In this document: piece after piece, positions 1-25,609 of the stretch | Layout of the letters: every line of letters starts with the position of its first letter | Numbering within the stretch: position 1 is the stretch's first letter | Virus record (IMG/VR): IMGVR_UViG_3300045988_034843 | DNA length: 25,609 bases | Reading direction: 5' to 3' (one strand) | From: a virus | Taxonomy: Duplodnaviria; Heunggongvirae; Uroviricota; Caudoviricetes | Notes under the pieces: generated by a model | The model's database searches: none | What the model was told of the DNA's origin: nothing | What the model saw: the letters and a program-made list of their open reading frames with translations, nothing else | Made by a program: the position numbers and the translations under genes

Positions 1-899
1 TAGATGACATTGTCATATACAAACGTTTTATCCTGCGTCCAGGCGTTGTACCACGGTGTATCTGTAATTTTAAATAACTCTCCCTGGATAAAATCTTCAG
101 AAGCATAAAAAAGAGGCTGGCCCGGTATTCTCTCAAATAAAAAACGAGCATTTTTAAATCGACTGACATCCGGAAGAGTTGATACTTTAAAAGTAAGCCC
201 TAATCCGTCAATTTTATAACCTGGAGATGAGGCTTCAAGGCACGCGCTTATTGCAGTGGAATCGTCATTTATACCATCACCAACAGCTCCAAAATCTTTG
301 GGGCTAATAGCATCACGCATTTTATCCTGGAACGTTCGGTACACAGCCCCAGAACCATACTGAATAAACCAACCAAAACCACCAACAACTCCGGCGATTG
401 CAGCATCGACATAATTACGCATTGAGCGATTATTTACAGCGTCCTGCTCAAATGATGGATCTGCAAGGTTAGAAATTTTGTTTTGCTTTGCATCGTAATA
501 TTTTGCAAGCAAAGATGGTTTCATCAATGCACGTCTGAACCACCCAAAACATTGCTGGATCAGCATCGTCAGGTAGTCAAAGGCATCTTCATGCACTTCG
601 GGGAAAAATTTTCCCTGATTGCGAAGGTCTGTGTCCTGCACTACATCAAGCACACGATCTATCGTAATTCGCCATCCAGTAGCAAGCGGAGACGGAAGAA
701 CCACAGAACCGCCACTATAAGTGCCCGCCCCAGTTACCGTATAACCGGTATCCAGGACCAATTCTGTTACGTTCCCGTTCAGGTCAGACACCTGAACAAC
801 CAGGTCTGATTTTCTGAAAATTCGAAAAGTATACGGAAACGATGTCGTAACGCCGTTACCGGTGTATTCGTTGTGGTCAACTTCGGTTGAGACCGTCAT
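1..899 (-). CDS. Tailspike / tail fibre, N-terminal ~299 aa only; gene continues past window start
   Basis: ATG at 899 preceded by GGAGA RBS; own translation of minus strand gives MTVSTEVDHNEYTGNGVTTSFPYTFRIF...DLVVQV (pattern like the T7 gp17 N-terminal tail-attachment domain) followed by DFGAVGDGINDDSTAI, a motif typical of pectate-lyase-fold tailspike depolymerases. Not in the ORF track because no stop lies inside the window. Confidence 0.8.
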   Translation of the reverse strand, partial: MTVSTEVDHNEYTGNGVTTSFPYTFRIFRKSDLVVQVSDLNGNVTELVLDTGYTVTGAGTYSGGSVVLPSPLATGWRITIDRVLDVVQDTDLRNQGKFFPEVHEDAFDYLTMLIQQCFGWFRRALMKPSLLAKYYDAKQNKISNLADPSFEQDAVNNRSMRNYVDAAIAGVVGGFGWFIQYGSGAVYRTFQDKMRDAISPKDFGAVGDGINDDSTAISACLEASSPGYKIDGLGLTFKVSTLPDVSRFKNARFLFERIPGQPLFYASEDFIQGELFKITDTPWYNAWTQDKTFVYDNVI

Positions 900-1004
900 G
901 TTAAATCTCCAGATAGTCGCAGCACCCGTTGCGCCGCATATCTGGTTATTCTATTACCTGAAAAACCATATATGGATAAAAAGACTATAAATACCAATAG
1001 ATAT

Positions 1005-1019
1005 TACCTTTCGGGTAAT
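1005..1019. promoter_or_regulatory. Dyad operator-like site TTACC-TTTCG-GGTAA (copy 1 of 6)
   Basis: Exact 5-bp inverted half-sites with 5-bp spacer, flanked A...T; 76 bp upstream of the ATG at 1095. Confidence 0.6.
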
Positions 1020-1055
1020 TTGCAAAACGTGCTGGATAGCAAACAAATTATTTGT

Positions 1056-1075
1056 TACTGTATAAACATACAGTT
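1056..1075. promoter_or_regulatory. LexA (SOS) box TACTGTATAAACATACAGTT
   Basis: CTGT-N8-ACAG with AT-rich spacer, close match to the E. coli LexA consensus TACTGTATATATATACAGTA; contains TATAAA (-10-like); 20 bp upstream of the ATG at 1095. Confidence 0.7.
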
Positions 1076-1094
1076 ATTGCATGGAGAAGATAAG

Positions 1095-1352
1095 ATGCAG
1101 CAGTATCACTATCCACTGGAAGACGGATTTACCGAAAGGATTCACACGCCGGGAGGCGTCAGGTCACTGGTGGAGGGATCGCACTTGATGAAATTACTCC
1201 GGGATCTCGATAAGGATGGATTTAATGTCGATGGCCCACTTGCCGAACTGACTGCACTGATTAACTACGTCACCAGCTCACAGATGTCTATGCAGGATCT
1301 GCAAACACATCTCGACTATTGTGCCGAACAATTACGAAAACAAACCCGGTAA
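1095..1352 (+). CDS. Small (85 aa) protein paralogous to the C-terminal domain of the Ant-like protein at 2503-3159; putative LexA-controlled antirepressor/induction factor
   Basis: Internal ATG of track ORF 972-1352 with GGAGAAG RBS 7 nt upstream; the 972 start would place the LexA box and dyad inside coding sequence; about 50 percent identity by eye to residues ~150-210 of the 218-aa Ant-like protein (IHTPGGV..LMKLL..DG..V.G..AELT...DLQTH). Confidence 0.6.
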   Translation: MQQYHYPLEDGFTERIHTPGGVRSLVEGSHLMKLLRDLDKDGFNVDGPLAELTALINYVTSSQMSMQDLQTHLDYCAEQLRKQTR

Positions 1353-1359
1353 ATTTAAA

Positions 1360-1375
1360 GGCCGCAAGAGCGGCC
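1360..1375. terminator. Hairpin GGCCGC-AAGA-GCGGCC between convergent genes
   Basis: 6-bp GC stem with 4-nt loop directly after the stop at 1352 and overlapping the minus-gene stop at 1375; T-rich on the minus-strand side. Confidence 0.5.
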
Positions 1376-2103
1376 TATCGTTTCGCTTTGTGCTCGTCCC
1401 AGCACGTTTTGCACCATGCCATTAAGCCATCCGCATTTTGATTATTAGGGTAAAAGCTTGTTCGTTTTCTGCGGACATTACAAATTGGGCACCACTTCAT
1501 ATGGCGTGTATTCTTTGGGCCATCGAGACACCTTGCACACCACTTAGTCAATCCATCTGGATTTTTTGACGATTTCCTGAATTTTTCATATGGTAGGTTT
1601 ATTCTGCATCGCAAGCACTGCTTGCTACCACTTGAAACTCTGTTAGCTGATTCTTCTTTTGGCGGCGATACAGAAGGTATTCTTGCTGGCTCTGATACTG
1701 CCTGAGGTGCTTTTTTAGATGACTGAGACGATATGTCATCACCAGGGAATCTTCCATGATATGCCGGACGCGTTGACACTCCAGGTGGAAGCTCAGCTGT
1801 AAACGGCTTTGGCTGAATCAGTTGCCTCTCTTTTGCTAACTCCTGCTGTTTATAATATGTCTGGATTACCGCACTATCATAAGCAGGAGGTGCGGAAATA
1901 TTAGGCGCATTACCTCCAGTTTTTTGAAACTGAGTAGAGGTGTGTTCTATCACCTGTGTACGATTAATCGTTATCTCCCCATCTTCGGTCTTTATCGTTT
2001 TGTTATGATTAACGACCGTACGATCAGAGATCTTAGTCTTGTTCTGGTTGATAACGTAAATAATCACCGCAACCACACCAACAACTATCCAGAAAACTTC
2101 CAT
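1375..2103 (-). CDS. Membrane-anchored protein with tandem C-x2-C-x22-C-x2-C zinc-ribbon-like repeats (242 aa); function unknown
   Basis: Track ORF; N-terminal hydrophobic helix (VFWIVVGVVAVIIYVI); C-terminus has two repeats CLRC...NPDGLTKWCARC and CPIC...NADGLMAWCKTC; GAGGAAAA RBS upstream of ATG at 2103. Confidence 0.7.
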   Translation of the reverse strand: MEVFWIVVGVVAVIIYVINQNKTKISDRTVVNHNKTIKTEDGEITINRTQVIEHTSTQFQKTGGNAPNISAPPAYDSAVIQTYYKQQELAKERQLIQPKPFTAELPPGVSTRPAYHGRFPGDDISSQSSKKAPQAVSEPARIPSVSPPKEESANRVSSGSKQCLRCRINLPYEKFRKSSKNPDGLTKWCARCLDGPKNTRHMKWCPICNVRRKRTSFYPNNQNADGLMAWCKTCWDEHKAKR

Positions 2104-2123
2104 TGCTTTTCCTCACAATAACA

Positions 2124-2138
2124 TTACCTTAAAGGTAA
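2124..2138. promoter_or_regulatory. Dyad operator-like site TTACC-TTAAA-GGTAA (copy 2)
   Basis: Centre 28 bp upstream of the minus-strand ATG at 2103; overlaps a candidate TTGATC-N17-TACCTT promoter on the minus strand. Confidence 0.6.
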
Positions 2139-2216
2139 TATCTTGCTTTCAGGTGATCAAGCGTTAAACGCAATCAACCAAATACGGTTGATTTTAATAT
2201 TTCTTCGCGTTTATCA

Positions 2217-2231
2217 TTACCTTTGCGGTAA
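2217..2231. promoter_or_regulatory. Dyad operator-like site TTACC-TTTGC-GGTAA (copy 3)
   Basis: Same half-sites and spacing; lies in the 400-bp intergenic region between the divergent genes at 2103 and 2503. Confidence 0.55.
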
Positions 2232-2321
2232 ATTTACATTGCACTCCTCTTGTGCCATAGTAATCGGGCACTGGCAAAATCCAGTGCCGGGATTGGTCTC
2301 CCGGATTACTAAGTGGCGCAT

Positions 2322-2344
2322 ACCACGCCAGACGTGGTTTTTTT
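2322..2344 (+). terminator. Rho-independent terminator-like hairpin in the leader upstream of the Ant-like gene
   Basis: ACCACG-CCAGA-CGTGGT stem-loop followed by TTTTTT(T); preceded by two further hairpins at 2267-2288 and 2287-2304. Confidence 0.5.
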
Positions 2345-2502
2345 ATGCGTATAGCACAGTCATGCCAGAATTATGGTGGGCTGAATGGGGGTCCGAAAGG
2401 ACGCCGGTACCACTTAGGCCGGTAAGACCAACTCCGTTCAGTTCACCACCATCTGATTGGTCTCAGCGGTGGTGATGTAATTCGCTAAGTGGAGACGCCA
2501 TC

Positions 2503-3159
2503 ATGAACGCTCAACTCATCCCCGTATTCAACGGCACTATATCTAACGAAACAGCCCTACTTTGTAATGCCCGCGATCTGCACGCTTTTTTAGGTGTTAA
2601 AAAGGTGTTTGCAGCATGGATTACAAATCGCATATCAGAATACGAATTCATTGAAAATCAAGACTATATTTTGCTTTCCAATTTGGGAAAGCAAACATCT
2701 GGTAGAGGCGGCCACAACCGCAAAGAGTACCACCTCACCCTTGATACAGCCAAAGAGCTGGCGATGGTCGAGCGTAACGAAAAAGGTCGCCAGGTGCGAC
2801 GCTACTTCATTGAATGCGAGAAACGTTTAAGACAACAAGAAACAAAAGTGGAGAAGGTCTTGTCAGGCTTCATGCCCGCCATTATGGAGGCGATCAAGCT
2901 GGAAGACAAAAAAGAATACAGCGCCCCACTGAAGCCCGGCTACCGCAGCCTGATTCACTCGCCGTCTGGTGTTCTCGGCCTGACTGAGAACTCACTGCTG
3001 ATGAATCTGCTGAACCAGTTACAGGAAGACGGGCACGATGTATCTGGCGCGGCGGCGGAGCTGACCACCATGTTCTGCTACATCGTTGGTGTGAGCAAAT
3101 GCCTGCGTGATATCCAGACCCACGCGGAGTACATCAACGACAAGGCAGGGTTCTTCTGA
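2503..3159 (+). CDS. Antirepressor-like protein, AntA-type N-terminal domain (218 aa)
   Basis: Track ORF; GGAGA RBS 7 nt upstream; N-terminus IPVFNG...[10 protein letters not shown]...F..W...RI.EYEF.EN.DY resembles the AntA/AntB antirepressor domain as I recall it; C-terminal third is paralogous to the 85-aa protein at 1095-1352. Confidence 0.7.
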
Positions 3160-3244
3160 CGAGCGGCGGCACATGGATGTGCCTACAATTATCAATAATT
3201 GTTTACACTCGTTGCAGTTAAAAGCATTATACTCATGTTTAAAA

Positions 3245-3259
3245 TTACCCGATTGGTAA
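3245..3259. promoter_or_regulatory. Dyad operator-like site TTACC-CGATT-GGTAA (copy 4)
   Basis: Centre 29 bp upstream of ATG 3281, downstream of a TTATACT -10-like element. Confidence 0.6.
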
Positions 3260-3280
3260 AGTCGATTGGTTGAGGTTCAT

Positions 3281-3607
3281 ATGAGCAGAAGATATGTCAA
3301 GGAGCTGGCTATAGAGTCTGGCACCCCTTTGGGTATCGTTCCTGGCTCCAACTATGCCAAGGCTTTAAACCGAGACTCTGTCGTCAAAGTTATATCAAGA
3401 GACATGAATATGGTCGGAGACGATCTCAGACGGTCAGAAAATCGTGTTTATGCTGAATATATAGTAAAGAACGGAAAAAAAATTGCAGCGCCTGCTGGCG
3501 GAAAATGGGCAATAGTGACAGGGAAAAACTCAAATGCAAGAGGAAAACCAGAAGCTAAAGGAATGTCCTTCGACAAATATGCAAAAATCTATTGGGCAAC
3601 CAAGTGA
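3281..3607 (+). CDS. Hypothetical protein (108 aa)
   Basis: ATG 3281 with GAGG 7 nt upstream (track ORF 3266-3607 trimmed to this ATG); AT-rich, lysine-rich; no motif I recognise. Confidence 0.55.
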   Translation: MSRRYVKELAIESGTPLGIVPGSNYAKALNRDSVVKVISRDMNMVGDDLRRSENRVYAEYIVKNGKKIAAPAGGKWAIVTGKNSNARGKPEAKGMSFDKYAKIYWATK

Positions 3608-4082
3608 TAACGAAGAAACTGAGTTCGAGGAAGTTGAGGAAGGGCTAAGTAACGAGATCATTCAACACCCAGATGCCTTCACAAGAGTTCTTGATCGCCC
3701 TGAAATTCAGGAGATAGTTGTCGCTCACCATGCGTTTCAGGGGCCGCTTCCTCCCCCCTATCTGCTTCGCGGGTATCAGGATATTTTACCTGATGCCCCC
3801 GAACGCATCTTCCAGTTGACGGAGAAGGAGTTTGCTCACCGCCAGAAAATGGAGGAAAAGGCACTTGACGGGGCTATTAATAGAGATAAACGTGGGCAGT
3901 GGTTTGGCCTGAGTGCAACTATTTTTACAGTAGCTTGTGCAACATTATTAGGTTTAACAGGTCATGAAGTTCTAGCTGGCACAGTGATCGGTACAGTTGT
4001 TGCAGTGGCTGGTATTTTCGTTCTTAGACAAAAACCAAGCATCAAGAAGAAATCTGAAGACAACAAACCTGAAGAAAAGTAA
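3534..4082 (+). CDS. Membrane protein with two C-terminal TM helices, possibly DUF2335-like (182 aa; alternative start 3579 gives 167 aa)
   Basis: Track ORF; overlaps the 3' end of the previous gene in another frame; conserved-looking stretch PLPPPYLLRGYQDILPDAPERIF...HRQ then hydrophobic segments FGLSATIFTVACATLLGL and VIGTVVAVAGIFVL; followed immediately by a terminator. Confidence 0.6.
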   Translation: MQEENQKLKECPSTNMQKSIGQPSDNEETEFEEVEEGLSNEIIQHPDAFTRVLDRPEIQEIVVAHHAFQGPLPPPYLLRGYQDILPDAPERIFQLTEKEFAHRQKMEEKALDGAINRDKRGQWFGLSATIFTVACATLLGLTGHEVLAGTVIGTVVAVAGIFVLRQKPSIKKKSEDNKPEEK

Positions 4083-4103
4083 GCCCGCGCTGCGGGCTTT
4101 TTT
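4082..4103 (+). terminator. Rho-independent terminator AGCCCGC-GCT-GCGGGCT + T6
   Basis: 7-bp GC-rich stem, 3-nt loop, T-run 4098-4103, directly after the stop at 4080-4082. Confidence 0.75.
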
Positions 4104-4175
4104 GTGGACGAAACAAAAGTCAGTGCTACACTCATTGACGCCACATTGAGGTGGCTTATAGATGGAAATTTCACA

Positions 4176-4337
4176 ATGAAAAAAGCATTTGCTGCACTGT
4201 TCGTTTTGTTGTCTCTGGTAGCTTCAACTCAGGCCTTTGCCGGTCGTTGTCAGCACGACAGCGACACTGCTGCTGACGGCTCCCGCTGCGGTGGGCGTTC
4301 TGCGGATTCCCGCCCGGGTGGCGGTGGCATTCGTTAA
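4176..4337 (+). CDS. Small predicted secreted peptide (53 aa) with N-terminal signal sequence
   Basis: Internal ATG of track ORF 4104-4337; MKKAFAALFVLLSLVASTQAFA looks like a Sec signal peptide with AFA cleavage motif; mature part Cys/Gly/Asp-rich; weak RBS. Confidence 0.4.
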   Translation: MKKAFAALFVLLSLVASTQAFAGRCQHDSDTAADGSRCGGRSADSRPGGGGIR

Positions 4338-4342
4338 AAACA

Positions 4343-4358
4343 AGGCCGCGAAAGCGGC
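4343..4358. terminator. Hairpin GGCCGC-GAAA-GCGGCC shared by convergent genes
   Basis: 6-bp GC stem with GAAA loop; the minus-strand reading is followed by TTGTTTTT, so it most plausibly terminates the minus-strand lipoprotein gene. Confidence 0.55.
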
Positions 4359-4360
4359 CT

Positions 4361-4372
4361 GTGACATGTCAC
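4361..4372. repeat. 12-bp perfect palindrome GTGACATGTCAC (copy 1 of 3)
   Basis: Exact palindrome abutting the hairpin at 4343-4358; overlaps the stop codon of the lipoprotein gene. Confidence 0.6.
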
Positions 4373-4749
4373 GCAACGCAATTATTACCGCGCCATGTAA
4401 CATTTTTAATAATCTTATCAGCACCAAACTCAACGTAAACAGAGCAACTGAAATGGAGTGTATAACCGCCATCAGTTGTTGCGTATGTGTTTGAATATAT
4501 AGTATTACCAATTAGATTAGACGTAGTATTATACGTTGTGGTTTGTGGTACGTTATAACTACCAGAGCTTGAGTAAACATACACTCTGTTTCCATCTGGA
4601 GATGTAAGCTCTCCCTGAGGATACCCCCACTGCTGAACCATTGCGTCTATACTCTGCCCGCGCCACGTAAGCATATTTCTTTCAAACTGTGCAGCTGACT
4701 GGCATCCAACGAGAAGCATAAATCCAAAAATCAAAAATACTTTTCTCAT
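4369..4749 (-). CDS. Putative lipoprotein (126 aa)
   Basis: Internal ATG of track ORF 4369-4785 with AGGGG RBS; MRKVFLIFGFMLLVGCQSA has a lipobox (LVGC); mature part Thr/Ser/Tyr/Asn-rich. Confidence 0.7.
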   Translation of the reverse strand: MRKVFLIFGFMLLVGCQSAAQFERNMLTWRGQSIDAMVQQWGYPQGELTSPDGNRVYVYSSSGSYNVPQTTTYNTTSNLIGNTIYSNTYATTDGGYTLHFSCSVYVEFGADKIIKNVTWRGNNCVA

Positions 4750-4834
4750 AATTACCCCTATCATGGAAAAACAGCACCAATCCACAAATTAACTAGTTAT
4801 TTTATTATTCTTCCGAACAATACAATTCCGAATA

Positions 4835-4960
4835 CTACAAAGCCGAACCATGCCGCTGCACGCAACAGAGATTCCAATTGAAACCCATTTTTATCAAAAT
4901 GTATGAATAGCATAAAAACGCTGCACATATTAGTACAATAAAAGTTATTTGAACCATCAT
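4835..4960 (-). CDS. Small hydrophobic peptide (41 aa), uncertain
   Basis: Own translation: AAGGAG RBS 4 nt before ATGATG at 4960, MMVQITFIVLICAAFLCYSYILIKMGF...; the track lists a different frame (4797-4985) for the same stretch, which lacks an RBS at its internal ATGs; only one of these, or neither, is real. Confidence 0.3.
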   Translation of the reverse strand: MMVQITFIVLICAAFLCYSYILIKMGFNWNLCCVQRHGSAL

Positions 4961-4968
4961 ATCTCCTT

Positions 4969-7443
4969 TTATTGCGGAGTGACATCCTGTGGTCGCCACC
5001 AGTATGTCTGGTTAAACTCTTTCTTCGAACGTTGCTCCATTTTACGCAAATAGCCTGGTGAAAAATACTCCTGCATCTGGTTAAAGATCATGTGATCGAG
5101 AGCCGCCTTCAAGTACCAGAGATTCGCACCAGGCATCAAACCTTTCCCCAGCTTCACCAGATCACCACCAGTCTGCTCACTCTTCCCTTCCACAGCATTT
5201 AACGGTATGCCCTGAGCAATCTTCACTACGTCATCAACCAGACCAGCTACCGGGCCAAGCATCGACGCCAGCGCGCCGCTTCCGTACCTAGTGTGATCTG
5301 ACAATAAAAAGTCACCGTAAAGGCCAAGACCACCACCTTTCAGTAGAGCACCAAGCCAGAATTTTGCGGCATCTTCTCCTGTCATCTCTCGAGGATTACG
5401 ACCAGACGCAAGGTCGTTAAGTTGCTGCGACAAAGCGCCAAGAATGGTCGTACTGGCAATAAACGTCGCAATATATGCCGCACGCCCACCAGCAGACGGC
5501 ATACCCATAGCGCGTGACCAGTGACGCATAACAACCGAGATAGGGAACGATTTAAACAGGAAAACACTTCTCGTTAATTCACCTTTCCATGTTCCACGCT
5601 GAATACCAGAACCGGTTATCAGTTGCTCACGTGCTCCCGGTGTAATAACAGCCATATCAACTTCTTCAGTTACGGCACCGAGCAGTTTACGCATTGCCTC
5701 AAATTTCACGCGTTCAGGCTCACCAAGATGTTTAACTGCTGAATCAGGGATACGCATAATGCTTTCCGGTGTCAGCATCGTATTATTACCGTTCCCCCAG
5801 TCCTCCTGTTTCGCCAGCTTCCATACGCTCCAGTCTGTGTCAGTAATCCCTTTGCTTTTCAGGATACGAAAATCAGAGTCATCGAGGCTACGAAGGTCTG
5901 GTGTCCGTGACACTACTTCTCCCAGGCTTCCCATCATGGTTACGCCATAGGCGCGCTTGTGCGCATCTGACCATGCTGTAAGCCCACTGGCACGCATTAC
6001 CGCCGTTGCCGCCCAACGAGACACTGACGGCCCCATATTATCCATCGCCCAGCGGTTAACGCTGCCAAGTAGAGATTCCATCGCCAGACCAGCGCGGCGC
6101 GCCCGCGCAAGTTCTGTACGGTTCGTTGGGTCCATAGCTTCAAGCTGGTTGCGGAATAACTGGTTCATTGGAAGGTTGGTAACCTTCGCAGACAGATACA
6201 TGGTTCCAAGATCAGAGAACGATGACAGCAACGCGGATCCGAGTCTGCTGGCAACCAGCCAGTTGCGGATATTGTCAGACCATCGCGCGATGTGCGGATT
6301 CGCTACAGGCTGTGTCTTTCCGGAAATAAAGTTGTACAGATTCTCTGTGTTGTTCGCCAGCCGCTCGACTTTACCGGTTTTACTCGGGTTAGCTGTTGCC
6401 GTTTCTGCCTTCACCTGATCAAGAAGAGAGCGGAAAACATGATCGGGGTTTGGGCCATATGTTTCCACCAGTGCAATATCTTTACTGATACCTTCCAGGT
6501 GACCGACCATGATTTCCCATAGAGAGCGATCGCCATAAAGTTGCTGATATTGCAGATAGGAATCTGCATCTTTGAAATGTATCTGTCGTGATGCATTACC
6601 ACGGTTAGCACGTGCGCCGGAAATTCGCATTCCGGTATCAGTAAGCTTATTCAGCCCACCAGTAGCGATCGTGTTATAAGCCTCTCCAAGAAATGAAGAC
6701 AACTCGGCATCGTTCATCAGTTGTCCATCGGCTCGGATATAATATTTGCGATCCAGCTTACCTATAACATCGCTAACCCACTTATCCTTTGATACTGCCC
6801 CAACCTTTTCCATAGAATGATGTTGAGGGATCCCCCAGTTTTCGAGATAGCCAATGTCCCCACCAGCATCATTAAACCGGCGGCGCAGCAGCTCTGTAAC
6901 TTCTCTCCACGCCTTAGCACCGTTTCTTGCTTTAGCATTGCCAGTATTTTGCCCCCGCATTTCATATACCAGGTCACGTACGCCCGCTTCATCTTCAAAC
7001 AGACCAAAAAAGCGAGGATCAACTGCTTCGAATGCCTCCTGCAATTGACTCAATGCATAATCACGGGTGGCTTTTGTTCTGGATTCAACAGAGAGGAAAT
7101 TAGATTTACCGTCTGCATTAAAAGCTATAGTACGGTTAAGAGCGCCAAGTTTCCCATCAGCCCCTTGATAGCTATTGATAAATTTATCCAATCTCTGACG
7201 CGCGGCTATAGTGAGAGCCACACGACGTTTCTTTAATGCCGCTTCTCGCTGTAATTCTTCAGATGCCAATTGTGCTGCTCGATATAGCCGCTCTGATTCG
7301 GAAAGTTGTCGCCACGACATAGGGTCATCACGAGCAATGGAGCGCATATTTCGATAAATGCGGTCTTCAATGTTCTGTATTTCTCGCGCCGTTAACATGC
7401 GCTGCGCCGCCTGCTGAACCGCTTGTATACATTCCTGTCTCAT
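4969..7443 (-). CDS. Large internal virion / DNA-ejection protein (824 aa), gp16-like by position
   Basis: Track ORF; last gene of the structural operon before the accessory island; size and position consistent with a podovirus ejection protein. Confidence 0.6.
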   Translation of the reverse strand: MRQECIQAVQQAAQRMLTAREIQNIEDRIYRNMRSIARDDPMSWRQLSESERLYRAAQLASEELQREAALKKRRVALTIAARQRLDKFINSYQGADGKLGALNRTIAFNADGKSNFLSVESRTKATRDYALSQLQEAFEAVDPRFFGLFEDEAGVRDLVYEMRGQNTGNAKARNGAKAWREVTELLRRRFNDAGGDIGYLENWGIPQHHSMEKVGAVSKDKWVSDVIGKLDRKYYIRADGQLMNDAELSSFLGEAYNTIATGGLNKLTDTGMRISGARANRGNASRQIHFKDADSYLQYQQLYGDRSLWEIMVGHLEGISKDIALVETYGPNPDHVFRSLLDQVKAETATANPSKTGKVERLANNTENLYNFISGKTQPVANPHIARWSDNIRNWLVASRLGSALLSSFSDLGTMYLSAKVTNLPMNQLFRNQLEAMDPTNRTELARARRAGLAMESLLGSVNRWAMDNMGPSVSRWAATAVMRASGLTAWSDAHKRAYGVTMMGSLGEVVSRTPDLRSLDDSDFRILKSKGITDTDWSVWKLAKQEDWGNGNNTMLTPESIMRIPDSAVKHLGEPERVKFEAMRKLLGAVTEEVDMAVITPGAREQLITGSGIQRGTWKGELTRSVFLFKSFPISVVMRHWSRAMGMPSAGGRAAYIATFIASTTILGALSQQLNDLASGRNPREMTGEDAAKFWLGALLKGGGLGLYGDFLLSDHTRYGSGALASMLGPVAGLVDDVVKIAQGIPLNAVEGKSEQTGGDLVKLGKGLMPGANLWYLKAALDHMIFNQMQEYFSPGYLRKMEQRSKKEFNQTYWWRPQDVTPQ

Positions 7444-7448
7444 TTAAT

Positions 7449-9251
7449 TTAACCTCTCAAGAAACACGCCACAGCGACATCAAACAGGCTGGAATCCTGT
7501 ATTGCCTGCTCACTTTCCCTGTTCGCTTCATCCAGTGCTTCACGCGCACTGCGCGATTGTGGATTACCATCATCATCCAGCACGGTGATTATCATGTCCG
7601 GAGATTCAAGCAGCGAGTCTTCAGCTATACGCAGATCAATATCTCCTGCCGGATCTGCCATCATTTTTTGTTCTGTCTGTTGCAATATCTTACCGGGCTC
7701 AAAAGGAGCTACTTCGTCTGGCGTCCTGACCTCTGCTGTTTTATAGAATGAAACAGCCTGAGTATTAAGTTCACTTTCAGCCTGCTGTCTCCGTGCCAGT
7801 TCTGCTCGAGCTTCAAAAAACTGACCGCCAGGCTCATGCGGTGCCAACGCGTTACGAGAAAATTCCAGGCGTTCTTGTGCCTGCCGGATTCGTTGGTCAA
7901 TATCGCGAAGTCTGGCCTGTTTATCTGATCGAGCACGAGATAAAGCCTTACCGCTACCGGCTGGATCTTCTGCAAGAATTTGTGCGCGCTGTTCAGTGAG
8001 ATTTTCAATAATTCGTTGGCTATTAGCGATTTCAGACTGGTAAACCTGTCTATCGCCACGCGGCAAAAGCTGCGCGGCCTGTTCTTCAAGCAACCGATTT
8101 TCTATAGCGCGCGCCGTTACTCCATCATCTACAGATGACAGAGCCTCATTAACTGCCTGAGACAGCAGACTCTTGCGTCCAGGAATTTCACTGAAAGATG
8201 CAGACTCAACAATGCTGGCAACGTCTACAGGTCTCCCCTGGCTAACATCAGACATGGCTTTTCGCAGAGCCTGAATGTGCGAATTACGCGAAAGCACGTT
8301 GATCGGCACGCCGGGAGCAATATCAATTTCAGCATGATGAGCGGCATTCGCCGCCAGTGCAGCATCGATATCAACTGGTGAAAAATTTGGTGCGCTTGTA
8401 GACTCGCCGCGAGAGTTAATAAATCTGCCGACACCACCAAACGCCACCCCAAGAACAGCATCAATAGCAATTGCCTGTCGATCCAACACATCATACTGGT
8501 TAGCCATTTCGCTATAGCCACCATCACGAAGCGTTTTTGCAGTAAGCCCACGCTGTGCCATACCGAACGCAATATTTGTACCTGCGGCATAGGCAATATC
8601 TGGCGTTGCACGTACTGCTGTTGCTGCGGCGCGTCGCACTGAACTTTCACCCGTCCGCGCAAGCTGAGCCGCCACACCTTCCGCCAGCGCACCACCAGCA
8701 CGTAACCCGAGGCTCATAGGGATCAGTGTTCCGGCACCAGCAGTAATACCCTGCACTAATCCCGCTTCCTGCGCCGTCCTGAAATCAACACCCTGTGCTG
8801 TCAGCCGTTCAAACTCAGAAAAACCCTGTAGAGAAGTTACCGCCGCAGCACCTCCGACCGGACCACCGAGCGTTGTACCGACAACAGCCTGCCCGCCCAT
8901 ATCGAACAACCCATAAAGAACCTGCCCGGCGGTTCCGGTTGTCGCGGCATCAGGCGTCAGCCGCTTAACCTGCTGTTCTGCTAGTTTTCTCTGCTCGGCA
9001 ATGTATGAAACTGAAGTATCATTGAGCGAGGTGTTTTCGTTAATAAACTGAGCAATCGGGGATACGATTTTATCCATCCCTGCCCATAGCAACTGATCTG
9101 GCTTTGCCACCAGCCCGGAGTACAAACCAGACAATGCCGCTCCTACAGCATTGTCGAAAAAACCAACATCGCTGTTAAAGCCCGCTGGATTTGATGCTGC
9201 TTCGTCAAGCTGCTGATTCTGGTTTACTGGATTAAGGCCAAAGTAACTCAT
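7449..9251 (-). CDS. Internal virion / ejection protein (600 aa)
   Basis: Track ORF; Ala/Gly-rich, start overlaps the upstream stop (translational coupling). Confidence 0.6.
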   Translation of the reverse strand: MSYFGLNPVNQNQQLDEAASNPAGFNSDVGFFDNAVGAALSGLYSGLVAKPDQLLWAGMDKIVSPIAQFINENTSLNDTSVSYIAEQRKLAEQQVKRLTPDAATTGTAGQVLYGLFDMGGQAVVGTTLGGPVGGAAAVTSLQGFSEFERLTAQGVDFRTAQEAGLVQGITAGAGTLIPMSLGLRAGGALAEGVAAQLARTGESSVRRAAATAVRATPDIAYAAGTNIAFGMAQRGLTAKTLRDGGYSEMANQYDVLDRQAIAIDAVLGVAFGGVGRFINSRGESTSAPNFSPVDIDAALAANAAHHAEIDIAPGVPINVLSRNSHIQALRKAMSDVSQGRPVDVASIVESASFSEIPGRKSLLSQAVNEALSSVDDGVTARAIENRLLEEQAAQLLPRGDRQVYQSEIANSQRIIENLTEQRAQILAEDPAGSGKALSRARSDKQARLRDIDQRIRQAQERLEFSRNALAPHEPGGQFFEARAELARRQQAESELNTQAVSFYKTAEVRTPDEVAPFEPGKILQQTEQKMMADPAGDIDLRIAEDSLLESPDMIITVLDDDGNPQSRSAREALDEANRESEQAIQDSSLFDVAVACFLRG

Positions 9252-11761
9252 TGCGGAATATCTCCGGAGAATCTCTGACGCTTCTGTGTCAGATCAAGAA
9301 CAACGGGAGAACCATCATCTTTTAGCAGATAACCAGTACCAAGTTTCACCAGGTACTGACTATCGCCGTAACTTTGCAAACCATACTGACCAGGCGGTGT
9401 TTTTATCCCTGTGCCAACAACTTGTTCATTCCAAGCCTGATTAACCTGCTTATCGAATTGCTCTGCAGACATTCCCCACGGCAAAAGAACATTCCCCATT
9501 CCGTTATAGTCATGCACGCCACCTGTAGCTACGTTAACAGCCTGTTTCCAGATATCATTGTCAATTTCGCCTGATACCACGCCTTTTTTCGCCATCACAC
9601 CAGCGTAATAGTCCTTTGCGATCTCGTATGCCATTGATGCCCCCTGAGCATCACCAGCAAATGCATCCTTAACCATGTCAGAAAACTCAAGGCGGAGATC
9701 AGCATCTTTAGGCATCGGAATACCTTTCGCGTCATCAGTACCTTTACGAGCCGCCGCGCCAGCAAGAATTGTCTGCGCAGCGGTTTCAGGAGACACGGAA
9801 ACATCCGGATTAAACCAGTTTTTTTCTGCCAAAATACCACCTGGCTTATCCATCAGTATCCCGGCAACGGCAGCAGATGGAGCGTTGGCACTGATCTGCT
9901 GTAGTGCTGACATATACACCTGCCCACCACCAGTGCTCTGCCTGATGGTATCGAGATATGCTGCCTGTTGGGAAACGGGCGCATCACGAAAGAAAACACC
10001 GATCTGATTGGCCTCGTCTTTGGAAAAGAACGTCAGTGGAGTGCCATATGACTTAGCAAGGTCACTGACCTGAGCAGCACGCAAGGCAACGCTCTGTCCA
10101 AAGTTATCCTTATTGCTCATGTCGATAGGCTTTGTCTGTCCTGCGGCAAGAGAGAACTGTACAGGATCAGCCTGTCGCTGCTTTATCACCTGACTTGCAG
10201 CCGACACAACGTTGTCATAAAGAGCGGCTCGTGCCGCATAACCCTCCCCTGTCTCACCAGTATCCGGGCGTAATTGCTCAACATATGCTGTAATGCTGCT
10301 TGTCGGCATGTTGCGGAAAGAGCCTATATACTGTCCGGCGATTTGCGTATTTCTGAACTCGGTATATCGCAGGTTTCCTTCTCTTACTCCATAAGCTGCA
10401 ATAAAATCAGCCTCACCAGGTGGGTTAGGAAATTCAACGCCACGCATATACGCAGCTGTCGCATCGCGAACCTGGCTGTCAATCATCGTTTTATATTCAG
10501 CCTGCTGCTGCCGACGCAGTTGATCCGCCTGTCGCATAAAACTTGCCTGCGCCTCAGGAGATGCCGCATCGAATGCTGCATTACCGGTATAGCGTTTGGT
10601 GTTGGTTGGAATTGTTGATAAACCAAGTGCTGCACTGACACCAGCAGTTAACTGCTGATCACTGTATGGCTGGCTACCGTTCTCATGATGGATAATGGCT
10701 GCACAAAGCGCCTTCAGGGTATCAGGATTAGATGCATCGAGAGGCTCATCAGCAGAAACGCCAAGTTGTTCGCACACTGCTTTGATATACGACATAGTGT
10801 CATTTTTATCAGCAGGCGGTGCCCAGCGATTAATTATCTCGCTGACGGTATCAATACCCTGCCTCTGATACGACATCAGGTTCCGCCCTAATGCACGAAT
10901 CCCGTGTTCAGGTGTTTCGAATTTAGCAAATCGACCATCATCACCGGTCTGGCCTACCCACGGATTAGTTTTGCTGTATTCGAGATTTCCTGGGTTATTG
11001 TTGCGTATGCCACGGGCACGCTCGGAAGAGTCACTATCTGCTACAGCACGGCGAGCTCCAGCAGCAGTATCACTTAACTCGCCATTACTTTGGATGAATG
11101 CGGTCGCATTGTTTGCCGACCACTGGGACAATGCAGCATCAGCAACCTTCTCTTTAAACTCGATTTTCTTGGCCTGGATTTGCTCGTTGCTCCAGCCATG
11201 TGCAACACCGTACTCCTCAATTTGCTGGAAAGTTTGTTTGTTAGCCAATACGTATGCGGCGTTGTCGCCATACAATGCTGCGGCATTTTTACCATTGTTC
11301 AGCAGTGTCGCCTGAAACTGGCCTTCTTCGTAGGCATTAATTTGCCCTATCTCGTGTCGCCCGGCCTGCGTAGTGAACTGAATGCGCTGCTGCTGCGCCT
11401 GCTGCATGAAAGCATTACGAGCCTGTTCATCCGGCAGCGACATAGCCAGTTGTTCGACCTGAGCATCAAACTGCTGCGTATACTCATGGCCTTTTCCAAT
11501 AGCATTTTTCCCTTTCAGGTTAAGCAATCCTGTTTCAGGATTATTCAGCAGATCGCTGCTTATCTGACTGAGGTTAAGAGATGCCTCCTGAGCCAGAGCA
11601 ATATTGGCACGCTGTTTTGCCTGCCCCAAAACATCAATTGCCTCTGTCCCTGCCCGAACAAAAGCATCACCAATACCTTGCTGAGAAAACGTCTGCAAGC
11701 CTGCTGACTGAACTCCACGACTCTCAACCTGACGTCCGGATACTGTTGGTACGACTGGCAT
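9248..11761 (-). CDS. Internal virion protein with possible cell-wall-hydrolase motif (837 aa from ATG 11761)
   Basis: Track ORF 9248-11836 trimmed to the ATG at 11761, which has a GGAGG RBS and overlaps the upstream stop as TAATG; contains GIRNNNPGNLEYSKTNPWVG...FETPEHGIRALGRNLMSY, which I recall as typical of phage virion-associated muralytic domains (unverified). Confidence 0.6.
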   Translation of the reverse strand: MPVVPTVSGRQVESRGVQSAGLQTFSQQGIGDAFVRAGTEAIDVLGQAKQRANIALAQEASLNLSQISSDLLNNPETGLLNLKGKNAIGKGHEYTQQFDAQVEQLAMSLPDEQARNAFMQQAQQQRIQFTTQAGRHEIGQINAYEEGQFQATLLNNGKNAAALYGDNAAYVLANKQTFQQIEEYGVAHGWSNEQIQAKKIEFKEKVADAALSQWSANNATAFIQSNGELSDTAAGARRAVADSDSSERARGIRNNNPGNLEYSKTNPWVGQTGDDGRFAKFETPEHGIRALGRNLMSYQRQGIDTVSEIINRWAPPADKNDTMSYIKAVCEQLGVSADEPLDASNPDTLKALCAAIIHHENGSQPYSDQQLTAGVSAALGLSTIPTNTKRYTGNAAFDAASPEAQASFMRQADQLRRQQQAEYKTMIDSQVRDATAAYMRGVEFPNPPGEADFIAAYGVREGNLRYTEFRNTQIAGQYIGSFRNMPTSSITAYVEQLRPDTGETGEGYAARAALYDNVVSAASQVIKQRQADPVQFSLAAGQTKPIDMSNKDNFGQSVALRAAQVSDLAKSYGTPLTFFSKDEANQIGVFFRDAPVSQQAAYLDTIRQSTGGGQVYMSALQQISANAPSAAVAGILMDKPGGILAEKNWFNPDVSVSPETAAQTILAGAAARKGTDDAKGIPMPKDADLRLEFSDMVKDAFAGDAQGASMAYEIAKDYYAGVMAKKGVVSGEIDNDIWKQAVNVATGGVHDYNGMGNVLLPWGMSAEQFDKQVNQAWNEQVVGTGIKTPPGQYGLQSYGDSQYLVKLGTGYLLKDDGSPVVLDLTQKRQRFSGDIPQ

Positions 11762-12306
11762 TATAATCCTCCGGGTAATCTGGTTCCTGCTGCTGCCCCG
11801 ATTGGCGCAGGAGTGCTTTGAGTAAACGGACTCCACGTCCCACCAAACATCTGGTACGCACCGTATGCCTTCAGAGGCGCAGTGAGCAATGTTGTTGCTG
11901 CTCCCACATTCCCCTGTTTACGGGCTGAACTGGCTTCTGCTTTATAGTTGGCAGCCTGAACCTGATAACCGTAAGCCTCGCGTTGCGCGTTATTCACCGT
12001 CGTCAGCGAATCAAGAGCGCCAAACTGGGCAGTGTCGCCAAATATATCCAGCGCGTTACCTGTAGATAAATCAGCGCCGGTAGCCCCCATTGTCGCCGCC
12101 TGTGTACCAAGCCGCTGTCGGGTCTCTCTGCGTCGTTGCTCAGCTTCAGCGTTACCTCTGTTTATTGCATCATTTGCCTGAGCTGTGGCTATATCTGCGT
12201 TCGCTTCTGCAACCTTCGAGGCATACTTTCCCTGTTGGTACTGGGTGTATGCCTGAATGCCACTCATGGCGAGCATTGCGCCACCAGCAATAACCGGATC
12301 GCACAT
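11761..12306 (-). CDS. Internal virion protein B-like, T7 gp14-like (181 aa)
   Basis: Track ORF; N-terminus MCDPVIAGGAMLAMSGIQAYTQYQ resembles the T7 gp14 N-terminus (MC..A.....SG.QA) as I recall it; TAATG coupling at both ends. Confidence 0.55.
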   Translation of the reverse strand: MCDPVIAGGAMLAMSGIQAYTQYQQGKYASKVAEANADIATAQANDAINRGNAEAEQRRRETRQRLGTQAATMGATGADLSTGNALDIFGDTAQFGALDSLTTVNNAQREAYGYQVQAANYKAEASSARKQGNVGAATTLLTAPLKAYGAYQMFGGTWSPFTQSTPAPIGAAAGTRLPGGL

Positions 12307-12770
12307 TATTTTCTCTCCATGTGAAATCTGTGGAAATTAAGACCAAGAGCACCATAAGGCGCGGCTTCTTCAAGCCTGAATCCAAGCCAGTGCAGCCATG
12401 CTTTGGCAACATGGTTTCGCTCGTCGACGTAGTTTTCCAGGCGCGGATAAACTGCCAGCATCTGCTGCAATACAGGGCGGCAGTGGCGCAGAAATGTCTT
12501 CTGATATTTTTCAATACGGCTGGTTCCTACCAGCCAGGGCGTACCATTGCCACCGATCATTGACGCCGGAGATACACCAAACATGGTTACCAGTTCTCCG
12601 TTCGCGAACCCTGACCAGGCCATAGTCGCAGTGCGAAGACCAACGCGCAGCGCATCTTCGGTAGTCATCAGCGATACCGCATACAGTTCGTCAATATCAG
12701 CCTGACGAACATCCGGCAAAATCATCTGAAGATGCTCTTCGGTAGCGGGAATAATTTGAACATCGATCAT
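12306..12770 (-). CDS. Internal virion protein A-like, gp13-like by position (154 aa)
   Basis: Track ORF; ATGA overlap with upstream gene; assignment by synteny only. Confidence 0.5.
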   Translation of the reverse strand: MIDVQIIPATEEHLQMILPDVRQADIDELYAVSLMTTEDALRVGLRTATMAWSGFANGELVTMFGVSPASMIGGNGTPWLVGTSRIEKYQKTFLRHCRPVLQQMLAVYPRLENYVDERNHVAKAWLHWLGFRLEEAAPYGALGLNFHRFHMERK

Positions 12771-15241
12771 CAGAATCCCCCAACAGTAAGGCGAGGAATA
12801 ACGGCAAGAACAGACAGCGGCAACGGGTCAAGCTGACGGATTTTTACACGCCCGTTTTTGCCCCAGTTACTGTCCAGTTTCACTTCTACTTTTCCGGTAG
12901 CATCATCAACAGGATCATCGTAGAACTCGAATTCACGCTGTGGATATTCGTGCCATTTACCGCCGGGCGTAGTCGCCCAGATGCCGCGACTGGCATTCAC
13001 AACCAGAGTAACGGACGGGATCACCTGTTTTTTGTCCAGCAGCGTTTCCTGTCCGCTAATGTTGATATCCAGTGTTTCGAATTCAGCAGTTATTGGCAGG
13101 CCGATGTGCACTACAGCCCCCGGAGATTCCAGCGTGACGGCACCTCCGGAAACAACTTTCTGTGGTTCCACGTTCGCATCAGAGAGAATGTTTACGGTCT
13201 GGCCTTCAAGATGAGACAGGCCTCCAAATGTCCGGCGCGCCATCTGCCAGTTCGTGGTGGCCACATTCCTGAGGGATGATGGGACGTTCCTGTTAGGACG
13301 AACCACTACAGCGGTATTGCTGGTTACAGAAATAATGTCGCAACGTAATTCTTTTGACACTTCATCGCCAGTATCAGGATCAGTTCCGGTATAAGGGAAT
13401 TGTAGTTGCGCACCGACATCACTACTGGTGAAGTACGCACCACCAGAAATACTGATTGTATATTCCGCGCGGTAATCCCATTCACCAGAACCACCAGTGA
13501 TGGTCATCGTTCTGTCAGACGTATTTCTTCCATCATAGCTAAGGCCAGAATCAACAAAGAAAGCATCTTCATCGCTGGTAAATAAACGGCTGGACAGTCG
13601 CTCGATGTATCTCACTGTTTGCCCGTTAACGGTTCGGTTAACGACGAAATACACCGCATCTTCATTTCCTTCGCTGATACTGCATGTGCTTTCATATTTT
13701 CCGGTACTGGATTGTGGTGCCCATGCAAAAACCTGCTGATCACGCAAATAGGTCATCACCAGTAATTTACCGTCATCACGAATGCAGAAGGCGCTGGAGT
13801 AAGGGACAATAGAGAAGCACCAGTCAACAATACTGTGCTTCTGAAAAAGATGATTGGCAAGGATGGTCAGGTCGTTCCCCTGATAGCCGTCAACATCGAA
13901 TGAGTAGGCCAGATCACGGACAACACTGCCTTTCTCCTGGACGAACAGAGCAATATTCGCCACGGCAATTGGTGGGACATTGCTCGAGCCATTTGATCCC
14001 TGAGAGCTGAATGCAAATGATGATGGGGTAAGCACTTTGTTCTGGTCGCCAGTGATGACGTACTCACCTCCGGAAGTCAGCGCCACCAGCGAACCAACAT
14101 CAATCAGGTGACGGATCTCATTAACCTGACGCCCGGCATAGGTGTAGATAATTCTGTCGTCATCCTGCGTAGGATTGCTTTTGCCAAAATCCTTATAATC
14201 CCCGGTACGGCTGGCCCAGATAGTCTGAGGAAACGCAGTCGATGCGGCGAAGTAAAGACGTTGTTGATAATAAACAACAGTGCCAGGATAACCATTAACA
14301 CTGTTCCAGGCATATTTAGCCCATTTATAGCTGGCATTATCCTCGCCAACTACCTGCGAAGGGATATAGGAAATCACCTCGGCAGTTGCAGTAGTTCCAT
14401 TTGCAGCAGTGATACGGGCAATGCCAAAACCACTGTGCAGATATTCCCACTCAATGCCAGTATCATCATCACCGGATCCGCCCCAGCCATCCCATGATGT
14501 GCCTTCTGTATGCGAAGGGCGCAAAGTACCTGTTTTGCCTGCTTTAACGGCGCGATAGTAGTTACTGTCTGCTCGGCGAATATCGCCAATCGACGTACTC
14601 TTACTGGTTTCCCATACCGGCACAGAATCCACTGCAGGCTGTTCCAGATAGAACAATTTGCCTACCTGCTCCGCGCCAAAAATAGAGGCGCTTGCCGTTA
14701 GCGTAATTGTCCCGGTGCTGGCGCTGGCATAAACCGTCACTGACTCGTCAATATTGATATCTTCAAATGGCCCGTTCTTCGTTACCACATCAACCAGTTG
14801 CCAGTTGTCATGCGCATAGCGGCGCAACTCTTTCGGCGGGTATGCCGGATGAACCAGCGTAAGCACGTCTGCGCTTTGCGTGAATTTAATTCGGAACAGA
14901 TCGGCTTCAGTATATGGCGTGGAAATTTCATAAATAACATTGCTGCTGTTCAGCACCAACGCACCATCTTTGATAACGCGCATGTACTGGTGTCCGAACT
15001 CCAGAGCATAAGTCTGAACCGTCGAGAACTGGAACGGGATCAGGCGGCATTTCCGATTTGGATATTTGGCGGCACCGACAAAACGCGTACCAGGTCGATT
15101 CTCAACGCCGCCATACTGCCGCACGATAAAGTTATCGCACTTGCGCAATGCCACCTGGTACTTCGCCATGTCGATACGTCCGTACAACGACGGTCCAATC
15201 TCACCACCAGCAAAGCTGGGCTGGATCCAACTGATAGCCAT
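12770..15241 (-). CDS. Tail tubular protein B-like (nozzle), gp12-like (823 aa)
   Basis: Track ORF; size and position immediately after the gp11-like gene; ATGA overlap. Confidence 0.55.
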   Translation of the reverse strand: MAISWIQPSFAGGEIGPSLYGRIDMAKYQVALRKCDNFIVRQYGGVENRPGTRFVGAAKYPNRKCRLIPFQFSTVQTYALEFGHQYMRVIKDGALVLNSSNVIYEISTPYTEADLFRIKFTQSADVLTLVHPAYPPKELRRYAHDNWQLVDVVTKNGPFEDINIDESVTVYASASTGTITLTASASIFGAEQVGKLFYLEQPAVDSVPVWETSKSTSIGDIRRADSNYYRAVKAGKTGTLRPSHTEGTSWDGWGGSGDDDTGIEWEYLHSGFGIARITAANGTTATAEVISYIPSQVVGEDNASYKWAKYAWNSVNGYPGTVVYYQQRLYFAASTAFPQTIWASRTGDYKDFGKSNPTQDDDRIIYTYAGRQVNEIRHLIDVGSLVALTSGGEYVITGDQNKVLTPSSFAFSSQGSNGSSNVPPIAVANIALFVQEKGSVVRDLAYSFDVDGYQGNDLTILANHLFQKHSIVDWCFSIVPYSSAFCIRDDGKLLVMTYLRDQQVFAWAPQSSTGKYESTCSISEGNEDAVYFVVNRTVNGQTVRYIERLSSRLFTSDEDAFFVDSGLSYDGRNTSDRTMTITGGSGEWDYRAEYTISISGGAYFTSSDVGAQLQFPYTGTDPDTGDEVSKELRCDIISVTSNTAVVVRPNRNVPSSLRNVATTNWQMARRTFGGLSHLEGQTVNILSDANVEPQKVVSGGAVTLESPGAVVHIGLPITAEFETLDINISGQETLLDKKQVIPSVTLVVNASRGIWATTPGGKWHEYPQREFEFYDDPVDDATGKVEVKLDSNWGKNGRVKIRQLDPLPLSVLAVIPRLTVGGF

Positions 15242-15846
15242 CAGGACAACCTCGCAATGGTAAACTCGTCAACCGGTGGCTGTGGTTCCTGTGATTCATT
15301 CTGGCTATGCGAGCCAGCACTAAGAATCACGCGATTGTACATATTGAGGGCAAACGTACCGAGGTCTGCATTCCCAGTCAGCGCCATGTTAATAGCTGCC
15401 GCAAGACGCCAGGCCAACGCCTCCATAAAAATGGCATCAAACATGTTCACATCTGTAACGCGAGAGACATACTTGAGCCATGCCTGAGGCTGGTCTGTGT
15501 AGATCAACTTTCCTGTTCCGTTGGTGTCTGCACCAACTTCGTACTGAACGCGCATTGCTGCTGTTGGATTGCGTACACCAGGAAGCATAATTTCAGTAAT
15601 GCGCAGACAATCTGACGGGTACTGGTACGCATATTCCCAGTCAGGCGGTGGATTGCTCGTATCTGCAAGCGCCACGCGTTTGGTAGCAAAGTTCCAGTCA
15701 AAATCAGAAAGCACAGTATCACGGCAGGCCTCAAAGTGCAGCGAACATTCCCCCGCTTCCTTGCTGGCTTCCGTCAGGCTGTTAATGCTGCGGCTGTTGC
15801 CAATATTGGACAGCGCACGATTACAGATCTCTACTACAGAGGCCAT
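15241..15846 (-). CDS. Tail tubular protein A-like (adaptor), gp11-like (201 aa)
   Basis: ATG at 15846 (track ORF begins at a GTG one codon upstream); N-terminus MASVVEICNRALSNIG resembles T7 gp11 (..VNDILASIG..) as I recall it; GGAGGTGA RBS. Confidence 0.55.
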   Translation of the reverse strand: MASVVEICNRALSNIGNSRSINSLTEASKEAGECSLHFEACRDTVLSDFDWNFATKRVALADTSNPPPDWEYAYQYPSDCLRITEIMLPGVRNPTAAMRVQYEVGADTNGTGKLIYTDQPQAWLKYVSRVTDVNMFDAIFMEALAWRLAAAINMALTGNADLGTFALNMYNRVILSAGSHSQNESQEPQPPVDEFTIARLS

Positions 15847-16169
15847 CACTCACCTCCGTTACCGTACAGAGTTTCAGCCGCTGATTTTTCTACATCCCCG
15901 GAAACAGGAGCGATCGCCATATCAGTGATCTGCAGATCGGCGCTGCGATTAACGCCATCGTCAGTTTCTCTGGCAGACAGGCCTCGAATAACAGCCTTTG
16001 CAGTTATCATCACTTCCGTTCCGACGCCCTTAGGTTGCGCCTTCAGCTTATTCAATGTGTCGTTATTCAGCGTGATGCACAGCCCCCACGGGTATTCATC
16101 GCGAGTTCTGGTTTCTCCGCTCTCATCCTGGTAGCTGTCAGTGCCGGTTTTGAGGTTTACGAGTTCCAT
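15846..16169 (-). CDS. Small structural protein (107 aa), possible head-tail connector component
   Basis: ATG at 16169 with GGAG RBS (track ORF 15846-16175 starts at an upstream GTG); first gene after the intercistronic terminator. Confidence 0.5.
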   Translation of the reverse strand: MELVNLKTGTDSYQDESGETRTRDEYPWGLCITLNNDTLNKLKAQPKGVGTEVMITAKAVIRGLSARETDDGVNRSADLQITDMAIAPVSGDVEKSAAETLYGNGGE

Positions 16170-16187
16170 ATACACTCCTGCAATAAA

Positions 16188-16201
16188 GGGGCCGAAGCCC
16201 C
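16188..16201 (-). terminator. Intercistronic terminator-like hairpin GGGGC-TTCG-GCCCC + TTTATTG (minus-strand reading)
   Basis: GC stem with tetraloop followed by a T-rich tract on the minus strand, between the stop at 16220 and the next start at 16169. Confidence 0.5.
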
Positions 16202-16219
16202 TTGTCTGATCCGCGAGGC

Positions 16220-16555
16220 TTACACGCCCAGTTCTTTACGCTTATCTGCGATCTTCTCGCGGAGCGTTTCGGCTTTGGCGTTATGGTGTGGCTTCTCGTT
16301 AAAGAGCAATTCGTACTCTTCACGGAGCTTATCCAGTTCACCATCATCTGACACATCGTTGATGATTTTGGTGCTGGTTGCTGCCATTGACACCTTTCCT
16401 GCAACTTTTGCTTTTGCCTGTCTGGCTGCATCGTTAACAGGTTCCAGTGCGCTACCAGGCTCACCTTCGTATTCGATTTCTGCCCCCTCCGGCCACAGAG
16501 TGTTATGGATATGAGAGAGGCGCAGAACGCGGTATCTTGGTTTCTCACCTGACAT
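16220..16555 (-). CDS. Small head-associated protein (111 aa), unknown function
   Basis: ATG at 16555 with AAGGTGA RBS directly after the upstream stop (track ORF 16220-16564). Confidence 0.5.
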   Translation of the reverse strand: MSGEKPRYRVLRLSHIHNTLWPEGAEIEYEGEPGSALEPVNDAARQAKAKVAGKVSMAATSTKIINDVSDDGELDKLREEYELLFNEKPHHNAKAETLREKIADKRKELGV

Positions 16556-16565
16556 CAATATCACC

Positions 16566-17003
16566 TTAACCAGTTACTTTTGAGCGGATCGGATACGGCG
16601 TATTGGCATCAACATCAAGATTGATACCCGCAGTGAATTTGCCAGCCGTTAGTGGGCCAGTTGCGACGGAGTAGTTAACACGCAGATATCGCTGAACACC
16701 GGCTGGCACCTTTGCAGAAACAACTCGCTTACCTGCTGTCAGGGTGGCCTTTGCCAGTGCGCCACTATCATAAATAGTGGACCATGAGCTGTTATTATCA
16801 CTCGTCTGCAACTGGATGTTTACAGTTGCCTCACCACTTGCCGTGGCGGCTTCGTTAACCAGCACCCAAAACTCAAGCGGATAACCCACGCCGATATCGC
16901 GACGGTTTCCATCAATTGGACCGAGATCGATTACGTCAGTAGAAGCCGCGGTATTCGTAACCGCCTGAGCTTCGGAGAACATCAACAGTTTGTCGGTGAT
17001 CAT
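16566..17003 (-). CDS. Putative head decoration / capsid accessory protein (145 aa)
   Basis: Track ORF; GGAGA RBS; immediately downstream of the major capsid gene; Thr/Ala/Gly-rich. Confidence 0.45.
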   Translation of the reverse strand: MITDKLLMFSEAQAVTNTAASTDVIDLGPIDGNRRDIGVGYPLEFWVLVNEAATASGEATVNIQLQTSDNNSSWSTIYDSGALAKATLTAGKRVVSAKVPAGVQRYLRVNYSVATGPLTAGKFTAGINLDVDANTPYPIRSKVTG

Positions 17004-17054
17004 CTTCTTTCTCCATTAGTGGGCCTGTTGCGGCCCACAGGTTAATAACAGGCG

Positions 17055-18047
17055 TTACACCACGCGGGCTTCTGTTTCCAGAAGTGCGTCAGTTTCGCGA
17101 ATCGGCACACCACGAATTTCTGTCCACCATTCGCCTTCTGTCTCTTTCACGCTGATCGCCAGAGAACTCTTCTCCAGAGATTGCAGGTCAAGCACTTCGT
17201 TAATGGTTCTGTTCATGTAGAAAATAGGACGTCCCATCCCACGATTTGGGATTCGATGAAGGGCACGAATCATCAGTTTTGCGATATTCGCAGCAGTAGA
17301 AGGAGCGTCAAGATTGCTGACATCGATGTTTGCAATGCGAACAACATAGCGCCAGTCACGCAATGTCAGCCCGTTGTCCCACTTATAATGGGTACGATAA
17401 CCTTCGTACTTGCCGCCATTAGCATCTTCCAGTGTCACCTGGCCTTTATCTTCCATCTGGATGCCAGCCTTCTGCCCTTTCGGGAAGATGCCATGCACGG
17501 TGTTTTCGCCCCACACCACTAACCAGATTGAAGTGTTATCTGTACCCGTGCCACCAGCATCAATGATGTTCTGAGCATTACCCGCAGACAGGCTGGAATA
17601 GCGGGAGGACAGTCCCATAAACTGCTGAGGGTTAACGCTGGAATCACCGTAAAACAGCGTCTGCGCCATCGCCTGATTCATCGCTTCAATAAATGCTCGG
17701 TCTTCAGACAGGCGGAATTCGGCAGTATTACCGTTCAGATCAGCCAGAGACTTATCGACTTCAGCATAGGTTTCCAGCATGCCAATGGAATCAGTGACCT
17801 GCACCGTTGTTGATTTGCTCGGTTGTACGCCATAGTTCAGCAAACGCCAAGTAGCGGAAGGCAAACCAGAACGAATGGTGGTTCGGTGTCCGGTAGGAAG
17901 GTTTCCTTCAACAAAAGGCATATCCTGAAGGATTGGGTTGGTTTGACTGAGAAGCTCGATAATCTTATCGACTTTCCCGTTTGGATCGACGCGCTTACCC
18001 CAGTCAGCCAGCGTTAGCGCAGTTAAGCCTTTAACAGCCATTGTCAT
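17055..18047 (-). CDS. Major capsid protein (330 aa; start may be the second ATG at 18041)
   Basis: Track ORF; directly downstream of an acidic scaffold-like gene and upstream of the decoration-like genes; size typical for podovirus capsid proteins; GAGAGGAA RBS. Confidence 0.6.
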   Translation of the reverse strand: MTMAVKGLTALTLADWGKRVDPNGKVDKIIELLSQTNPILQDMPFVEGNLPTGHRTTIRSGLPSATWRLLNYGVQPSKSTTVQVTDSIGMLETYAEVDKSLADLNGNTAEFRLSEDRAFIEAMNQAMAQTLFYGDSSVNPQQFMGLSSRYSSLSAGNAQNIIDAGGTGTDNTSIWLVVWGENTVHGIFPKGQKAGIQMEDKGQVTLEDANGGKYEGYRTHYKWDNGLTLRDWRYVVRIANIDVSNLDAPSTAANIAKLMIRALHRIPNRGMGRPIFYMNRTINEVLDLQSLEKSSLAISVKETEGEWWTEIRGVPIRETDALLETEARVV

Positions 18048-18055
18048 TTCCTCTC

Positions 18056-18751
18056 TTATTTTCCATAGAGCACTTCGGCCGCACTACGCTGGCCTTCATT
18101 ACCACCGGTGACCATGCCATCTTCAGACATCGCCTTTCCGATTTTCACGAACGTTTTGACCAGATCAGGGTGATTACCCAGCCCGGTGGTGTTCAGATAT
18201 TCTTTGAGTTCAGGTGTCCCGAACTGGTCAAGCGCACGCTGTGCGGCGCTAAGGTTAGAAATCAACTTGTCGCCACCGATTTCTTTGTCAGCTTTTACAT
18301 CCGCAGCCCACTGCTCGGTTGTTTTCTGCCAGGCTTCTGCCTGGCGCTGCTGAACACCTGCCAGAATCTTCGGATAAGCATCAACCAGCTTTTGCGCTTG
18401 CTCGTTGGTCAGGTTTAGTTCTCGCGCCACCGGCTCGAACTCCTTCAACGCTTCTGTATCCAGCTCTACGCCTTCGGCAGCCTGAAACTCGTACTTTTCA
18501 GGCGCACCCTCTGGTTTATCGCCGTCCTTTTTTTCATCCTGCTTATCGTTTTCAGGCTTTTTGTCATCAGCAGGTTTATCGCCATCAGCAACAGGTTGTG
18601 GCTTATCACCTTCCTGTTGTGATGGATCACCAACTGGAGCAGGGTTATCACCTGCAGGCGCTGACGGTTCTGACGCAGCCGGAGCTGCTCCACCATCGAC
18701 TGGTTGCTCATTGCAAAGACGGCGATACAGCAAACGCTCAAATAAATTCAT
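18056..18751 (-). CDS. Scaffolding-like protein (231 aa)
   Basis: ATG at 18751 (track ORF 18056-18757); strongly acidic, Pro/Ala/Asp/Lys-rich low-complexity N-terminal half; position between portal and capsid. Confidence 0.55.
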   Translation of the reverse strand: MNLFERLLYRRLCNEQPVDGGAAPAASEPSAPAGDNPAPVGDPSQQEGDKPQPVADGDKPADDKKPENDKQDEKKDGDKPEGAPEKYEFQAAEGVELDTEALKEFEPVARELNLTNEQAQKLVDAYPKILAGVQQRQAEAWQKTTEQWAADVKADKEIGGDKLISNLSAAQRALDQFGTPELKEYLNTTGLGNHPDLVKTFVKIGKAMSEDGMVTGGNEGQRSAAEVLYGK

Positions 18752-18753
18752 GA

Positions 18754-19050
18754 TCACTCCTGTTCACTGGCCTCTTTGGCCATCTTCAAATACTGTTCAG
18801 GGCAATGCGCCATAACGCGCTGAAACAGTTCCAGCGCCAGATTGCGTTGCCCCTCATTAAATGCCATTGCCATAGCGTCCATCGGTGAGATAGCGGAAAA
18901 CACACGGCCTTTCTCCAGCACCGACCAGACAACGCGACGCCCCTGTTCACTGCTCATGACAAAGCAAATGTCATCAATTTCACGCTGTGCCATGTCACGT
19001 TGCTTACGGGCGTTTTCTTCTTTCAGTTGATCGTCTTCGTAATCTGTCAT
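18754..19050 (-). CDS. Hypothetical protein (98 aa)
   Basis: Track ORF; ATGA overlap with the portal stop; charged, no motif recognised. Confidence 0.5.
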   Translation of the reverse strand: MTDYEDDQLKEENARKQRDMAQREIDDICFVMSSEQGRRVVWSVLEKGRVFSAISPMDAMAMAFNEGQRNLALELFQRVMAHCPEQYLKMAKEASEQE

Positions 19051-20726
19051 TGTGATTGCCCACCCTGACCACTAACTGCATTCGCCATAGCTGACAAAAC
19101 ACTCGGATCCGAAGTTTTAGCTTCGCTTAGCGTCTTGGCACCCTGTGCCGCCGCCATCCCCATCGCCATCATTTGTTGCTGCTGTTGTTGCTGTGCCCGT
19201 TGCTGGCGAGCCTGCTCAACCTGTTCCTGCGGAACAATGACGGTTGGAGACACTCCGGACATATCAGCGAATGCATCGATCGCCTGATCAACGTTGAGTT
19301 TGTCGAGAGCTTCTGGTTTCGCTTGCGCAAGTTGACCAATGAAGTTGACCGTAGACACCAGACTGGACAGGCCGATAGACTTCTGCGCCTGAGCCATGAC
19401 GGAAATGTATTCGACCTTCAGGGGCATACCTTCCATCGCGTCAGGCGGTGGCGGCAGCATGTTTTTACGCACCATCATCGAGAAAGCGCGGTCAATGAGA
19501 GGATTAAGACATTCGTCGTTCAGACGCTCCAGAACCGGCCCCAACATCAGAAGTTTTTCTTCTTTCATTTCGATCACCGCTTCAACAGGCATCGAGCGGG
19601 TATTGATGTTCTGCAACATCATGAACAGATCGACAAAGTAGGCGCTGTTAATGATTTGACGGGTGTCCTGAATGTCTGCCACCAAATCTGCTGTACTGGG
19701 GTTAACCAGATAAGCAGGCCTGAAACCATCCTGACCAGTAATCTGATCGATATACGTGATGTCGCCAGGAAGAAGGGAGGCACGCTGATTCTTGAGGGAA
19801 GTCGGAGCAACCATCGGCGGATTGGTGGCTTTATCAATCAACTGCGACTTGCGCTTCTGGAGAAGCTGCAATGCCTTAACAGGTCCAAGCGCCAGCATAC
19901 CCGGGCATGATGATCCATAAACATCTTCGCCGTTAACTTCCCAGCGCGGAGCCATAATTGGAAACTCATCGAATCCGGACTCACGCAACAACTTGTCGTT
20001 ATCGCCACCAACCTCGTAATAAACCGATTTGAATGGCTTGTTCTTGCTATCCAGCTTCGATGTATCGCGGTCAATGTTCGGGTAAACCGAATGCATCACT
20101 TCAATCCACTTCTCGTAGGTTCCGCTTTCCCACATGCTTTTTACGGATTCGCTGACGTTATTTAGCCCGAACTCCTGAACAAGCTGACGAACAGTCATAG
20201 AGAACTTGCGAAAACAGGTGTCCACACTGCCACGAGGTGAGTTAGCCAGGTAGTAACTGCCTATCGGGAATGGCATTGTGCGAATGATGTCCTCGTCATC
20301 CTCCAGCACTGCCATTGCACCAGTGCTGTATGTGCCGAGGCTTCCGTATAACTGCGGCAGCGACTGATAGAGATTCGACTTATTGAACATATCGTTCATG
20401 CGGTTCTGCACCGCCTCAAGCCACAACTTAACAGGGCCATAATCCATCATTTCAGGATCTGGCGTAGCCAGGCGAAACCACGGACGCGCGGGGCTTGTGA
20501 TGCCTGACATCATGCCGCTGGCGAGAGTGCGCGCCGCCATAGTCCCGGTCGAATCAATAATGCGTGTATTGCGTCGATCGTTACGGTTAACCTCAGAAGT
20601 CAGAAAGCGGGAACCACGCGGGTTGATGTAATCACTCAACTCGCGCCAGTGCGGCTCGAACGACTGACGCTCGCTTTCAAGTTGTGCGAACTGTTTGTTC
20701 AATCGCTCTTTAGTTGTTTCCGCCAT
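19047..20726 (-). CDS. Portal protein (559 aa)
   Basis: Track ORF; position between terminase and scaffold/capsid, size appropriate; Gln-rich C-terminal tail; GGAGTCATTGAAATG initiation region. Confidence 0.6.
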   Translation of the reverse strand: MAETTKERLNKQFAQLESERQSFEPHWRELSDYINPRGSRFLTSEVNRNDRRNTRIIDSTGTMAARTLASGMMSGITSPARPWFRLATPDPEMMDYGPVKLWLEAVQNRMNDMFNKSNLYQSLPQLYGSLGTYSTGAMAVLEDDEDIIRTMPFPIGSYYLANSPRGSVDTCFRKFSMTVRQLVQEFGLNNVSESVKSMWESGTYEKWIEVMHSVYPNIDRDTSKLDSKNKPFKSVYYEVGGDNDKLLRESGFDEFPIMAPRWEVNGEDVYGSSCPGMLALGPVKALQLLQKRKSQLIDKATNPPMVAPTSLKNQRASLLPGDITYIDQITGQDGFRPAYLVNPSTADLVADIQDTRQIINSAYFVDLFMMLQNINTRSMPVEAVIEMKEEKLLMLGPVLERLNDECLNPLIDRAFSMMVRKNMLPPPPDAMEGMPLKVEYISVMAQAQKSIGLSSLVSTVNFIGQLAQAKPEALDKLNVDQAIDAFADMSGVSPTVIVPQEQVEQARQQRAQQQQQQQMMAMGMAAAQGAKTLSEAKTSDPSVLSAMANAVSGQGGQSQ

Positions 20727-20740
20727 TTCAATGACTCCGG

Positions 20741-20947
20741 TTACTGACCAAGCAGCGTTTTACCGCTGGTATTAGCAGTTGATGTGTCGCCCTGAGAACC
20801 GGTAAGCAGCGTAGAACTACGACCAGCAGCAGCGCGACGGCGACGAGTTTCTTCGTCGCGGGCATCAACAACGGCGGCATCCTGCTCCTGTGGTGCTGCC
20901 TGAACTTCTGGTGTTGCAGGCACTGATGGTGAGCTACCCATGCACAT
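20741..20947 (-). CDS. Small hypothetical protein (68 aa) upstream of portal
   Basis: Track ORF; initiation region GGAGTCATTGATATG nearly identical to that of the portal gene; the overlapping alternative frame 20728-20967 was not preferred. Confidence 0.4.
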   Translation of the reverse strand: MCMGSSPSVPATPEVQAAPQEQDAAVVDARDEETRRRRAAAGRSSTLLTGSQGDTSTANTSGKTLLGQ

Positions 20948-21036
20948 ATCAATGACTCCGTACGCAATTAAATTATTACCAATTTAACCACATATGATTT
21001 ATTTATCGTAGACAGTTGACATTTAACGCGCGAATT

Positions 21037-21051
21037 ATTACCTTTCAGGTA
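21037..21051. promoter_or_regulatory. Dyad operator-like site TTACC-TTTCA-GGTAA (copy 5)
   Basis: Same half-sites and spacing; preceded by TTGACA (21016-21021) 17 bp before TACCTT; lies between the 20947 minus-strand start and the plus-strand tRNA. Confidence 0.6.
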
Positions 21052-21374
21052 ACCAAAGAGTTCATTCCGGTTACTAACCTGACTGGCTTGTCGTTAAATT
21101 GAACAGGTGGAGTGAGCTTTTATTTTGAGCAGTACGGCGTATGGCACATGCGCCGATAGCGGTCTGGATGCGTTTAAGGGGCACCCTCCCTGGCTGTGGC
21201 AAACGAACCAGGTAGCCGGAATGTGCAAGTCGAGCGGTTTTATTCCGCGCACGGGGATTCACCATCCCGGCGATTCGGTGTGACGCCTCGGAAGAGACGA
21301 GGGTACAACGATGAGAGCATTTATGGAGCCGCGACAAAGTGTGGCGCCTTAACAGGCTAAGTGCTCTCAGCGTT

Positions 21375-21451
21375 GTGGCATTAGCTCAGTTGGACAGAGC
21401 AACCGCCTTCTAAGCGGTTGGTCGCAGGTTCGAATCCTGCATGCCACGCCA
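21375..21451 (+). tRNA. tRNA-Arg (anticodon UCU), 77 nt with encoded CCA
   Basis: Hand-folded cloverleaf: acceptor GTGGCAT/ATGCCAC, D-arm GCTC-AGTTGGACA-GAGC, anticodon stem ACCGC/GCGGT with loop CTTCTAA, T-arm GCAGG-TTCGAAT-CCTGC, discriminator G, CCA; close to but not identical with E. coli argU as I recall it. Confidence 0.85.
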
Positions 21452-21494
21452 GAATCACGCCTAAGGACCGTGATGCCAGAAGTTCCAGGGGCTT

Positions 21495-21536
21495 GGCGGT
21501 GATGGTTTCCCTTGAAGGACTATCACCGCCCTTTTT
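21495..21536 (+). terminator. Rho-independent terminator after the tRNA
   Basis: GGCGGTGAT...ATCACCGCC 9-bp stem followed by CTTTTT. Confidence 0.65.
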
Positions 21537-21614
21537 ACAGCAGGGCGCCATTGCGATGGCTTCATGCTGTAAACCAGTACAGCCACGGAAGGCATAACTC
21601 ATTGCTTCCAGTTC

Positions 21615-21638
21615 GCCCGGTTCGCCGGGCATTTTTTT
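21615..21638 (+). terminator. Rho-independent terminator-like hairpin abutting the RBS of the 140-aa gene
   Basis: GCCCGG-TTCG-CCGGGC followed by ATTTTTTT, then AAGGTGA RBS and ATG at 21650. Confidence 0.6.
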
Positions 21639-21649
21639 AAGGTGAGATC

Positions 21650-22072
21650 ATGAAAACAGCCGACATGCTAGCTAAATATCTAAATGAATGGCCGTGCAAA
21701 TATGTACGCATTGTTCAGGGTGATGATTCAATTTTTTATGGTGTTTTTGCAGGAAATGAAATGCTTTGTGAAGCAATTCCAGGTGAGCGACTTGCCGGGT
21801 TAACGCTTAGCGATGACCATGGAATAGGAGTTACTTGCCATGACTGGATTTCAGCGCAGAAAACTGAAATGGAAAAAGGCAATGTGTTTGATATTTCTCG
21901 CGCTGTATACGCCAAAGAAAAAAGTGATGATGATTACATGCGCGAAAACTTATACAACATGAAGTTACAATGCCTGGCTGAAGTGCTTAGTAAAAGATCT
22001 TTACTTGATGTGGTTGGTGCTGAGCAGGACGCCAAGGCAATCAACGCCGCATTCGATAAAATAACCTTCTAA
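21650..22072 (+). CDS. Hypothetical protein (140 aa), opposite-strand insert (moron) between terminase and portal
   Basis: Track ORF; AAGGTGA RBS; AT-rich relative to flanking structural genes; bracketed by terminators; no motif recognised. Confidence 0.65.
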   Translation: MKTADMLAKYLNEWPCKYVRIVQGDDSIFYGVFAGNEMLCEAIPGERLAGLTLSDDHGIGVTCHDWISAQKTEMEKGNVFDISRAVYAKEKSDDDYMRENLYNMKLQCLAEVLSKRSLLDVVGAEQDAKAINAAFDKITF

Positions 22073-22076
22073 CGCC

Positions 22077-22088
22077 GTGACATGTCAC
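22077..22088. repeat. 12-bp perfect palindrome GTGACATGTCAC (copy 2)
   Basis: Identical 16-mer context (CGTGACATGTCACAAT) to copy 3; sits between the stop at 22072 and the terminator at 22093. Confidence 0.6.
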
Positions 22089-22092
22089 AATC

Positions 22093-22117
22093 AGCCCGCC
22101 GATTCGCGGGCTTTTTT
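22093..22117 (+). terminator. Rho-independent terminator AGCCCGC-CGATTC-GCGGGCT + T6
   Basis: 7-bp stem and T-run; the T-run overlaps the last codons of the minus-strand terminase gene. Confidence 0.7.
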
Positions 22118-23591
22118 ATGCAAAAGGATCATAGTCTGTGATGGCTTTGCCTTGCTGGTTCTGCTGCCCGGGAATTCGCAGACGCTTCGACACAGGGAAC
22201 GCAAACGTCAGCAGTAGCGCATCGCCTTTACCAGGAGAACGCCCAAGTCGCTCTTTGATATCTTCCTTCGGTTCGATAACGATTTTACCGTCCACGCGAA
22301 CTTTGTACTCTGCCGTCGACAGGTCGTCCGCTGTTTCCTGGTCATCCAGCATGCCGCCGAGCCTCAGCCATGTCTTGCATGAGTTGAACATCTCCCCACG
22401 CTTGTTGAGCATCTGCGGGTCAGTAGACGCGCCACCGAACGGAACAAGTTGCCATGTACGACCCCAGCCGTCACCGATTGACTTCAAACCGGTTCCGTAA
22501 CCGAAGTCGATGAACACCGCGTCAGCCTGATACTGGTCTTCAAAGTCAGCGATACGCTTCGCCATAATCAGATCGTCGGTAGTCTTGTTGCCAGTCCACA
22601 GCACCTTACTGTGTAGCCCCTGCCGCAGGTATATCACCGCGTCATCAACGCCTGAATATGCCGGGTCAACACCGATTATCACCGGAGCATGTGCAACCTG
22701 CGCAGCGGTTACCACCCGTTTCATTGCCTCGTCAGTAAGACCGGTAGGGATAAACTGCAATTCAGATGCATCAGGGAATATGCCACGCACACGGATTTTA
22801 ACGAAGTCGCTATCTTCCCCGTAGTCATCAACCCATTTCTGCAACTGCTGTTTGTTGGTGCCTTCCACCGTCCTGCTGTCAATCTGCGCAGTTTTCCAGC
22901 GGTGTTTGTATTTGCGGAAACATTCACGGAAACGCCCGGTGTTACGTGTAGGGTTTCCGAAAGCCACCCAGATAATCTCAGTGTCTTCGTCCGTTAGCGC
23001 ACCCTCGGCAACTTCCCACACCAGATCCGCAATGTTCGACGCTTCATCAAATACCACGATGATGCGTTTACGCTCGTTGTGTAGTCCGGCGAATGCCTCA
23101 GTGTTGTGCTCAGACCAGGGGATTGCGTCAGCTCGCCACCGCTTGTCGTGCCCAGGGTCATTGCTGTACATCGCGGTAGCGGTACAGGTAAACCAGTCTT
23201 TCGTGATAGCAAGGTTTGACCACTTGATAATTTCCGGCCAGGTCTTCGTTCGTAGCTGGTTGTCGGTGTTGGCGGTCACCACGACCTTACAATCCTCGCA
23301 AGTGGACATGCCCCAGTTGATCAGCATTGAGATGAATGCGGATTTACCAATACCGTGACCAGAAGCACGTGCCAGCATAAGCGGCTGATATCGCGTCTCT
23401 GGATTCTGCAGGTGATCACGTATCTCTCGGAACGCATCAGCCTGCCACTGACGTGGGCCGGTGGCATGTGCCAGTTCAGTCCCCTCTTCCCCCCATGGGA
23501 ACGCATAGAGGGCATAGCCAAGCGGATCGTGAGTGAACCCTGCAATATCCTCGATTAACTGCTCTTCAGGAGATAACGCTGTATCTGTCAC
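22116..23591 (-). CDS. Terminase large subunit (491 aa)
   Basis: Track ORF; Walker A-like GHGIGKS, Walker B-like IIVVFDEAS, C-terminal acidic nuclease-like region (GVDPAYSGVDD); ATGA overlap with the upstream small subunit. Confidence 0.8.
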   Translation of the reverse strand: MTDTALSPEEQLIEDIAGFTHDPLGYALYAFPWGEEGTELAHATGPRQWQADAFREIRDHLQNPETRYQPLMLARASGHGIGKSAFISMLINWGMSTCEDCKVVVTANTDNQLRTKTWPEIIKWSNLAITKDWFTCTATAMYSNDPGHDKRWRADAIPWSEHNTEAFAGLHNERKRIIVVFDEASNIADLVWEVAEGALTDEDTEIIWVAFGNPTRNTGRFRECFRKYKHRWKTAQIDSRTVEGTNKQQLQKWVDDYGEDSDFVKIRVRGIFPDASELQFIPTGLTDEAMKRVVTAAQVAHAPVIIGVDPAYSGVDDAVIYLRQGLHSKVLWTGNKTTDDLIMAKRIADFEDQYQADAVFIDFGYGTGLKSIGDGWGRTWQLVPFGGASTDPQMLNKRGEMFNSCKTWLRLGGMLDDQETADDLSTAEYKVRVDGKIVIEPKEDIKERLGRSPGKGDALLLTFAFPVSKRLRIPGQQNQQGKAITDYDPFA

Positions 23592-24187
23592 TGATTGCCA
23601 TCCTGACGTTCTTTCAGTCTCTTCCTGGCTGCCGCTATGCGATCAGCAATTGTCACATTCACATTAACATCCAGGCGTTCTTTGAATGCGTTGACGTCGA
23701 CGTGCTTACCAATCAGTTCGAGGTTCTTCACCTTGTCAGGCCATTTAATTTTTTTGAGGATGCCAACCAGCTCTTTCTCGTCTCCACGGCCTTCGAACAT
23801 GTCGGCCAGTTCGAAACCTGTCAGGTACTGCCGCCAGACCTTAGGCCATTCCGAGACCGGCTTGATGCTCATATCGTCGTTGAGAATGTCAATCACGTCC
23901 ATCTGGTCGATCTCCACCAGGCGCATGAGAACGTAATCAGCACTGACGCGCATTCGTTTGTTGCGCTCCTCCATCAACTCGGCAATCCGTTTCTGAATGC
24001 GTTCATCGCGCATCATGACACTGGCTTTAACTGCCGCTGTATTTGGGGAGAATCCTGCATTAATCGCAGCCTGAGTCTGGTTTTCAGGCGTTTTGATGTA
24101 TGACTGGCAATAAGCCTCCTGCATTGCTGTTAGTGGCTTAAATTGCGTTGATTTGCGTTTATAGGTTTTAGGTTCAGCAGGCATCAT
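23588..24187 (-). CDS. Terminase small subunit (199 aa from ATGATG at 24187)
   Basis: Track ORF 23588-24265 begins at a TTG; the in-frame ATGATG at 24187 is preferred; helix-turn-helix-like TAMQEAYCQSYIKTPENQTQAAINAGFSP; directly upstream of and overlapping the large subunit. Confidence 0.55.
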   Translation of the reverse strand: MMPAEPKTYKRKSTQFKPLTAMQEAYCQSYIKTPENQTQAAINAGFSPNTAAVKASVMMRDERIQKRIAELMEERNKRMRVSADYVLMRLVEIDQMDVIDILNDDMSIKPVSEWPKVWRQYLTGFELADMFEGRGDEKELVGILKKIKWPDKVKNLELIGKHVDVNAFKERLDVNVNVTIADRIAAARKRLKERQDGNQ

Positions 24188-24204
24188 AACCACCGTGGTA
24201 ATAG

Positions 24205-24219
24205 TTACCGTTGTGGTAA
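24205..24219. promoter_or_regulatory. Dyad operator-like site TTACC-GTTGT-GGTAA (copy 6), embedded in GGTAA-TAG-TTACC-GTTGT-GGTAA-TAG-TACC
   Basis: Centre 25 bp upstream of the terminase small-subunit ATG; extra half-sites on both sides form a tandem GTGGTAATAG(T)TACC direct repeat. Confidence 0.55.
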
Positions 24220-24230
24220 TAGTACCATGC

Positions 24231-24256
24231 AAAATAAAGCCGCCATAGTTGGCGGC
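24231..24256 (-). terminator. Rho-independent terminator (minus-strand reading GCCGCCA-ACTA-TGGCGGC + TTTATTTT)
   Basis: 7-bp GC stem followed by a T-rich run on the minus strand, upstream of the terminase genes. Confidence 0.65.
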
Positions 24257-24297
24257 AGTATTCAAAACCCATCAAATTCATCATGCATAACCCACTC

Positions 24298-24309
24298 GTG
24301 ACATGTCAC
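24298..24309. repeat. 12-bp perfect palindrome GTGACATGTCAC (copy 3)
   Basis: Overlaps the stop codon of the gene at 24306-24644 and lies about 40 bp from the terminator at 24231-24256. Confidence 0.6.
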
Positions 24310-24644
24310 AATATTAATTTCGTTTCATGCCAGCCTTTAGTCACCCAGCATTGCGAGTCACCATTACACGGGCATGAATTCACAGGAACGCTCTCGCCGC
24401 ACTTACCGCAACGTTTTCTGCTGATCGATTTTATACGCCCGCGCACGCGTGCATCATCCTGGCGGATCAGTAACGCTATATACTCACCAAATTCGTAAGG
24501 CGCACGCCCGGGGCGACGCGTGGCACAGTTACGCTCAAGCATTTCAATTTCCTGAGCATCAAGCACAATCTCCAGCTTACGCACACCAGATGCAGCTTGT
24601 CTGGCTCTCTGAGCGGCTTTGCGCTCTGCTGCTGATTTAGCCAT
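24306..24644 (-). CDS. Small basic protein with C-terminal Cys cluster (112 aa)
   Basis: Internal ATG of track ORF 24306-24722 with AAGG 9 nt upstream; basic N-terminus MAKSAAERKAAQRARQAASGVRK; C-terminus CGKCGESVP...CPC...C resembles C4 zinc-finger regulators of the TraR/DksA type (tentative). Confidence 0.5.
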   Translation of the reverse strand: MAKSAAERKAAQRARQAASGVRKLEIVLDAQEIEMLERNCATRRPGRAPYEFGEYIALLIRQDDARVRGRIKSISRKRCGKCGESVPVNSCPCNGDSQCWVTKGWHETKLIL

Positions 24645-24670
24645 TGATTTAACCTTTATTGCGAACATAT

Positions 24671-24892
24671 TTATCTGTGTGTTGCCGATGTGCGGTGATT
24701 CTCTTCTATCAATTCCACGCATTCTGACCGACGAACAAATAATTCTTCTCCGTTATGAATTACGACATAGCCGTAAGCGGTTTTACGCATCACATCGAAC
24801 TCATCCCATACGGAAATACCACACTCTGCTAACGAGCAATCCAAATAATCTTCCGGATGCTTGTCGGTGTTATTAATGATGCGAATCCTCAA
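24671..24892 (-). CDS. Hypothetical protein (73 aa), TTG start
   Basis: Track ORF; AAGGTG RBS about 7 nt before a TTG start; an internal ATG start is an alternative. Confidence 0.4.
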   Translation of the reverse strand: MRIRIINNTDKHPEDYLDCSLAECGISVWDEFDVMRKTAYGYVVIHNGEELFVRRSECVELIEENHRTSATHR

Positions 24893-24922
24893 ATATTTTC
24901 ACCTTTGACGGCAAGTTGCAGG

Positions 24923-25501
24923 TTAGCCACGGTTAACCTCCTGCGGCGGTTCTGGCAGCGGCATCCAGTGGGTTACCTCCTTGAGATACAGGTCTTCGCC
25001 ACCACCGTCATCCCAAGTGGGCTTGCCATCATTAAACCAGTCGCCATATACGCCGACCTGAGTGTTGGGGATGCTTGGTGGGTAGTTGTTTTTAAAGTCA
25101 GCAGCTAACACATAGCATTGTCGCTCTCCCATTTCTGGCATTCGCTCACTACAGCTTATCCAACTATCCGGAGTTACCGGAGAGTTGCGCATTGCGACCT
25201 TTAATGCCTCATAGAAGCAACCTTTCAGATTGTTGAACTGACGCCCATTTAGCGGGCCATGTTCAGTCAGCATGTCGTGTAATTTCCATGCCGCGTCGTT
25301 TACTTCGTTGGATGACAGGGGAGGCAACTTGTAAGTTTGGCTTACAGGTTCTGCACTATCAGCTTCGCGCAGCTTCTGTAGCTCTGCTGCCATCGCTCTC
25401 ACGACTTCAACTGGTGCCCTTGCAGCAAACTCTATGTTGGTGATTAGCTCATTAAGATATTGCTCGCCTGGATACTGTTTCTTATCGGTTATAGTGGTCA
25501 T
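24923..25501 (-). CDS. DUF551-like phage protein (192 aa)
   Basis: Track ORF; GGAGAG RBS; C-terminal WISCSERMPEMGE...VTHWMPLPEPPQ matches the DUF551 pattern common in lambdoid prophage early regions, as I recall it. Confidence 0.65.
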   Translation of the reverse strand: MTTITDKKQYPGEQYLNELITNIEFAARAPVEVVRAMAAELQKLREADSAEPVSQTYKLPPLSSNEVNDAAWKLHDMLTEHGPLNGRQFNNLKGCFYEALKVAMRNSPVTPDSWISCSERMPEMGERQCYVLAADFKNNYPPSIPNTQVGVYGDWFNDGKPTWDDGGGEDLYLKEVTHWMPLPEPPQEVNRG

Positions 25502-25502
25502 A

Positions 25503-25609
25503 TCACTCTCCTTTGATGCGAATGCCAGTGGTACTCATTCTCCTGATTTCCCAGAGCACACGAGGAACACCACCGTTTCCGACCGGATCGCGTTTACTCC
25601 GCAGGGCGA
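25503..25609 (-). CDS. 3' end of an upstream gene (partial), unknown product
   Basis: Open minus-strand frame entering from the window edge and ending ...MSTTGIRIKGE at a TGA (25503-25505) that overlaps the RBS/ATG of the next gene. Confidence 0.35.
   Translation of the reverse strand, partial: ALRSKRDPVGNGGVPRVLWEIRRMSTTGIRIKGE

Follow-up and report, generated by a model that had tools for sequence, protein, structure and literature searches.

The closest described systems to the locus presented here are temperate short-tailed phages of enteric bacteria. Their type member, Salmonella phage epsilon15 (NC_004775), has published cryo-EM data on capsid, portal, core and tailspikes; its internal proteins are ejected and a core stack is visible (PMC8954989). 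The gene order TerS, TerL, portal, scaffold, capsid, adaptor, nozzle, gp13, gp14, large proteins and fibre is common to epsilon15, Bordetella BPP-1, Burkholderia BcepC6B, Pseudomonas AF, Xanthomonas CP2 and Pelagibacter podophages, and Skadi-3 also has the same virion gene order. The closest solved structures are the tail of the Cobetia marina phage Carin-1 (PDB 8CK1) and the portal-tail complex of Legionella phage LME-1 (PDB 9EFK). Both tails are termed T7-like (PMC12407071), the internal proteins being unresolved in both structures (PMC11440229).

The window, by which the whole analysed stretch of 25,609 nucleotides is meant, is very probably the late (virion) operon, on the minus strand, of a temperate E. 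coli podophage of phiV10/epsilon15 type in the genus Uetakevirus. Megablast gave about 97% identity across 80-86% of the window to phiv142-3, HEMP4, O157 typing phages 9/10, PAS61, vB_EcoP_ZX5 (ZX5) and phiV10 (NC_007804), and across the entire virion block the nucleotide identity to these phages was 97-98%. In phiV10 and its close relatives the gene order and the ORF lengths (201, 823, 154, 181, 837, 600 and 824 aa) are identical to those of the window and the proteins are 97-100% identical; the annotation of epsilon15, like that of phiV10, matches gene for gene. A near-identical complete prophage, with integrase and lysis cassette, occupies the guaA-yfgI interval of E. coli SY033. These identities and the gene order were observed directly. 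The packaging and head genes are the following.

23588..24265, minus strand: small terminase subunit (TerS), 225 aa from TTG (Pfam Terminase_2, E 3e-29); 4-nt GTGA overlap with TerL
22116..23591, minus strand: large terminase subunit (TerL), 491 aa (PHROG 2 'terminase large subunit', E 1e-52)
19047..20726, minus strand: portal protein, 559 aa, T7 gp8 family (Pfam Head-tail_con, E 3e-187)
18754..19050, minus strand: Bbp19-like small protein, 98 aa (Pfam Phage_Bbp19, E 7e-17); ATGA overlap with the portal stop
18056..18757, minus strand: scaffold or 'protease'-annotated head assembly protein, 233 aa (PHROG 458, E 2e-111)
17055..18047, minus strand: major capsid protein, 330 aa (Pfam GP7, the epsilon15 capsid family, E 1e-148)
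16566..17003, minus strand: Bbp16-family capsid cement protein, 145 aa (Pfam Bbp16, E 2e-49)
16220..16564, minus strand: 114-aa protein, equivalent of phiV10 gp12 and epsilon15 gp9 (PHROG 590, E 4e-61; same position in relatives)
15846..16175, minus strand: epsilon15 gp10-like capsid decoration protein, 109 aa (Pfam Gp10-like, E 7e-52)

TerL is 94% identical to epsilon15 gp2 and 99% to phiV10 gp2, and downstream of its gene a hairpin at 22093-22112 resembles a bidirectional terminator. The portal matches PHROG 449, the family of T7 gp8, and reciprocally T7 gp8 matches PHROG 332, that of the portal. The scaffold gene lies between portal and capsid, like phiV10 gp9 and epsilon15 gp6, and the gp10-like decoration protein was not found in the related SY033 prophage. 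The earlier note, made from the sequence alone, had placed both terminase genes before the portal in a module spanning positions 1-20726; they do precede it in transcription order, but both (22116-24265) lie outside that span. The ORFs and sizes that it listed all exist, every one on the minus strand, and the stop/start overlaps that it described along the tail/core block are real when the junctions are read from the sequence. Overlaps of 1 nt (TGATG or TAATG) join the genes for the 109-, 201-, 823-, 154-, 181- and 837-aa proteins in succession, the 837/600 junction is a 4-nt ATGA overlap and the 600/824 junction a 5-nt gap. The tail and presumed internal protein genes are as follows.

15241..15846, minus strand: tail adaptor, 201 aa from ATG, T7 gp11 fold (PDB 8ck1_E, Carin-1 'Connector Protein', E 4e-26)
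12770..15241, minus strand: tail nozzle, 823 aa, gp12-like (PDB 8ck1_A, Carin-1 'Tail Nozzle', E 5e-217; 9efk_M, LME-1, E 9e-16)
12306..12770, minus strand: gp13-like internal virion/assembly protein, 154 aa (PHROG 308, E 9e-63)
11761..12306, minus strand: gp14-like ejection protein, 181 aa (Pfam T7_gp14, E 2.5e-7, covering aa 1-160)
9248..11761, minus strand: presumed internal virion protein, 837 aa from ATG, with a central peptidoglycan-hydrolase domain at aa ~249-398 (phmmer)
7449..9251, minus strand: 600-aa virion protein, presumed ejection/core protein (PHROG 1145)
4969..7443, minus strand: all-alpha virion protein, 824 aa, presumed ejection protein

The adaptor ORF comprises 202 aa if begun at GTG 15849, and the orthologous epsilon15 gp11 carries a RefSeq note of an HHpred match to T7 tail tubular protein A. 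Its AF2 model (pLDDT 86.4) matched the T7 gp11 structures 7BOX, 6R21 and 7EY7 in Foldseek with E-values from 5.5e-7 (7BOX) to 1e-5 and prob 1.00; further matches were 8CK1 (7.7e-17; TM 0.86 to the Carin-1 connector), LME-1 9EFK (7e-9) and KP32 tail tubular protein A. The nozzle is about 50% identical to that of Carin-1 and its relatives are annotated 'tail tube B'; comparison of its family profile with T7 gp12 by hhalign (prob 78.5%, E 1.7e-5, 110 columns) gives moderate support, at the sequence level, to a kinship with gp12. LME-1 orf17 and orf18 are weaker relatives of adaptor and nozzle, and the hosts and receptor-binding proteins of Carin-1 and LME-1 differ from those of the window phage. 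The 181-aa protein scored 31.2 bits against T7_gp14, above the cut-off of 27, and its RefSeq orthologue is named 'virion core protein, T7 gp14 family', the match to T7 gp14 alone by hhalign being weak (prob 12%). The gp11-, gp12- and gp14-like labels proposed earlier are thus borne out. The 154-aa protein, left unlabelled at that time, shares PHROG 308 with T7 gp13, which matches at the profile positions covered by the 154-aa protein (E 1e-42); pairwise BLASTP with T7 gp13 was not significant.

The order had also been said to mirror T7 genes 11-17. This holds for the tail genes, which are of the T7 kind, but not for the large core proteins, of which T7 has two and the window three. The 837-aa ORF lengthens to 862 aa with a GTG start; by phmmer its protein matched the N-terminus of 9vvp_L Gp29, a 1295-aa chain (E 6e-38), and the 7q47 endolysin (E 3e-17), and in other phages its family bears an SLT lytic transglycosylase domain at the corresponding position. 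In T7, too, one internal protein bears a cell-wall hydrolase domain, but of another family and at the N-terminus of gp16 rather than centrally in the first of the large proteins. The 600-aa protein has moderately hydrophobic segments rich in Gly and Ala (aa 123-141, 163-183 and 255-279), and yielded no Pfam, PDB, T7 gp15 or T7 gp16 similarity. In BPP-1, AF and CP2 the place of the 600/824-aa pair is taken by a single giant protein, about 2050-2260 aa long or longer, and the 824-aa family forms the C-terminal part of such proteins of 2000-2900 aa. Weak hints connect the 824-aa protein with T7 gp16, to whose C-terminal part it may be distantly related. None of the three showed significant sequence similarity to T7 gp15, the 837-aa protein also when compared with the gp15 profile, and gp15/gp16 homology could not be demonstrated for any of them.

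Position, analogy with T7 and the published epsilon15 cryo-EM suggest that these three proteins are internal and ejected. It has been argued otherwise for epsilon15: work on amber mutants led to the proposal of a central tail tube made of gp15 and gp17, gp16 being needed for gp17 attachment, and PMC12391199, in summarising Guichard et al. 2013, names gp4, gp20, gp15 and gp17/16 as components of a tail 'packaging/injection device'; the genetics cited there place gp15 and gp17/16 in that device and not in an internal core. The lack of detectable homology to T7 gp15 would agree with external tail-hub or tail-tube components. Such a location is nevertheless rather unlikely, since the tail tube is already explained by homologues of adaptor and nozzle, in line with the solved tails of Carin-1 and LME-1 (PMC12407071), the large genes follow the gp14-like gene, which is the ejection-protein position in T7, phiKMV, SP6 and P-SSP7, the hydrolase domain is of the kind found on ejection proteins, and the model of the 824-aa protein finds its best structural match in the T7 core protein chain. 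The two views may also be pictures of one set of proteins, before ejection and after it.

A P22-type origin of tail (gp4/gp10/gp26) and ejection proteins (gp7/gp20/gp16) is barely credible; assignment of the large proteins to the gp7/gp20/gp16 types was the example that the earlier note had given of a result that would overturn its reading. The P22-type origin could draw on Table 1 of PMC8954989, where 'Epsilon 15' ejection proteins of 229, 499 and 708 aa cluster with P22, but these sizes disagree with NC_004775.2 (gp14 180, gp15 842, gp16 634 and gp17 918 aa). The PHROGs of P22 gp4, gp10, gp14, gp7, gp20, gp16 and portal (637, 578, 651, 598, 917, 770 and 156) were matched by no window protein, the portal is Head-tail_con and not of P22 type, and the adaptor model matches T7-type adaptors; the PHROG comparison revealed no P22-type relationship.

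The remaining genes, among them the tailspike gene and some of temperate character, are these.

4835..4960, minus strand: 41-codon hydrophobic ORF, 3' of the 824-aa gene (read from the sequence; position of phiV10 gp21, 'putative integral membrane protein')
4369..4785, minus strand: putative lipoprotein, 138 aa from GTG, lipobox LLVGC (PHROG 3716; hydropathy)
2503-3159: AntA-type antirepressor
3..899, minus strand: tailspike, first 299 codons only, cut by the window start (PHROG 1640/2710/27277/8460; Pfam)
24923-25501, at the other end of the window: DUF551 protein

The LexA box, antirepressor and DUF551 gene noticed earlier are all present, the near-consensus LexA box being CTGTATAAACATACAG at 1058-1073 (CTGT-N8-ACAG: 3 matches against 0.37 expected). 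The putative lipoprotein gene is the last one upstream of a terminator-like hairpin (4343-4360). From the 824-aa gene to the tailspike, the moron region (~900-4800) varies among phiV10-type isolates, as seen from gaps in megablast coverage. Residues 1 to about 166 of the tailspike constitute an epsilon15/T7-gp17-type anchor, as had been proposed: PHROG 1640/2710/27277/8460 are also matched by T7 gp17 aa 5-200, though pairwise BLASTP with gp17 was not significant and the Pfam T7 tail-fibre N-terminal model gave no match at E <= 0.01. An endosialidase N-terminal extension and the start of a beta-propeller (aa 205-299) follow (End_N_terminal 1e-32, End_beta_propel 2e-11). The fragment matches phage ZX5 at 100% identity and the CUS-3 endosialidase at 98.5%, and its SY033 orthologue has 1039 aa. 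In phiV10 the endosialidase is replaced by an O157-specific tailspike together with an O-acetyltransferase. The family and fold assignments of portal, adaptor, nozzle, gp13, gp14, hydrolase domain and anchor are likewise direct observations.

Like T7 (Autographiviridae) in genes 8-17, the window encodes portal, scaffold, capsid, adaptor, nozzle, gp13, gp14, large internal proteins and fibre in this order, sharing with it at profile or fold level the portal family, adaptor fold, gp13 PHROG, gp14 Pfam family and fibre anchor. It differs from T7 in the upstream terminase with a Terminase_2-type small subunit, additional capsid decoration proteins, the undetectable gp15 homologue, tailspikes instead of fibres for receptor binding, and a temperate lifestyle (integrase, antirepressors, LexA box). 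With BPP-1, BcepC6B and AF the overall virion gene order is shared, portal, Bbp19, capsid, Bbp16, adaptor, nozzle, gp14 and the hydrolase protein being homologous; the fibres differ (Mtd in BPP-1). The terminase at the opposite end compared to T7 might suggest a recent graft of a T7-like tail/core cassette on an unrelated head/packaging module, as might the bimodal identity to epsilon15, which is high for TerL (94%), portal (81%), adaptor (84%), nozzle (88%) and gp14 (78%), 59% for gp15, and low for the capsid and decoration cassette (38-43%; capsid 43%, compared to 62-63% with BPP-1 and BcepC6B), gp16 (30%) and gp17 (28%). Cassette exchange has therefore happened within the family, but its boundaries lie among the capsid and decoration genes of the head and at gp15-gp17, not at the head/tail border. 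The portal itself belongs to the T7 gp8 family, portal to fibre are collinear with T7 genes 8-17, no window protein has BLAST-level identity to T7, and the entire terminase-first arrangement occurs in phages of Salmonella, Bordetella, Burkholderia, Pseudomonas, Xanthomonas and Pelagibacter, and is therefore old, not recent. A recent recombinant is thus highly improbable, and the 'mosaic' framing of the earlier note has to be abandoned.

For the phiV10/epsilon15-type virion, it is proposed that a T=7-type head is built from the capsid protein with Bbp16-type and gp10-type decoration proteins, the T7-gp8-family portal occupying one vertex. A short tail of gp11-fold adaptor (presumably dodecameric) and gp12-like nozzle (presumably hexameric) would dock on the portal, and six trimeric tailspikes, whose distal part here is probably a K1 polysialic-acid endosialidase, would join the adaptor/nozzle junction via the gp17-type anchor; the oligomeric states are suggested by position, T7 and epsilon15 cryo-EM. 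The gp13-like, gp14-like, 837-aa (peptidoglycan hydrolase), 600-aa and 824-aa proteins would be packaged in the head and, upon infection, ejected via the nozzle to bridge outer membrane, cell wall and inner membrane. Translation through the tail/ejection block may be coupled by the stop/start overlaps.

The tail of the epsilon15/phiV10 family is distantly T7-like, and the earlier note was therefore correct in its main points, although what it described is ordinary. The architecture is conserved in the lineage and is not a one-off mosaic, this virion block being already known as the standard one of the epsilon15/phiV10 temperate short-tailed phages of E. coli and Salmonella.

Megablast comparison of the window showed 97% identity over 80-86% query coverage with phiv142-3, HEMP4, O157 typing phages 9 and 10, PAS61, ZX5 and phiV10, and about 77% identity, in the conserved parts only, with Salmonella phage epsilon15. 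The annotated records of phiV10 and epsilon15 match the window gene for gene with equal ORF lengths, the encoded proteins being 97-100% identical to their phiV10 counterparts, and the order TerS-TerL-portal-scaffold-capsid-gp10-gp11...gp17-tailspike follows the Uetakevirus pattern. By its sequence the window is assigned to Uetakevirus (epsilon15/phiV10-like temperate podophages), as judged on 25.6 kb rather than on a whole genome. A complete, near-identical prophage was found in E. coli SY033 between guaA and yfgI; it encodes a tyrosine integrase as well as a lysis cassette, and its endosialidase tailspike is 1039 aa long. The integrase and att sites that the earlier note proposed to seek beyond the window, which stops before the integrase, are thereby located, if only in a close relative. 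Prophages of the phiV10/epsilon15 type have this block as their canonical virion operon, and it is already known.

All the ORFs listed in the earlier note exist, and the entire virion block lies on the minus strand.

Genes of the window in order of transcription, and the tailspike gene
24923-25501, DUF551 protein, first in transcription order
24306-24722, small regulator, second in transcription order
23588-24265, minus, TerS
22116-23591, minus, TerL
19047-20726, minus, portal (Pfam Head-tail_con)
18754-19050, minus, Bbp19-like
18056-18757, minus, scaffold
17055-18047, minus, capsid
16566-17003, minus, Bbp16-like
16220-16564, minus, 114-aa protein with no assigned role
15846-16175, minus, gp10-like decoration
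15241-15846, minus, adaptor, 201 aa
12770-15241, minus, nozzle, 823 aa
12306-12770, minus, gp13-like, 154 aa
11761-12306, minus, gp14-like, 181 aa
9248-11761, minus, hydrolase-bearing protein, 837 aa
7449-9251, minus, large protein, 600 aa
4969-7443, minus, large protein, 824 aa
3' of the 824-aa gene, a small hydrophobic ORF, then a lipoprotein gene (4369-4785), then a terminator-like hairpin
3-899, minus, tailspike, first 299 codons only

From the gp10-like gene through the 837-aa gene the junctions are 1-nt overlaps (TGATG or TAATG), as had been described; the 837-aa and 600-aa genes overlap in ATGA, and a 5-nt gap separates the 600-aa from the 824-aa gene. Terminase does lie upstream of the portal, but its genes fall outside the range 1-20726 originally given for the module. 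Promoter and terminator scans of the window yielded sites no more numerous than in shuffles. In the SY033 prophage (23176-23579 of that locus, L004), elsewhere 98-100% identical to the window, the gp10-like decoration gene (window 15846-16175, minus) has no tblastn match and only about 400 nt lie between the Bbp16 and adaptor genes; this decoration protein may be dispensable, or the prophage may be defective.

The portal matches Pfam PF12236 (Head-tail_con, gp8 family) with E 3e-187, and its PHROG cross-matches with T7 gp8 are reciprocal. Its upstream placement, presented earlier as a departure from T7, is none, because gene 8 is also upstream in T7. The AF2 model of the adaptor, built from a 60-sequence alignment, had pLDDT 86.4. 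In Foldseek it matched T7 gp11 (7BOX, E 5.5e-7, TM about 0.6; 6R21 and 7EY7, E about 1e-5; 8E4G) and the adaptors of the Cobetia marina phage Carin-1 (8CK1), Legionella phage LME-1, KP32, PhiM1, HRP29, Kp7/Kp9, A4 and P-SCSP1u, all at probability 1.00. By phmmer the adaptor matched the Carin-1 'Connector Protein' (8ck1_E, E 4e-26), and hhalign of its profile against the T7 gp11 sequence alone gave no signal. The link to T7 gp11 is established by the AF2 model and Foldseek only, the sequence profile being silent, and on the model the 201-aa adaptor is predicted to have the T7 gp11 fold. The nozzle strongly matches the solved Carin-1 'Tail Nozzle' (8ck1_A) with E 5e-217, and a six-phage nozzle profile aligned to T7 gp12 with an hhalign probability of 78.5% and E 1.7e-5, over only 110 of about 800 columns. 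The structural paper on LME-1 describes the portal, adaptor, nozzle and fibre-proximal domain of that phage as resembling those of T7.

The 154-aa protein belongs to PHROG 308, which is the family of T7 gp13 too, pairwise BLASTP against T7 gp13 being not significant. The 181-aa protein scored 31.2 bits against Pfam T7_gp14 (curated cut-off 27) and weakly matched the T7 gp14 sequence alone in hhalign. At E <= 0.01, Pfam gave no match for the 201-, 823-, 154-, 837-, 600- and 824-aa proteins, and the NCBIfam scan gave zero matches for the seven tail/core proteins and likewise for T7 gp11, gp12 and gp15.

The N-terminal anchor of the tailspike may be of the gp17 type: its residues 1-166 and residues 5-200 of T7 gp17 match PHROGs 1640, 2710, 27277 and 8460 over one common region. 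The Pfam T7 tail-fibre model did not match the tailspike at E <= 0.01, and BLASTP against T7 gp17 was not significant, with only a short '...NLA..DAV' motif. From about residue 195 of the tailspike (3-899, minus, especially 3-317) the epsilon15-type anchor gives way to a K1 endosialidase, identified by Pfam End_N_terminal and End_beta_propel. Over its first 330 nt the window agrees with phage vB_EcoP_ZX5 at 100% identity, and over its first 201 nt it shares 98.5% identity with the CUS-3 endosialidase, CUS-3 being a P22-like prophage; the similarity to phiv142-3 ends at position 318. This pattern indicates that the receptor-binding module has been exchanged between unrelated podophage lineages.

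Among the three large proteins, the 837-aa one matches over residues 249-398 both the N-terminal domain of the 1295-aa Gp29 (9vvp_L, E 6e-38) and, at E 3e-17, the endolysin 7Q47; in its relatives from other phages an SLT transglycosylase domain occupies this position. By its domains the protein is a predicted wall-degrading internal protein with a swappable enzymatic module, and this swappable hydrolase fits the picture of ejection proteins as 'mosaically modular' drawn in PMC8954989. It differs from T7 gp16, with its SLT domain, in that the hydrolase is another domain and is not N-terminal on the largest protein. The only family match of the 600-aa protein is PHROG 1145 (no known role); it bears moderately hydrophobic Gly/Ala-rich segments and showed no Pfam, PDB, gp15 or gp16 similarity. 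RefSeq names its orthologue in the SY033 prophage (L004 30204-32006; window 7449-9251) an 'AAA family ATPase'. The Pfam, NCBIfam and PHROG scans gave no ATPase signal, and the name therefore looks like an annotation artefact.

The 824-aa family, which has no Pfam family or solved structure, comprises 5133 clusters at 50% identity, some members being the C-terminal part of proteins of 2000-2900 aa. The AF2 model of the 824-aa protein (pLDDT 75.5) is all helical. Its single outstanding Foldseek match was the T7 core chain 9jyy_I (E 0.019, probability 0.97, TM 0.24/0.18), the runners-up having probabilities of at most 0.18. In hhalign T7 gp16 by itself gave a probability of 10%, and a gp16 profile from four phages gave 29% (E 6e-4); in either run residues 305-419 were paired with gp16 793-901. 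A 60-sequence profile of the 824-aa protein found nothing among PDB sequences, where the 837- and 824-aa family profiles gave SLT domains and noise only. Model and profiles together give a weak but consistent hint, not a demonstration, that the 824-aa protein may be distantly related to gp16. The 837- and 600-aa family profiles gave no hhalign signal against the gp15 and gp16 profiles, and none of the three families exceeded a probability of 0.1% against T7 gp15 or a four-phage gp15 profile; no Pfam or PDB match pointed to a gp15 homologue among the large proteins either.

It is possible, if doubtful, that the trio constitutes a distinct and very widespread type of podophage ejectosome rather than a simple copy of gp15/gp16, in which the 824-aa family would be distant kin to the C-terminal two-thirds of gp16, the wall-hydrolase function would have shifted onto a first subunit of its own, the 600-aa protein would have no T7 counterpart, and the last two would be fused elsewhere into giants of at least 2000 aa. 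The families already have PHROG entries (684/1145/992) and occur in epsilon15; what would be new, if true, is confined to the structural and mechanistic interpretation of the trio.

The 'mosaic' framing of the block did not hold. The same gene order occurs in epsilon15, BPP-1, BcepC6B, Pseudomonas AF, Xanthomonas CP2 and Pelagibacter phage Skadi-3, namely TerS, TerL, portal, Bbp19, scaffold, capsid, Bbp16, adaptor, nozzle, gp13, gp14, hydrolase protein, large protein(s) and fibre, and several annotators of these phages already use T7 names (tail tube A/B, internal virion protein A/B). Since the order is common to all of them, the arrangement is an old architecture conserved in the lineage. Tailed phages usually have terminase first, T7 being the exception. 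Inside the genus the identity to epsilon15 is bimodal: 94% for TerL, 81% for the portal, 84% for the adaptor and 88% for the nozzle, as against 43% for the capsid, 38% for Bbp16, 42% for gp10, 30% for gp16 and 28% for gp17 of epsilon15. The capsid proteins of BPP-1 and BcepC6B are nearer, 62-63% identical to that of the window. The low stretches (4969-9251 and 15846-18047) together with the BPP-1-like capsid therefore show that cassettes have been replaced within the genus.

The window does not match the Autographiviridae, which are strictly lytic, possess their own RNA polymerase, place terminase after the fibre and have no lysogeny functions; unlike them it has terminase upstream of the portal and carries an antirepressor, a LexA box and C4/isrK RNAs, and its close relatives carry an integrase. 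P22 gp7/gp20/gp16 types, the alternative named in the earlier note, were looked for by PHROG profile and not found. The P22 proteins (gp4/gp10, gp7/gp20/gp16) fall in PHROGs 637, 578, 598, 917 and 770, none of which is matched by any window protein, and P22-type tail and ejection proteins, having no PHROG in common with the window, are excluded at profile level. According to Table 1 of PMC8954989, the ejection proteins of 'Epsilon 15' are gp11 (229 aa), gp12 (499 aa) and gp13 (708 aa) and they cluster with P22. The epsilon15 record, NC_004775.2, has the 201-aa adaptor as gp11 and the 825-aa nozzle as gp12, and its ejection candidates are gp14-gp17 (180, 842, 634 and 918 aa). The sizes of 229, 499 and 708 aa equal or resemble the P22 gp7/gp20/gp16 class, and that table entry seems to describe a P22-like phage.

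The temperate features reported earlier, a LexA box (1058-1073), an AntA antirepressor and a DUF551 protein, are real. The near-consensus box, taCTGTATAAACATACAGtt, is followed after 22 nt by the start codon (ATG) of an 85-aa ORF (1095-1352, plus) homologous to phiV10 gp24 and epsilon15 gp19 and resembling the C-terminal 85 or so residues of the AntA antirepressor (2503-3159); this ORF is a candidate SOS-induced small antirepressor. The start at 1095 is preferred because the alternative 126-aa ORF from 972 would contain the LexA box. Directly upstream of the antirepressor gene, Rfam identified two RNAs at 2268-2344 and 2369-2453 (plus), namely isrK, an Hfq-binding sRNA, with 67.7 bits and a C4 antisense RNA with 61.2 bits, a layout that appears to resemble the immI c4-ant arrangement of P1/P7; given these RNAs, the 110-aa TTG ORF at 2143-2475 is probably spurious. 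A 242-aa ORF (1375-2103, minus), located where the variable moron region separates the tailspike from the antirepressor, has an N-terminal hydrophobic helix, four CxxC pairs in the C-terminal third and a weak, sub-threshold match to Pfam Stc1. Between TerL and portal a tRNA-Arg(UCU) gene (21375-21451, plus; ARAGORN; Rfam 73 bits) runs opposite to the virion genes and is overlapped by a probably spurious 83-aa ORF (21381-21632, minus), and a second, weaker CTGT-N8-ACAG site (21567-21582) is found about 70 nt upstream of a 140-aa ORF (21650-22072, plus).

Beside the observed gene identities, folds, families, translational coupling signatures and endosialidase module of the spike, a mechanism may be proposed. 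By analogy with the solved tails of Carin-1, LME-1 and T7, the virion would carry a 12-mer portal, a 12-mer adaptor, a 6-mer nozzle and six trimeric spikes. The gp14-like and three large proteins would be stored in the head and ejected to span the envelope, as suggested by gene position, the hydrolase domain and the published epsilon15 cryo-EM, for which PMC8954989 cites both a core and a tunnel seen after infection. An older genetic proposal, cited in PMC12391199, instead assigns epsilon15 gp15 and gp17 to the tail tube; it stands as a rival reading and may picture these same proteins as they are after ejection.

The observation itself was confirmed. Of its T7-like interpretation a part stood, namely the T7-type tail, gp13, gp14 and, more tentatively, the gp17-type anchor; gp15 homology and mosaicism did not, and gp16 homology is no more than a weak hint. 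As a discovery the feature carries little weight, being already known; the T7-likeness of the tail genes is present in public annotation (the note on epsilon15 gp11, which cites T7 tail tubular protein A, RefSeq 'T7 gp14 family', the relatives' 'tail tube A/B'), and the structural papers on Carin-1 and LME-1 likewise call such tails T7-like. It serves as a reminder of a very common phage group whose downstream large proteins remain without solved structures or demonstrated roles, and its use lies in a clean annotation of the window, with adaptor, nozzle, gp13-like and gp14-like proteins, a putative ejection protein bearing the hydrolase, and a K1 endosialidase tailspike.

Follow-up and report, generated by a model that had tools for sequence, protein, structure and literature searches.

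A Uetakevirus tailspike fragment predicted to carry a GH58 endosialidase head, and not a pectate-lyase-type beta-helix, behind a T7 gp17-type anchor

Modular exchange is established for tailspikes that carry an endosialidase: the review PMC5380687, citing Stummeyer 2006, describes how an endosialidase is joined to the head-binding domain of P22 in phage CUS-3 and to the fibre N-terminus of T7 in phage K1F. An anchor of the T7 type, a beta-propeller of family GH58 and its beta-barrel, a stalk built as a triple beta-helix and a chaperone that is cleaved make up the K1F enzyme endoNF (PDB entries 1V0E, 3GVJ-L, 3JU4 and 3GW6). Its catalytic residues are H350, R549, E581, R596 and R647 (PMC12632334), and this numbering was cross-checked by the H350A and R647A substitutions that are visible in 3GVK and 3GVJ. 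CUS-3 is a temperate, P22-like prophage of the E. coli K1 strain RS218, and the GenBank record of its endosialidase gene siaK1 (ABQ88383.1) cites direct assay evidence for the enzyme (PMID 16689790). The closest described system is the plaque-forming phage vB_EcoP_ZX5, whose ORF7 (QTH80017.1; gene of 3120 nt, protein of 1039 aa) is presented in the original report (Pathogens 2022, PMC9782041) as an endosialidase joined to a T7-like N-terminus of a tail fibre and to an intramolecular chaperone.

The DNA under study, hereafter called the window, is a stretch of 25,609 nucleotides from the virus record IMGVR_UViG_3300045988_034843. The phages phiv142-3, phiV10, ZX5 and PAS61 match between 80 and 86% of the window with 97-98% identity, and at the level of nucleotide sequence its source is a phiV10/epsilon15-like temperate podovirus of the genus Uetakevirus, probably residing as a prophage in an E. 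coli K1 strain. The window comprises the structural half of the genome, with genes encoding the terminase, the portal, the protease, the major capsid protein, the adaptor, the nozzle and the internal virion or ejection proteins. At its left end, positions 1 to 899 on the minus strand very probably specify the first 299 residues of a single tailspike, in which an anchor of the gp17 type is followed by a joint and by the GH58 head of an endosialidase directed against the K1 capsule. Since ZX5 ORF7 was published in 2022 (PMC9782041) and RefSeq names the gene an endosialidase, the enzyme itself is already known, and the value of the present analysis is the correction of a fold assignment made in a preliminary description of the locus.

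The comparison with the described systems revealed a graded set of similarities. ZX5, likewise a Uetakevirus, shares its genome backbone with the window and differs by one substitution (D89E) in the first 299 residues of the tailspike; it matches the window at positions 1-1352 and from about position 2884, whereas the region in between matches weakly, with different accessory genes, and its anti-repressor comprises 232 aa instead of the 218 aa found in the window. CUS-3 shares the endosialidase cassette and the temperate lifestyle in K1 strains, whereas it is anchored through a head-binding domain of the P22 type (PF09008) and not through a gp17-type domain. K1F follows the same concept as the window protein, with the difference that K1F is a lytic T7-like phage with a true member of the T7 gp17 family as anchor, whereas the anchor in the window belongs to the distantly related Uetakevirus/Carin-1 type. 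The sibling Uetakevirus phiv142-3 encodes a tail fibre, Orf6 (QGF19612.1, 709 aa), whose anchor and linker are identical to those of the window protein as far as about residue 194 (98.3% nucleotide identity, to nt 582 of the gene). The Cobetia marina phage Carin-1 (8CK1) provides the best solved template for the anchor, the nozzle and the adaptor, all of them present in one cryo-EM complex, and differs from the window in its distal depolymerase Dpo31/Dpo36, its marine host and the lack of an endosialidase.

The tailspike gene occupies positions 1..899 of the minus strand, a strand assignment that had been absent from the preliminary description, and consists of 299 open codons that extend from the ATG start codon (positions 899-897) to the edge of the window, where the gene runs off at position 1. 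The start codon assignment is regarded as correct because all proteins in an alignment of 24 homologues begin with the N-terminus MTVSTE. A Shine-Dalgarno sequence GGAG can be read directly at positions 907..910 of the minus strand, 7 nt upstream of the ATG, and a promoter scan of positions 900-1094 on this strand detected no sigma-70-like promoter. The plus-strand open reading frames 483-809 and 862-990 overlap the tailspike gene and were treated as shadows of its frame. About 29% of the roughly 1039 codons lie within the window, in agreement with the earlier statement that most of the gene lies outside, and about 740 codons extend beyond the edge. The PHROG tail families 13893/1171 match the translated fragment with E-values of 2.6e-199 and 6.9e-151, values that at the sequence level far exceed chance. 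The proposed role as a tailspike or receptor-binding protein is supported. The reading of the open frame and of its motif was equally correct, as the sequence DFGAVGDGINDDSTAI is literally found at residues 202-217, corresponding to window positions 249-296 on the minus strand.

The N-terminal part of the fragment, residues 1-165 (positions 405..899, minus strand), forms the virion anchor of the T7 gp17 type, and the alignment of 24 homologues shows conservation up to about residue 165, with the families diverging afterwards; this homologue set is shallow, as all members are at least 50% identical. In the anchor, a beta-sandwich formed by aa 6-85 leads into a helix, and the motif NL.DP..xxDA..xxYV closes the domain. 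Its identity to phiv142-3 is about 100%, whereas epsilon15-type Salmonella phages share about 74% of its nucleotides. The preliminary description had expected an anchor of approximately 100 aa followed by the motif: both elements are present, whereas the anchor proved to be about 165 aa long and is separated from the motif by a linker of about 30 aa, so that the motif appears only after some 200 residues.

The relationship of this anchor with T7 gp17 was assessed at the levels of sequence and fold and is more evident from the fold. The tail fibre of Carin-1 (PDB 8CK1/28lx) matches residues 1-183 with an E-value of 5e-32 and shows 47% identity in Foldseek. A Foldseek search with an AF2 model of residues 1-204 likewise placed Carin-1 chain 8CK1_B first (1.6e-11) and recovered the T7 entries 8DSP (1.1e-5), 7EY9 (1.5e-4) and the gp17 N-terminus 7BOZ (2.3e-4), all T7 matches with a probability of 1.00 and TM-scores of 0.3-0.5, along with the podovirus fibres 8VBX, 7Y1C and 8I4M and those of PhiM1, LME-1 and Kp9. 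As the model has a mean pLDDT of 64.7 and is confident at residues 6-85 only, the TM-scores and rmsd values are poor, and only the ranking and the E-values of the fold search were used. Sequence similarity to gp17 is distant: hhalign aligned residues 12-160 collinearly with residues 11-154 of gp17 over 126 columns at 26% identity with an E-value of 0.005 and a probability of only 7%, and BLASTP yielded a 22-aa match with an E-value of 0.046 that is too weak on its own. The Pfam family PF03906 (Phage_T7_tail) stayed below its gathering cut-off, with 14.2 bits versus 25.2 bits and a match confined to aa 135-161, and a profile of the 24 sequences searched against the PDB sequences reached the podovirus fibres 9M4C/D, 8VBX, 23SH and 8I4M and did not reach T7 gp17. 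The proposed T7 fibre-type anchor is accepted as a statement on fold and function and not as membership in PF03906.

Two presumed docking partners of the anchor are encoded on the minus strand of the window. The product of positions 12770..15241 matches the tail nozzle of Carin-1 (8CK1_A 'Tail Nozzle', E = 5e-217) and the tail protein family PHROG 376, and that of positions 15241..15849 matches the adaptor (8CK1_E 'Connector Protein', E = 3.9e-26) and the tail protein family PHROG 394. The titles of the PDB entries and the analogy with T7 suggest that the anchor would dock where the adaptor and the nozzle meet.

The part of the fragment that follows the motif had been described as the beginning of a right-handed beta-helix of the pectate-lyase fold, with the motif as the first coil of a pectate-lyase or GH28-like depolymerase. 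A profile and structure search of the kind recommended in the preliminary description instead assigned these residues to endosialidase families and to the crystal structures of the K1F endosialidase. Residues 205-271 (positions 87..287, minus strand) represent the N-terminal extension domain of endosialidases, as the Pfam family PF12218 (End_N_terminal) is matched over all of its profile positions (1-67 of 67) with an E-value of 1.1e-32 and 112 bits versus a gathering cut-off of 26.3. Residues 272-299 (positions 3..86, minus strand) are the start of the catalytic six-bladed beta-propeller, the remainder of which lies outside the window; PF12217 (End_beta_propel) is matched over the first 28 of its 367 profile positions with an E-value of 1.6e-11 and 44.2 bits versus a cut-off of 24. 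In the PDB search, residues 205-299 aligned without gaps over 95 residues with endoNF of K1F (3GVJ/1V0E, E of about 4e-38), and the phi92 endosialidase 4HIZ matched the same residues with an E-value of 3.9e-36. At the nucleotide level, window positions 1-201 are 98.5% identical to siaK1 of CUS-3. Because the Pfam and PDB alignments cover the residues that follow the motif, this part of the sequence is identified as the endosialidase head (GH58), so that by sequence the enzyme in the window is already of this type and not a right-handed beta-helix.

The signals that point to a beta-helix are confined to the motif or come from database names and a sibling phage. PF12708 matches aa 201-221 with an E-value of 0.0045, the beta-helix tailspikes of Sf6, CBA120 (TSP3) and phi29 (gp12) match the motif region alone with E-values between 0.01 and 0.4, and database fragments of the protein bear a GH28-related name. 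Moreover, phiv142-3 Orf6 shares the anchor, has the similar motif DFGAKGDGITDDTVAI after the linker and, unlike the window protein, continues with a genuine PF12708 beta-helix (45 bits). The architecture of Orf6 is the one that the preliminary description had expected in the window. Against these signals, the PF12708 match of the window protein reaches 17.2 bits versus a cut-off of 27 and spans 21 residues only, whereas residues 218-299 match the endosialidase families with the 112 and 44 bits given above and without gaps relative to endoNF; the window departs from phiv142-3 exactly at the motif; and every full-length gene that shares residues 1-299 encodes an endosialidase. The beta-helix reading was therefore rejected as effectively refuted by the Pfam, PDB and phiv142-3 comparisons and is regarded as extremely improbable. 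Of the predicted capsule- or O-antigen-specific depolymerase, the capsule-specific enzyme is supported, whereas the pectate-lyase-fold glycanase is not.

The composition of the region between anchor and head explains how the two folds could be confused. The linker AAIAGVVGGFGWFIQYGSGAVYRTFQDKMRD at residues 166-195 (positions 315..404, minus strand) is common to only a subset of the anchors and about 100% identical to phiv142-3. It is followed at residues 196-232 (positions 204..314, minus strand) by a recombination joint that contains the motif DFGAVGDGINDDSTAI and has diverged from both 'parents'. Counted in steps of 30 nt along the gene, the identity to phiv142-3 amounts to 27-30 of 30 positions up to nt 570 and then drops to 12-20 of 30, whereas an identity to CUS-3 of 26-30 of 30 positions is reached only from nt 691. 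The joint is about 50-70% identical to either 'parent', whereas its flanks are 98-100% identical. At the protein level, ZX5 ORF7 and the CUS-3 protein share 95.6% identity over 845 aa; the value is 98-100% from aa 243 onwards and only about 52% in the joint at aa 193-242. As judged from these alignments, the motif sits in the seam between two modules at residues of about 195-232, and the low identity of the joint beside its conserved flanks may point to either a third donor or accelerated sequence change at the seam.

The motif is common to both enzyme classes and therefore cannot tell them apart. Orf6 of phiv142-3 gives a weak End_N_terminal match over its motif, which mirrors the weak PF12708 match of the window protein. 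Truncated database fragments of the window protein are pre-labelled with PF12708, and one of them (P0001) is named 'glycosyl hydrolase family 28-related'; these entries are mislabelled because of the motif shared by the two enzyme types, and the label is the same mistake as the beta-helix reading. The error of the preliminary description is understandable in view of this shared motif and of the automatic GH28-related naming of the database fragments.

The continuation of the gene beyond the window was deduced from near-identical relatives. The 899 nt are carried at 99.6-99.7% identity by three phage records, and the closest loci at the nucleotide level show 99.0-99.7% identity, none of the loci compared reaching 100%; ZX5 is 99.7% identical over the 899 nt, and the L007 locus, which was reached via the neighbouring 242-aa protein, is 99.0% identical. 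With respect to the protein, 299 of the 299 residues are identical in the E. coli SY033 prophage protein, 298 in ZX5 and L007, and 296 in L010. The SY033 prophage adjoins yfgI, with lysis genes downstream of the tailspike, and in L007 and L010 the 1039-aa gene is located beside the same neighbouring genes. In all of the listed matches to complete E. coli genomes that carry this region, the RefSeq name is 'endosialidase catalytic beta-propeller domain-containing protein'. The Pfam domains of ZX5 ORF7 are arranged in the order End_N_terminal, beta-propeller (772 bits), beta-barrel, End_tail_spike and Peptidase_S74, and the beta-barrel (PF12195), the stalk (PF12219) and the chaperone (PF13884) of the relatives score 155.7, 260.4 and 41.4 bits, respectively; the beta-propeller domain also occurs in L007 and L010. 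ORF7 aligns with endoNF at 1047 bits and with the stalk-chaperone structure 3GW6 at an E-value of 1.3e-93; PF12708 scores 14.3 bits in the full-length relative.

H309, R515, E547, R562 and R613, the equivalents of the catalytic residues, were retained by all four full-length proteins (ZX5, SY033, L007 and L010) together with the chaperone-cleavage residue Ser877, and all of these catalytic positions lie beyond codon 299 of the gene, outside the window. The preliminary description had named the lack of 'a beta-helix or enzymatic domain' in the full-length protein as its refutation; the full-length relatives do contain an enzymatic domain, and their sole beta-helix is the stalk of the trimer, a triple beta-helix distinct from the catalytic fold.

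Because about 740 codons, including those for all catalytic residues, are located outside the window, it was considered whether this copy might be a remnant or a further chimera that is truncated, frame-shifted or equipped with a different stalk or C-terminus beyond residue 299 and that specifies no working endosialidase. The slot for the tailspike shows strong mosaicism, as at least five different tailspikes occur next to the 242-aa protein and its neighbouring genes in E. coli prophages, including the endosialidase, two types of GDSL esterases and proteins of 803 aa and of 820 aa, the latter with a Peptidase_S74 domain. In addition, the C-terminal 45 residues of the ZX5 protein are only 82% identical to CUS-3. 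Such a defect is nevertheless very improbable, since the four relatives that share 296-299 of the 299 residues are all intact, with a length of 1039 aa and mutual identities of 99.4-99.9%, the remainder of the window forms an intact structural module with 97-98% identity to viable phages, and ZX5 is reported to form plaques (PMC9782041). The same endosialidase continuation is expected for this copy beyond the edge of the window.

The specificity of this predicted endosialidase was evaluated in the same manner. A natural target other than the plain K1 capsule, for instance the K92 polymer with alternating alpha-2,8/2,9 linkages or an O-acetylated form, would be compatible with the membership of the phi92 endosialidase in the same family, with the 7-residue insertion FVDGSTP that distinguishes the propeller region of ZX5 from that of endoNF, and with the available text of PMC9782041, which yielded no capsule type for YO1, the host of ZX5. 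Such a target is very improbable, as from aa 243 onwards the protein shares 98-100% identity with the enzyme of CUS-3, which derives from the K1 strain RS218, and the top phage matches have K1 hosts. Furthermore, at least 80% of window positions 1-2500 is present in each of 60 complete E. coli genomes, and these lysogens include strains named O2:K1:H7 and O2:K1:H5. An activity specific for K1 is thus predicted by analogy.

According to the proposed model, the tailspike would be a chimera of three parts, i.e. the anchor at residues 1-165, a linker and joint with the DFGAxGDGxxDD motif, and the GH58 head from residue 205 onwards. The trimer of the anchor would plug into the adaptor-nozzle junction, and the rest of the propeller, the inserted beta-barrel, the triple-beta-helix stalk and a self-cleaving C-terminal chaperone would follow outside the window. 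The chaperone would aid trimerisation and then be cleaved at the conserved Ser. In the mature spike, the beta-propeller is expected to cut alpha-2,8-polysialic acid, with sites on the beta-barrel and the stalk holding the polymer, and the enzyme on the virion would bind and cut the K1 capsule, so that the phage could tunnel to the outer membrane.

The use of endosialidases as enzybiotic and diagnostic reagents is established, and the enzybiotic interest once ascribed to the locus holds for the class, whereas the literature and RefSeq already contain a near-identical gene. Apart from its anchor, the enzyme is essentially that of CUS-3. With respect to methods, the occurrence of DFGAxGDGxxDD alone is no proof of a beta-helix enzyme. 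The tailspike sets the host range, which here would comprise K1-encapsulated E. coli, including neonatal-meningitis, urinary-tract and avian pathogenic strains. It is tentatively proposed, with more doubt than confidence, that the joint of roughly 40 residues at aa ~195-232 with its DFGAxGDGxxDD motif is a portable recombination adaptor that serves two unrelated catalytic folds, namely the beta-helix of a single chain and the beta-propeller head of the endosialidase; the proposal is plausible and close to existing ideas on tailspike modularity. If this were true, the motif would be a practical splice point for the engineering of tailspikes, and crossovers inside it would provide Uetakevirus prophages with a route between O-antigen and capsule specificities.

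Between the tailspike gene (window 1-899, minus strand) and the remainder of the structural operon on that strand lie accessory genes spanning about 4 kb (window 900-4968), most of them encoded on the plus strand. A consensus scan of the 195-nt upstream region of the tailspike gene (window 900-1094) yielded no sigma-70-like promoter on the tailspike (minus) strand. The gene of a 242-aa protein (window 1375-2103, minus strand; PHROG 6762) always adjoins the variable tailspike slot, and a hairpin at window 1359-1376 separates this gene from a convergent 85-aa open reading frame. The 242-aa protein has a hydrophobic N-terminus and a C-terminus with two CxxC...WCxxC repeats that match endonuclease VII and Lar-like families in their zinc-binding parts. 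It is very widespread, with copies listed in 3837 index blocks.

The variation of cassettes in the tailspike slot was apparent from the E. coli prophage loci L007-L012, which represent prophages that are alike outside this slot. From position about 7205 of these loci, the slot adjoining the genes of the 242-aa and 85-aa proteins is occupied by differing cassettes, encoding a 1039-aa endosialidase, GDSL-esterase types of 914 aa and 868 aa, an 803-aa protein, and a protein of 820 aa that contains a Peptidase_S74 domain. The cassettes diverge from the window tailspike protein at differing points, namely at about aa 37, 149 and 204.

The public protein fragments P0001, P0003, P0005 and P0006 were identified as pieces of the window tailspike or of close variants that are cut by contig ends. 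These fragments were pre-assigned to PF12708, and P0001 carries the name 'glycosyl hydrolase family 28-related'. Beyond the DFGAxGDGxxDD motif (tailspike aa 202-217), which is common to beta-helix and endosialidase tailspikes, at least P0001 follows the variant of the sibling Uetakevirus phiv142-3, while other fragments are too short for a distinction. Motif-only annotation of truncated tailspikes is unreliable.

A tRNA-Arg(TCT) gene is located at window 21375-21451 on the plus strand, opposite to the structural genes, and accounts for the 64 unexpected Synechococcus-phage matches in the whole-window search. The corresponding region carries a 'hypothetical protein' feature in the records of phiV10 and of the Escherichia phage vB_EcoP_ZX5 (ZX5).

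With respect to regulation, Rfam matches to isrK (67.7 bits; window 2268-2344) and to the C4 antisense RNA (61.2 bits; window 2369-2453), both on the plus strand, are located directly upstream of an anti-repressor gene (window 2503-3159). This arrangement is a c4-ant control module of the P1/P7/P22 immI type in a Uetakevirus. Moreover, the 85-aa open reading frame (window 1095-1352, plus strand) matches anti-repressor PHROGs, and its product shares 42% identity with the C-terminal region of the Ant protein encoded in the window (Ant aa 137-210). The LexA-box-like palindrome TACTGTATAAACATACAGTT is located 19 nt upstream (window 1056-1075) and deviates from the LexA-box consensus at three positions; none of 100 shuffled sequences contained any match. 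The box is kept at the equivalent position in ZX5, phiv142-3, Phi05_1387 B and E. coli SY033, which contains a related prophage; the ZX5 paper (PMC9782041) makes no mention of LexA. The 85-aa open reading frame and its box look like a small antirepressor under SOS control, of the type of 186 Tum or of Gifsy.

Follow-up and report, generated by a model that had tools for sequence, protein, structure and literature searches.

In phage P22, the immI region lies between gene 16 and gene 9. A window of 25,609 nucleotides of viral DNA (the whole stretch analysed here) holds a cluster of small genes in the analogous position, between the internal virion protein genes and the tailspike gene. This cluster had been predicted to be an accessory island resembling immI and the most likely site of superinfection-exclusion or anti-phage functions, which raises the question of what kind of locus it is, how its genes are controlled, and at what stage of the phage life cycle they act. 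The phage is an Escherichia coli prophage of the genus Uetakevirus (epsilon15/phiV10/SPC32H type), not P22-like, and the slot is a real, well-organised cargo site whose parts are all of known kinds. We consider it likely that region 900-4968 is the antirepressor and cargo arm of this prophage, arranged in four layers, namely a first antirepressor gene (antA), a second one (ant2), a set of dyads, and bays that hold cargo.

Organization of the slot

The two borders of the slot are formed by genes for virion components.

1-899, minus strand: tailspike of the endosialidase type, N-terminal 299 codons, left border (translation; RefSeq annotation of a near-identical prophage)
4969-7443, minus strand: 824-aa virion protein, homolog of epsilon15 gp17, phiV10p20 and SPC32H_018, right border (phrog_684 and annotation)

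Approximately the first 110 amino acids of the tailspike make up its conserved particle-binding domain, with an identity of 65-100% across 76 relatives. The slot, from the tailspike start (899) to the stop codon of the virion protein gene (4969), accommodates eight or nine genes that differ in orientation; the same slot of SPC32H contains only ant and a 46-aa membrane gene. The GC content of the slot is 44.7% (0.447) versus 50.6% (0.506) in the structural genes, and that of any other 4069-bp segment is at least 0.494. Terminator-like sites are also enriched (13 versus 4.0 ± 2.0 expected). Own terminators and lower GC belonged to the original prediction, together with two antirepressor-type genes, several dyad operators, a membrane zinc-ribbon protein, an overlapping two-gene unit ending in a membrane protein, a secreted peptide and a lipoprotein; every one of these items is present at or near its predicted position, with the operator role of the dyads being only probable.

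A core antirepressor gene behind a LexA box

1056-1075, plus strand: LexA box TACTGTATAAACATACAGTT, 20 nt upstream of antA (motif scan)
1095-1352, plus strand: antA (gene A), 85-aa antirepressor, core gene; ortholog of Salmonella phage SPC32H Ant and homolog of epsilon15 gp19
1359-1376, unstranded: GC-rich hairpin where antA and B converge (terminator scan)

The true start of antA is the ATG at 1095, not at 972. Its product matches the anti-repressor protein in PDB entry 5D50 (chain E, E = 4e-47), SPC32H_020 ('ant') occupies the same position, and comparison with SPC32H gives pN 0.08 and pS 0.63. The LexA box is the only one in the whole 25.6-kb window, where 0 are expected. The comparison covered 79 relatives that share at least 94% identity in the flanking virion protein. 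The motif CTGT-N8-ACAG is kept in 78 of them at a near-identical slot position (158-162), with conserved arms and a variable spacer. Because this LexA box is retained in front of it, antA is to be regarded as a core gene rather than cargo. Thus, the predicted accessory character of the island applies to the other genes, which turn over, but not to antA, which is present in all 79 relatives. The hairpin downstream of antA was scored as a terminator for the minus strand alone, on which it would end B, and is presumably bidirectional.

By analogy with its SPC32H ortholog, antA would be the core SOS switch and induction gene, kept off by LexA at 1056-1075. Upon DNA damage, the 85-aa Ant would be produced, bind the non-cleavable repressor Rep and remove it from DNA, the published activity of SPC32H Ant, as cited in PMC7380047 and PMC9638917. 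Since the window ends before the immunity region, Rep can be seen only in a near-identical (98.6%) prophage, which encodes a homolog matching 5D50_A (E = 1.7e-41).

A second antirepressor gene and its antisense RNAs

2233-2261, plus strand: promoter-like site TTTACA-17-CATAGT, with TG, for IsrK/C4/ant2 (promoter scan)
2268-2344, plus strand: IsrK-like small RNA with its own terminator, containing a1 (2293-2299) and b1 (2309-2316) (Rfam RF01394)
2369-2453, plus strand: C4-type antisense RNA, containing b' CCACUUAG (2410-2417, hairpin loop) and a' AGACCAA (2425-2431) (Rfam RF01695)
2457-2492, plus strand: ant2 leader, containing a2 (2457-2463) and b2 (2485-2492) (pairing and covariation)
2503-3159, plus strand: ant2 (gene C), 218 aa, AntA N-terminal domain and SPC32H-Ant-like C-terminal domain (Pfam PF08346)

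The N-terminal domain of Ant2 is recognized by the AntA model (E = 4e-26); in most relatives, it is replaced by Bro-N. Residues 137-213 match 5D50_E (E = 4.6e-14), and this C-terminal domain is 42% identical to the antA product. The C-terminal 80 amino acids are identical to ORF4 of phage ZX5, overexpression of which reduces lysogens about 1000-fold (PMC9782041). Ant2 would therefore be an optional antirepressor in which a Rep-binding-type domain is joined to an AntA domain, with a Rep-type repressor as its presumed target, and it appears to be controlled after transcription.

Two structured RNAs, in 2268-2453, had not been among the predicted features. Transcription from the promoter is predicted to start near 2268, right at the 5' end of the IsrK match, which scores 67.7 bits (gathering score 50); the C4 match scores 61.2 bits (gathering score 45), and the c4-a1b1 family RF03163 reaches 39.9 bits, under its gathering score of 46.7. 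Exact complementarity connects a' with a1 and a2 as well as b' with b1 and b2, and b2 overlaps the Shine-Dalgarno sequence of ant2. Among 32 distinct regulatory regions, the a and b elements covary three ways, in six combinations: all 32 have a1 and a2 perfectly complementary to a', and 24 have b1 and b2 perfectly complementary to b'. According to the alignment, the remaining 8, in which b' is CCTTTGTAG, have an exact b2 and a b1 that needs a single G-U pair.

These features point to a P1/P7-type C4 antisense RNA with an IsrK-like partner as the control of ant2; we infer the direction of control from the sequence. A single promoter would give rise to a terminated IsrK-like RNA carrying a1/b1 and to a read-through transcript with C4 and ant2. 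The a'/b' loops of C4 would pair with a2/b2 and so cover the ribosome-binding site of ant2, and the IsrK-like RNA could compete for the same loops. The immI locus of P1/P7 and the IsrK-AnrP locus of Gifsy-1 follow the same post-transcriptional logic. However, P1 and Gifsy-1 have a leader open reading frame (icd and orf45, respectively), whereas ant2 lacks one, so that the details of control may differ.

The slot does carry anti-immunity functions of the phage, in the form of the two antirepressors at 1095-1352 and 2503-3159, in support of the predicted likeness to P22 immI. A P22-type immI would place an antirepressor under Arc/Mnt repressors and sar RNA, beside a SieA-like exclusion protein. 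The analogous position and one relative, TL-2011b, in which a P22-type Ant and an Arc-like repressor adjoin the same cargo genes (A, B, Ant2 and F), are in line with it. Nevertheless, such a locus is very improbable in the window and is contradicted on several counts: the phage belongs to Uetakevirus, antA is LexA-controlled, and the Rfam search found IsrK and C4, not sar. Moreover, ant2 combines AntA with an SPC32H-Ant-like domain and lacks the domains of P22 Ant, and the island proteins show no Pfam match of the Arc/Mnt or any other ribbon-helix-helix type, the only matches above threshold being AntA and DUF2335.

Operator-like dyads at the promoters

1003-1019, unstranded: dyad ATTACCTTTCGGGTAAT, probable Rep operator in the control region from which tailspike and antA diverge (dyad scan)
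2123-2139, unstranded: dyad ATTACCTTAAAGGTAAT, 20 nt before the start codon of B (dyad scan)
2216-2232, unstranded: dyad ATTACCTTTGCGGTAAA, directly adjoining the -35 hexamer of the promoter for IsrK/C4/ant2 (dyad and promoter scans)
3202-3260, plus strand: D-E control region, with promoter-like sites (3202-3230, 3218-3245) followed by or overlapping dyad ATTACCCGATTGGTAAA (3244-3260) (scans)

The 17-bp dyad ATTACC-N5-GGTAAT occurs 8 times in the whole window, versus 0.77 expected. The early region of the near-identical relative likewise contains 8 (0.48 expected) and SPC32H 18 (1.18 expected), three of them in tandem between rep and the divergent gene, with another ahead of ant. The position of the dyad at 1003 is conserved even in diverged relatives and in SPC32H. 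From where they occur, we conclude that the dyads are probably Rep operators, with Rep binding predicted from sequence. Dyads of the kind that cluster around rep-cro stand at the promoters of antA/tailspike, B, IsrK-C4-ant2 and D-E, which probably links these genes to the master repressor, with expression beginning upon induction or infection rather than in the lysogen. The probable operators in front of B, ant2 and D-E suggest that these genes are silent in the lysogen. Counting against the assignment to Rep, the same dyad also precedes a D homolog in a Rahnella lambdoid prophage.

A promoter and dyad form the junction at the 3' end of Ant2 in 42 of 51 relatives, and ten unrelated sequence families start directly after this dyad. 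One dyad of the slot marks the point where cargo homology breaks.

Turnover of the cargo

1375-2103, minus strand: B, 242 aa, one N-terminal TM helix, low-complexity linker and two 4-Cys zinc ribbons (phrog_6762, full-length)
3281-3607, plus strand: D, 108 aa, first gene of an overlapping pair (phrog_10654)
3534-4082, plus strand: E, DUF2335 protein, start at 3534 or 3582 (Pfam PF10097)
4081-4099, unstranded: bidirectional terminator 3' of E (terminator scan)
4176-4337, plus strand: F, 53-aa precursor; signal peptide (…QAFA|G), mature peptide of 31 aa with two Cys (phrog_14503)
4343-4372, unstranded: terminator hairpin (4343-4360) and palindrome GTGACATGTCAC (4361-4372), where the plus-strand arm meets the minus-strand bay
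4369-4749, minus strand: G, 126-aa lipoprotein, lipobox LLVGC with Gln at +2, BamE/OsmE/BLIP-like fold
4835-4960, minus strand: H', possible 41-aa single-pass membrane peptide, uncertain gene (open reading frame list)

Comparison of the slot across the 79 related prophages revealed heavy cargo turnover, with lengths from 648 to 5637 bp and 46 gene arrangements. The bays around the regulatory core are filled differently in nearly every relative, here with B, D-E, F and G, possibly with H'. The functions given below are all predicted from sequence.

B, with two CxxC-22-CxxC motifs and PHROG zinc-ribbon matches, is optional cargo (20 of 79 relatives) with distant homologs in Yersinia and Aeromonas phages and a dN/dS of 0.33-0.35. 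D has about 6 true relatives among 1.84 billion representatives, and its homolog precedes a DUF2335 gene in the Rahnella prophage. In E (PF10097, E = 1.6e-15), the N-terminus is acidic, two TM helices lie at the C-terminus, and there is a GPLPPP...HR motif; depending on its start, E overlaps D by 74 or 26 nt, and it differs from the Rahnella protein with pN 0.20 and pS 0.84.

F (GC 57%, dN/dS 0.07) is found in 35 of 79 relatives, and a 75% identical copy adjoins D-E in Rahnella. With a candidate promoter upstream (TTGACG-16-TATAGA, about 4136-4163, recognized by eye but not by the promoter scan) and a terminator downstream, F looks like a free-standing moron, as, of the remaining cargo, possibly G/H' do. 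H' has a strong Shine-Dalgarno sequence (GGAGAT), and its DNA co-occurs with G in 9 relatives; it lacks a RefSeq annotation in the near-identical prophage, and the Klebsiella phage has no equivalent open reading frame upstream of G.

Possible roles of the cargo

The cargo (B, D-E, F and G/H') might mainly be expressed by the prophage to protect the lysogen through superinfection exclusion or anti-phage defence, a role we consider doubtful. Defence or moron hotspots typically show high turnover and low GC, every product except that of D is predicted to lie in a membrane or the periplasm or to be a lipoprotein, and in relatives the variable bay contains YafO-like toxin genes and DUF4760. F, with its candidate promoter and terminator, has no dyad; the bay that holds G, adjoining the virion protein gene, always carries small envelope proteins in the relatives; and the BamE/BLIP-like fold of G is used elsewhere by inhibitor and immunity proteins. 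However, the probable operators before B and D-E argue for silence in the lysogen, the PADLOC models match neither any window gene nor ten alternative cargo proteins, and B, D-E, F, G and H' match no known defence family. In addition, ZX5, which carries antA, ant2, D-E, F and G, confers no phenotype on its lysogens in the reported assays, among which phage challenge is not included (PMC9782041).

Alternatively, the operator-linked cargo (B and D-E here; YafO-like toxins, DUF4760 and others in relatives) could be lytic-phase helpers, turned on once Rep is removed and serving host takeover, counter-defence or the timing of envelope events instead of lysogen protection; we regard this reading as possible, if tentative. 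Irrespective of which gene comes next, the cargo promoter of 42 out of 51 relatives has a dyad overlapping or following its -10 region; D-E-F also lie just downstream of the late-gene antiterminator in the Rahnella lambdoid prophage; and the cargo adjoins antirepressor genes, which act at the same moment. On the other hand, Rep binding to the dyads is putative, those just upstream of a -35 hexamer (1003 and 2216) could mean activation rather than repression, and the operator-linked proteins lack functional homology. That the island is decaying recombination debris in which antA alone has a selected function is extremely improbable. Deletion and rearrangement variants are numerous; for example, an IS element interrupts ant2 in L065, L071 contains an inverted duplication, and the Ant2 flank can be fused directly to the last codons of F. 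In addition, TL-2011b annotates B merely as a misc_feature. Yet non-synonymous changes are far below synonymous ones in each cargo gene (dN/dS 0.07-0.35), indicating purifying selection, cargo homologs persist across genera, and the RNA targets covary. Within the antirepressor and cargo arm that we favour, F and G are the best candidates for envelope functions expressed in the lysogen.

Identity and composition of the slot

The first 6 kb of the window match E. coli prophages and the Uetakevirus phages phiV10, vB_EcoP_ZX5 and phiv142-3, and, more distantly, the SPC32H/SPN1S group of Salmonella phages. Among the E. coli matches, the best (98.6% identity across 94% of the query) is a prophage between guaA and yfgI, in which lysis genes, a 3.1-kb endosialidase-type tailspike, the island and the genes for three large virion proteins (824 aa, 600 aa and one further) follow in this order, the virion proteins being encoded on the minus strand. 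The comparison with the immI region of P22, made in the original prediction, holds for map position only: the phage is not P22-like and belongs to the SPC32H type of Uetakevirus. This correction gives a different frame of reference, namely, a common E. coli prophage type integrated at guaA, here with a K1-type endosialidase tailspike.

The tailspike start codon lies at 899 and the stop codon of the 824-aa protein at 4969, and therefore the borders initially drawn for the slot, 900-4968, are exact. All features originally named in this slot were found, including the lower GC content (0.447 compared with 0.506 in the structural genes, with no window of equal length elsewhere falling below 0.494) and the terminators, with 13 terminator-like hairpins in the island versus 4.0 +/- 2.0 in shuffles. 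Clear terminator hairpins lie at 1359-1376, 2322-2338, 4081-4099 and 4343-4360. When the island genes were compared with diverged copies by dN/dS or pN/pS, non-synonymous changes were far rarer than synonymous ones in all those tested (B, G, F, D, E and antA), which argues that these genes are real.

Genes of the slot, with substitution ratios against diverged copies

antA (gene A), 1095-1352, plus strand: antirepressor; dN/dS 0.06
B, 1375-2103, minus strand: zinc-ribbon membrane protein; dN/dS 0.33-0.35
ant2 (gene C), 2503-3159, plus strand: predicted second antirepressor
D, 3281-3607, plus strand: first gene of an overlapping pair; dN/dS 0.27
E, 3534 or 3582 to 4082, plus strand: second gene of the pair, membrane protein; pN 0.20 versus pS 0.84
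F, 4176-4337, plus strand: secreted peptide precursor; dN/dS 0.07
G, 4369-4749, minus strand: lipoprotein; dN/dS 0.11
H', 4835-4960, minus strand: 41-aa frame, doubtful as a real gene

The 41-aa frame, which has a strong ribosome-binding site, was retained in place of a 62-aa ORF at 4797-4985.

Ordered bays and cargo turnover

Viral contigs were scanned with the 824-aa protein, yielding 342 relatives, of which the best 80, at least 94% identical in this protein, were analysed. Turnover of cargo, one of the original expectations, is extensive: the slots range from 648 to 5637 bp, 76 of 79 are distinct in sequence and 46 gene arrangements occur among them, so the island is not a conserved core block, the outcome that would have spoken against the original prediction. 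The order of the bays is nevertheless fixed across the 79 slots.

Bays of the slot, with the number of slots (of 79) that carry each content

Bay 1: antA (79)
Bay 2: optional minus-strand gene, either B (20) or a YafO-like gene (1)
Bay 3: ant2 with its RNAs (49)
Bay 4: one variable plus-strand cassette, such as D-E (3), DUF4760 (9), YafO-like (6) or one of several unknowns
Bay 5: F (35)
Bay 6: minus strand, adjoining the virion protein gene; one of four small envelope-protein sets, namely, a 48-aa membrane protein (23), 98-aa plus 60-aa membrane proteins (33), a 137-aa lipoprotein (11) or G plus H' (10)

The gene combination of the window is unique in this sample. At 42 of the 51 junctions 3' of ant2, a short hairpin is followed by a promoter and a dyad (ATTACC-N5-GGTAAT), and homology among the relatives stops right after the dyad, where ten unrelated sequence families start. 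The other nine ant2 junctions lack the dyad; the cargo bay is lost, and the ant2 flank is joined to the last codons of F (GGCGGTGGCATTCGTTAA). Such fusions, found in the slots of related genomes L002, L013, L042, L046, L062, L065, L067 and L071, look like the product of deletions between short GGCGG-rich repeats that would have removed the cargo bay together with most of F.

In the window, the short hairpin, GGCACA(T/G)GGATGTGCC, lies at 3167-3182, directly 3' of the ant2 stop codon and ahead of the cargo promoter, and it is kept in nearly all relatives. The longest slot, of 5637 bp (L071), contains the ant2-cargo-F unit duplicated in inverted orientation, and in L065 an IS transposase gene is inserted in ant2; both are signs of ongoing rearrangement.

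An antirepressor behind a LexA box at the head of the slot

The 85-aa product of antA aligns end to end with PDB 5D50_E, 'Anti-repressor protein' (E 4e-47), residues 2-84 matching 3-85 over 83 aligned residues. PDB 5D50 is the Rep-Ant complex of Salmonella phage SPC32H, Rep being the master repressor of the phage; this switch was reportedly described by Kim & Ryu in 2013 and by Kim et al. in 2016. Judged by the alignment, antA is a full-length ortholog of SPC32H Ant, the known SOS antirepressor. Its position agrees as well: in the SPC32H genome, the annotated ant gene lies between the gene for the 824-aa (gp17-like) protein and the tailspike gene tsp, behind the same block of dyad and LexA box. 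However, its sole neighbour in that slot is a gene for a 46-aa membrane protein, and ant2 and the IsrK and C4 RNAs are absent, whereas in the window 3.4 kb of additional genes separate the ant terminator from the palindrome at the junction with the envelope bay.

The LexA box, TACTGTATAAACATACAGTT at 1056-1075, twenty nucleotides 5' of the antA start codon, is the sole match to such a box in 25.6 kb. The CTGT-N8-ACAG arms occupy a near-identical place (slot position 158-162) in 78 of the 79 related slots and are also present in SPC32H, and the eight spacer bases vary while the arms are kept, as expected of a working LexA site. Given its presence in every slot, antA is a core gene rather than cargo.

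According to PMC7380047, SOS-induced self-cleavage of LexA permits Ant synthesis, and Ant inactivates the repressor by protein-protein contact; PMC9638917 adds that tetrameric Ant binds two Rep dimers and breaks up the DNA-binding Rep tetramer. The window ends before the immunity region, and the Rep homolog (5D50_A, E 1.7e-41) was identified in the 98.6% identical prophage in NZ_CM185152. Induction of prophages of this type would depend on an antirepressor controlled by LexA and not on cleavage of the repressor. A 126-aa ORF starting at 972 was rejected as the product of this gene: the start is at 1095 in homologs and in RefSeq, and the longer ORF contains the LexA box.

A second antirepressor and its RNAs

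The N-terminal part of the ant2 product is a Pfam AntA domain (E 4e-26); residues 137-213 form a homolog of SPC32H Ant (E 4.6e-14) that shares 42% identity with antA. In 44 relatives, a Bro-N domain replaces AntA before the same C-terminal domain (about 92% identical); the AntA version occurs in only 6. The last 80 residues are identical to those of ORF4 of phage vB_EcoP_ZX5; when ORF4 was overexpressed, lysogens fell from 10^9 to 10^6 and transcripts of the repressor dropped by 75% (PMC9782041).

Two Rfam matches above the gathering score lie in the 400-bp spacer 5' of ant2: IsrK (RF01394, 2268-2344, 67.7 bits against a gathering score of 50) and the C4 antisense RNA (RF01695, 2369-2453, 61.2 bits against 45). 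The related c4-a1b1 model matches 2255-2307 below its threshold. A promoter-like TTTACA-17-CATAGT has its predicted start at the 5' end of IsrK, and the 3' end of IsrK is a hairpin with a T-run, that is, its own terminator, with read-through into ant2. By homology and by this arrangement, ant2 is a second antirepressor, probably under P1-type RNA control.

The C4 RNA has two elements, a' and b', that are exactly complementary, over 7 and 8 nt, respectively, to two target places each in the window. The unpaired a' sequence AGACCAA has its complement UUGGUCU at 2293-2299 (a1, in an IsrK loop) and at 2457-2463 (a2), and the hairpin loop b', CCACUUAG, has its complement CUAAGUGG at 2309-2316 (b1, in IsrK) and at 2485-2492 (b2), the latter overlapping the Shine-Dalgarno sequence of ant2. 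Among 32 distinct versions of this IsrK/C4/ant2 leader region, three a-types (AGACCAA, ACGCCAA and GUGCAAA) and three b-types (CCACUUAG, CCUUUUAG and CCUUUGUAG) combine in six ways. In all 32 regions, a' is matched exactly by both a1 and a2. For b', the match with b1 and b2 is exact in 24; in the other 8, where b' is CCUUUGUAG, b2 is exact and b1 contains one G-U pair, as read from the alignment rather than by the exact-match script. Covariation of all three partners argues strongly, on comparative grounds, that the pairings matter.

No icd- or orf45-like leader ORF was found before ant2: the gap from C4 to the ATG measures 49 nt, and a five-codon frame ends at the ant2 start. A 110-aa ORF at 2143-2475 was discarded, as it covers the IsrK and C4 RNAs. 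The Rfam search of the whole window at E<=1 returned a tRNA, IsrK, C4, c4-a1b1 and weak sub-threshold matches to Plastid-ycf2 and Trp_leader, with no sar RNA.

The Pfam matches of the island proteins include no Arc/Mnt-type or other ribbon-helix-helix family; such a protein was seen only in a relative, phage TL-2011b (L003). There, at 7609-8793, a P22-type Ant and an Arc-like repressor stand beside A, B, Ant2 and F and come on top of the Bro-N antirepressor, so that three antirepressor genes would share one region.

Predicted Rep operators and a junction palindrome

Scanning for ATTACC-N5-GGTAAT with up to 2 mismatches returned 8 dyads in the window, against 0.77 expected. Four of these, at 1003, 2123, 2216 and 3244, are in the island, all in intergenic control regions. 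The SPC32H genome contains 18 (1.18 expected): three follow one another in the space that separates rep from the divergent gene, one is 5' of ant and others precede the terminase operon and the portal operon. In the E. coli relative, the early region accounts for 8 (0.48 expected), the rep-proximal spacer again being among the sites. From these site counts of our own, we infer that the dyad is the Rep operator and that Rep would control many dispersed promoters. The dyad at 3244 overlaps or follows the -10 region of the cargo promoter, a placement that would be repressing, whereas those at 1003 and 2216 adjoin a possible -35 hexamer on its upstream side; at these two sites, activation is possible.

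Further dyads in the window precede the structural and terminase operons (21037-21053, 24186-24202 and 24204-24220, the last two forming a tandem pair), and many early-region spacers carry them too (L085, which is SPC32H, and L084, genome-wide). Together, these sites suggest one repressor acting at many dispersed promoters. C1 of P1 is a repressor of this kind.

A 12-bp palindrome, GTGACATGTCAC, has 4 matches in the window against 0.08 expected, three exact (4361-4372, 22077-22088 and 24298-24309) and one, inside the structural genes, with one mismatch (18987-18998). It recurs in SPC32H at 2145, 19634 and 38629 and in L084 at 18931. In the window prophage and in SPC32H, it is found mostly at the 3' ends of transcription units and at convergent junctions, beside terminator hairpins; the copy in the slot lies where the plus-strand arm gives way to the minus-strand envelope bay.

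Cargo genes and defence searches

The B protein starts with a membrane helix followed by basic residues, which places the remainder of the protein in the cytoplasm by prediction. A Pro/Ser/Gln-rich linker leads to two CxxC-22-CxxC zinc ribbons; in PHROG, these partly match endonuclease VII and Lar-like proteins, at the zinc-binding ends. Homologs with 30-35% identity occur in Yersinia and Aeromonas phages; the genomic context of the distant one in Yersinia phage YeP5 offered nothing informative.

The reading frames of D and E share 74 or 26 nt, according to which E start is used. E has an acidic N-terminus that varies, the motif GPLPPP...Y...H...R...RGQ of DUF2335, which is invariant, and two membrane helices, and a distant DUF2335 gene likewise follows a small overlapping upstream gene with similar motifs. 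True relatives of D number only about six. Among 5426 complete E. coli genomes, 68 contain the whole D-E-F unit and about 500 the F part. In Rahnella lambdoid prophages, D-E(-F) (L086, 4384-5477; L087, 5682-6498) lies directly 3' of a Q-type late antiterminator gene, and the dyad ATTACCAATAAGGTAAC precedes D; in one such prophage, a D homolog (34% identical) is followed by homologs of E (70%) and F (75%). The cassette thus moves between unrelated phage types together with its control site.

The only literature mentions of DUF2335 cast it as a phospholipase toxin domain of T6SS effectors, an assignment that does not fit a 50-residue motif beside two membrane helices and looks like confusion with another DUF. 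As a type II toxin-antitoxin pair of the YafO type, D-E found no support, D belonging to no family and E matching DUF2335 only; the YafO-like genes of relatives occupy the same bay and are different proteins. The structure model of E (pLDDT 59.8, pTM 0.22) was too poor for a fold search. PADLOC-DB 2.0 returned nothing significant for 8 window proteins, apart from a weak MTase_II listing for E (E 0.039), and no match at E<=0.01 for ten alternative cargo proteins; NCBIfam gave no match.

F encodes a signal-peptide precursor of a 31-residue peptide with two cysteines and has a GC content of 57%; the gene has a candidate promoter (read by eye and missed by the scan) and a 3' terminator, and no dyad. 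The G protein carries a lipobox; the Gln at +2 suggests an outer-membrane location under the usual lipoprotein sorting rule. Its structure model (pLDDT 85) combines with the lipobox to give a predicted lipoprotein of BamE/OsmE/BLIP-like fold. At the level of sequence, Pfam at E<=0.1 gave no match, either to SmpA_OmlA or to another family. Two invariant Cys pairs, four cysteines in all, and a GNNC tail are specific to the small enterobacterial family of G. In a Klebsiella phage, G is found in the same bay. The genes behind predicted operators, B and D-E, look rather like functions of the induction phase; better candidates for functions expressed in the lysogen are F and the envelope bay, with G.

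Relationship to known systems

Control of P1/P7 immI, as outlined in PMC7313666, depends on the c4 RNA, which regulates ant via complementary sites 5' of the gene. The window shares the C4-family RNA 5' of an antirepressor gene, with the a'/b' pair facing an upstream a1/b1 and an a2/b2 at the ribosome-binding site, and the co-variation of specificity variants seen in P1/P7 heteroimmunity is repeated among its relatives. It differs in that P1/P7 couples ant translationally to the leader ORF icd, whereas here icd is absent and b2 lies on the Shine-Dalgarno sequence of ant2 itself; the repressor of P1 is C1, whereas the SPC32H-Ant-like effector domain of ant2 makes an SPC32H-type Rep the likely target; and the host of ant2/C4 is here a podovirus prophage.

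With the Gifsy-1 IsrK-orf45-AnrP module, the window has in common a terminated IsrK-family RNA with read-through to an antirepressor gene. In Gifsy-1, RNA structure keeps the read-through transcript untranslated until IsrK activates it in trans (PMC4825925), and by analogy the design in the window would mirror this. In contrast, orf45 is absent here, and the downstream antirepressor has a different domain make-up.

The analogy to P22 immI extends to the map position by the tailspike, between ejection or virion protein genes, and to the general role of an antirepressor silent in the lysogen with neighbouring accessory genes. The antirepressor families and the phage lineages differ, and Arc, Mnt and sar are replaced by LexA, the C4/IsrK RNAs and Rep-type dyads. 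The original interpretation is therefore upheld as regards an anti-immunity and accessory arm with cargo turnover and has to be given up as regards phage type and control logic.

Temperate phages have hotspots for morons and other accessory genes; examples are the variable loci of P2-like phages and, among lambdoid phages, the region 3' of Q. Like these, the slot has constant flanks, a low GC content, promoters and terminators of its own and a fast turnover of unrelated genes, and the lambdoid hotspot 3' of Q hosts the D-E-F cassette itself in one prophage. The slot differs in that its bays are ordered, one of them starting at a conserved promoter-operator, and the 79 slots sampled yielded no recognised defence system.

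The best-understood parts, antA and the C4/IsrK-controlled ant2, are both of known families, and on present evidence no part of the slot is a new class of system. Many copies of this prophage type carry the second, RNA-gated antirepressor with the same repressor-binding domain, and trans-acting antirepressors can couple induction among several prophages of one cell. The ordered bays, the promoter-operator before the variable bay and the always-filled envelope bay offer a guide to unknown genes that may have roles in exclusion, defence or lytic growth, of which the D-E pair, F and the BamE-fold lipoprotein G are prime candidates.

A broader reading, which we put forward tentatively and consider rather unlikely, sees the slot as an operator-delimited cargo rack. 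Unrelated cassettes may be swapped at short conserved control sequences acting as recombination joints, namely, the palindrome GTGACATGTCAC, the GC-rich flank of Ant2 and, at the cargo promoter, the Rep-type dyad. If so, a new gene in the middle bay would come under the master repressor and fire with both antirepressors; ant2, with its diversifying C4 'barcode' of at least six a/b combinations, would be a trans-acting weapon or immunity determinant among competing Uetakevirus prophages; and the D-E pair and G would be new kinds of induction-phase or exclusion effectors.

Other variable sites

The tailspike (window positions 1-899) is of the endosialidase type, which implies specificity for the K1 capsule. 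Relatives share 65-100% identity over its first ~110 aa, and past this point the tailspike or tail-fibre annotations differ; the receptor-binding part is therefore swapped independently of the island. Between the structural operon and the terminase genes, at the place of a tRNA-Arg in SPC32H, is a tRNA gene (21375-21448, plus strand, 73.3 bits), and an adjoining 140-aa ORF of lower GC (21650-22072, plus strand) is possibly another small cargo site.

Follow-up and report, generated by a model that had tools for sequence, protein, structure and literature searches.

The operators of phage lambda are confined to the immunity region, where those of OR are common to CI and Cro, and control of the late genes rests with antitermination by Q and not with CI sites. 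The C1 repressor of phages P1 and P7 has many scattered operators, including Op51 at the immI operon (c4 RNA-icd-ant); P1 C1 is unrelated to the Rep repressor considered here and binds asymmetric operators of 17 bp. The gp71 'stoperators' of mycobacteriophages L5 and L1 are also asymmetric; they are orientation-dependent, lie inside transcription units and act on the elongating polymerase. A Rep-Ant lysis-lysogeny switch in Salmonella phage SPC32H was reportedly described by Kim and Ryu in 2013 and by Kim et al. in 2016 (PDB 5D50 and 5D4Z), and these papers, with that of Kropinski in 2007, are said to be the key ones on the system. The records of epsilon15 (AY150271.2 and NC_004775.2) carry features annotated by the depositors as 'protein_bind, repressor, lysogeny', all of the form ATTACC-N5-GGTAAT.

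The window analyzed here is a stretch of 25,609 nucleotides of tailed-phage DNA from IMG/VR; it covers the late region of an E. coli prophage of the epsilon15/phiV10-like (Uetakevirus) kind. Its nearest complete relative is L001, 98% identical over 96% of 25,000 queried bases. Within the window there are six exact copies of the dyad TTACC-N5-GGTAA, at 1004-1018, 2124-2138, 2217-2231, 3245-3259, 21038-21052 and 24205-24219, and a seventh with one mismatch, TAACC-N5-GGTAA, at 24187-24201, 18 bp from the 24205 site. The first-pass annotation had counted the same six copies and placed four of them correctly, with the first and fifth out by one (1005 for 1004, and 21037 for 21038). It had headed all six as ATTACC-N5-GGTAAT; the five-base half-sites are indeed found at every site, and the full 6+6 form at two of the six; in each of the remaining four just one half-site has the sixth base.

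The motif is short, and could in principle recur by chance or as a functionless dispersed repeat. However, about 0.025 copies are expected from base composition against the six seen (Poisson P(>=6) = 3e-13), a dyad match was obtained in 0 of 100 dinucleotide shuffles of the window, and in an unbiased count of every 5-mer dyad with spacers of 0-12 the TTACC-N5 dyad ranks first with six copies, the next best having three. All six exact copies lie in non-coding DNA, which makes up 8.4% of the window (P about 4e-7), provided that terS starts at ATG 24187; this start is also used in epsilon15, Tyrion and SPC32H, while PGAP and the phiV10 record choose TTG 24265. The positions are moreover kept across genera, so that a fortuitous origin has a negligible probability, and the earlier claims of an intergenic set far above chance are borne out.

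The dyad is identical in epsilon15, which shares the genus Uetakevirus and the gene order with the window phage. Its annotated sites before terS, gp3/portal and the tailspike are orthologues of three window sites, and alignments and site lists match these Uetakevirus-type operator positions (before terS, before gp3/portal, and ant-tailspike) to the window. The last of these lies between ant (gp19) and the tail fiber gene in epsilon15, which also has the dyad before the ruvC/DUF1064 slot and at the early promoter that points leftward. It differs in its host, being a Salmonella phage where the present host is Escherichia, and in its Rep, the two proteins being 43% identical. The epsilon15 record leaves out several copies of the dyad, at 33341, 33358, 24704 and 35969. 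SPC32H likewise has a Rep homologue, an Ant that is 88% identical, a LexA box before ant, and the dyad at the same positions, but there the small ant is all that separates the structural genes from the tailspike, and the accessory island is absent. Since the same motif is annotated at the same positions in epsilon15, the dyad set is an ordinary and largely known feature.

The first-pass annotation had proposed a scan of related phages. TTACC-N5 outranks every other dyad in the window, and likewise in 13 further sequences from phages and prophages, all 13 encoding a Rep with the stretch (N/T)LVNRW, and the positions are conserved. From 79 distinct sites in 13 sequences we obtain the consensus (A)TTACC-N5-GGTAA(T), with A at -1 in 69%, A or T as the central base in 98%, and an A/T-rich spacer. 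The operators before terS, gp3 and the tailspike are kept across phages of Escherichia, Salmonella, Enterobacter and Klebsiella, while their intergenic flanks have diverged. Among IMG/VR stretches that contain a pair of dyads 62 bp apart, 91 of 120 encode Rep within the piece examined. Five loci with only distant Rep-N homologues, having other helices, contain no exact dyad and a single one-mismatch match at the level of chance. Within the phage collection we find no heteroimmune relative with an altered dyad, and all Rep homologues, down to 43% identity, keep the half-site.

The dyads might instead act as RNA hairpins in 5' leaders, for example as attenuators, translational operators or sites of processing. 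At three sites, each 20-30 nt from the start codon that follows, stems of 5-7 bp could form. Yet the predicted stability is merely -3.1 to -4.5 kcal/mol and a U-tract is absent. The stem sequence is invariant over the 79 distinct sites while the spacer varies, as expected of protein-DNA recognition rather than base-pair covariation, and the conserved one-mismatch variants (TCACC, GTACC, GGTGA and GGTAT) are never compensated. In addition, several sites lie upstream of a -35 element, so that transcripts from the adjacent promoter would not include them. A role as hairpins is therefore extremely unlikely.

We conclude that the dyads are very probably the operators of the main Rep/gp38-type repressor of the prophage, encoded outside the window. 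The first-pass annotation is supported in assigning the sites to one phage HTH regulator, and was right in finding that regulator unidentifiable in the window: there is no rep gene within it, and in L001 rep lies about 5 kb past the point that matches the right end. The presence of rep in this prophage is thus deduced from its relatives. L001 Rep is an HTH_3/XRE-type protein of 194 aa, homologous to epsilon15 gp38 and to SPC32H Rep, whose structure (PDB 5D50) it matches over its full length with E = 3.5e-42. The stretch NLVNRW is invariant in five aligned Reps of 43-78% identity. The repressor of phage ZX5 is 99.5% identical to L001 Rep, and its overexpression lowered lysis-gene transcripts by more than 99.9%. 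In L001 three dyads form an array between the rep and cro-like genes, and one of them adjoins the -35 of the rep promoter; the dyad forms an array in this region in every other relative examined as well. Two dyads 62 bp apart bracket the early leftward promoter TTGACA-N17-TAATTA just downstream of rep, and another pair with the same spacing lies upstream of the DUF1064 gene. PMC9638917 states, citing Kim 2016, that the SPC32H Rep tetramer binds palindromic sites; the 62-bp pairs may match such a tetramer.

The array of three sites flanked by divergent repressor and cro-like genes, with dyads read by HTH proteins, recalls OR1-3 and OL1-3 of lambda. The cro-like protein (76 aa, from the gene adjoining rep) matches a PHROG of transcriptional repressors, and, with the array laid out as a lambdoid OR, it might be the main user of the sites or share them with Rep. 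The dispersed copies would then damp early and accessory promoters in lytic growth rather than maintain lysogeny. We regard this as unlikely, the depositors of epsilon15 having ascribed the sites to the repressor, and as it is compatible with binding by Rep it would add to the main explanation rather than replace it.

Rep would, judged from the sequence, occupy each of the window sites. These are mostly on or beside sigma-70-like promoters, and five of the six exact sites overlap or abut promoter hexamers. The distances of 25-29 bp from dyad center to start codon pointed out at first are real (28, 29 and 25 bp for the starts at 2103, 3281 and 24187) but incidental. Upstream of terS (23588-24187, minus strand), which encodes the small terminase and is the first gene of a packaging operon that O1 and O2 would control, the putative operator O1, TTACCACAACGGTAAC in minus-strand letters (24204-24220), abuts a conserved extended -10, TGGTACTAT (24227-24219); its orthologue in epsilon15 is the 'repressor' site 12-27. 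The imperfect putative operator O2, TTACCACGGTGGTTA in minus-strand letters (24187-24201), is 18 bp from O1, overlies the terS ribosome-binding site and ends at the A of the first ATG. An imperfect copy is found at this position in phiV10, epsilon15, Tyrion, TL-2011b and several prophages.

The putative operator ATTACCTTTCAGGTAAC (21037-21053) lies between the gp3/portal operon on the minus strand and a tRNA-Arg/moron unit on the plus strand, and has the 'repressor' site 2931-2947 as its orthologue in epsilon15. On the plus strand its half-site provides the -10 (TACCTT, 21039-21044) of a promoter whose -35, beyond a 17-nt spacer, is perfect (TTGACA, 21016-21021). The operator, -35 and spacing are kept in seven genomes while the spacer and upstream sequences vary. 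The tie between the island and the packaging and head operons proposed in the first-pass annotation is supported overall, with the qualification that this promoter points away from the portal operon. That operon is headed by a gp3-like small gene (20741-20947, minus strand) with a conserved 85-nt leader containing CATATGTGGTT (20986-20996).

Could the dyad instead be the target of a late-gene activator that switches on packaging, head and accessory genes? A gene for a phrog_536 'transcriptional regulator' does lie at 24306-24644, directly upstream of the terS control region, and several sites precede late or accessory genes. However, the dyad fills the space between rep and cro and, at early promoters, overlaps the -10/+1, a placement typical of a repressor, and at terS, 2124, 3245 and 21038 it covers a -10 or start site, which is not an activator position. 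The three late units are marked by a different conserved motif, CATATrTGGTT, and this is a better candidate than the dyad for a late-promoter element. Activation of the late genes through the dyad is accordingly very unlikely. Before gp3, the tailspike and the lysis genes, 36-48 nt separate the putative Rep operator from the conserved late-strand motif downstream of it, an offset that is not classical for occlusion, and in L001 and TL-2011b the lysis-gene copy of the motif has no operator. Direct repression of the gp3, tailspike and lysis units is therefore doubtful.

In the divergent ant-tailspike intergenic region, the putative operator ATTACCTTTCGGGTAAT (1003-1019), assigned from its sequence and its epsilon15 orthologue (the 'protein_bind repressor' feature 19895-19911), has a -35-like hexamer facing ant, TTGCAA (1020-1025), 1 nt from its right edge. 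It is kept in phiV10, Tyrion, SPC32H and TL-2011b despite diverged flanks in the alignment. The gene ant (1095-1352, plus strand) encodes a small protein, the antirepressor of Rep, with 88% identity to its SPC32H counterpart Ant, and has an upstream LexA box, CTGTATAAACATACAG, at 1058-1073. The role of this site could be repression, looping or even activation.

The remaining three sites are in the promoters of accessory modules, including isrK-C4-antirepressor. As the isrK-C4-AntA/BRO island is absent from epsilon15, the sites at 2124, 2217 and 3245 have no counterpart there; these island sites alone are new, as fresh instances of an operator already known. The putative operator ATTACCTTAAAGGTAAT (2123-2139) is 21 nt upstream of ATG 2103 of a minus-strand gene (1375-2103), and on that strand its half-site gives a -10-like hexamer, TACCTT (2137-2132), 17 nt past TTGATC (2160-2155). 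The putative operator ATTACCTTTGCGGTAAA (2216-2232) lies 93 bp away, and the pair recurs in TL-2011b at 34385/34478; the second member is also kept in phiV10 (20497) and Tyrion. It begins on the final -10 base of a plus-strand promoter, TTGATT 2188-N18-TATCAT 2217, and 1 nt past it starts the -35 of the isrK promoter, TTTACA 2233-N17-TGcCATAGT 2261, the 5' end of IsrK being at 2268. Its effect on the isrK promoter could be repression, looping or even activation. The putative operator ATTACCCGATTGGTAAA (3244-3260) is 22 nt before ATG 3281; relative to the promoter TTTACA 3202-N17-CATTAT 3230 it covers about +9 to +23. In TL-2011b this slot holds another cargo gene, likewise with an operator, adjoining the -10 TACTAT.

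Behind the 2217 operator region lies a cargo module on the plus strand (2268-3159) comprising the IsrK sRNA (2268-2344; Rfam isrK, 67.7 bits) and C4 antisense RNA (2369-2453; Rfam C4, 61.2 bits), both above the gathering threshold, and an AntA-domain antirepressor gene (2503-3159; Pfam AntA, 4e-26). As a single plus-strand unit it matches the isrK-orf45-anrP / C4-ant immunity module architecture. The stop codon of a small upstream ORF overlaps the antirepressor ATG as ATGA at 2503-2506, the same overlap as in the isrK-orf45-anrP layout (PMC4825925). Among the isrK modules compared, an upstream operator is found only in epsilon15-like phages; none precedes isrK in five unrelated phages (APSE-1, Yersinia YpM_41, Hafnia yong2, CP-1639 and IdasGreatGrand).

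One repressor with dispersed operators, one of them on a C4-RNA/antirepressor promoter, is the arrangement of C1 in P1 and P7, and here too a C4 RNA and an AntA gene lie behind tandem promoters. The analogy is functional only: operators of the P1 C1 type are rejected, since the window sites are perfectly symmetric dyads and Rep is of the HTH_3/XRE type. The L5/L1 stoperators are likewise numerous repressor sites that occupy short gaps between genes away from the immunity region. Multiple asymmetric operators are described for mycobacteriophages in the abstract of PMC1934351, and identity with the L5 type is rejected on the symmetry of the window sites and the overlap or abutment of five of six with promoter hexamers.

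We suggest that a pair of N-terminal HTH domains lets Rep read A-TTACC-(A/T-rich N5)-GGTAA-T. The putative operators in this phage family are not restricted to the immunity region, with about 15 copies around the genome on or beside sigma-70-type promoters, so that one protein could silence all of these in the lysogen: early, terminase, tRNA/moron and acquired cargo promoters, including that of the isrK-C4-antirepressor module. We infer promoter occlusion or blocked escape at 2124, 3245 and 24205/24187, at the first promoter of 2217 and at the plus-strand promoter of 21038. Operators ending 1-2 nt before a -35, as at the rep and isrK promoters and the ant-side TTGCAA, may instead be activating, in which case the repressor would keep IsrK/C4 on in the lysogen and the upstream tandem promoter off, as C1 does at P1 immI. 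The half-site TTACCTT fits a TAnnnT -10 at 21038 and 2124, and each acquired late-region cargo unit (isrK-C4-AntA, the 3281 gene, the TL-2011b slot gene and the tRNA/moron unit) may have gained its own operator. It is conceivable, if tentative, that Rep is a genome-wide regulator whose operator serves as a portable 'repressible-promoter' element.

Pattern search of the window gives six exact copies of the dyad TTACC-N5-GGTAA, starting at 1004, 2124, 2217, 3245, 21038 and 24205, and a further copy with one mismatch at 24187-24201, 18 bp from the 24205 site. The first-pass annotation had reported six exact copies, and this is borne out; four of its coordinates are right and two are off by one base. 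It had also written the motif as ATTACC-N5-GGTAAT. The full form is present at only two of the six sites, with the sixth base found on one side only at the others. The expected number of copies from base composition is 0.025 (Poisson P ~3e-13), and there was no match in any of 100 dinucleotide-preserving shuffles, so that the claimed excess stands and chance is excluded. A blind count of all 5-mer dyads with spacers of 0-12 finds TTACC-N5 to be the commonest in the window. All six exact sites lie in the non-coding 8.4% of the sequence (P ~4e-7), in agreement with their description as intergenic, provided that terS starts at ATG 24187.

Escherichia phages phiv142-3 and phiV10 match the window at 97% identity, and Enterobacter phage Tyrion and Salmonella phage epsilon15 match it at 76-81%; its prophage form is present in hundreds of E. 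coli genomes. Together these matches identify it, at the level of sequence, as late-region DNA of a podovirus prophage resembling epsilon15 and phiV10 (Uetakevirus). On the minus strand, read from right to left, a small regulator gene is followed by terS and terL. After a small unit on the plus strand, which includes a tRNA-Arg, come gp3 and the genes for portal, head and tail, then an accessory island (970-4800) and the start of the tailspike gene.

The dyad is kept at the same intergenic positions in phiV10, epsilon15, Tyrion, SPC32H, TL-2011b and one Klebsiella prophage, each of which has 8-11 exact copies together with conserved single-mismatch copies. In alignments the operator stands out as an island of identity within diverged DNA upstream of gp3 and in the spacer between ant and the tailspike gene, and upstream of terS it lies within a conserved block. 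When all sites are pooled the half-sites are fixed and the spacer is A/T-rich. Dyads of this kind could be read as RNA hairpins, but that is unlikely, as the stems are weak (-3 to -4.5 kcal/mol), their sequence does not vary and mismatches are not offset by compensating changes.

The closest complete relative, prophage L001, is located between guaA and yfgI and extends beyond the region matching the window. There, three dyads lie between a cro-like gene and the gene for a 194-aa helix-turn-helix repressor, which we call Rep. Two more, 62 bp apart, flank a promoter (TTGACA-N17-TAATTA) a little downstream of the repressor gene, a single dyad lies downstream of cro, two 62 bp apart are upstream of a DUF1064 gene, and a conserved one-mismatch copy adjoins int. 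This arrangement is, by its position, the layout expected of prophage repressor operators. It is plausible that the cro-like protein shares the dyads, and such sharing is compatible with binding by Rep.

The GenBank and RefSeq records of epsilon15 contain seven features labelled 'protein_bind / repressor / lysogeny', and all seven have the sequence (A)TTACC-N5-GGTAAT. Those at 12-27 (upstream of terS), 2931-2947 (upstream of gp3) and 19895-19911 (between gp19 and the tail fibre gene) are orthologues of the window sites at 24205, 21038 and 1004 respectively. By this correspondence the window dyads appear to be the already known operator set of the epsilon15-family repressor, with three of the six orthologous to annotated sites and the three in the island apparently new instances on cargo promoters. 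Full-text literature searches with the motif strings returned nothing relevant. The observation is thus confirmed, and its interpretation as the operator set of one phage regulator is supported by the rep-cro layout of the relatives and the epsilon15 annotation; the sites are predicted operators of Rep, the gene for which lies beyond the window.

The dyad and Rep are found together. TTACC-N5 is the top dyad in six more prophages found through Rep (from Superficieibacter, Erwinia, Klebsiella, Scandinavium and two from Citrobacter). In IMG/VR, at least 120 stretches contain two dyads 62 bp apart, mostly on contigs of ~40 kb. Rep is encoded within the fetched piece in 91 of the 120 matches listed, and the listed matches lacking it mostly come from short stretches or lie close to an end. 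Five loci encoding only distant homologues of the Rep N-terminal domain (Paraburkholderia, Hydrogenovibrio, Thiomicrospira) contain no exact dyad and one single-mismatch match, at chance level, and in these loci other residues replace (N/T)LVNRW. The stretch NLVNRW is invariant in five Reps of 43-78% identity, and the unchanged half-site fits this. We searched for changed specificity in 37 phage records with a Rep homologue of 43-100% identity. No heteroimmune pair was found among them, the records retaining both half-site and NLVNRW except possibly for one weak partial Pseudomonas match. Presence or absence relative to the distant N-domain homologues, and comparison of isrK modules, served as stand-ins for covariation.

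Rep of L001 (42533-43117) matches the crystal structure of SPC32H Rep (5D50) over its full length with E=3.5e-42. SPC32H Rep is described as a tetramer that binds palindromic sites and is disassembled by the antirepressor Ant (PMC9638917). The significant Pfam match of L001 Rep, to HTH_3, falls at residues 106-147 in the C-terminal half, the part that was crystallised as 5D4Z and serves in tetramerisation and Ant binding; for the reportedly DNA-binding N-terminal domain there is only a weak YdaS/Cro-like match. Within the window, the ORF at 1095-1352 (plus strand) is 88% identical to SPC32H Ant, and a canonical LexA box, CTGTATAAACATACAG, is located at 1058-1073, 22 nt upstream of the ant start. 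The LexA box and the identity to Ant imply that SOS induction would proceed via Ant and not via repressor cleavage. In the near-identical phage ZX5, overexpression of the repressor cut holin and endolysin transcripts by >99.9%.

The preferred distances between neighbouring operators are 17-18, 48 and, most strongly, 62 bp. The 62-bp pairs (measured start to start; 20 among the neighbouring pairs counted) bracket promoters, as at 43175/43237 and 40078/40140 in L001, with equivalents in all relatives. In every genome the single-mismatch form TTACC-N5-GGTAT adjoins the integrase gene. We tentatively suggest, while thinking it rather unlikely as a whole, that Rep might act genome-wide through portable operator-promoters, with a tetramer geometry of 62 bp, and might activate where an operator abuts a -35 element.

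Upstream of terS the same order is found in seven genomes: the regulator stop codon, a palindrome GTGACATGTCAC, an intrinsic terminator, an extended -10 element TGnTAyTAT, the operator O1 (24205) running from the last T of the -10, and the operator O2 (24187) covering the ribosome-binding site up to the first base of the ATG. This order suggests to us a promoter for the packaging genes that works without a -35 element and is repressed by Rep, its start being predicted at about 24212 (minus strand). PGAP (for L001) and the phiV10 record start terS (23588-24265, minus strand) at a TTG equivalent to 24265, which would enclose the terminator at 24239-24256 and both operators within the coding sequence. 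In epsilon15, Tyrion and SPC32H it begins at an ATG equivalent to 24187/24184, the start favoured by the pattern of conservation. The PGAP/phiV10 start probably buries the terminator and two operators in coding sequence.

The palindrome GTGACATGTCAC, another motif specific to this phage family, is perfect over 12 bp and occurs at 4361-4372, 22077-22088 and 24298-24309, against 0.08 expected even with one mismatch. Each copy has a stop codon on one side and an intrinsic terminator (4343-4360, 22093-22112 and 24239-24256) on the other, and phiV10, epsilon15, Tyrion, SPC32H, TL-2011b and Klebsiella and Citrobacter prophages each have it at two or three of these three places. It carries no annotation in the epsilon15 record, and a full-text literature search did not find the string. 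It might bind a protein at the terminator, signal antitermination or mark a module boundary.

At 21038 the operator, the TTGACA and the 16-nt gap are conserved, and the spacer sequence is not. The promoter, TTGACA-N17-TACCTT on the plus strand with a predicted start at about 21051, is overlapped by the operator and directed toward the tRNA-Arg (anticodon UCU, 21375-21451, plus strand, opposite to the late genes) and a 140-aa ORF, away from the portal operon. An 83-aa ORF annotated on the other strand in phiV10 and TL-2011b (21381-21632) overlaps the tRNA and is doubtful. TACCnT orientations with a -35 match of at least 5/6 number 10/99 against 5/693 control windows, most of the ten being orthologues of one site; a half-site doubling as the -10 is a feature of a subset and not a general rule.

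A second motif, CATATrTGGTT, lies on the late strand 36-48 nt downstream of the operator, at 964-974 and 20986-20996 (minus strand), with a TA-rich hexamer ~9 nt on. In all genomes examined the motif precedes exactly three late units (gp3/portal, tailspike and lysis cassette); the third copy falls outside the window and is seen in L001-L006 ahead of the lysis genes. The motif differs from the Rep operator and is a candidate site for late promoters or for an activator. In L001 and TL-2011b the lysis copy lacks an operator, which argues against the operator being an obligatory part of these putative late promoters. The dyads themselves are unlikely to be late-activator sites, since they overlap the -10 or start site and also occur at early promoters. 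Their placement at early promoters likewise argues against the phrog_536 regulator of the window as the binding protein; this regulator has no match in Pfam, NCBIfam or the PDB.

In the island, Rfam identifies the Hfq-binding sRNA IsrK (2268-2344, plus strand) and a C4 antisense RNA (2369-2453, plus strand); both lie in the leader of a gene (2503-3159, plus strand) for an AntA-domain antirepressor. The module is of the same type as isrK-orf45-anrP of Gifsy-1, including the ATGA overlap (PMC4825925), and resembles immI of P1. The epsilon15-like phage into which it is inserted, with the structural genes on one side and the tailspike on the other, already has its own small Ant. The 2217 operator starts on the last -10 base of a plus-strand promoter TTGATT-N18-TATCAT, and its other end lies one base short of the -35 in the IsrK promoter (TTTACA-N17-TGcCATAGT, start 2268). 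For the minus-strand gene 1375-2103 the 2124 operator provides a TACCTT -10 element, 17 nt beyond a TTGATC. The operator at 3245 spans roughly +9 to +23 of the promoter TTTACA-N17-CATTAT (predicted start about 3237), which precedes ATG 3281. TL-2011b has a different gene in the 3281 slot, likewise with an operator, abutting TACTAT.

In five unrelated phages (APSE-1, Yersinia YpM_41, Hafnia yong2, CP-1639 and IdasGreatGrand) the isrK module stands behind an ordinary TTGACx-N17-TATAnT promoter, with no TTACC dyad in the 168 nt upstream of the sRNA module. The dyad is present upstream of the module in the epsilon15-like Tyrion and TL-2011b. This distribution indicates that the operator goes with the Rep-type phage rather than the cargo, and the comparison is the closest stand-in at hand for swapping specificities.

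Both principle and motif are already contained in the public epsilon15 annotation and the structure of the repressor has been solved, so no open question is settled here. The additions are modest: paired operators hold a fixed 62-bp spacing, accessory modules common to unrelated phages carry the operator only in Rep-type phages, and the terS start given by PGAP and phiV10 is probably wrong in taking a terminator and two operators into the gene. The finding explains the recurrence of the dyad across the late region of a common E. coli and Salmonella prophage family. It provides a testable map of repressor targets, including the terminase promoter and the sRNA and antirepressor cargo, that could predict which genes are silent in the lysogen.

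Follow-up and report, generated by a model that had tools for sequence, protein, structure and literature searches.

A predicted LexA-controlled antirepressor switch in an epsilon15-like phage of Escherichia coli, orthologous to the ant system of SPC32H

Several Salmonella prophages produce an antirepressor upon self-cleavage of LexA, according to a review (PMC7380047) that cites Kim & Ryu 2013. The antirepressors of Gifsy-1, Gifsy-3 and Fels-2 are likewise reported to be SOS/LexA-controlled proteins that replace self-cleavage of the repressor (Lemire et al. 2011, PLoS Genet 7:e1002149; PMC3121763). The closest described system is that of phage SPC32H, with its antirepressor Ant and its repressor Rep (Kim & Ryu 2013, J Virol 87:11775; Kim et al. 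2016, PNAS 113:E2480; PDB 5D50, 5D4Z). According to PMC9638917, Ant forms a tetramer that engages a pair of Rep dimers and disrupts the tetramer of Rep.

The locus described here lies in a window, by which we mean the whole stretch of DNA that was analysed (25,609 nucleotides, 25.6 kb), and this window belongs to an epsilon15-like (Uetakevirus) podophage of E. coli. Indeed, a megablast of positions 900-3300 against phage records matched the epsilon15-like E. coli podophages TL-2011b, phiv142-3, EC.W1-9 and phiV10, and the ant region of EC.W1-9 is 98% identical to that of the window. Among complete E. coli assemblies, the best match covered 88% at 97.6% identity, the region being mosaic. The map of open reading frames begins at the left end with a tail-fibre gene (minus strand, start at 898), which is followed by a short plus-strand island; over the next 20 kb or so, the minus strand carries virion, portal and terminase genes. 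Among the latter, a tRNA-Arg gene (anticodon TCT; 21375-21451, plus strand) is carried on the strand opposite to the flanking virion genes, and its location corresponds to that of the SPC32H tRNA-Arg. The order of the genes in the window is that of SPC32H genes 001-021, and the synteny extends to the two flanks of ant, one occupied by a divergent tail-fibre/tailspike gene and the other by virion genes. This is the Uetakevirus-type context of ant, divergent from the tailspike or tail-fibre gene and adjoining the virion block; in the window, the tail-fibre gene and ant share an intergenic region of 196 bp.

Downstream of ant, a GC-rich hairpin (AGGCCGC-N4-GCGGCCT, 1359-1376) is likely to be a bidirectional terminator between ant and a convergent gene of 242 codons (1375-2103, minus strand), and a rho-independent terminator is annotated at the equivalent place in the epsilon15 record. 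The 242-aa protein has an N-terminal transmembrane helix and two Cys4 zinc-ribbon repeats, gives weak matches to Stc1, endonuclease VII and Lar-like proteins, and falls into phrog_6762 (function unknown). This gene is probably an inserted moron, because it is missing from SPC32H and phiv142-3; its equivalent in TL-2011b is annotated as a misc_feature only. On the tail-fibre side of the intergenic region, a separate conserved block (945-977) contains TATTACC (a Rep half-site), a -10-like element TAGAAT (946-951, minus strand) and CCATATATGG; it is possibly the divergent tail-fibre promoter, and an IHF site is annotated near its equivalent in the epsilon15 record.

The plus-strand gene at 1095-1352 (stop codon at 1350-1352) encodes a small antirepressor of 85 aa and is an ortholog of the SPC32H ant. 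Indeed (i) its product shares 88% identity over 83 aa with the annotated product of SPC32H ant, (ii) it matches chain E of PDB 5D50, 'Anti-repressor protein', in a phmmer search (E=4.1e-47), and (iii) it matches phrog_450 (E=9e-48). The SPC32H Ant that is present in the 5D50 crystal, in complex with Rep, is 86 aa long. No significant Pfam match was obtained for the 85-aa protein, and the Bro-N (PF02498), AntA (PF08346) and KilAC domains were not found in it. Its homologs, mostly of 85-86 aa, come from Escherichia, Salmonella, Citrobacter, Klebsiella and related genera, and nearly all of those found are labelled 'hypothetical protein', since neither Pfam nor NCBIfam holds a model for Ant.

A LexA-consensus box of the form CTGT-N8-ACAG had been claimed at 1056-1075, some 20 bp ahead of the ribosome-binding site and ATG of the 85-aa gene, by an earlier sequence-only reading of this DNA. 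The predicted LexA (SOS) box, TACTGTATAAACATACAGTT, is exactly there, and it ends 19 nt upstream of the ant ATG (1095), against 158 nt to the tail-fibre ATG. A LexA position weight matrix was built from 29 E. coli boxes, whose own scores range from 12.5 to 26.4 bits; these training boxes follow the compilations of Lewis 1994 and Fernandez de Henestrosa 2000. Scoring with a matrix, which the same reading had proposed as a check, gave 26.1 bits for the box and 10.6 bits for the next site of the window, and 26.1 bits was reached in 0 of 500 shuffles (maximum, 22.8). The box is also the only match to the 20-bp LexA consensus with at most three mismatches in the 25.6 kb, 0 being expected from 100 shuffles. 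The shorter pattern CTGT-N8-ACAG occurs three times in the window (0.37 expected), the other two occurrences being intragenic, GC-rich and of at most 10 bits.

All 16 relatives compared (11 phage records and five bacterial genomes, nine genera, those named being Escherichia, Salmonella, Enterobacter, Klebsiella, Citrobacter, Erwinia, Pseudocitrobacter and Scandinavium) have a LexA box at this position, and its spacing to ant is constant throughout. Thirteen of these 16 boxes score 22-27.5 bits, the exceptions being the mutant phage SPC32N and two Klebsiella phages. The five bacterial loci were retrieved by scanning a genome collection with a single protein query; boxes of 23.6-25.1 bits stand at the identical distance from the gene in the loci of Citrobacter braakii, C. 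werkmanii, Candidatus Erwinia dacicola, Pseudocitrobacter and Scandinavium. In the two Klebsiella phages (L009 and L010) and in loci L021 and L031, the left half-box has ATGT in place of CTGT (15-19 bits), which could reflect either a weakened LexA site or an adaptation to a different affinity. Among more distant standalone homologs of Ant, a strong LexA box accompanies one and degenerate boxes accompany two, whereas three (L024, L025, L029) lack a box altogether. No LexA box was found for any fused paralog of Ant in the relatives, or upstream of the gene for a 218-aa protein of the window, which is described below.

SPC32N, the spontaneously lytic twin of SPC32H, differs from it by 2 nt across the 19.7 kb that were compared directly. 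One of the two differences changes ACAG to AAAG in the LexA box of ant and lowers its score from 25.0 to 18.1 bits, and this SPC32H box is the one with which the box of the window aligns in every column. Kim & Ryu 2013 reportedly described SPC32H and SPC32N as two nucleotides apart, with a mutation of the LexA site that renders Ant constitutive and the phage lytic. The box mutation of SPC32N fits this account.

In an alignment of 12 phages, the intergenic region contains four conserved blocks, namely a Rep-operator-type repeat (1003-1019), GCTGGATAG (1031-1039), the LexA box and TGCATGGAGA, which includes the ribosome-binding site GGAGA (1083-1087, plus strand), 7 nt upstream of the ATG. A scan for the sigma-70 consensus gave no match of at least 9 of 12 positions around the LexA box. 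The GCTGGATAG block, which contains TGGATA, hardly varies in 15 of 17 loci. The putative promoter of ant would be composed of TGGATA as -35 element (1033-1038, plus strand) and, after a spacer of 17 nt, of TACTGT as -10 element (1056-1061, plus strand), which is the left end of the LexA box, so that the box would overlap the -10; we infer this arrangement from conservation and by analogy with p95 of phage 186. TTGTTA-17-TATTGC and TTGCAA-17-ACAAAT were also considered as ant promoter and were dropped because their -10 hexamers vary among relatives.

A palindrome of 15 bp, AACAAATTATTTGTT (AACAAAT-T-ATTTGTT), lies immediately before the box; it is perfect, as had been described, but its position is 1042-1056, one base to the right of the 1041-1055 given for it, and its last T is common to the LexA 20-mer. 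It is perfect in the window only, 6 of the 7 arm positions being kept in TL-2011b, phiV10 and phiv142-3, and it is absent from the Salmonella, Enterobacter and Klebsiella relatives. There is no second copy in the window, where palindromes with 7-bp arms and a loop of 0-3 number 13 (5.6 +/- 2.2 in shuffles). A role as second operator was set aside for a palindrome that is not conserved, occurs in a single copy and does not go beyond chance; it is probably incidental, within the likely promoter spacer.

Between the divergent tail-fibre and ant genes lies ATTACCTTTCGGGTAAT (1003-1019), a predicted Rep operator in the form of the inverted repeat ATTACC-N5-GGTAAT. This motif occurs seven times in the window (1003-1019, 2123-2139, 2216-2232, 3244-3260, 21037-21053, 24186-24202 and 24204-24220), against 0 expected, and most of its copies directly precede transcription units, among them late ones on the portal and terminase sides. 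The repeat at 1003-1019 is invariant in all relatives, at a constant distance from ant, and the orthologous site is annotated as 'repressor' binding in the epsilon15 record. The motif stands on both sides of rep in SPC32H (12 copies in total) and also flanks rep in EC.W1-9. It does not differ among the relatives from E. coli, Salmonella, Citrobacter, Erwinia and Scandinavium, in spite of an identity of only 42% between Rep proteins. As judged from these motifs, the distribution suggests that one repressor would directly occupy many promoters and that hosts may share immunity. The Rep operator is about 50 bp upstream of the LexA box, so ant could also be controlled by Rep, which would complicate a switch governed by LexA only.

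Rep is not encoded in the window, the immunity region being outside. A homolog of SPC32H Rep is encoded in all 35 phage records that carry ant. The Rep of EC.W1-9 matches chain A of 5D50 (E=4e-42) and has helix-turn-helix (HTH) domains only, with no S24 peptidase. The Rep proteins of the E. coli relatives share only 42% identity with SPC32H Rep, against 88% for Ant; their C-terminal segment is somewhat better conserved (about 50% as counted from the alignment, versus the protein average of 42%). The interaction between Ant and Rep is assumed for the window phage, because its Rep lies outside the window and the Rep of the E. coli relatives is so much less conserved than Ant.

The 85-aa gene is very likely the ant of epsilon15-like temperate phages and part of a host LexA-repressed SOS switch that acts on Rep. 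The suggestion of an SOS-controlled antirepressor induction switch, made in the sequence-only reading, gains support from the orthology with SPC32H Ant and from the positionally orthologous LexA box. In a lysogen, host LexA bound at 1056-1075 would keep ant silent, the box covering the likely -10 element (TACTGT) and the transcription start. Upon DNA damage, RecA would become active, LexA would cleave itself and ant would be transcribed. Ant would then bind Rep, which is an HTH protein and lacks a peptidase domain for self-cleavage, and dismantle its DNA-binding tetramer; with Rep off the ATTACC-N5-GGTAAT operators, the lytic genes would be expressed. Direct observations are the orthology with SPC32H Ant, the strength of the LexA box together with its uniqueness and conservation, the start of the gene, the occurrence of Rep operators in the window and the strict co-occurrence of Ant with homologs of Rep. 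LexA binding and repression, SOS-dependent expression of ant, formation of the Ant-Rep complex and disassembly of Rep are reported for the SPC32H ortholog and would carry over by analogy. The presumed target of Ant is the phage's own Rep, encoded outside the window.

This reading depends on the start of ant. Were the true start the ATG at 972, the protein would have 126 aa and the LexA-like sequence would be coding DNA and not an operator. The frame from 972 is indeed open in the window and in SPC32H, this ATG is invariant across 12 sequences and the 126/127-aa form is often called by gene callers (833 members in cluster P0003). However, the extension of 41 codons is interrupted by in-frame stops in TL-2011b, phiV10, phiv142-3, epsilon15, Tyrion, BUCT554 and 65FD and is frameshifted in two Klebsiella phages, its conserved 'residues' correspond to DNA motifs (the Rep operator, GCTGGATAG, the LexA box and the ribosome-binding site), a good ribosome-binding site precedes 1095 and none precedes 972, and the crystallised SPC32H Ant has 86 aa, not 126. 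The start at 972, which the earlier reading had named as the finding that would make the box intragenic, is thus broken in most relatives and extremely unlikely, and the LexA box is intergenic because this start is rejected. The 126/127-aa calls made from ATG 972 (clusters P0003, P0012, P0020 and P0031-P0035) engulf the Rep operator, the promoter and the LexA box; as a point of annotation, they are over-extended ORFs.

With the box intergenic, it could still serve the divergent tail-fibre gene, or both genes, instead of ant specifically, since the 196-bp region is common to the two genes and LexA boxes, being palindromic, have no orientation. This is very unlikely: the box is far closer to the ATG of ant than to that of the tail-fibre gene (19 nt versus 158 nt), its distance to ant is fixed in all relatives, the mutation of the SPC32N box reportedly acts via Ant, and the tail-fibre side has a conserved block of its own with the TAGAAT -10-like element. 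The divergence of Rep between the E. coli and Salmonella lineages (just 42% identity) raises another doubt, namely that the switch is an inactive relic in which the E. coli Ant no longer recognises its Rep and induction takes another route, such as the 218-aa antirepressor with the same C-terminal domain that is also encoded in the window. Against this, purifying selection is evident across nine genera for Ant, its ribosome-binding site, the LexA box and the -35-like block, Ant is accompanied by Rep in 35 of 35 records, and the C-terminal segment of Rep is conserved above the average of the protein, all of which makes a relic hardly credible. A LexA-repressed ant acting on Rep is the best-supported reading of this locus.

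The second antirepressor, of 218 aa (2503-3159, plus strand), combines an AntA N-terminal domain (PF08346, 4e-26) with an Ant-like C-terminal domain (aa 137-213), which itself matches chain E of 5D50 (5D50_E, E=4.6e-14). The 85-aa protein had been regarded as a paralog of the C-terminal domain of this larger protein, and it does align with residues 137-210 (42% identity, E=3e-16). The 218-aa gene is immediately preceded by matches to two RNAs in tandem, namely isrK (2268-2344, plus strand; Rfam, 67.7 bits) and a C4 antisense RNA (2369-2453, plus strand; Rfam, 61.2 bits), both above the gathering threshold; they form a control region separate from the LexA unit. This isrK/C4 cassette, set into an epsilon15-like backbone, resembles that of P1 immI or Gifsy-1, and the Rep-type operator at 2216-2232 abuts a predicted isrK promoter, TTTACA-17-CATAGT (2233-2261).

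Antirepressors seem to exchange domains, as judged from window 2503-3159, L033:1493-2122, L001:4101-4796 and 5972-6916, L007:2172-2876 and L031:2001-2960. The AntA N-terminal domain of the 218-aa protein is at least 81% identical to that of a Stx-phage antirepressor and the C-terminal domains of the two proteins are unrelated, which would imply that C-terminal domains are swapped to match the resident repressor. In relatives, the Ant-like domain forms the end of Bro-N and pRha-type proteins that adjoin small ant genes. TL-2011b encodes two such fusions (gp46 and gp42), of which gp42 lies beside an Arc-like repressor, and further copies are present in Tyrion gp20, L021 and L031, either as Bro-N/pRha fusions or beside an Arc-like repressor. 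In phiV10, the second antirepressor (L002:3266-3945, p23 + p22) is frameshifted within its Ant-like C-terminal domain and annotated as two genes; it is probably a pseudogene. The notion of a 'minimal antirepressor module' put forward for the 85-aa protein agrees with the 86-aa SPC32H Ant crystallised with Rep and with the occurrence of the same domain at the end of AntA, Bro-N and pRha antirepressors. We tentatively regard it as quite possible that the Ant fold is a portable Rep-recognition module deployed repeatedly under different inputs (LexA for the standalone 85-aa copy, and an isrK/C4 control of the P1 immI type for the copy behind the AntA domain). No description of such a multi-input, domain-swapping arrangement of Ant was met in the literature searched. 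If true, signals for induction or anti-immunity, whether dependent on the SOS response or not, would converge on a single repressor by way of paralogous binding domains, and the pattern of domain swaps would provide a testable rule for predicting which antirepressor pairs with which repressor.

Tum of phage 186 and the Gifsy antirepressors, which had been cited as precedents, hold as functional analogues and not as relatives, as judged from a comparison with Tum and from the description of the Gifsy proteins. In phage 186, the LexA box ends 19 nt before tum, its left end, TACTGT, is the annotated -10 of p95, and Tum is likewise a small antirepressor that inactivates a non-cleavable repressor (CI). 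However, Tum has 146 aa and is annotated as DinI-like, the phage belongs to the P2-like myoviruses, and a single BLASTP comparison of Ant with Tum gave no similarity (E=0.061 over 46 aa with gaps). The antirepressors of Gifsy-1, Gifsy-3 and Fels-2 are, by description, different proteins and belong to lambdoid or P2-like prophages. The immI region of P22 has its ant in the same place, between the virion genes and the tailspike gene, and P1 resembles the window in the C4 RNA that precedes the second antirepressor gene; yet P22 immI Ant is controlled by Mnt/Arc and P1/P7 immI Ant by the C4 antisense RNA, whereas the 85-aa Ant is predicted from its upstream region to be controlled by LexA.

The true precedent is SPC32H Ant, which is orthologous and shares with the present locus its position in the genome, the position of the LexA box, the block of the ribosome-binding site, the Rep operator motif and the Rep family of the relatives. 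The differences are the host of the window phage (E. coli), the spacer of the LexA box (ATAAACAT in the window and ATGTTTAT in SPC32H), the low identity of the cognate Rep of the E. coli relatives, and the downstream inserts of the window that SPC32H lacks, i.e. the gene of the 242-aa zinc-ribbon membrane protein and the isrK/C4/AntA-Ant cassette. The switch is thus the E. coli counterpart, by orthology, of a system whose genetics and structure have been characterised, and the finding is not new because of this precedent. In this family of E. coli prophages, with relatives among those of EHEC/STEC (e.g. TL-2011b and phiV10), induction would be tied to DNA damage without a self-cleaving repressor, and the remaining interest of the locus lies in the Ant domain, which recurs as a swappable C-terminal module under differing control inputs.

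Follow-up and report, generated by a model that had tools for sequence, protein, structure and literature searches.

The DNA analysed here, referred to as the window, is 25,609 nucleotides long and represents the late-gene side of a Uetakevirus prophage of E. coli (epsilon15/phiV10/SPC32H-like). Two antirepressor genes lie on its plus strand, together with a LexA box, a set of palindromes and two RNA elements (Table 1). Both open reading frames are situated where the first-pass annotation had them, and the protein strings quoted there recur verbatim.

Table 1. Features of the two antirepressor loci, numbered from the first nucleotide of the window.
Feature	Position	Strand	Remarks
Palindrome ATTACCTTTCGGGTAAT, probable Rep operator	1003–1019		Upstream of the small ant promoter
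LexA (SOS) box CTGTATAAACATACAG	1058–1073	+	Exact CTGT-N8-ACAG; 22 nt before the small-gene ATG
Small antirepressor gene ant, 85 aa	1095–1352	+	Starts MQQYHYPLEDGF; assigned as SPC32H Ant ortholog
GC-rich hairpin, terminator-like	1359–1376		Between convergent ant and 242-aa ORF; scored on the − strand, stem palindromic
ATTACC-N5-GGTAAT palindrome, second copy	2123–2139		Adjoins the start of the 242-aa ORF (−)
ATTACC-N5-GGTAAT palindrome, third copy	2216–2232		Abuts the −35 of the isrK promoter-like site
Sigma-70-like promoter, TTTACA-17-CATAGT with TG	2233–2261	+	Placed to start isrK; consensus match only; ends 7 nt before the isrK match
isrK-type sRNA element, equivalent of P1 a1/b1 decoy sites	2268–2344	+	Rfam RF01394, 67.7 bits (GA 50); b1 TTGGTCT 2293–2299; a1 CTAAGTGG 2309–2316; own terminator 2322–2338 (terminator scan)
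ORF of 37 codons	2362–2475		Stop 2473–2475, 28 nt before the ATG at 2503; conserved start lacking in TL-2011b
C4-type antisense RNA	2369–2453	+	Rfam RF01695, 61.2 bits (GA 45), full model length; loops a' CCACTTAG 2410–2417 and b' AGACCAA 2425–2431
C4 target sites, large-gene leader	2457–2492	+	b2 TTGGTCT 2457–2463; a2 CTAAGTGG 2485–2492, overlapping the Shine-Dalgarno GGAG and ending 10 nt before the ATG
Large antirepressor gene, 218 aa	2503–3159	+	AntA domain aa 22–92 (2566–2778); Ant-like C-domain ~aa 137–213 (2911–3141)

Residues 2–75 of the small protein align with residues 137–210 of the large protein without gaps (31/74 identical, 42%; 59% positives; BLASTP E 3e-16), and comparison of the small-type with the fused-type homolog profiles returns a probability of 99.7% and an E of 2.6e-25 over 81 columns (hhalign). 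The paralogy between the 85-aa protein and the Ant-like C-terminus, which had been proposed from an alignment by eye, is thus real by both pairwise and profile-profile comparison, and its description as roughly half identical was a fair one, the quoted 44-residue core holding 22/44 identical positions by our own count. The same two E values rule out chance or low-complexity similarity. A recent duplication or gene conversion is also ruled out, as DNA repeats between the two genes amount only to 12–13-nt matches. Both antirepressor genes would descend from one ancestral Ant domain of ~80 residues. The AntA-type N-terminal domain attributed to the large protein scores well above the Pfam gathering score (PF08346, 91.8 bits against a cut-off of 27, E 4e-26). 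The small protein has no AntA domain and no other Pfam model above cut-off, its match to DUF724 being noise (17.6 bits against 38.4), and NCBIfam has no model for either protein. Both proteins match phrog_450 (small, 9e-48; large, 3.9e-36), and the large protein matches phrog_377, 'anti-repressor Ant', across its full length.

The closest structural reference for the shared domain is chain E of PDB entry 5D50, 'Anti-repressor protein', which is matched by residues 2–84 of the small protein (phmmer against the PDB, E 4.1e-47) and by residues 137–213 of the large protein (sequence search, E 4.6e-14). Entries 5D50 and 5D4Z come from Salmonella phage SPC32H and its Rep-Ant antirepression system (Kim & Ryu 2013; Kim et al. 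2016). The small protein is 88% identical to the product of SPC32H ant (tblastn) and, judged by its sequence, is the ortholog of SPC32H Ant. Structure prediction, which had been suggested for both proteins, gives a consistent picture. A single-sequence AlphaFold run on the 218-aa protein was discarded (mean pLDDT 38.7) and redone with a 36-row alignment; the resulting AF2 model displays pLDDT values of 85–95 over residues 141–218 and of 28–62 in the AntA N-domain, the latter too poor for any conclusion on its fold. The best Foldseek matches of the fused C-domain in the PDB are 5d50 chains E, G and H, with target-normalised TM of 0.84–0.85, rmsd of 1.1–1.8 Å and probability 1.00 (chain E, TM 0.84 and rmsd 1.1 Å), and the next match after these chains has a probability of 0.05. 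The modelled C-domain thus takes the SPC32H Ant fold, and the small protein is represented by the solved chain itself at the same 88% identity. In two papers, the SPC32H Ant tetramer is described as binding two Rep dimers and thereby breaking the Rep tetramer, and the C-terminal tetramerisation domain of Rep as also making the Ant contact (PMC9638917, PMC9986798). As the stand-alone protein is nearly the whole of an Ant solved bound to its repressor, the shared domain would by homology be the repressor-binding unit, the role that the first-pass annotation had put forward with a question mark. This assignment is further supported by the exchange of N-terminal domains, by the co-occurrence with Rep and by overexpression data from a related phage.

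The shared domain is rare, with 61 clusters among 1.84 billion proteins in an exhaustive profile search. A word-indexed homolog search with the small protein gave only close stand-alone relatives, and the fused architectures came from the exhaustive search only. In fused versions the domain is always C-terminal and the N-terminal domain is AntA, Bro-N, Rha or ORF6N. Thus, the window carries AntA and TL-2011b carries Bro-N ahead of a C-domain kept with identical amino acids, a pattern of constant C-domain and swapped N-domain that argues for repressor binding by the former. The reverse situation is displayed by the antirepressors of Stx phages, which have the AntA N-domain in common (up to 94% identity to the window's residues 1–90) and differ in their C-terminus, as in Stx phage PA16; this also favours repressor binding by the shared domain. 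The fused protein of phage vB_EcoP_ZX5, ORF4 'anti-repressor', belongs to the same prophage type, with an identical Rep and a C-domain 96% identical to that of the window, although its N-domain is Bro-N and not AntA. When ORF4 was overexpressed as the whole two-domain protein, lysogens fell from 1e9 to 1e6 (~1000-fold) and rep mRNA decreased by 75% (PMC9782041). That a fused protein pushes its phage out of lysogeny likewise supports the shared domain as the repressor-binding part.

The fused C-domain retains 19 of the 26 positions that do not vary among small-type Ants, against an overall identity of 42%. The region of greatest difference between the paralogs is the long C-terminal helix, which diverges systematically (small-type NYVTSSQMSM.DLQTHLDYC) and which, as one 37-residue helix (residues 181–217), dominates the AF2 model of the fused C-domain. 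Given this divergence and the 42% identity, the partners of the two paralogs could differ. The helix also suits an alternative in which the shared domain serves chiefly for oligomerisation and the fused protein does not bind Rep, acting either by self-assembly of N-terminal effectors or by co-assembly with the 85-aa protein (Ant85), which it would modulate as a brake or, through AntA, as a DNA tether. SPC32H Ant is described as a tetramer (PMC9638917), and AntA, Bro-N and Rha domains are regarded as DNA-binding or regulatory, the N-terminal AntA of AriS regulating phage genes (PMC9043618). However, the 85-aa protein consists of little more than this domain and is a sufficient antirepressor, so that the same ~80 residues account for both Rep binding and assembly, and mixed oligomers of Ant85 and the 218-aa protein are disfavoured by a long helix in which the paralogs differ most. 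The exchange of the N-domain among four unrelated families, with the C-domain kept, is a poor fit to an N-domain that is a specific effector, and the ZX5 fused protein is pro-lytic on overexpression, not inhibitory. We consider this alternative unlikely.

The rep gene is not within the window, and the cognate repressor was for this reason inferred from a near-identical prophage. An E. coli prophage that is 99% identical over window positions 318–3184 carries a Rep homolog (5D50_A, E 4e-42), and a full-length Rep homolog is present in 35/35 phage records that carry the domain, a co-occurrence that again argues for repressor binding by the shared domain. Of 5,426 complete E. coli genomes, 529 carry small ant, 537 carry rep and 469 carry the fused C-domain. 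The Rep of E. coli Uetakeviruses (WP_000836290.1) is 98.5–100% identical among E. coli members, and 100% in nearly all, and shares 42% identity with SPC32H Rep. Against 0.17 expected, the window has 7 sites with the motif ATTACC-N5-GGTAA, which clusters around rep in SPC32H (3+3) and likewise in the 99%-identical E. coli prophage; the palindrome upstream of ant is also kept in SPC32H. This palindrome is probably the Rep operator. The same Rep data weigh on the possibility that the fused antirepressor has diverged towards a different target, namely the repressor of a co-resident prophage, in a Gifsy-like crosstalk, or a competing Uetakevirus Rep variant. Crosstalk between prophages through antirepressors is documented (PMC3121763), and such a shift would accord with paralogs only 42% identical, with an AntA N-domain so close to that of Stx-phage antirepressors and with the additional fused copies that some prophages have at a second position. 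Against it, the domain never appears in a phage record lacking a Rep homolog, its family is tiny and confined to this prophage type, the near-identity of E. coli Reps leaves little Rep diversity to hit, and the ZX5 fused protein exerts its effect on ZX5 itself (PMC9782041). A different target is, on balance, quite unlikely.

The two genes display separate upstream signals. The stand-alone gene does lie under a LexA box, as had been noted, and the box is a perfect one. Three CTGT-N8-ACAG boxes occur in the window against 0.37 expected; the other two are at 17025 and 21567, and the large gene has none. SPC32H, TL-2011b and phiV10 have the box in the same position, and the distant relatives L008 and L009 have one-mismatch versions of it. 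The SPC32H ant gene is reportedly under LexA control.

The large gene appears to have a control of its own, distinct from LexA and overlooked by the first-pass annotation, in the form of an isrK/C4 antisense RNA system whose components are arranged directly ahead of it (Table 1). The a' and b' loops of the C4 match are exactly complementary to a1/b1 in the isrK element and to a2/b2 in the large-gene leader. The c4-a1b1 model at the isrK element scores 39.9 bits, below its GA of 46.7. Rfam matches to isrK and C4 above gathering score are present in 6/6 loci examined, C4 preceding the fused gene in the five besides the window. Exact complements of 7–9 nt are established at all a and b sites in 5/6 loci (window, TL-2011b, phiV10, HEMP4 and L009), and the a sites of the sixth, L008, are imperfect only. 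The a and b alleles of these five loci form four combinations, which change in concert at three positions each, and this covariation persists also at loci with an exchanged coding N-terminus. The energies of the C4-target duplexes were not convincingly lower than those of shuffled controls (−39.7 vs −32.6 ± 5.0 and −42.6 vs −39.1 ± 5.3), and the case for pairing therefore rests on exact complementarity and covariation. The paired layout of tailspike gene, small ant with LexA-type box, isrK, C4 and fused ant is found again in distant relatives whose N-domains are Rha. An isrK/C4 pair is not a rule for every fused copy, as the second-position copy adjoining int has an sRNA-Xcc1-type element.

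The conservation of these sites is informative on whether the fused gene is merely a decaying remnant or recombination passenger with no role in this prophage. The island is insertion-prone and absent from SPC32H, and in phiV10 a frameshift interrupts the C-domain of the fused copy, so that a second antirepressor is dispensable for phiV10. Here, however, the gene is intact, its C-domain is found in the 469 complete E. coli genomes mentioned above and conserved motifs are kept across clusters less than 50% identical. The precise covariation of the RNA sites, including a2 on the ribosome-binding site of the gene itself and extending to loci with a replaced N-terminus, makes the remnant explanation very improbable.

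Taken as a whole, the locus probably encodes two paralogous antirepressors, one SOS-controlled and the other C4/IsrK-gated, that converge on one Rep. LexA would occupy its box until DNA damage allows Ant85 to be made, and the Ant85 tetramer would then bind two dimers of the non-cleavable Rep, so that the Rep tetramer, which is the DNA-binding form, falls apart. Most likely, the 218-aa protein binds the same Rep through its C-domain, which follows an exchangeable AntA-type N-domain. Its expression would not be LexA-controlled and would be gated by an antisense system of the P1 immI type, in which the C4-like RNA pairs through its two loops with b2 and a2 and covers the ribosome-binding site, and the isrK element supplies b1 and a1 as upstream decoy copies of the C4 target sites. 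The two inputs would thus be DNA damage and the balance of the C4 and IsrK RNAs, the latter possibly responding to superinfection as an anti-immunity function or to non-SOS cues. Since Rep hardly varies among E. coli members and the C4/IsrK sites have several co-varying alleles, we tentatively consider a further possibility, that the antisense RNA rather than the repressor sets immunity specificity, in the manner of P1 versus P7. On superinfection, a phage with a C4 allele unlike that of the resident might then translate its fused Ant and disarm the shared Rep, leading to its own lytic growth and to induction of the resident prophage; the small paralog would serve SOS induction only, and the divergence of the helix would prevent mixed tetramers.

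The arrangement varies a known theme of antirepressor control (SPC32H Ant, P1 immI, N15 AntA/AntC) and is not a new kind of system. As in SPC32H, small ant adjoins the tailspike gene, has the same LexA box and is accompanied by a Rep homolog in the related prophage. In contrast, SPC32H and other Salmonella members have the small Ant only, and in SPC32H ant is followed directly by virion genes, whereas the window adds an island of ~3.6 kb (about 1353–4960) with the fused paralog and isrK/C4. The immI operon of P1 and P7 consists of c4 antisense RNA, icd and ant. The window resembles it in a C4 match above the Rfam threshold, in loops complementary to a1/b1 and to a2/b2 over the ribosome-binding site of the antirepressor gene, and in alleles that co-vary, as between P1 and P7. 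It differs in lacking an icd-like ORF, as the only ORF there (2362–2475) is not conserved, in an a2 that overlaps the Shine-Dalgarno of ant itself, and in its host phage, a podovirus whose repressor is a different one.

The isrK-orf45-anrP region of Gifsy-1 is similar in that an isrK equipped with a terminator of its own precedes a conserved segment of ~90 nt and an antirepressor gene (PMC4825925). There, IsrK pairs with the conserved segment and acts in trans to switch on translation by way of a coupled upstream ORF, the stop codon of this ORF overlapping the start of anrP (AUGA) (Hershko-Shalev et al. 2016, PMC4825925). We infer that the Gifsy-1 orf45 segment corresponds in position to the Rfam-scored C4 RNA. 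In the window, however, the upstream ORF ends 28 nt short of the ATG and is not conserved, and the overlapping coupling is absent. We know of no domain reported as common to the antirepressors of N15, and the N15 entry in the phage collection has no match to the shared domain at E <= 1e-3. N15, with AntA/AntB in immA and a LexA-controlled AntC, is comparable in its two separately regulated antirepressor loci, one under SOS control and the other within a secondary immunity operon (PMC4488713, PMC3121763), but the two antirepressors of the window are paralogs. The two-domain AriS-like regulators of Listeria phi10403S differ in a C-domain that is ANT/KilAC and damps the SOS response (PMC9043618), whereas here an SPC32H-Ant fold devoid of a Pfam model occupies this position.

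These results provide a testable domain map for the large and poorly understood class of phage 'antirepressors', in which the head, whether AntA, Bro-N, Rha or ORF6N, would be generic and the choice of repressor would fall to a small C-terminal module, which is linked to a solved repressor-antirepressor complex. A prophage type present in ~10% of complete E. coli genomes (529/5,426 by small ant; 537 by rep) probably has two independent induction inputs, DNA damage and an antisense-RNA gate, acting on one non-cleavable repressor, which matters for spontaneous induction, for the outcome of superinfection and for competition between prophages. No Pfam or NCBIfam model covers the Ant domain, and the PHROG family to which it belongs carries the label 'unknown function'. 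For this reason most small Ant genes are listed as hypothetical, also in work on the lysis-lysogeny switch of this phage. The ZX5 report treats ORF4 as the sole antirepressor and mentions neither the paralogy nor the RNA elements (PMC9782041), and the small Ant of ZX5 is labelled 'hypothetical protein'.

The 85-aa protein and the C-terminal part of the 218-aa antirepressor share one domain, as the first-pass annotation had proposed from an alignment by eye, and both protein strings quoted there occur in the translations of the two ORFs. BLASTP aligns residues 2–75 of the small protein with residues 137–210 of the large one without gaps (31/74 identical, E 3e-16), and the profile-profile comparison suggested there as a check is significant (hhalign probability 99.7%, E 2.6e-25, 81 columns, 11 relatives per profile, small-type versus fused-type). 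The N-terminal part of the large protein is of the AntA type, as described (Pfam AntA, residues 22–92). Over residues 2–84 the small protein is nearly identical to PDB 5D50 chain E ('Anti-repressor protein', E 4e-47). That chain is Ant from the Salmonella phage SPC32H, co-crystallised with its repressor Rep, and the SPC32H ant gene displays 88% tblastn identity to the small protein. The large protein matches the same chain with its C-terminal residues 137–213 (E 4.6e-14). Structure prediction, likewise suggested, gave an AlphaFold model of the large protein from a 36-sequence alignment in which residues 141–218 are confident (pLDDT 85–95), and Foldseek against the PDB identified 5d50_E, G and H as the sole meaningful matches of this C-domain (target-normalised TM 0.84–0.85, rmsd 1.1–1.8 Å, 38–39% identity, probability 1.00). 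The fused copy retains 19 of the 26 positions invariant in small-type Ants, against an overall identity of 42%. In the mechanism described for SPC32H, Ant acts as a tetramer that engages two Rep dimers and takes apart the Rep tetramer that binds DNA; Rep contacts Ant through the same C-terminal domain that mediates its tetramerisation (PMC9638917, PMC9986798). As the 85-aa protein comprises little beyond the shared domain, homology to the crystallised Ant supports the earlier proposal that this domain is the functional, putatively repressor-binding unit. The domain has no model in Pfam or NCBIfam and its family, phrog_450, is labelled 'unknown function'; the finding of two antirepressors is useful for annotation.

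The window stops short of rep. In a near-identical prophage a 194-aa helix-turn-helix protein matches 5D50 chain A ('Repressor', E 4e-42). The Ant domain occurs in 35 of 50,697 phage records, all 35 of which encode a full-length Rep homolog, while Rep without an Ant domain was found in one further record only. Among 5,426 complete E. coli genomes the small ant, rep and the fused-type C-domain are present in 529, 537 and 469, respectively. When 1.84 billion cluster representatives were searched exhaustively with a profile, only 61 had an Ant domain at E <= 1e-3; in longer proteins the domain is always C-terminal, behind AntA, Bro-N, Phage_pRha or ORF6N partners. The clearest swap is in TL-2011b, whose fused protein carries a Bro-N head on a C-domain that equals that of the window in every amino acid from YSAPLKPGY to its C-terminus. 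Stx phage PA16 shows the converse: its antirepressor has the AntA head in common (59% identity) and loses all similarity past approximately residue 110. The heads are thus interchangeable, and the Ant-like tail tracks the Rep-bearing phage type. Phage vB_EcoP_ZX5 has an identical Rep, and its ORF4 is a Bro-N protein with a C-domain 96% identical to that of the window. On overexpression of ORF4 the lysogen count fell from 1e9 to 1e6, with 75% less rep mRNA; that study took ORF4 as the sole antirepressor, the small Ant keeping its 'hypothetical protein' label (PMC9782041). We infer that the fused copy binds Rep. In phiV10 the fused antirepressor ('putative anti-immunity protein', L002 4766–5445, p23 and p22) contains a frameshift inside the Ant-like C-domain, the remainder being annotated as a separate 29-aa ORF, so that a functional second antirepressor is probably missing from phiV10.

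The window covers the late-gene half of an E. coli prophage that belongs to the genus Uetakevirus (epsilon15/phiV10/SPC32H type). TL-2011b, phiv142-3, vB_EcoP_ZX5, HEMP4 and phiV10 match its DNA best, and E. coli FDAARGOS_1285 has a 99%-identical copy, flanked by yfgI and guaA. In SPC32H a small membrane-protein gene and then an 824-aa virion gene directly follow ant, and other Salmonella members similarly possess the small Ant only; thus, 1353–4960 is an accessory island inserted at the SPC32H-type ant position. None of the four genes within 3266–4785 is found in SPC32H at the same position. Fused paralogs are found in E. coli and Enterobacter (Tyrion) members and in part of those from Klebsiella. 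A gene order of tailspike, small ant, isrK, C4 and fused ant is seen again in prophages with Ant domains only 30–55% identical to those of the window, so the pair is old. A recent duplication of the two genes is ruled out, as their DNA matches extend over just 12–13 nt.

Features of the window and of related loci
Feature	Position	Strand	Details
LexA-type box, small ant promoter	1058–1073		CTGTATAAACATACAG, perfect match
Small ant ORF	1095–1352	+	85 aa
ORF between the two ant genes	1375–2103	-	242 aa; phrog_6762, E 1e-150
Non-coding stretch between ant ORFs			400 bp, beside 242-aa ORF
a1, b1 targets of C4 (Rfam model)	2255–2307		sub-threshold
isrK (Rfam)	2268–2344		67.7 bits, threshold 50
C4 antisense RNA (Rfam)	2369–2453		61.2 bits, threshold 45
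Large ant ORF	2503–3159	+	218 aa
Island ORF	within 3266–4785		113 aa; phrog_10654
DUF2335 membrane protein gene	3534–4082		
Island ORF	within 3266–4785		77 aa; signal-peptide-like N-terminus by eye
Island ORF	within 3266–4785		138 aa; - strand
tRNA gene among late genes	21375–21448	+	annotated tRNA-Arg in related genome
Second CTGT-N8-ACAG box	21567–21582		CTGTAAACCAGTACAG; ~120 nt downstream of tRNA gene; kept in related locus L003
Palindromes, window	1003–1019, 2123–2139, 2216–2232, 3244–3260, 21037–21053, 24186–24202, 24204–24220		
Palindromes, related locus L004	7972–7988, 8684–8700, 8746–8762		
Palindromes, related locus L007	9528–9682 and 10390–10453		
sRNA-Xcc1 (Rfam), E. coli 2015C-4944	L011 8471–8560		62.9 bits, threshold 53; directly upstream of second-position copy
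sRNA-Xcc1 (Rfam), PA16	L012 409–497		69.1 bits, threshold 53; directly upstream of AntA-headed antirepressor

The two genes are controlled differently. The stand-alone gene lies under a LexA box, as the first-pass annotation had it, and the match to the motif is perfect; the large gene has none. The box and surrounding promoter region of the small ant are kept in SPC32H, TL-2011b and phiV10, and two distant relatives display boxes one base off (ATGTATAAACATACAG and ATGTATATATATACAG). Kim and Ryu (2013) reportedly demonstrated that LexA controls the SPC32H ant. The palindrome ATTACC-N5-GGTAA(T) gives 14 strand hits, i.e. 7 sites, in the window against 0.17 expected, occupying promoter or intergenic regions, including those beside both ant promoters. 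It is common to E. coli and Salmonella members, whose Reps are just 42% identical. In SPC32H the palindromes form two clusters of three flanking rep, and therefore they are probably the Rep operator; in that case Rep would also touch the antirepressor promoters.

Elements isrK and C4 precede the fused gene in all six loci examined (window, TL-2011b, phiV10, HEMP4 and two distant Rha-headed relatives, L008 and L009). The window C4 loops, CCACTTAG (2410) and AGACCAA (2425), have CTAAGTGG and TTGGTCT as their exact complements, and each complement occurs once in isrK (2309 and 2293, respectively) and once in the large-gene leader (2485 and 2457). The leader a2 site (2485–2492) overlaps the Shine-Dalgarno, 10 nt before the ATG. 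The isrK, C4 and leader copies co-vary across loci: TL-2011b and phiV10 carry CCTTTTAG/CTAAAAGG and ACGCCAA/TTGGCGT, L009 carries CCTTTGTAG/CTACAAAGG and GTGCAAA/TTTGCAC, HEMP4 joins the a allele of the window with the b allele of TL-2011b, and L008 has the TL-2011b b allele with imperfect a sites only. HEMP4 is a recombinant of two pairing-site alleles. Homology between the window and TL-2011b cassettes runs through promoter, isrK, C4 and b2 and ends ~25 nt before the ATG, although the window a2 matches its own C4 allele. Such covariation at all three copies argues strongly for a functional RNA interaction. On this basis C4 would mask the ribosome-binding site ahead of the fused gene, and decoy sites in isrK could titrate C4. 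C4 plays a repressing role in P1, and titration by isrK decoys would reconcile this with activation by IsrK in Gifsy-1. The activating role of IsrK was described in Gifsy-1 (PMC4825925).

The small gene is an ordinary SPC32H-family Ant, and the large gene belongs to the AntA family through its head and to the Ant family through its tail. Control of the large gene would work as in P1/P7 immI (C4-leader pairing) and Gifsy-1 isrK-anrP, but one defining feature of each is missing: neither the icd-like ORF of immI nor the translationally coupled upstream ORF of Gifsy-1 is found upstream of the large gene. A 37-codon ORF (2362–2475) lacks conservation, and its stop lies 28 nt upstream of the ATG. 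The Gifsy-1 'orf45' segment appears to be the one Rfam scores as C4 RNA. Phage N15 is a precedent for one SOS-controlled locus (AntC) and one separately controlled (AntA/AntB in immA) (PMC4488713, PMC3121763). AriS-like proteins similarly place a constant C-terminal effector behind AntA/Bro-N/pRha heads, although their C-domain differs (PMC9043618). We found no description in the literature of two antirepressors of one phage as paralogs that share the crystallised Rep-binding fold and are gated separately, by LexA and by antisense RNA. Given that Rep identity is 100% among nearly all E. coli members (range 98.5–100%) and the C4 sites are allelic, the C4 RNA may, by analogy with P1/P7, define immunity groups, with the fused Ant as anti-immunity effector.

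A further AntA-headed copy lies next to int in some prophages (HEMP4, 99% identity; strain 2015C-4944), preceded by an sRNA-Xcc1-type element and not by isrK/C4, and this element may represent a further antisense-type regulator of ant genes. In TL-2011b, ~2 kb downstream of the fused ant, Rfam identifies a sar RNA (L001 8418–8485, 44.8 bits, threshold 43). The sar RNA is the P22 immI antisense RNA, and the match hints at a further immI-like module. By eye, the 242-aa ORF seems to have a hydrophobic helix at its N-terminus and, towards the C-terminus, two CxxC...CxxC zinc-ribbon repeats that give weak endonuclease-VII/Stc1-like matches; SPC32H lacks this ORF, and in phiV10 and TL-2011b it persists as remnants. 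In L008 a DUF2335 gene likewise lies 3' of the fused ant. A perfect 15-nt inverted repeat (TGCAAAACGTGCTGG/CCAGCACGTTTTGCA, 1021–1035 and 1399–1413) flanks the small ant, with one arm near its promoter, in the promoter region, and the second within the 242-aa ORF, at its 3' end. A rough estimate puts the length of the repeat well beyond what chance would give in 2.4 kb; it might be a scar left by recombination or a site for antisense pairing. The second CTGT-N8-ACAG box precedes a 140-aa + strand ORF, annotated in a related genome as a Gp49-family protein.

Follow-up and report, generated by a model that had tools for sequence, protein, structure and literature searches.

The gene at positions 1375-2103 of the DNA analysed here (25,609 nucleotides in full, referred to below as the window) is a real, widespread and uncharacterised prophage gene, and its product, in which a predicted inner-membrane anchor is joined by a long disordered tether to a pair of putative Stc1-like Cys4 modules, is a good candidate for a novel type of phage-exclusion protein. 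The sequence of the window is that of an epsilon15/phiV10-like (Uetakevirus) prophage, and the gene is a dispensable, self-contained cargo that moves among prophages of many Gammaproteobacteria. Our preferred reading, which is held tentatively, is that the protein, acting on its own where the inner membrane faces the cytoplasm, provides superinfection exclusion or defence. The features on which the analysis is built are collected in Table 1.

Table 1. Features of the gene, its product and its control region, numbered from the first letter of the window.
Feature	Position	Strand	Basis
Coding sequence, 242 aa plus stop	1375..2103	-	ORF list, full-length PHROG 6762 match, close homologues, TW10722 CDS
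Shine-Dalgarno GAGGA, 6 nt before ATG	2110..2114	-	Read from sequence
GC-rich hairpin terminator over the stop codon, common to the convergent gp19-like gene	1359..1376		Terminator scan
Single TM helix, residues 3-20, predicted N-out/C-in anchor	2044..2097	-	GRAVY 2.36, AF2 helix, positive-inside pattern
Juxtamembrane beta-hairpin, residues 25-56	1936..2031	-	AF2 strands, conservation in two alignments
Pro/Ser/Ala/Gln-rich tether, residues 59-158, mostly disordered	1630..1929	-	Composition, low pLDDT
Putative zinc module 1, residues 159-197 (C163, C166, C189, C192)	1513..1629	-	Alignments, AF2
Putative zinc module 2, residues 198-242 (C205, C208, C231, C234)	1378..1512	-	Alignments, AF2, PHROG matches
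Candidate sigma-70 promoter TTGATC-17-TACCTT, -10 inside the left half of O1	2132..2160	-	Hand reading
Operator O1, perfect palindrome ATTACCTTAAAGGTAAT	2123..2139		Motif core 2124-2138, member of the TTACC-N5-GGTAA set
Operator O2, ATTACCTTTGCGGTAAAT, at the + strand promoters of the isrK/C4/ant operon	2216..2233		Motif scan

The open reading frame starts with ATG behind a GAGGA element, and its product was aligned end to end with PHROG 6762, a family of 'unknown function' (E 1.1e-150; residues 1-242 against profile positions 1-242 of 242). The protein has 33 close homologues, and a 100% identical protein is annotated as a CDS in E. coli TW10722. The TL-2011b gene differs from that of the window in 12 codons, 6 of them synonymously and 6 non-synonymously, and all six amino-acid differences fall at residues 124-160, in the tether region. 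In the window the gene is located between the tailspike region and the ejection-protein genes, on the strand opposite to the late genes, and in related phages a lysis cassette lies a few kb away. Hairpins similar to the one covering the stop codon are present downstream of homologues.

Family searches placed the protein in no characterised group. NCBIfam gave no match, the PADLOC-DB 2.0 defence models returned 0 families at E<=1 and the one full-length PHROG is of unknown function, in agreement with the preliminary description, in which the fold could be assigned to no known phage exclusion protein. SieA proteins of types A-C are multi-pass, with at least three TM segments; the present protein has a single TM helix and showed no homology to them, its only match to a Sie-like PHROG (E 0.88) being confined to the TM region. 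Homology to a structural or lysis protein, which had been named earlier as an outcome that would speak against the exclusion idea, was likewise not detected, as Pfam and PHROG profiles gave no match to holin, spanin, endolysin or structural families. Among the annotations tallied, relatives are all named 'hypothetical', and the relative P0208 was auto-named ZipA by JGI; searches of the literature found no study of the protein. Pfam PF27269.1 was found precomputed on two relatives.

The single N-terminal TM helix reported from first inspection was confirmed, with a GRAVY of 2.36 over residues 3-20 and an AF2 helix modelled there at a pLDDT of about 90. This helix is unusually conserved (72% mean pairwise identity, 28 sequences). 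Three to six Lys/Arg residues follow it and none precede it in 28 of 28 sequences, and because the positive charges occur only after the helix, the pattern points to an N-out/C-in topology with the zinc modules in the cytoplasm. Since only two residues would then be periplasmic, the protein could not meet a phage outside the cytoplasmic membrane. The helix is followed by a beta-hairpin (AF2 strands 25-39 and 42-56, pLDDT about 74) in which T39 and G42 are invariant and E43 nearly so. The tether (P14, S13, A11, Q8, T4) has a pLDDT below 50 over much of its length, with a low-confidence helix at 77-93, and among relatives it ranges from 57 to 100 aa with a mean identity of 17%. It had been called a Ser/Pro/Thr/Gln-rich linker, of which Ser, Pro and Gln hold; Thr is represented by four residues only, and Ala is the enrichment that had been passed over.

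The protein contains eight cysteines only, all within the two C-x2-C-x22-C-x2-C units that had been described as repeats. The repeat relationship is upheld by a unit-against-unit alignment score of 69, compared with 22.6 +/- 4.9 for shuffled sequences (0 of 2000 shuffles reach 69). All eight cysteines are invariant in 28 relatives, and they remain so when the set is widened to include Acinetobacter and Aeromonas. The modules are strongly basic (net +14, pI 9.9), with conserved KSSK and RRKRTS patches; the latter is near-invariant and belongs to module 2, which also carries a C-terminal helix. In the AF2 model the second CxxC of each module starts a helix, so that the predicted zinc sites resemble treble-clef or beta-beta-alpha-type sites more than the classical two-knuckle zinc ribbon originally proposed.

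The fold, which had been considered unassignable, can be given a probable identity through Pfam, PHROG, PacI and BFVD matches: the modules appear to be of the Stc1-like Cys4 type that accompanies HNH, EndoVII and beta-beta-alpha-Me endonucleases (PacI, Hpy99I). Against Pfam PF12898 (Stc1) the protein scored 21.0 bits (E 5e-4), with two matches to the second half of the model only and below the gathering cut-off of 24.8 bits, and the Acinetobacter relative P0225 scored 26.4 bits, with multi-repeat relatives clearly above the cut-off; the family therefore lies at the edge of Stc1. The tandem Cys-rich (LIM-like) arrangement of Stc1 is present as two confidently modelled Cys4 units, for which zinc binding is predicted. 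PHROG endonuclease VII, HNH and endonuclease profiles matched residues 197-241 (best E 2e-11). The stretches involved, profile positions 45-95 of 271 and 8-52 of 142, belong to accessory modules at the N-terminus of those families. The Lar-like PHROG 5558 matched residues 201-241 (E 2.7e-9) through positions 7-47 of 130 only, and the Lar family itself was not matched in Pfam (scan at E<=10). The N-terminus of PacI was matched at E 0.08, and 42 matches at E<=1e-3 were obtained in BFVD, mostly to HNH/EndoVII/beta-beta-alpha-Me nucleases. Elsewhere, modules of the Stc1 type co-occur with SF1/SF2 helicases and wHTH domains. What is shared with PacI, Hpy99I and PF12898 is the C-x2-C ... F ... DG ... 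C-x2-C motif, often in tandem or multiple copies. Unlike those proteins, the protein studied here lacks any enzymatic domain (nuclease, helicase or other) as well as a conserved catalytic His, and it carries a membrane anchor and tether instead, a combination seen in none of the 10 multi-domain Stc1-type representatives scanned with Pfam (150 representatives were listed). In yeast Stc1 the tandem fingers are protein adaptors (PMC2875855); because modules of this type can mediate protein-protein contacts, DNA binding by the present pair is plausible but not assured.

The accessory status of the gene is seen directly in phiV10 and several other Uetakeviruses, in which it is absent and both flanks are retained (the phiV10 junction was compared by blastn). 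In phage EC.W1-9 the same slot holds a different two-gene cargo, which has no Pfam or PADLOC match and thus provides no guilt by association. A full-length copy is present in 129 of 5426 complete E. coli genomes, the identical E. coli protein occurs on at least 1000 contigs, and the Salmonella version is found in more than 1300 index blocks; relatives are carried by podoviruses, a siphovirus, lambdoid phages and a small island.

The positions that relatives occupy are suggestive and in keeping with an accessory gene of the exclusion type. In an Aeromonas prophage the homologue starts 16 nt past cI, with its Shine-Dalgarno sequence overlapping the cI stop codon, and is followed by a strong terminator and then a PL-like promoter; the arrangement is the same in Aeromonas phage phiARM81mr, where 'CI repressor' is the depositors' annotation. 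This slot corresponds to the rexAB position of the lambda cI-rexAB layout. The likeness to cI-rexA-rexB is one of place, seen in these two Aeromonas lambdoid phages, since the protein resembles neither RexA nor RexB in sequence or architecture and is encoded by one gene, not two; in the window, moreover, the gene stands away from the repressor and has its own operator-controlled candidate promoter. In Acinetobacter the homologue comes directly after a Mnt/Arc-family gene that is divergent from a KilA-N antirepressor gene, and it adjoins ejection-protein genes. On the P22 map sieA, orf59a and mnt are adjacent, beside the ejection-protein genes. A single plasmid carried all three of them (PMC10883804). 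Further homologues are inserted among late genes on the opposite strand, in one case, that of Pectobacterium, adjoining HicAB. In a siphovirus and a common Salmonella prophage the insert lies among tail or terminase genes, in the latter with its own promoter-like TTGCAA-18-TAGTAT.

A dyad overlapping a candidate promoter had been noted upstream of the gene, and both elements were recovered. The promoter was missed by a consensus scan because its -10 matches at 3 of 6 positions only. O1 lies 20-36 nt before the ATG and 93 bp from O2, and the two form a shared divergent control region. The dyad does not stand as an operator specific to this gene: it is one copy of a phage-wide TTACC-N5-GGTAA set, with 6 perfect sites and 1 single-mismatch site in the window against 0.34 expected. 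TL-2011b contains 10 such sites, which flank an HTH repressor gene and precede early, terminase and other units, and phiV10 retains the equivalent dyad before isrK though it lacks the gene. A perfect version of the promoter, TTGACA-17-TACCTT, was found at about 21016-21044, starting about 25 nt upstream of the operator site at 21038. The same promoter design was seen ahead of the gene in Serratia, Pectobacterium, Providencia and the Enterobacter/Citrobacter/Salmonella group, and in all of these except Providencia a similar dyad lies before the gene as well; no such dyad was found before homologues in Providencia, Salmonella, Aeromonas, Acinetobacter or a siphovirus. The site pattern points to the phage repressor as the binder. 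As the operator is phage-wide and flanks the repressor gene, the gene is probably kept down as long as the lysogen is stable and turned on by induction or infection. A repressor-controlled promoter is compatible with exclusion, since transcription of P22 sieA is weak in the lysogen and increases upon induction (PMC10883804). A classic lysogen-expressed moron was rejected as a certainty for the window phage, its promoter overlapping a phage operator. As a by-product, the analysis showed Uetakeviruses to have a dispersed operator set in the style of P1 and an antirepressor controlled by isrK/C4, for neither of which was a description found in the literature searched.

Under the exclusion reading, the gene product would be a bitopic inner-membrane protein of a temperate epsilon15/phiV10-like phage with two residues in the periplasm, its TM helix and juxtamembrane hairpin forming a membrane module that is followed by the disordered tether of ~100 aa and the strongly basic Cys4 pair in the cytoplasm. 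During entry of a second genome, the tethered modules would attach to nucleic acid or to the DNA-entry apparatus at its cytoplasmic end, the TM/hairpin module would position or oligomerise the protein at the entry site, and entry or establishment of the incoming genome would be blocked. The phage operator on the promoter would keep the protein low in the stable lysogen and allow it to rise on induction or infection, much as for P22 sieA. Against this stand the lack of similarity to any known Sie, Abi or defence protein, a periplasmic part of only two residues, a genome position that is suggestive only, and a promoter overlapping an operator that flanks the repressor gene, by which the gene may be off in the lysogen, an unusual state for a prophage exclusion gene. 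A previously undescribed one-polypeptide sensor-effector defence is judged rather unlikely; in it the basic zinc modules would sense, at the inner side of the membrane, either foreign DNA or the injection channel by its tip, and would signal through the tether to the highly conserved TM/hairpin module, which would oligomerise and so plug entry or depolarise the membrane.

A close precedent in setting is P22 SieA, likewise a prophage-encoded, single-gene, inner-membrane protein of a short-tailed temperate phage whose gene has an antirepressor (immI) neighbourhood beside ejection-protein genes; the Acinetobacter homologue repeats the association with a Mnt/Arc-family gene, sieA being carried with orf59a and mnt (PMC10883804). 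SieA is about 162 aa long, with three predicted TM segments and no zinc domain (PMC10883804), whereas the protein described here has one TM helix and nearly all of its mass in the cytoplasm, and no sequence similarity between the two is detectable.

Two other roles at the membrane were weighed. The protein might anchor its own phage's DNA (replicating, recombining or packaging) during lytic growth under repressor control, like phi29 p16.7, which is itself a membrane protein and draws phi29 DNA and terminal protein to the membrane (PMC4974454). In both proteins a TM anchor at the N-terminus is joined through a spacer to a C-terminal domain for nucleic-acid binding (predicted and basic in the present case), which would place DNA at the membrane, and the promoter design shared with other operator-controlled units implies expression once the repressor is gone. 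We nevertheless consider this role improbable: p16.7 has an unrelated DNA-binding fold, gave no family match in the Pfam scan and is a core replication helper of one phage group, whereas the present gene is mobile, dispensable cargo that the close relative phiV10 lacks, that occurs in phages of unrelated types (podoviruses, siphovirus, lambdoid, small island) and that is co-transcribed with cI in Aeromonas, which is not a location for a replication helper. Host takeover, in which the zinc modules or the TM/hairpin module would bind a host protein at the membrane and so sequester or inhibit it (a component of division, replication or transcription, or a protease, might be the target), is also doubtful. 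It would account for TM helix conservation (72%) far beyond the needs of a mere anchor, for the likeness to ZipA (short periplasmic N-terminus in an N-out/C-in anchor, basic stretch, long Pro/Gln-rich tether, globular cytoplasmic domain) that is echoed in the automatic naming of P0208, and for kinship with fingers that adapt proteins in yeast (PMC2875855). However, the resemblance to ZipA is architectural and compositional only, with neither the C-terminal FtsZ-binding domain (ZipA_C) nor another host-protein-binding domain detected in the Pfam scan; the modules have their closest relatives, by sequence and by fold, in association with nucleases, and no candidate partner gene co-occurs in any context examined.

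The preliminary description had offered the protein as an exclusion or regulatory component, and it is the exclusion half that the genome positions favour. A membrane-tethered transcription regulator that binds the TTACC-N5-GGTAA dyads, controlling its own gene and the isrK/C4/ant operon, would explain the dyad just before the ATG, the second dyad 93 bp off at the ant-operon promoters, and the similar dyads in Serratia, Pectobacterium and the Enterobacter/Citrobacter/Salmonella group. It is very unlikely, and autoregulation through the dyad was rejected, because phiV10 keeps its dyad before isrK without the gene; the ten TL-2011b sites, some of which flank the HTH repressor gene, point to the phage repressor as binder, and the homologues of Providencia, Salmonella, Aeromonas, Acinetobacter and the siphovirus have no dyad. 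That the protein is a beta-beta-alpha-Me nuclease, minimal or degenerate, which is bound to the membrane and cuts DNA there would fit the matches to PacI and to many viral HNH/EndoVII proteins, yet we give this scant likelihood: a Pfam scan at E<=10 returned only Stc1 and two RING-type families, with no HNH or Endonuclease_7, the PHROG matches cover accessory modules and not the nuclease core, and the D183-to-Cys spacing (by motif reading) is far shorter than in EndoVII/HNH. No His is invariant in the wide alignment, H201 being replaced in Salmonella, Acinetobacter and Edwardsiella relatives, and an active nuclease core was rejected on this ground. Finally, the location between the tailspike region and the ejection-protein genes, with the lysis cassette of related phages nearby, might suggest a virion structural or lysis-related protein. 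This is extremely unlikely for a gene that lies opposite to the late genes with its own candidate promoter and terminator, is missing from phiV10 and other viable relatives, matches no holin, spanin, endolysin or structural family, and sits in the cI operon in Aeromonas.

To our knowledge, few superinfection-exclusion proteins are understood mechanistically, and we know of no nucleic-acid-binding domain in the inner-membrane exclusion proteins P22 SieA, T4 Imm and HK97 gp15. The family described here appears to combine a zinc module of the nuclease type with a membrane tether like that of ZipA, is found repeatedly at the rexAB and sieA positions in prophages unrelated to one another, and is present in E. 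coli, Salmonella, Serratia, Acinetobacter and Aeromonas. It thus offers an easily cloned, single-gene candidate for a new exclusion mechanism that would act from the cytoplasmic side. Were no phage-related phenotype to emerge, the gene would be just another uncharacterised phage accessory gene; if the sensor-effector reading were true, the family would constitute a class of prophage-encoded proteins for exclusion or abortive infection that is both new and widespread in Gammaproteobacteria.

The ORF list placed the target gene, which encodes a membrane-tethered protein with twin zinc modules, exactly where the preliminary description had it, with an ATG start and GAGGA 6 nt upstream. Both C-x2-C-x22-C-x2-C repeats reported there were confirmed (C163/C166/C189/C192 and C205/C208/C231/C234); these are the only cysteines in the protein, and alignment of module 1 (residues 159-197) with module 2 (residues 198-242) scored 69, a value that not one of 2000 shuffles attained (22.6 +/- 4.9). 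The N-terminal transmembrane (TM) helix likewise stood (residues 3-20, GRAVY 2.36), and is helical in the AlphaFold2 model of the whole protein, followed by a long beta-hairpin (25-56), a low-confidence helix (77-93), a stretch of low confidence from about residue 94 to 158, and two compact zinc modules with pLDDT above 90 (86.9 when remodelled on their own). Each modelled module places its first CxxC in a beta-hairpin and opens a helix with its second. The linker (59-158), described as Ser/Pro/Thr/Gln-rich, is rich in Pro, Ser and Gln and also in Ala, but not notably in Thr. The C-terminal domain is strongly basic (net charge +14, pI 9.9), and its KSSK and RRKRTS patches are near-invariant in the alignment of relatives.

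Close relatives numbered 33, from Enterobacterales. A profile search of 1.84 billion representatives returned roughly 45 full-length clusters and many zinc-module-only proteins, and a second search extended the relatives to Salmonella, Morganella, Edwardsiella, Acinetobacter, Aeromonas and Photobacterium. Mean pairwise identity is 72% in the TM helix, 57% in the juxtamembrane segment, 17% in the tether (57-100 aa long) and 70% in the zinc modules; all eight cysteines, F175, D183-G184, W188, D225, L227 and W230 are invariant among the aligned relatives. Since no basic residue precedes the TM helix and three to six follow it in 28 of 28 sequences, the positive-inside rule predicts that the zinc modules are cytoplasmic, a placement that would also suit Cys4 metal sites. 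Two relatives (P0034 and P0050) carry the precomputed Pfam accession PF27269.1. The homologue in Yersinia phage YeP5 has a (TK)n repeat, TKTKTKTKTKTKTKTKT, right after the TM helix, and its conserved MEIFWIVVG start is internal to the annotated protein, whose N-terminus is probably annotated too long.

The preliminary description could not assign the tandem zinc ribbon to the fold of a known phage exclusion protein; the database comparisons allowed the modules to be assigned. Pfam gave a sub-threshold Stc1 match alone (21 bits, cut-off 24.8), with one relative above the cut-off, and PHROG assigned the protein, over its entire length, to family 6762 (function unknown), each module matching N-terminal parts of endonuclease VII, HNH endonuclease, endonuclease and Lar-like families. 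A profile search of PDB sequences returned the N-terminal zinc motif of the PacI restriction enzyme (E 0.08), and Foldseek returned 42 viral models at E<=1e-3, mostly HNH, EndoVII and beta-beta-alpha-Me endonucleases plus 'Stc1 domain' and 'Zn-finger' proteins of phages and giant viruses. Distant representatives carry the module in up to ten copies, with SF1/SF2 helicase, HEAT and winged-helix domains. We conclude that the predicted zinc modules form a non-catalytic Stc1-like Cys4 pair. Nucleic-acid binding would be their most likely activity; protein binding is possible by analogy with yeast Stc1, which offers a precedent (PMC2875855).

Coordinates of features in the window and in compared phage sequences
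Sequence	Feature	Position	Strand	Remark
Window	gp19-like gene	1095-1352	+	85 aa
Window	segment missing from phiV10	1353-2226		
Window	target gene	1375-2103	-	242 aa
Window	palindrome ATTACCTTAAAGGTAAT	2123-2139		
Window	TTACC-N5-GGTAA sites	1004, 2124 (O1), 2217 (O2), 3245, 21038, 24187, 24205		
Window	isrK (Rfam)	2268-2344	+	67.7 bits
Window	C4 antisense RNA (Rfam)	2369-2453	+	61.2 bits
Window	antirepressor gene (ant)	2503-3159	+	AntA domain
Window	small cargo	3534-4082	+	
Window	small cargo	4104-4337	+	
Window	small cargo	4369-4785	-	
Window	promoter and operator 21038, to tRNA end	21016-21451	+	TTGACA-17-TACCTT
Window	tRNA-Arg(TCT)	21375-21451	+	downstream of 21038 promoter/operator
Window	140-aa ORF	21650-22072	+	downstream of 21038 promoter/operator
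TL-2011b (L014)	TTACC-N5-GGTAA sites	5172, 5234, 5946, 8227, 8289, 11590, 14819, 33333, 34385, 34478		
phiV10 (L002)	long inverted repeat	5366-5408		
EC.W1-9 (L094)	two slot genes	1877-2792	-	overlapping, 168 and 139 aa
YeP5 (L101)	homologue	1900-2634		

The dyad reported at the candidate promoter is a real palindrome, 20-36 nt upstream of the target ATG, but it is not a gene-specific site: TTACC-N5-GGTAA occurs seven times in the window (six perfect; 0.34 expected) and, perfectly, ten times in the complete TL-2011b genome. There, the HTH repressor gene has two sites just past it, ahead of leftward genes, and a third between it and a cro-like gene; the others precede further units, including the small terminase gene, with two by the target gene. 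The operator-like dyad thus fronts most transcription units, those on both sides of the repressor gene among them. Related Enterobacter, Citrobacter, Salmonella and Pectobacterium prophages hold 3-4 sites per 10-20 kb (expected 0.01-0.05), one of them at the homologue's promoter, and phiV10, from which the target gene is absent, retains the dyad before an isrK-like RNA. On account of these dispersed copies, the repressor-gene flanks and the phiV10 retention, the dyad is best read as a putative operator recognised by the phage-encoded repressor and scattered in the manner of P1; its distribution suggests that the repressor would control many operons directly, as in P1. No description of the dispersed dyad was found in the ZX5 paper.

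A hand-read candidate promoter of the target gene (TTGATC-17-TACCTT), which the automatic promoter scan did not flag, has its -10 inside operator copy O1, and homologues in Serratia, Pectobacterium, Providencia and the Enterobacter group have a promoter of like design. A perfect TTGACA-17-TACCTT that overlaps operator site 21038 faces the tRNA-Arg gene and the 140-aa ORF, both of which lie on the strand opposite the late genes. We infer that in this phage the target gene would be repressed in the lysogen and switched on at induction or infection. In phiV10 the operator sits inside a far longer perfect inverted repeat, GGAGTGCTTATATTTACC-GCAAA-GGTAAATATAAGCACTCC, where the target gene is missing. 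In the Enterobacter/Citrobacter/Salmonella group (L069-L074) a further conserved palindrome, TGTGACATGTCACA, whose 4-nt spacer is unlike CRP spacing, lies just ahead of the promoter -35, some 50-65 nt before the homologue start.

Immediately before the antirepressor gene the window also has a tandem of isrK and C4 antisense RNA, by sequence a predicted P1 immI-like/Gifsy isrK-like RNA-controlled ant operon in a Uetakevirus. The gp19-like protein (epsilon15p19/PhiV10p24 homologue), whose gene is preceded by the operator at 1004, is 42% identical to the C-terminal 75 residues of Ant (E 3e-16) and might represent the Ant C-domain on its own, with a role as a second antirepressor or modulator. Further small cargo between ant and the gene for an 824-aa internal protein, in a stretch that differs from TW10722 and TL-2011b, includes a DUF2335 membrane protein, an ORF with an internal signal-peptide-like MKKAFAALFVLLSLVASTQAFA and an ORF with a lipobox-like LLVGC.

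Uetakeviruses are epsilon15-like temperate podophages. Sequence identity to Escherichia phage TL-2011b across the region is 94%, and the flanking sequence has matches in phiV10, O157 typing phages 9 and 10, ZX5 and other Uetakeviruses. E. coli TW10722 carries an identical copy of the target gene in a prophage adjoining yfgI. The target gene lies between the gp19-like gene, which comes after the tailspike gene, and the divergent antirepressor gene; phiV10 has both flanks and lacks the terminator, target gene and upstream region. The slot is a cargo hotspot, since in phage EC.W1-9 it is taken by two unrelated genes (no match in Pfam or PADLOC). In TL-2011b the target gene is intact and entered as a misc_feature; of 5426 complete E. 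coli genomes, 129 carry it at full length, named 'hypothetical protein' every time, and the exact E. coli protein is on at least 1000 contigs. These intact copies, the absence from phiV10 and the swapped cargo show it to be a genuine cargo gene, maintained but dispensable.

Relatives occupy varied positions: divergent from a KilA-N/ANT antirepressor and adjoining the 824-aa internal protein gene (Serratia), downstream of the gp19-like gene (Providencia), between tail genes on the opposite strand (a siphovirus-type prophage), immediately after a HicAB toxin-antitoxin pair (Pectobacterium), and in a small island with serine recombinases and a CI-like repressor (Buttiauxella). In a very common Salmonella prophage the homologue lies between terminase and ejection-protein genes on the opposite strand, with promoter-like TTGCAA-18-TAGTAT and no dyad found. 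The Acinetobacter homologue immediately follows an Arc/Mnt-family gene divergent from a KilA-N antirepressor, beside ejection-protein genes. In an Aeromonas prophage and Aeromonas phage phiARM81mr it begins 16-19 nt after cI, with its ribosome-binding site inside that interval (overlapping the cI stop codon in the prophage), and a strong terminator follows, beyond which a PL-like promoter was read in the prophage. No companion gene travelled with the homologue in the neighbourhoods examined. P22 sieA lies beside ejection-protein genes and lambda rexAB follows cI; by analogy, the Acinetobacter and Aeromonas locations are the positions of sieA and rexAB. A sieA-orf59a-mnt grouping is described for P22 (PMC10883804).

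From its architecture, module kinship and genome position, the likeliest reading, put at somewhat less than an even chance, is that the target protein would work in exclusion or defence as a single protein. It would be anchored N-out/C-in, with the conserved TM/hairpin module probably mediating specific packing or oligomerisation, and the flexible tether would display the basic zinc module on the cytoplasmic side of the membrane, where it might bind either DNA on its way in or the injection conduit at its cytoplasmic end. Exclusion is compatible with the operator, because P22 sieA is weakly expressed in the lysogen and later induced (PMC10883804).

Among the rivals, a regulator acting on the dyads would suit the operator copy at the gene's own promoter; the dyad is unlikely to be a site for the zinc protein, given its phage-wide copies and its retention in phiV10 without the gene. 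A cryptic nuclease would match the endonuclease kinship, and the Pfam scan found no nuclease domain in the protein, nor the wide alignment any conserved His. A p16.7-like membrane anchor for the phage's own DNA would share the tethered, basic layout, as would ZipA-like sequestration of a host protein; one relative (P0208) was auto-named 'FtsZ-interacting cell division protein ZipA' by JGI, a name that probably stems from its TM plus Pro/Gln-rich layout. A structural or lysis protein would fit the gene's place between the tailspike region and the ejection-protein genes; its orientation opposite to the late genes and its absence from phiV10 speak against this. By membership the target falls in PHROG 6762 and at the fringe of Pfam Stc1, and outside the HNH/EndoVII nucleases, SieA, ZipA, p16.7 and all PADLOC components.

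Neither the zinc module nor a prophage exclusion protein of the inner membrane is new in itself; no description was found of a membrane anchor, long tether and nuclease-type tandem zinc module combined as mobile single-gene cargo. Nothing in the evidence would yet surprise a specialist, and the target gene stands as a well-defined, testable exclusion candidate.

Follow-up and report, generated by a model that had tools for sequence, protein, structure and literature searches.

An IsrK-type leader and a C4-type antisense RNA precede the antirepressor gene of a phiV10/epsilon15-like Escherichia coli prophage

The c4 antisense system of the immI region of phages P1 and P7, with its elements a1/b1 and a2/b2 and the genes icd and ant1/2, was reportedly set out by Citron and Schuster in 1990. 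In P1, the C4 RNA is processed by RNase P from the primary transcript to a stable RNA of ~77 nt, and there are two promoters, P51a and P51b. The P1 record carries annotations for a1, b1, c4, a2, and b2, and scores 68.8 bits on the Rfam C4 model, 51 bits on c4-a1b1, and 35 bits on isrK. The c4 and c4-a1b1 motifs were listed by Weinberg (2010), and the Rfam C4 and isrK models detect relatives of the CI RNA and seqA of P4, respectively (PMC10111431). The immunity region of P4, a satellite rather than a phage, consists of seqA, the CI RNA (seqB), and seqC (Sabbattini et al., 1995; Forti et al., 1999; both cited through PMC10111431); its seqA region scores 60.8 bits on isrK and its CI 74.9 bits on C4, and the genes under its control are kil/eta and the replication operon rather than an antirepressor.

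In Salmonella, the lambdoid prophage Gifsy-1 has been shown experimentally to yield both a short terminated IsrK sRNA and a read-through isrK-orf45-anrP mRNA, and IsrK binds Hfq and activates translation of the antirepressor AnrP in trans (Hershko-Shalev et al., 2016; PMC4825925). Compensatory mutations paired C159 and C162 with G31 and G28 of IsrK, respectively; the authors interpreted IsrK as a remodeler of the mRNA, and the C4-like STnc1160 was not found to antagonize IsrK (PMC4825925). In the APSE phages of Hamiltonella (LR794147), isrK and C4 are followed by a Bro-N antirepressor-type gene, and the record annotates the RNAs and the a'/b' segments; its authors did not link IsrK to a1/b1 targets (Rouil et al., 2020; PMC7313666).

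The locus described here lies in a window of 25,609 nt (the whole stretch of DNA that was analyzed), and is carried by a phiV10/epsilon15-like E. coli prophage of the Podovirus-like type (Uetakevirus), in which the IsrK and C4-type RNAs carry no annotation. Positions 2268-2344 of the + strand are a copy of the known phage sRNA IsrK, an a1/b1 target leader that is real but ordinary, and very probably constitute the leader of an antisense-RNA immunity module of the P1-immI/P4 type. The features of the locus are:

2217-2231, no strand assigned: operator-like dyad TTACC-N5-GGTAA, directly upstream of the -35 element, its center at about -44 from +1
2233-2261, + strand: predicted promoter of the isrK-C4-ant transcript (consensus scan), with +1 predicted at G2268
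2268-2344, + strand: IsrK-family sRNA, or a1/b1 leader (Rfam RF01394, covariation, terminator scan)
2293-2299, + strand: box a1, UUGGUCU, in the loop of hairpin 2; complement of C4 a'
2309-2316, + strand: box b1, CUAAGUGG, in the single-stranded linker that follows hairpin 2; complement of C4 b'
2314-2330, + strand: alternative hairpin 3 (2314-2318 pairing with 2326-2330), a candidate antiterminator by inferred function
2369-2453, + strand: c4-type antisense RNA of the C4/CI family (Rfam RF01695, 61.2 bits, gathering 45, full model)
2410-2417, + strand: b', CCACUUAG, loop segment of the C4-like RNA, in its second inner hairpin (own fold)
2425-2431, + strand: a', AGACCAA, in an unpaired internal segment of the C4-like RNA (own fold)
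2457-2463, + strand: box a2, UUGGUCU, the second target copy and an exact repeat of a1
2485-2492, + strand: box b2, CUAAGUGG, an exact repeat of b1, overlapping the ant Shine-Dalgarno sequence GGAG (2491-2494)
2503-3159, + strand: ant, the regulated gene, encoding a 218-aa antirepressor (Pfam AntA/AntB PF08346, E = 4e-26)

The leader matches isrK (RF01394) across the full model, 1-77 of 77, with 67.7 bits (gathering 50; E ~1e-12), and the fold of the 77-nt segment beats shuffled sequences (z = -2.9). Hairpin 1 occupies 2268-2287 and hairpin 2 occupies 2288-2303, followed by a single-stranded linker and then the terminator, whose stem (2322-2327/2333-2338) leads into a U-run that extends to 2344 in the terminator scan. 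The original prediction had proposed two hairpins and a terminator at essentially these coordinates, and the ~160 bp that it gave between the terminator and ant agrees with a measured gap of 159 nt to the ATG at 2503. The c4-a1b1 model (RF03163) also matches the two hairpins, at 2255-2307, with a score of 39.9 bits (E = 9e-9) that lies under the gathering threshold of 46.7 and so does not confer membership of that family. With P1 at only 35 bits on the isrK model and the window at only 39.9 bits on c4-a1b1, the leaders of the two are diverged subtypes.

Homologues were collected with a pattern that fixed the loop of hairpin 1 and the 5' arm of hairpin 2, which biases the set toward close relatives; a detectable a' was absent in 36 of the 241 pattern matches. 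Among 145 distinct homologues, 98% of the hairpin 1 cells are paired, compared with 20-45% when the partners are slid, double (compensatory) changes occur in five of the seven pairs, and none of 500 shuffles scores as high; covariation, which had been suggested as a check on the hairpins, thereby supports hairpin 1. Hairpin 2 shows one-sided changes only, its 5' arm being fixed by the search pattern. In the MAFFT alignment, where this region is poorly aligned, pair counting for hairpin 3 and the terminator fell out of register and peaked at a +2 slide; a per-sequence stem search with shuffle controls was used instead. By this search, a stem of at least 4 bp precedes the U-run in 173 of 173 relatives, superseding an earlier check that barred U from the stem and recovered only 89 of 145.

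Upstream of the leader, a consensus scan identified a -35 element TTTACA (2233-2238) and, after a spacer of 17 nt, an extended -10 element TGcCATAGT (2253-2261). In homologues, of which 151 distinct upstream sequences were compared, the -10 element stands at a constant distance from the RNA 5' end, with A at -11 conserved in 147, T at -7 in 146, and T at -35 in 144. The TACATT that the original prediction read as a -10 element (~2235-2240) overlaps this -35, and the RNA of ~100 nt that it envisaged is replaced by a predicted RNA of 77 nt, running from +1 at G2268, where the isrK model begins, to the end of the U-run at 2344. G2268 as the start site, like the efficiency of termination and the processing of C4 at this locus, is predicted from sequence. 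The dyad TTACC-N5-GGTAA occurs six times in exact form within the window (1004, 2124, 2217, 3245, 21038, and 24205), where 0 would be expected by chance. In position the site at 2217 resembles the C1 operator Oc4/Op51 of the P1 c4 promoter: P1 has a repressor operator at its promoter, and this locus has an operator-like dyad, a putative operator. The copy at 2217-2231 corresponds to that previously numbered dyad copy 3.

The interval between the terminator and ant, correctly spaced in the original prediction, had been taken as empty, and the key partner within it, the c4-type antisense RNA at 2369-2453 (RF01695, 61.2 bits), had been missed. It begins 24 nt beyond the isrK element, and alignment to the annotated ends of P1 c4 places the mature C4-like RNA at about 2375-2450. 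Boxes a1 and a2 are both exact 7-nt complements of a', and b1 and b2 are both exact 8-nt complements of b'; a2 can lie in a hairpin loop when 2443-2450 pairs with 2468-2475, and GGAG (2491-2494) lies 8 nt ahead of the ant ATG. For the a box, the complement of a homologue's own variant together with a second copy downstream was present in 102 of 104 distinct viral homologues, while those of other variants were never found. For the b box, 76 distinct variants co-vary across the leader, the C4 loop, and the ribosome-binding site, with b2 situated ~8-14 nt ahead of the start codon of the downstream gene in homologues. The three box copies change together in ~100-170 distinct relatives, and 6 a-variants and 76 b-variants occur in 85 combinations, despite the biased search. 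As comparative evidence, this three-way covariation set strongly supports the model of pairing through the a and b boxes. RNAduplex energies of C4 with IsrK (z = -0.6) and of C4 with the ribosome-binding region (z = -1.3) were not significant against shuffles; long GC-rich partners give a high background in such energies. The case for pairing therefore rests on the exact boxes and their covariation. In the minimum free energy fold of 2268-2520, the a1/b1 region of IsrK pairs in cis with the a'/b' region of C4 (z = -4.6).

The element is thus of an already known kind, with the layout of P1 immI (c4-icd-ant) and P4 (seqA-CI-seqC). The C4 fold is common to P1 (68.8 bits) and this locus (61.2 bits), and in P1 too an a1/b1 leader of two hairpins runs into a further hairpin and U-run, a lies in the loop of hairpin 2 with b adjoining, C4 carries b' in a hairpin loop and a' unpaired, and a2/b2 come downstream, with b2 on a Shine-Dalgarno sequence and an antirepressor as output. 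The two differ in that b2 covers the ribosome-binding site of icd, ahead of ant1, in P1 but that of ant itself here, and in that their Ant proteins have unrelated domains (AntA here). P4 also shares the arrangement of hairpins, terminator-like hairpin with U-run, a1/b1, b'/a', and a2/b2 on a Shine-Dalgarno sequence, and RNA-controlled premature termination, a property that is predicted here; however, its isrK-like element is separated from CI by ~107 nt as opposed to 24 nt, and its box sequences, GUGAGAA and UUCACAGG, are different. The APSE RNA region is ~72% identical to that of this locus, although both host and phage genus differ. The genes found downstream in relatives are largely of the Bro-N, AntA, or P22_AR_N antirepressor type, or are kil/eta-like as in P4, and a gene 99% identical to the one here is named "phage antirepressor Ant" in RefSeq. 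No antQ-type gene was seen beside the locus among the open reading frames or in RefSeq annotation.

Gifsy-1 presents the same order of promoter, 77-nt terminated RNA, C4-like RNA (STnc1160/"orf45"), and antirepressor gene. Counted from +1, a1 spans nt 26-32 here and a' spans nt 158-164, in agreement with the positions of the paired Gifsy-1 residues, so that, by the position numbers of that paper and the shared geometry, the pairs G28-C162 and G31-C159 fall on a1:a', and the predicted cis fold corresponds to "structure A" of Gifsy-1 (PMC4825925). The prophages are of different types, Podovirus-like (Uetakevirus) as against lambdoid, and the a box is UUGGUCU here compared with an inferred UUGGCGU type in Gifsy-1. 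The short and long isoforms, the a1:a' pairing, and the activation in trans demonstrated in homologues may, by analogy, apply to this locus as well. The idea of a small RNA or a conditional termination checkpoint before ant was essentially correct, given membership of the IsrK family and the short and read-through RNAs of Gifsy-1 (PMC4825925).

Another reading is a protein-coding one, in which the frame at 2143-2475 (110 codons), or its 37-codon ATG-initiated part at 2362-2475, would be an analogue of orf45 or icd coupled to ant. This frame is indeed open across both IsrK and C4, the phiV10 record notes for this stretch a similarity to a Shigella hypothetical protein, and Gifsy-1 orf45 is reported to be translated and coupled to anrP (PMC4825925). 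However, in 116 phage-type homologues the three frames are open across C4 in 53, 30, and 19, none of them consistently, and 39 of the 116 have no ATG-initiated frame spanning C4 at all; the 37-codon frame stops 28 nt short of the ant ATG, RefSeq has no gene annotated over 2143-2475, and orf45 itself is conserved in nucleotide but not in amino-acid sequence (review PMC12197685). A conserved orf45/icd analogue over C4 was rejected for phage-type loci, as no frame is kept. Moreover, the conserved AUG of orf45 (2373) meets a stop after three codons in the window and b2 lies directly on the ant Shine-Dalgarno sequence, making coupling to an upstream open reading frame unlikely here. The open reading frame list contains no small frame between C4 and ant at this locus, such as the icd/kil targets of P1 and P4; lacking a conserved frame of this sort, the locus may not be subject to the translational coupling of P1 (icd) and Gifsy-1 (orf45). 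Overall, the protein-coding interpretation is considered highly improbable.

The immI region of P22 also uses the proteins Mnt and Arc, and its sar RNA is read from the strand opposite to ant and crosses the ant ribosome-binding site. As at this locus, a small RNA there limits antirepressor synthesis in a secondary immunity region, and the original prediction had drawn on this analogy. A counterpart here would be a cis-antisense RNA made on the strand opposite the ant leader and pairing with the ant ribosome-binding site. RNA control of ant in P22 offers a general precedent only, and the scan gave one weak minus-strand promoter-like site (2909-2881) and a terminator-like site (2800-2786), both inside ant. 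No minus-strand promoter-like site faces 2245-2503 in the promoter scan, promoter-like sites in the region occur at chance level (7 found against 5.6 expected), the Rfam matches and conserved complementary boxes are all on the + strand, and Rfam gave no match to other antisense families. The locus bears no sequence or structural relation to sar; the analogy does not carry over, and control of the sar type is extremely improbable.

In the favored reading, an IsrK-type leader of a P1-immI/P4-type module, a sigma-70 promoter at 2233-2261, flanked by the operator-like dyad, would direct transcription from ~G2268, and the intrinsic terminator at 2322-2344 would stop most transcripts to release a 77-nt IsrK sRNA that displays a1 in a hairpin loop and b1 in single-stranded form. 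Read-through transcripts would extend into the c4-type RNA (2369-2453) and ant, and the C4-like RNA would presumably be excised from them, as in P1 and P4. Its b' and a' segments could then pair with a2/b2 of the ant mRNA, covering the Shine-Dalgarno sequence and preventing Ant from being made. P1 and P4 add a further step, Rho-dependent termination once translation is lost. Pairing of the C4 segments with a1/b1 in cis may lock the read-through RNA in an inactive form, comparable to "structure A" of Gifsy-1; alternatively, free IsrK acting in trans may compete for or titrate the C4 segment and so turn ant on, as with Gifsy-1 IsrK and AnrP. In view of the mRNA remodeling proposed for Gifsy-1 IsrK and the lack of antagonism from STnc1160, the latter "sponge" reading, in which IsrK titrates C4, is tentative. 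The direct observations are family membership, three-way complementarity with covariation, which gene is regulated, and the conserved -10 and -35 elements; from these and the described systems we infer expression, processing, and the direction of control at this locus.

The leader may, however, serve mainly to choose between termination and read-through in a C4-dependent manner rather than as a trans-acting sRNA. Hairpin 3, whose 5' arm overlaps b1 and whose 3' arm overlaps the 5' arm and loop of the terminator, would act as an antiterminator; C4 binding to nascent a1/b1 would melt it and allow the terminator to form, shutting off transcription of C4 and ant in a negative feedback. Antisense-mediated attenuation has a precedent in plasmids of the pT181 type. 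At this position 96% of 173 distinct homologues have a hairpin of 4 bp or more, with many compensatory variants and a mean of 4.45 bp compared with 3.03 bp in shuffles; it overlaps b1 in 132 of 135 and the terminator 5' arm in 130 of 135, and in several relatives (L008, L014, L036, and L064) its 3' arm is the whole of the terminator 5' arm. The minimum free energy fold of the 77-mer from the window selects hairpin 3 and not the terminator. In P4, early termination depends on CI-seqA interactions (PMC10111431), and the Gifsy-1 authors raised the same possibility for STnc1160, yet co-expression of STnc1160 did not lower the effect of IsrK (PMC4825925). In the window, moreover, the arms of hairpin 3 and the terminator overlap by only 2 nt plus loop bases, so that the two are not strictly exclusive. 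Their mean stabilities are similar (-6.1 and -7.9 kcal/mol), and the curated Rfam isrK consensus has no hairpin 3. We regard an attenuator as the main role of the leader as a real possibility, albeit one more probably wrong than right. Attenuation of this kind is compatible with the favored reading of an IsrK-type leader and does not exclude it. More tentative still is a combined proposal, that IsrK/a1b1 leaders hold a conserved, previously undescribed antiterminator, that C4 sets its own level and that of ant by attenuation, and that the released 77-nt IsrK titrates C4, giving an RNA-only toggle whose specificity is set by freely recombining a and b boxes.

Annotation stands to benefit directly. 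The ~250 nt of the RNA module are blank in RefSeq E. coli genomes, and the phiV10 record shows only a "terminator"; the present assignments supply names and a mechanism for this stretch. A 1.1-kb query (2100-3200) comprising the RNA module and ant has matches in 825 of 5,426 complete E. coli genomes, 82 of which cover at least 80% of the query. Biologically, the finding is confirmatory, and it joins literatures that are often kept apart, namely those on the Salmonella sRNA IsrK, on c4 of P1/P7, and on CI/seqA of P4; in a 2025 review, IsrK and c4 appear as sRNAs with no relation to each other. Through the conserved hairpin 3, binding of C4 could be tied to termination in a way that experiments can address. 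The module probably places ant under RNA-based secondary immunity, which bears on prophage induction and on heteroimmunity between related prophages.

The structured leader at 2268-2344 belongs to a known system that has no annotation at this locus: it is the IsrK / c4-a1b1 leader of an antisense immunity module of the c4/CI type. An Rfam scan of the whole window gave three matches above gathering scores: isrK (RF01394) at 2268-2344 (+ strand; 67.7 bits, gathering 50, 77/77 model positions), C4 antisense RNA (RF01695) at 2369-2453 (+ strand; 61.2 bits, gathering 45) and a tRNA-Arg (anticodon TCT, 21375-21451; Rfam match 21375-21448), which lies among prophage structural and packaging genes. 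The isrK match places the leader in a curated sRNA family. A permissive scan placed RF03163 ('a1, b1 targets of C4 antisense RNA') over both leader hairpins (2255-2307) with a sub-threshold 39.9 bits (gathering 46.7; E = 9e-9). The sequence agrees with the two hairpins and terminator originally described within 2245-2344.

Promoter and leader elements
2233-2238, + strand: -35 element TTTACA (consensus scan)
2253-2261, + strand: extended -10 element TGcCATAGT, 17-nt spacer from the -35 (consensus scan)
2268-2287, + strand: hairpin 1, GCACUGG-CAAAAU-CCAGUGC
2288-2303, + strand: hairpin 2, CGGGA-UUGGUC-UCCCG
2322-2338, U-run to 2344, + strand: intrinsic terminator, ACCACG-CCAGA-CGUGGU (also recovered by consensus scan)

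The isolated 77-mer folds at -29.4 kcal/mol, compared with -20.2 ± 3.2 for shuffles (z = -2.9). In hairpin 1, 5/7 pairs show compensatory changes across 145 distinct IsrK homologues; pairing is 98% vs 20-45% in slid controls, and the covariation score is reached by 0/500 shuffles. In hairpin 2, changes were limited to G-C to G-U, because the search pattern fixed its 5' arm. The -10 at -12 to -7 is common to 151 distinct upstream sequences (A-11 in 147/151, T-7 in 146/151), with T at -35 in 144/151, and the +1 predicted from this placement is G2268, where the Rfam isrK model begins. The TACATT formerly proposed as the -10 overlaps the -35 instead.

The original prediction placed about 160 bp between terminator and ant, the antirepressor gene starting at 2503; the distance is accurate (159 nt from the U-run), but given the RF01695 match the supposed spacer contains a second curated RNA. 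Exact box matches in the window, named after the P1 record, are as follows.

Complementary boxes of the leader, the C4-like RNA and the region before ant
2293-2299: a1, UUGGUCU, loop of hairpin 2
2309-2316: b1, CUAAGUGG, linker 3' of hairpin 2
2410-2417: b', CCACUUAG, hairpin loop of C4-like RNA
2425-2431: a', AGACCAA, unpaired internal stretch of C4-like RNA
2457-2463: a2, UUGGUCU, 3' of C4
2485-2492: b2, CUAAGUGG, overlapping the ant Shine-Dalgarno GGAG (2491-2494)

Alignment to P1 c4 suggests mature ends of the C4-like RNA at about 2375-2450. In the C4 closing stem, the 3' strand (UCACCACC, 2443-2450) could instead pair with a conserved GGUGGUGA (2468-2475), which would put a2 in a loop and is incompatible with the mature C4 fold; a GGTGGTGA-like sequence 3' of a2 is kept in most relatives.

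A pattern built on the conserved loops was used to search viral and genome collections for relatives. The a-box has five variants in 104 distinct viral segments; 102/104 carry the exact complement of their own variant 116-183 nt downstream (usually at ~135-145 or ~180), with a second identical a-box copy ~30 nt beyond it, and the complement of a foreign variant was absent from all 104. The b-box varies much more: 135 loci have 76 distinct variants, and there are 85 a/b combinations. Each locus's b-box matches both its C4 loop and another copy placed 8-14 nt ahead of the next gene's start codon. This three-way covariation is strong comparative evidence for the predicted pairing of the C4-like RNA with two targets, the IsrK leader and the ribosome-binding site.

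An alternative hairpin, hairpin 3 (2314-2318 with 2326-2330, + strand), lies between b1 and the terminator and is preferred by the MFE fold. It is absent from the Rfam isrK consensus; a similar hairpin with 4 bp or more occurs in 96% of 173 distinct relatives (mean length 4.45 bp vs 3.03 in shuffles), with many compensatory variants (GGCG/CGCC, GGCA/UGCC, GAGCGC/GCGCUC, GGUAC/GUACC). The 5' arm of hairpin 3 shares bases with b1 in 132/135, and the 3' arm does so with the 5' arm of the terminator in 130/135, making it a candidate antiterminator. With this geometry, C4 binding to b1 would favour the terminator, resembling the description of P4 (PMC10111431). The conditional termination checkpoint suggested earlier would thus be allowed, although in the window the hairpin 3/terminator-arm overlap is only 2 nt and average stabilities are similar (-6.1 vs -7.9 kcal/mol).

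The same arrangement recurs in the prototype systems. In P1 immI, C4 scores 68.8 bits, c4-a1b1 51 bits and isrK a weaker 35 bits, and the P1 record gives the order C1 operator Oc4 at the promoter, a1, b1, c4, a2, b2, icd, ant1/2. In P4, the seqA region matches isrK (60.8 bits) and CI matches C4 (74.9 bits); the P4 sequence has the same hairpins, a hairpin plus U-run, a1/b1, b'/a' and a2/b2-SD, with box sequences of its own. Weinberg et al. (2010) listed both motifs, c4 and c4-a1b1; according to PMC10111431 (2023), relatives of CI and seqA are found by the Rfam profiles C4 and isrK; and in APSE records isrK, C4 and a'/b' are annotated before a Bro-N gene (PMC7313666). In the Salmonella prophage Gifsy-1, IsrK occurs as a terminated sRNA and also as the 5' portion of a read-through isrK-orf45-anrP mRNA; pairing between the middle of IsrK and 'orf45' keeps this longer RNA translationally silent, and IsrK in trans raises antirepressor translation >100-fold and promotes prophage induction (Hershko-Shalev et al., PMC4825925). 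In the window geometry, the compensatory pairs of that study (G28-C162 and G31-C159) map precisely to a1 (nt 26-32) and a' (nt 158-164), and the MFE fold of 2268-2520 gives the same cis pairing (z = -4.6).

The locus sits between a tail-fibre gene and a virion structural gene. Prophages of many E. coli genomes share 98-99% identity with its 1.1-kb region (matched in 825/5,426 complete genomes, with at least 80% of the query covered in 82 of them). The region is 98.6% identical to phage phiv142-3 and, across roughly half to two-thirds of the query, 84-89% identical to phiV10 (a Uetakevirus) and TL-2011b. RefSeq annotation here is limited to 'phage antirepressor Ant' and hypothetical proteins, and the phiV10 record marks just 'terminator'. 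The downstream protein carries an AntA/AntB antirepressor domain (PF08346, E = 4e-26). There is no support for reading 2143-2475 as protein-coding: of 116 phage-type loci, only 53, 30 and 19 are open across C4 in the three frames, and 39 lack any ATG-ORF spanning it. Unlike P1 and Gifsy-1, these loci have no conserved small ORF over or after C4, and the conserved AUG at 2373 reaches a stop after three codons in the window. Control of ant is probably direct, because b2 lies on its own ribosome-binding site.

An opposite-strand RNA, by the analogy with P22 sar first drawn, is not supported either, since the consensus scan found no minus-strand promoter-like site facing the leader. Inside ant (2778-2909), the minus strand has a weak promoter-like TTGTCT-17-CATAAT (2909-2881) and then a terminator-like hairpin (2800-2786), which could yield a ~95-nt antisense RNA; promoter-like matches in the region were at chance level.

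The palindrome TTACC-N5-GGTAA has six exact copies in the window vs 0 expected by chance, all preceding genes or promoters.

Copies of TTACC-N5-GGTAA
1004-1018: before ORF at 1095
2124-2138: before minus-strand ORF 1375-2103
2217-2231: before isrK promoter
3245-3259: before ORF at 3281
21038-21052: upstream of portal-side operon
24205-24219: start of putative small-terminase gene

These look like candidate operators for one DNA-binding protein, which would then link the immI-like region with structural-gene promoters. The 242-aa minus-strand ORF (1375-2103) diverging from the isrK promoter has a hydrophobic N-terminal segment, a Cys-rich C-terminus and a sub-threshold Pfam Stc1 match (21 bits vs 24.8), and is hypothetical in RefSeq.

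In the proposed mechanism, transcription would start at ~2268 and mostly terminate at 2344, giving the 77-nt IsrK, while read-through would produce the C4-like RNA and ant mRNA. C4 pairing with a2/b2 would hide the ant Shine-Dalgarno; IsrK a1/b1 would pair with the same C4 segments in cis, giving a silent fold, or in trans, where competition or titration would turn ant on. Support for the first and third layers comes here from homology, and for the pairing itself from covariation.

About one third of isrK-pattern loci have ~180 nt, not ~138 nt, from hairpin 2 to a' (L012, L018, L019, L039, L043 and others among viral contigs; P4, L244 8330-8740) and then encode small 'MATTPT...' proteins (68 aa or 153 aa clusters, no Pfam match). 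The exact core pattern also occurs in genome contigs (L134, L144, L161, L170, L176, L191) labelled Bacteroidetes, Solirubrobacteraceae, Chryseobacterium, Vagococcus, Nitrosopumilus and Prolixibacteraceae, probably through contamination or mis-binning, because the element is otherwise proteobacterial.

The observation is real, and the original prediction correctly sensed an sRNA and terminator controlling ant. The system is of a known kind; what is mildly new is limited to hairpin 3, with its conservation, and to how broadly the a/b boxes covary. The ~180-nt-spacing loci are P4-like satellites, and the RNA module is thus common to phage antirepressor control and satellite immunity.
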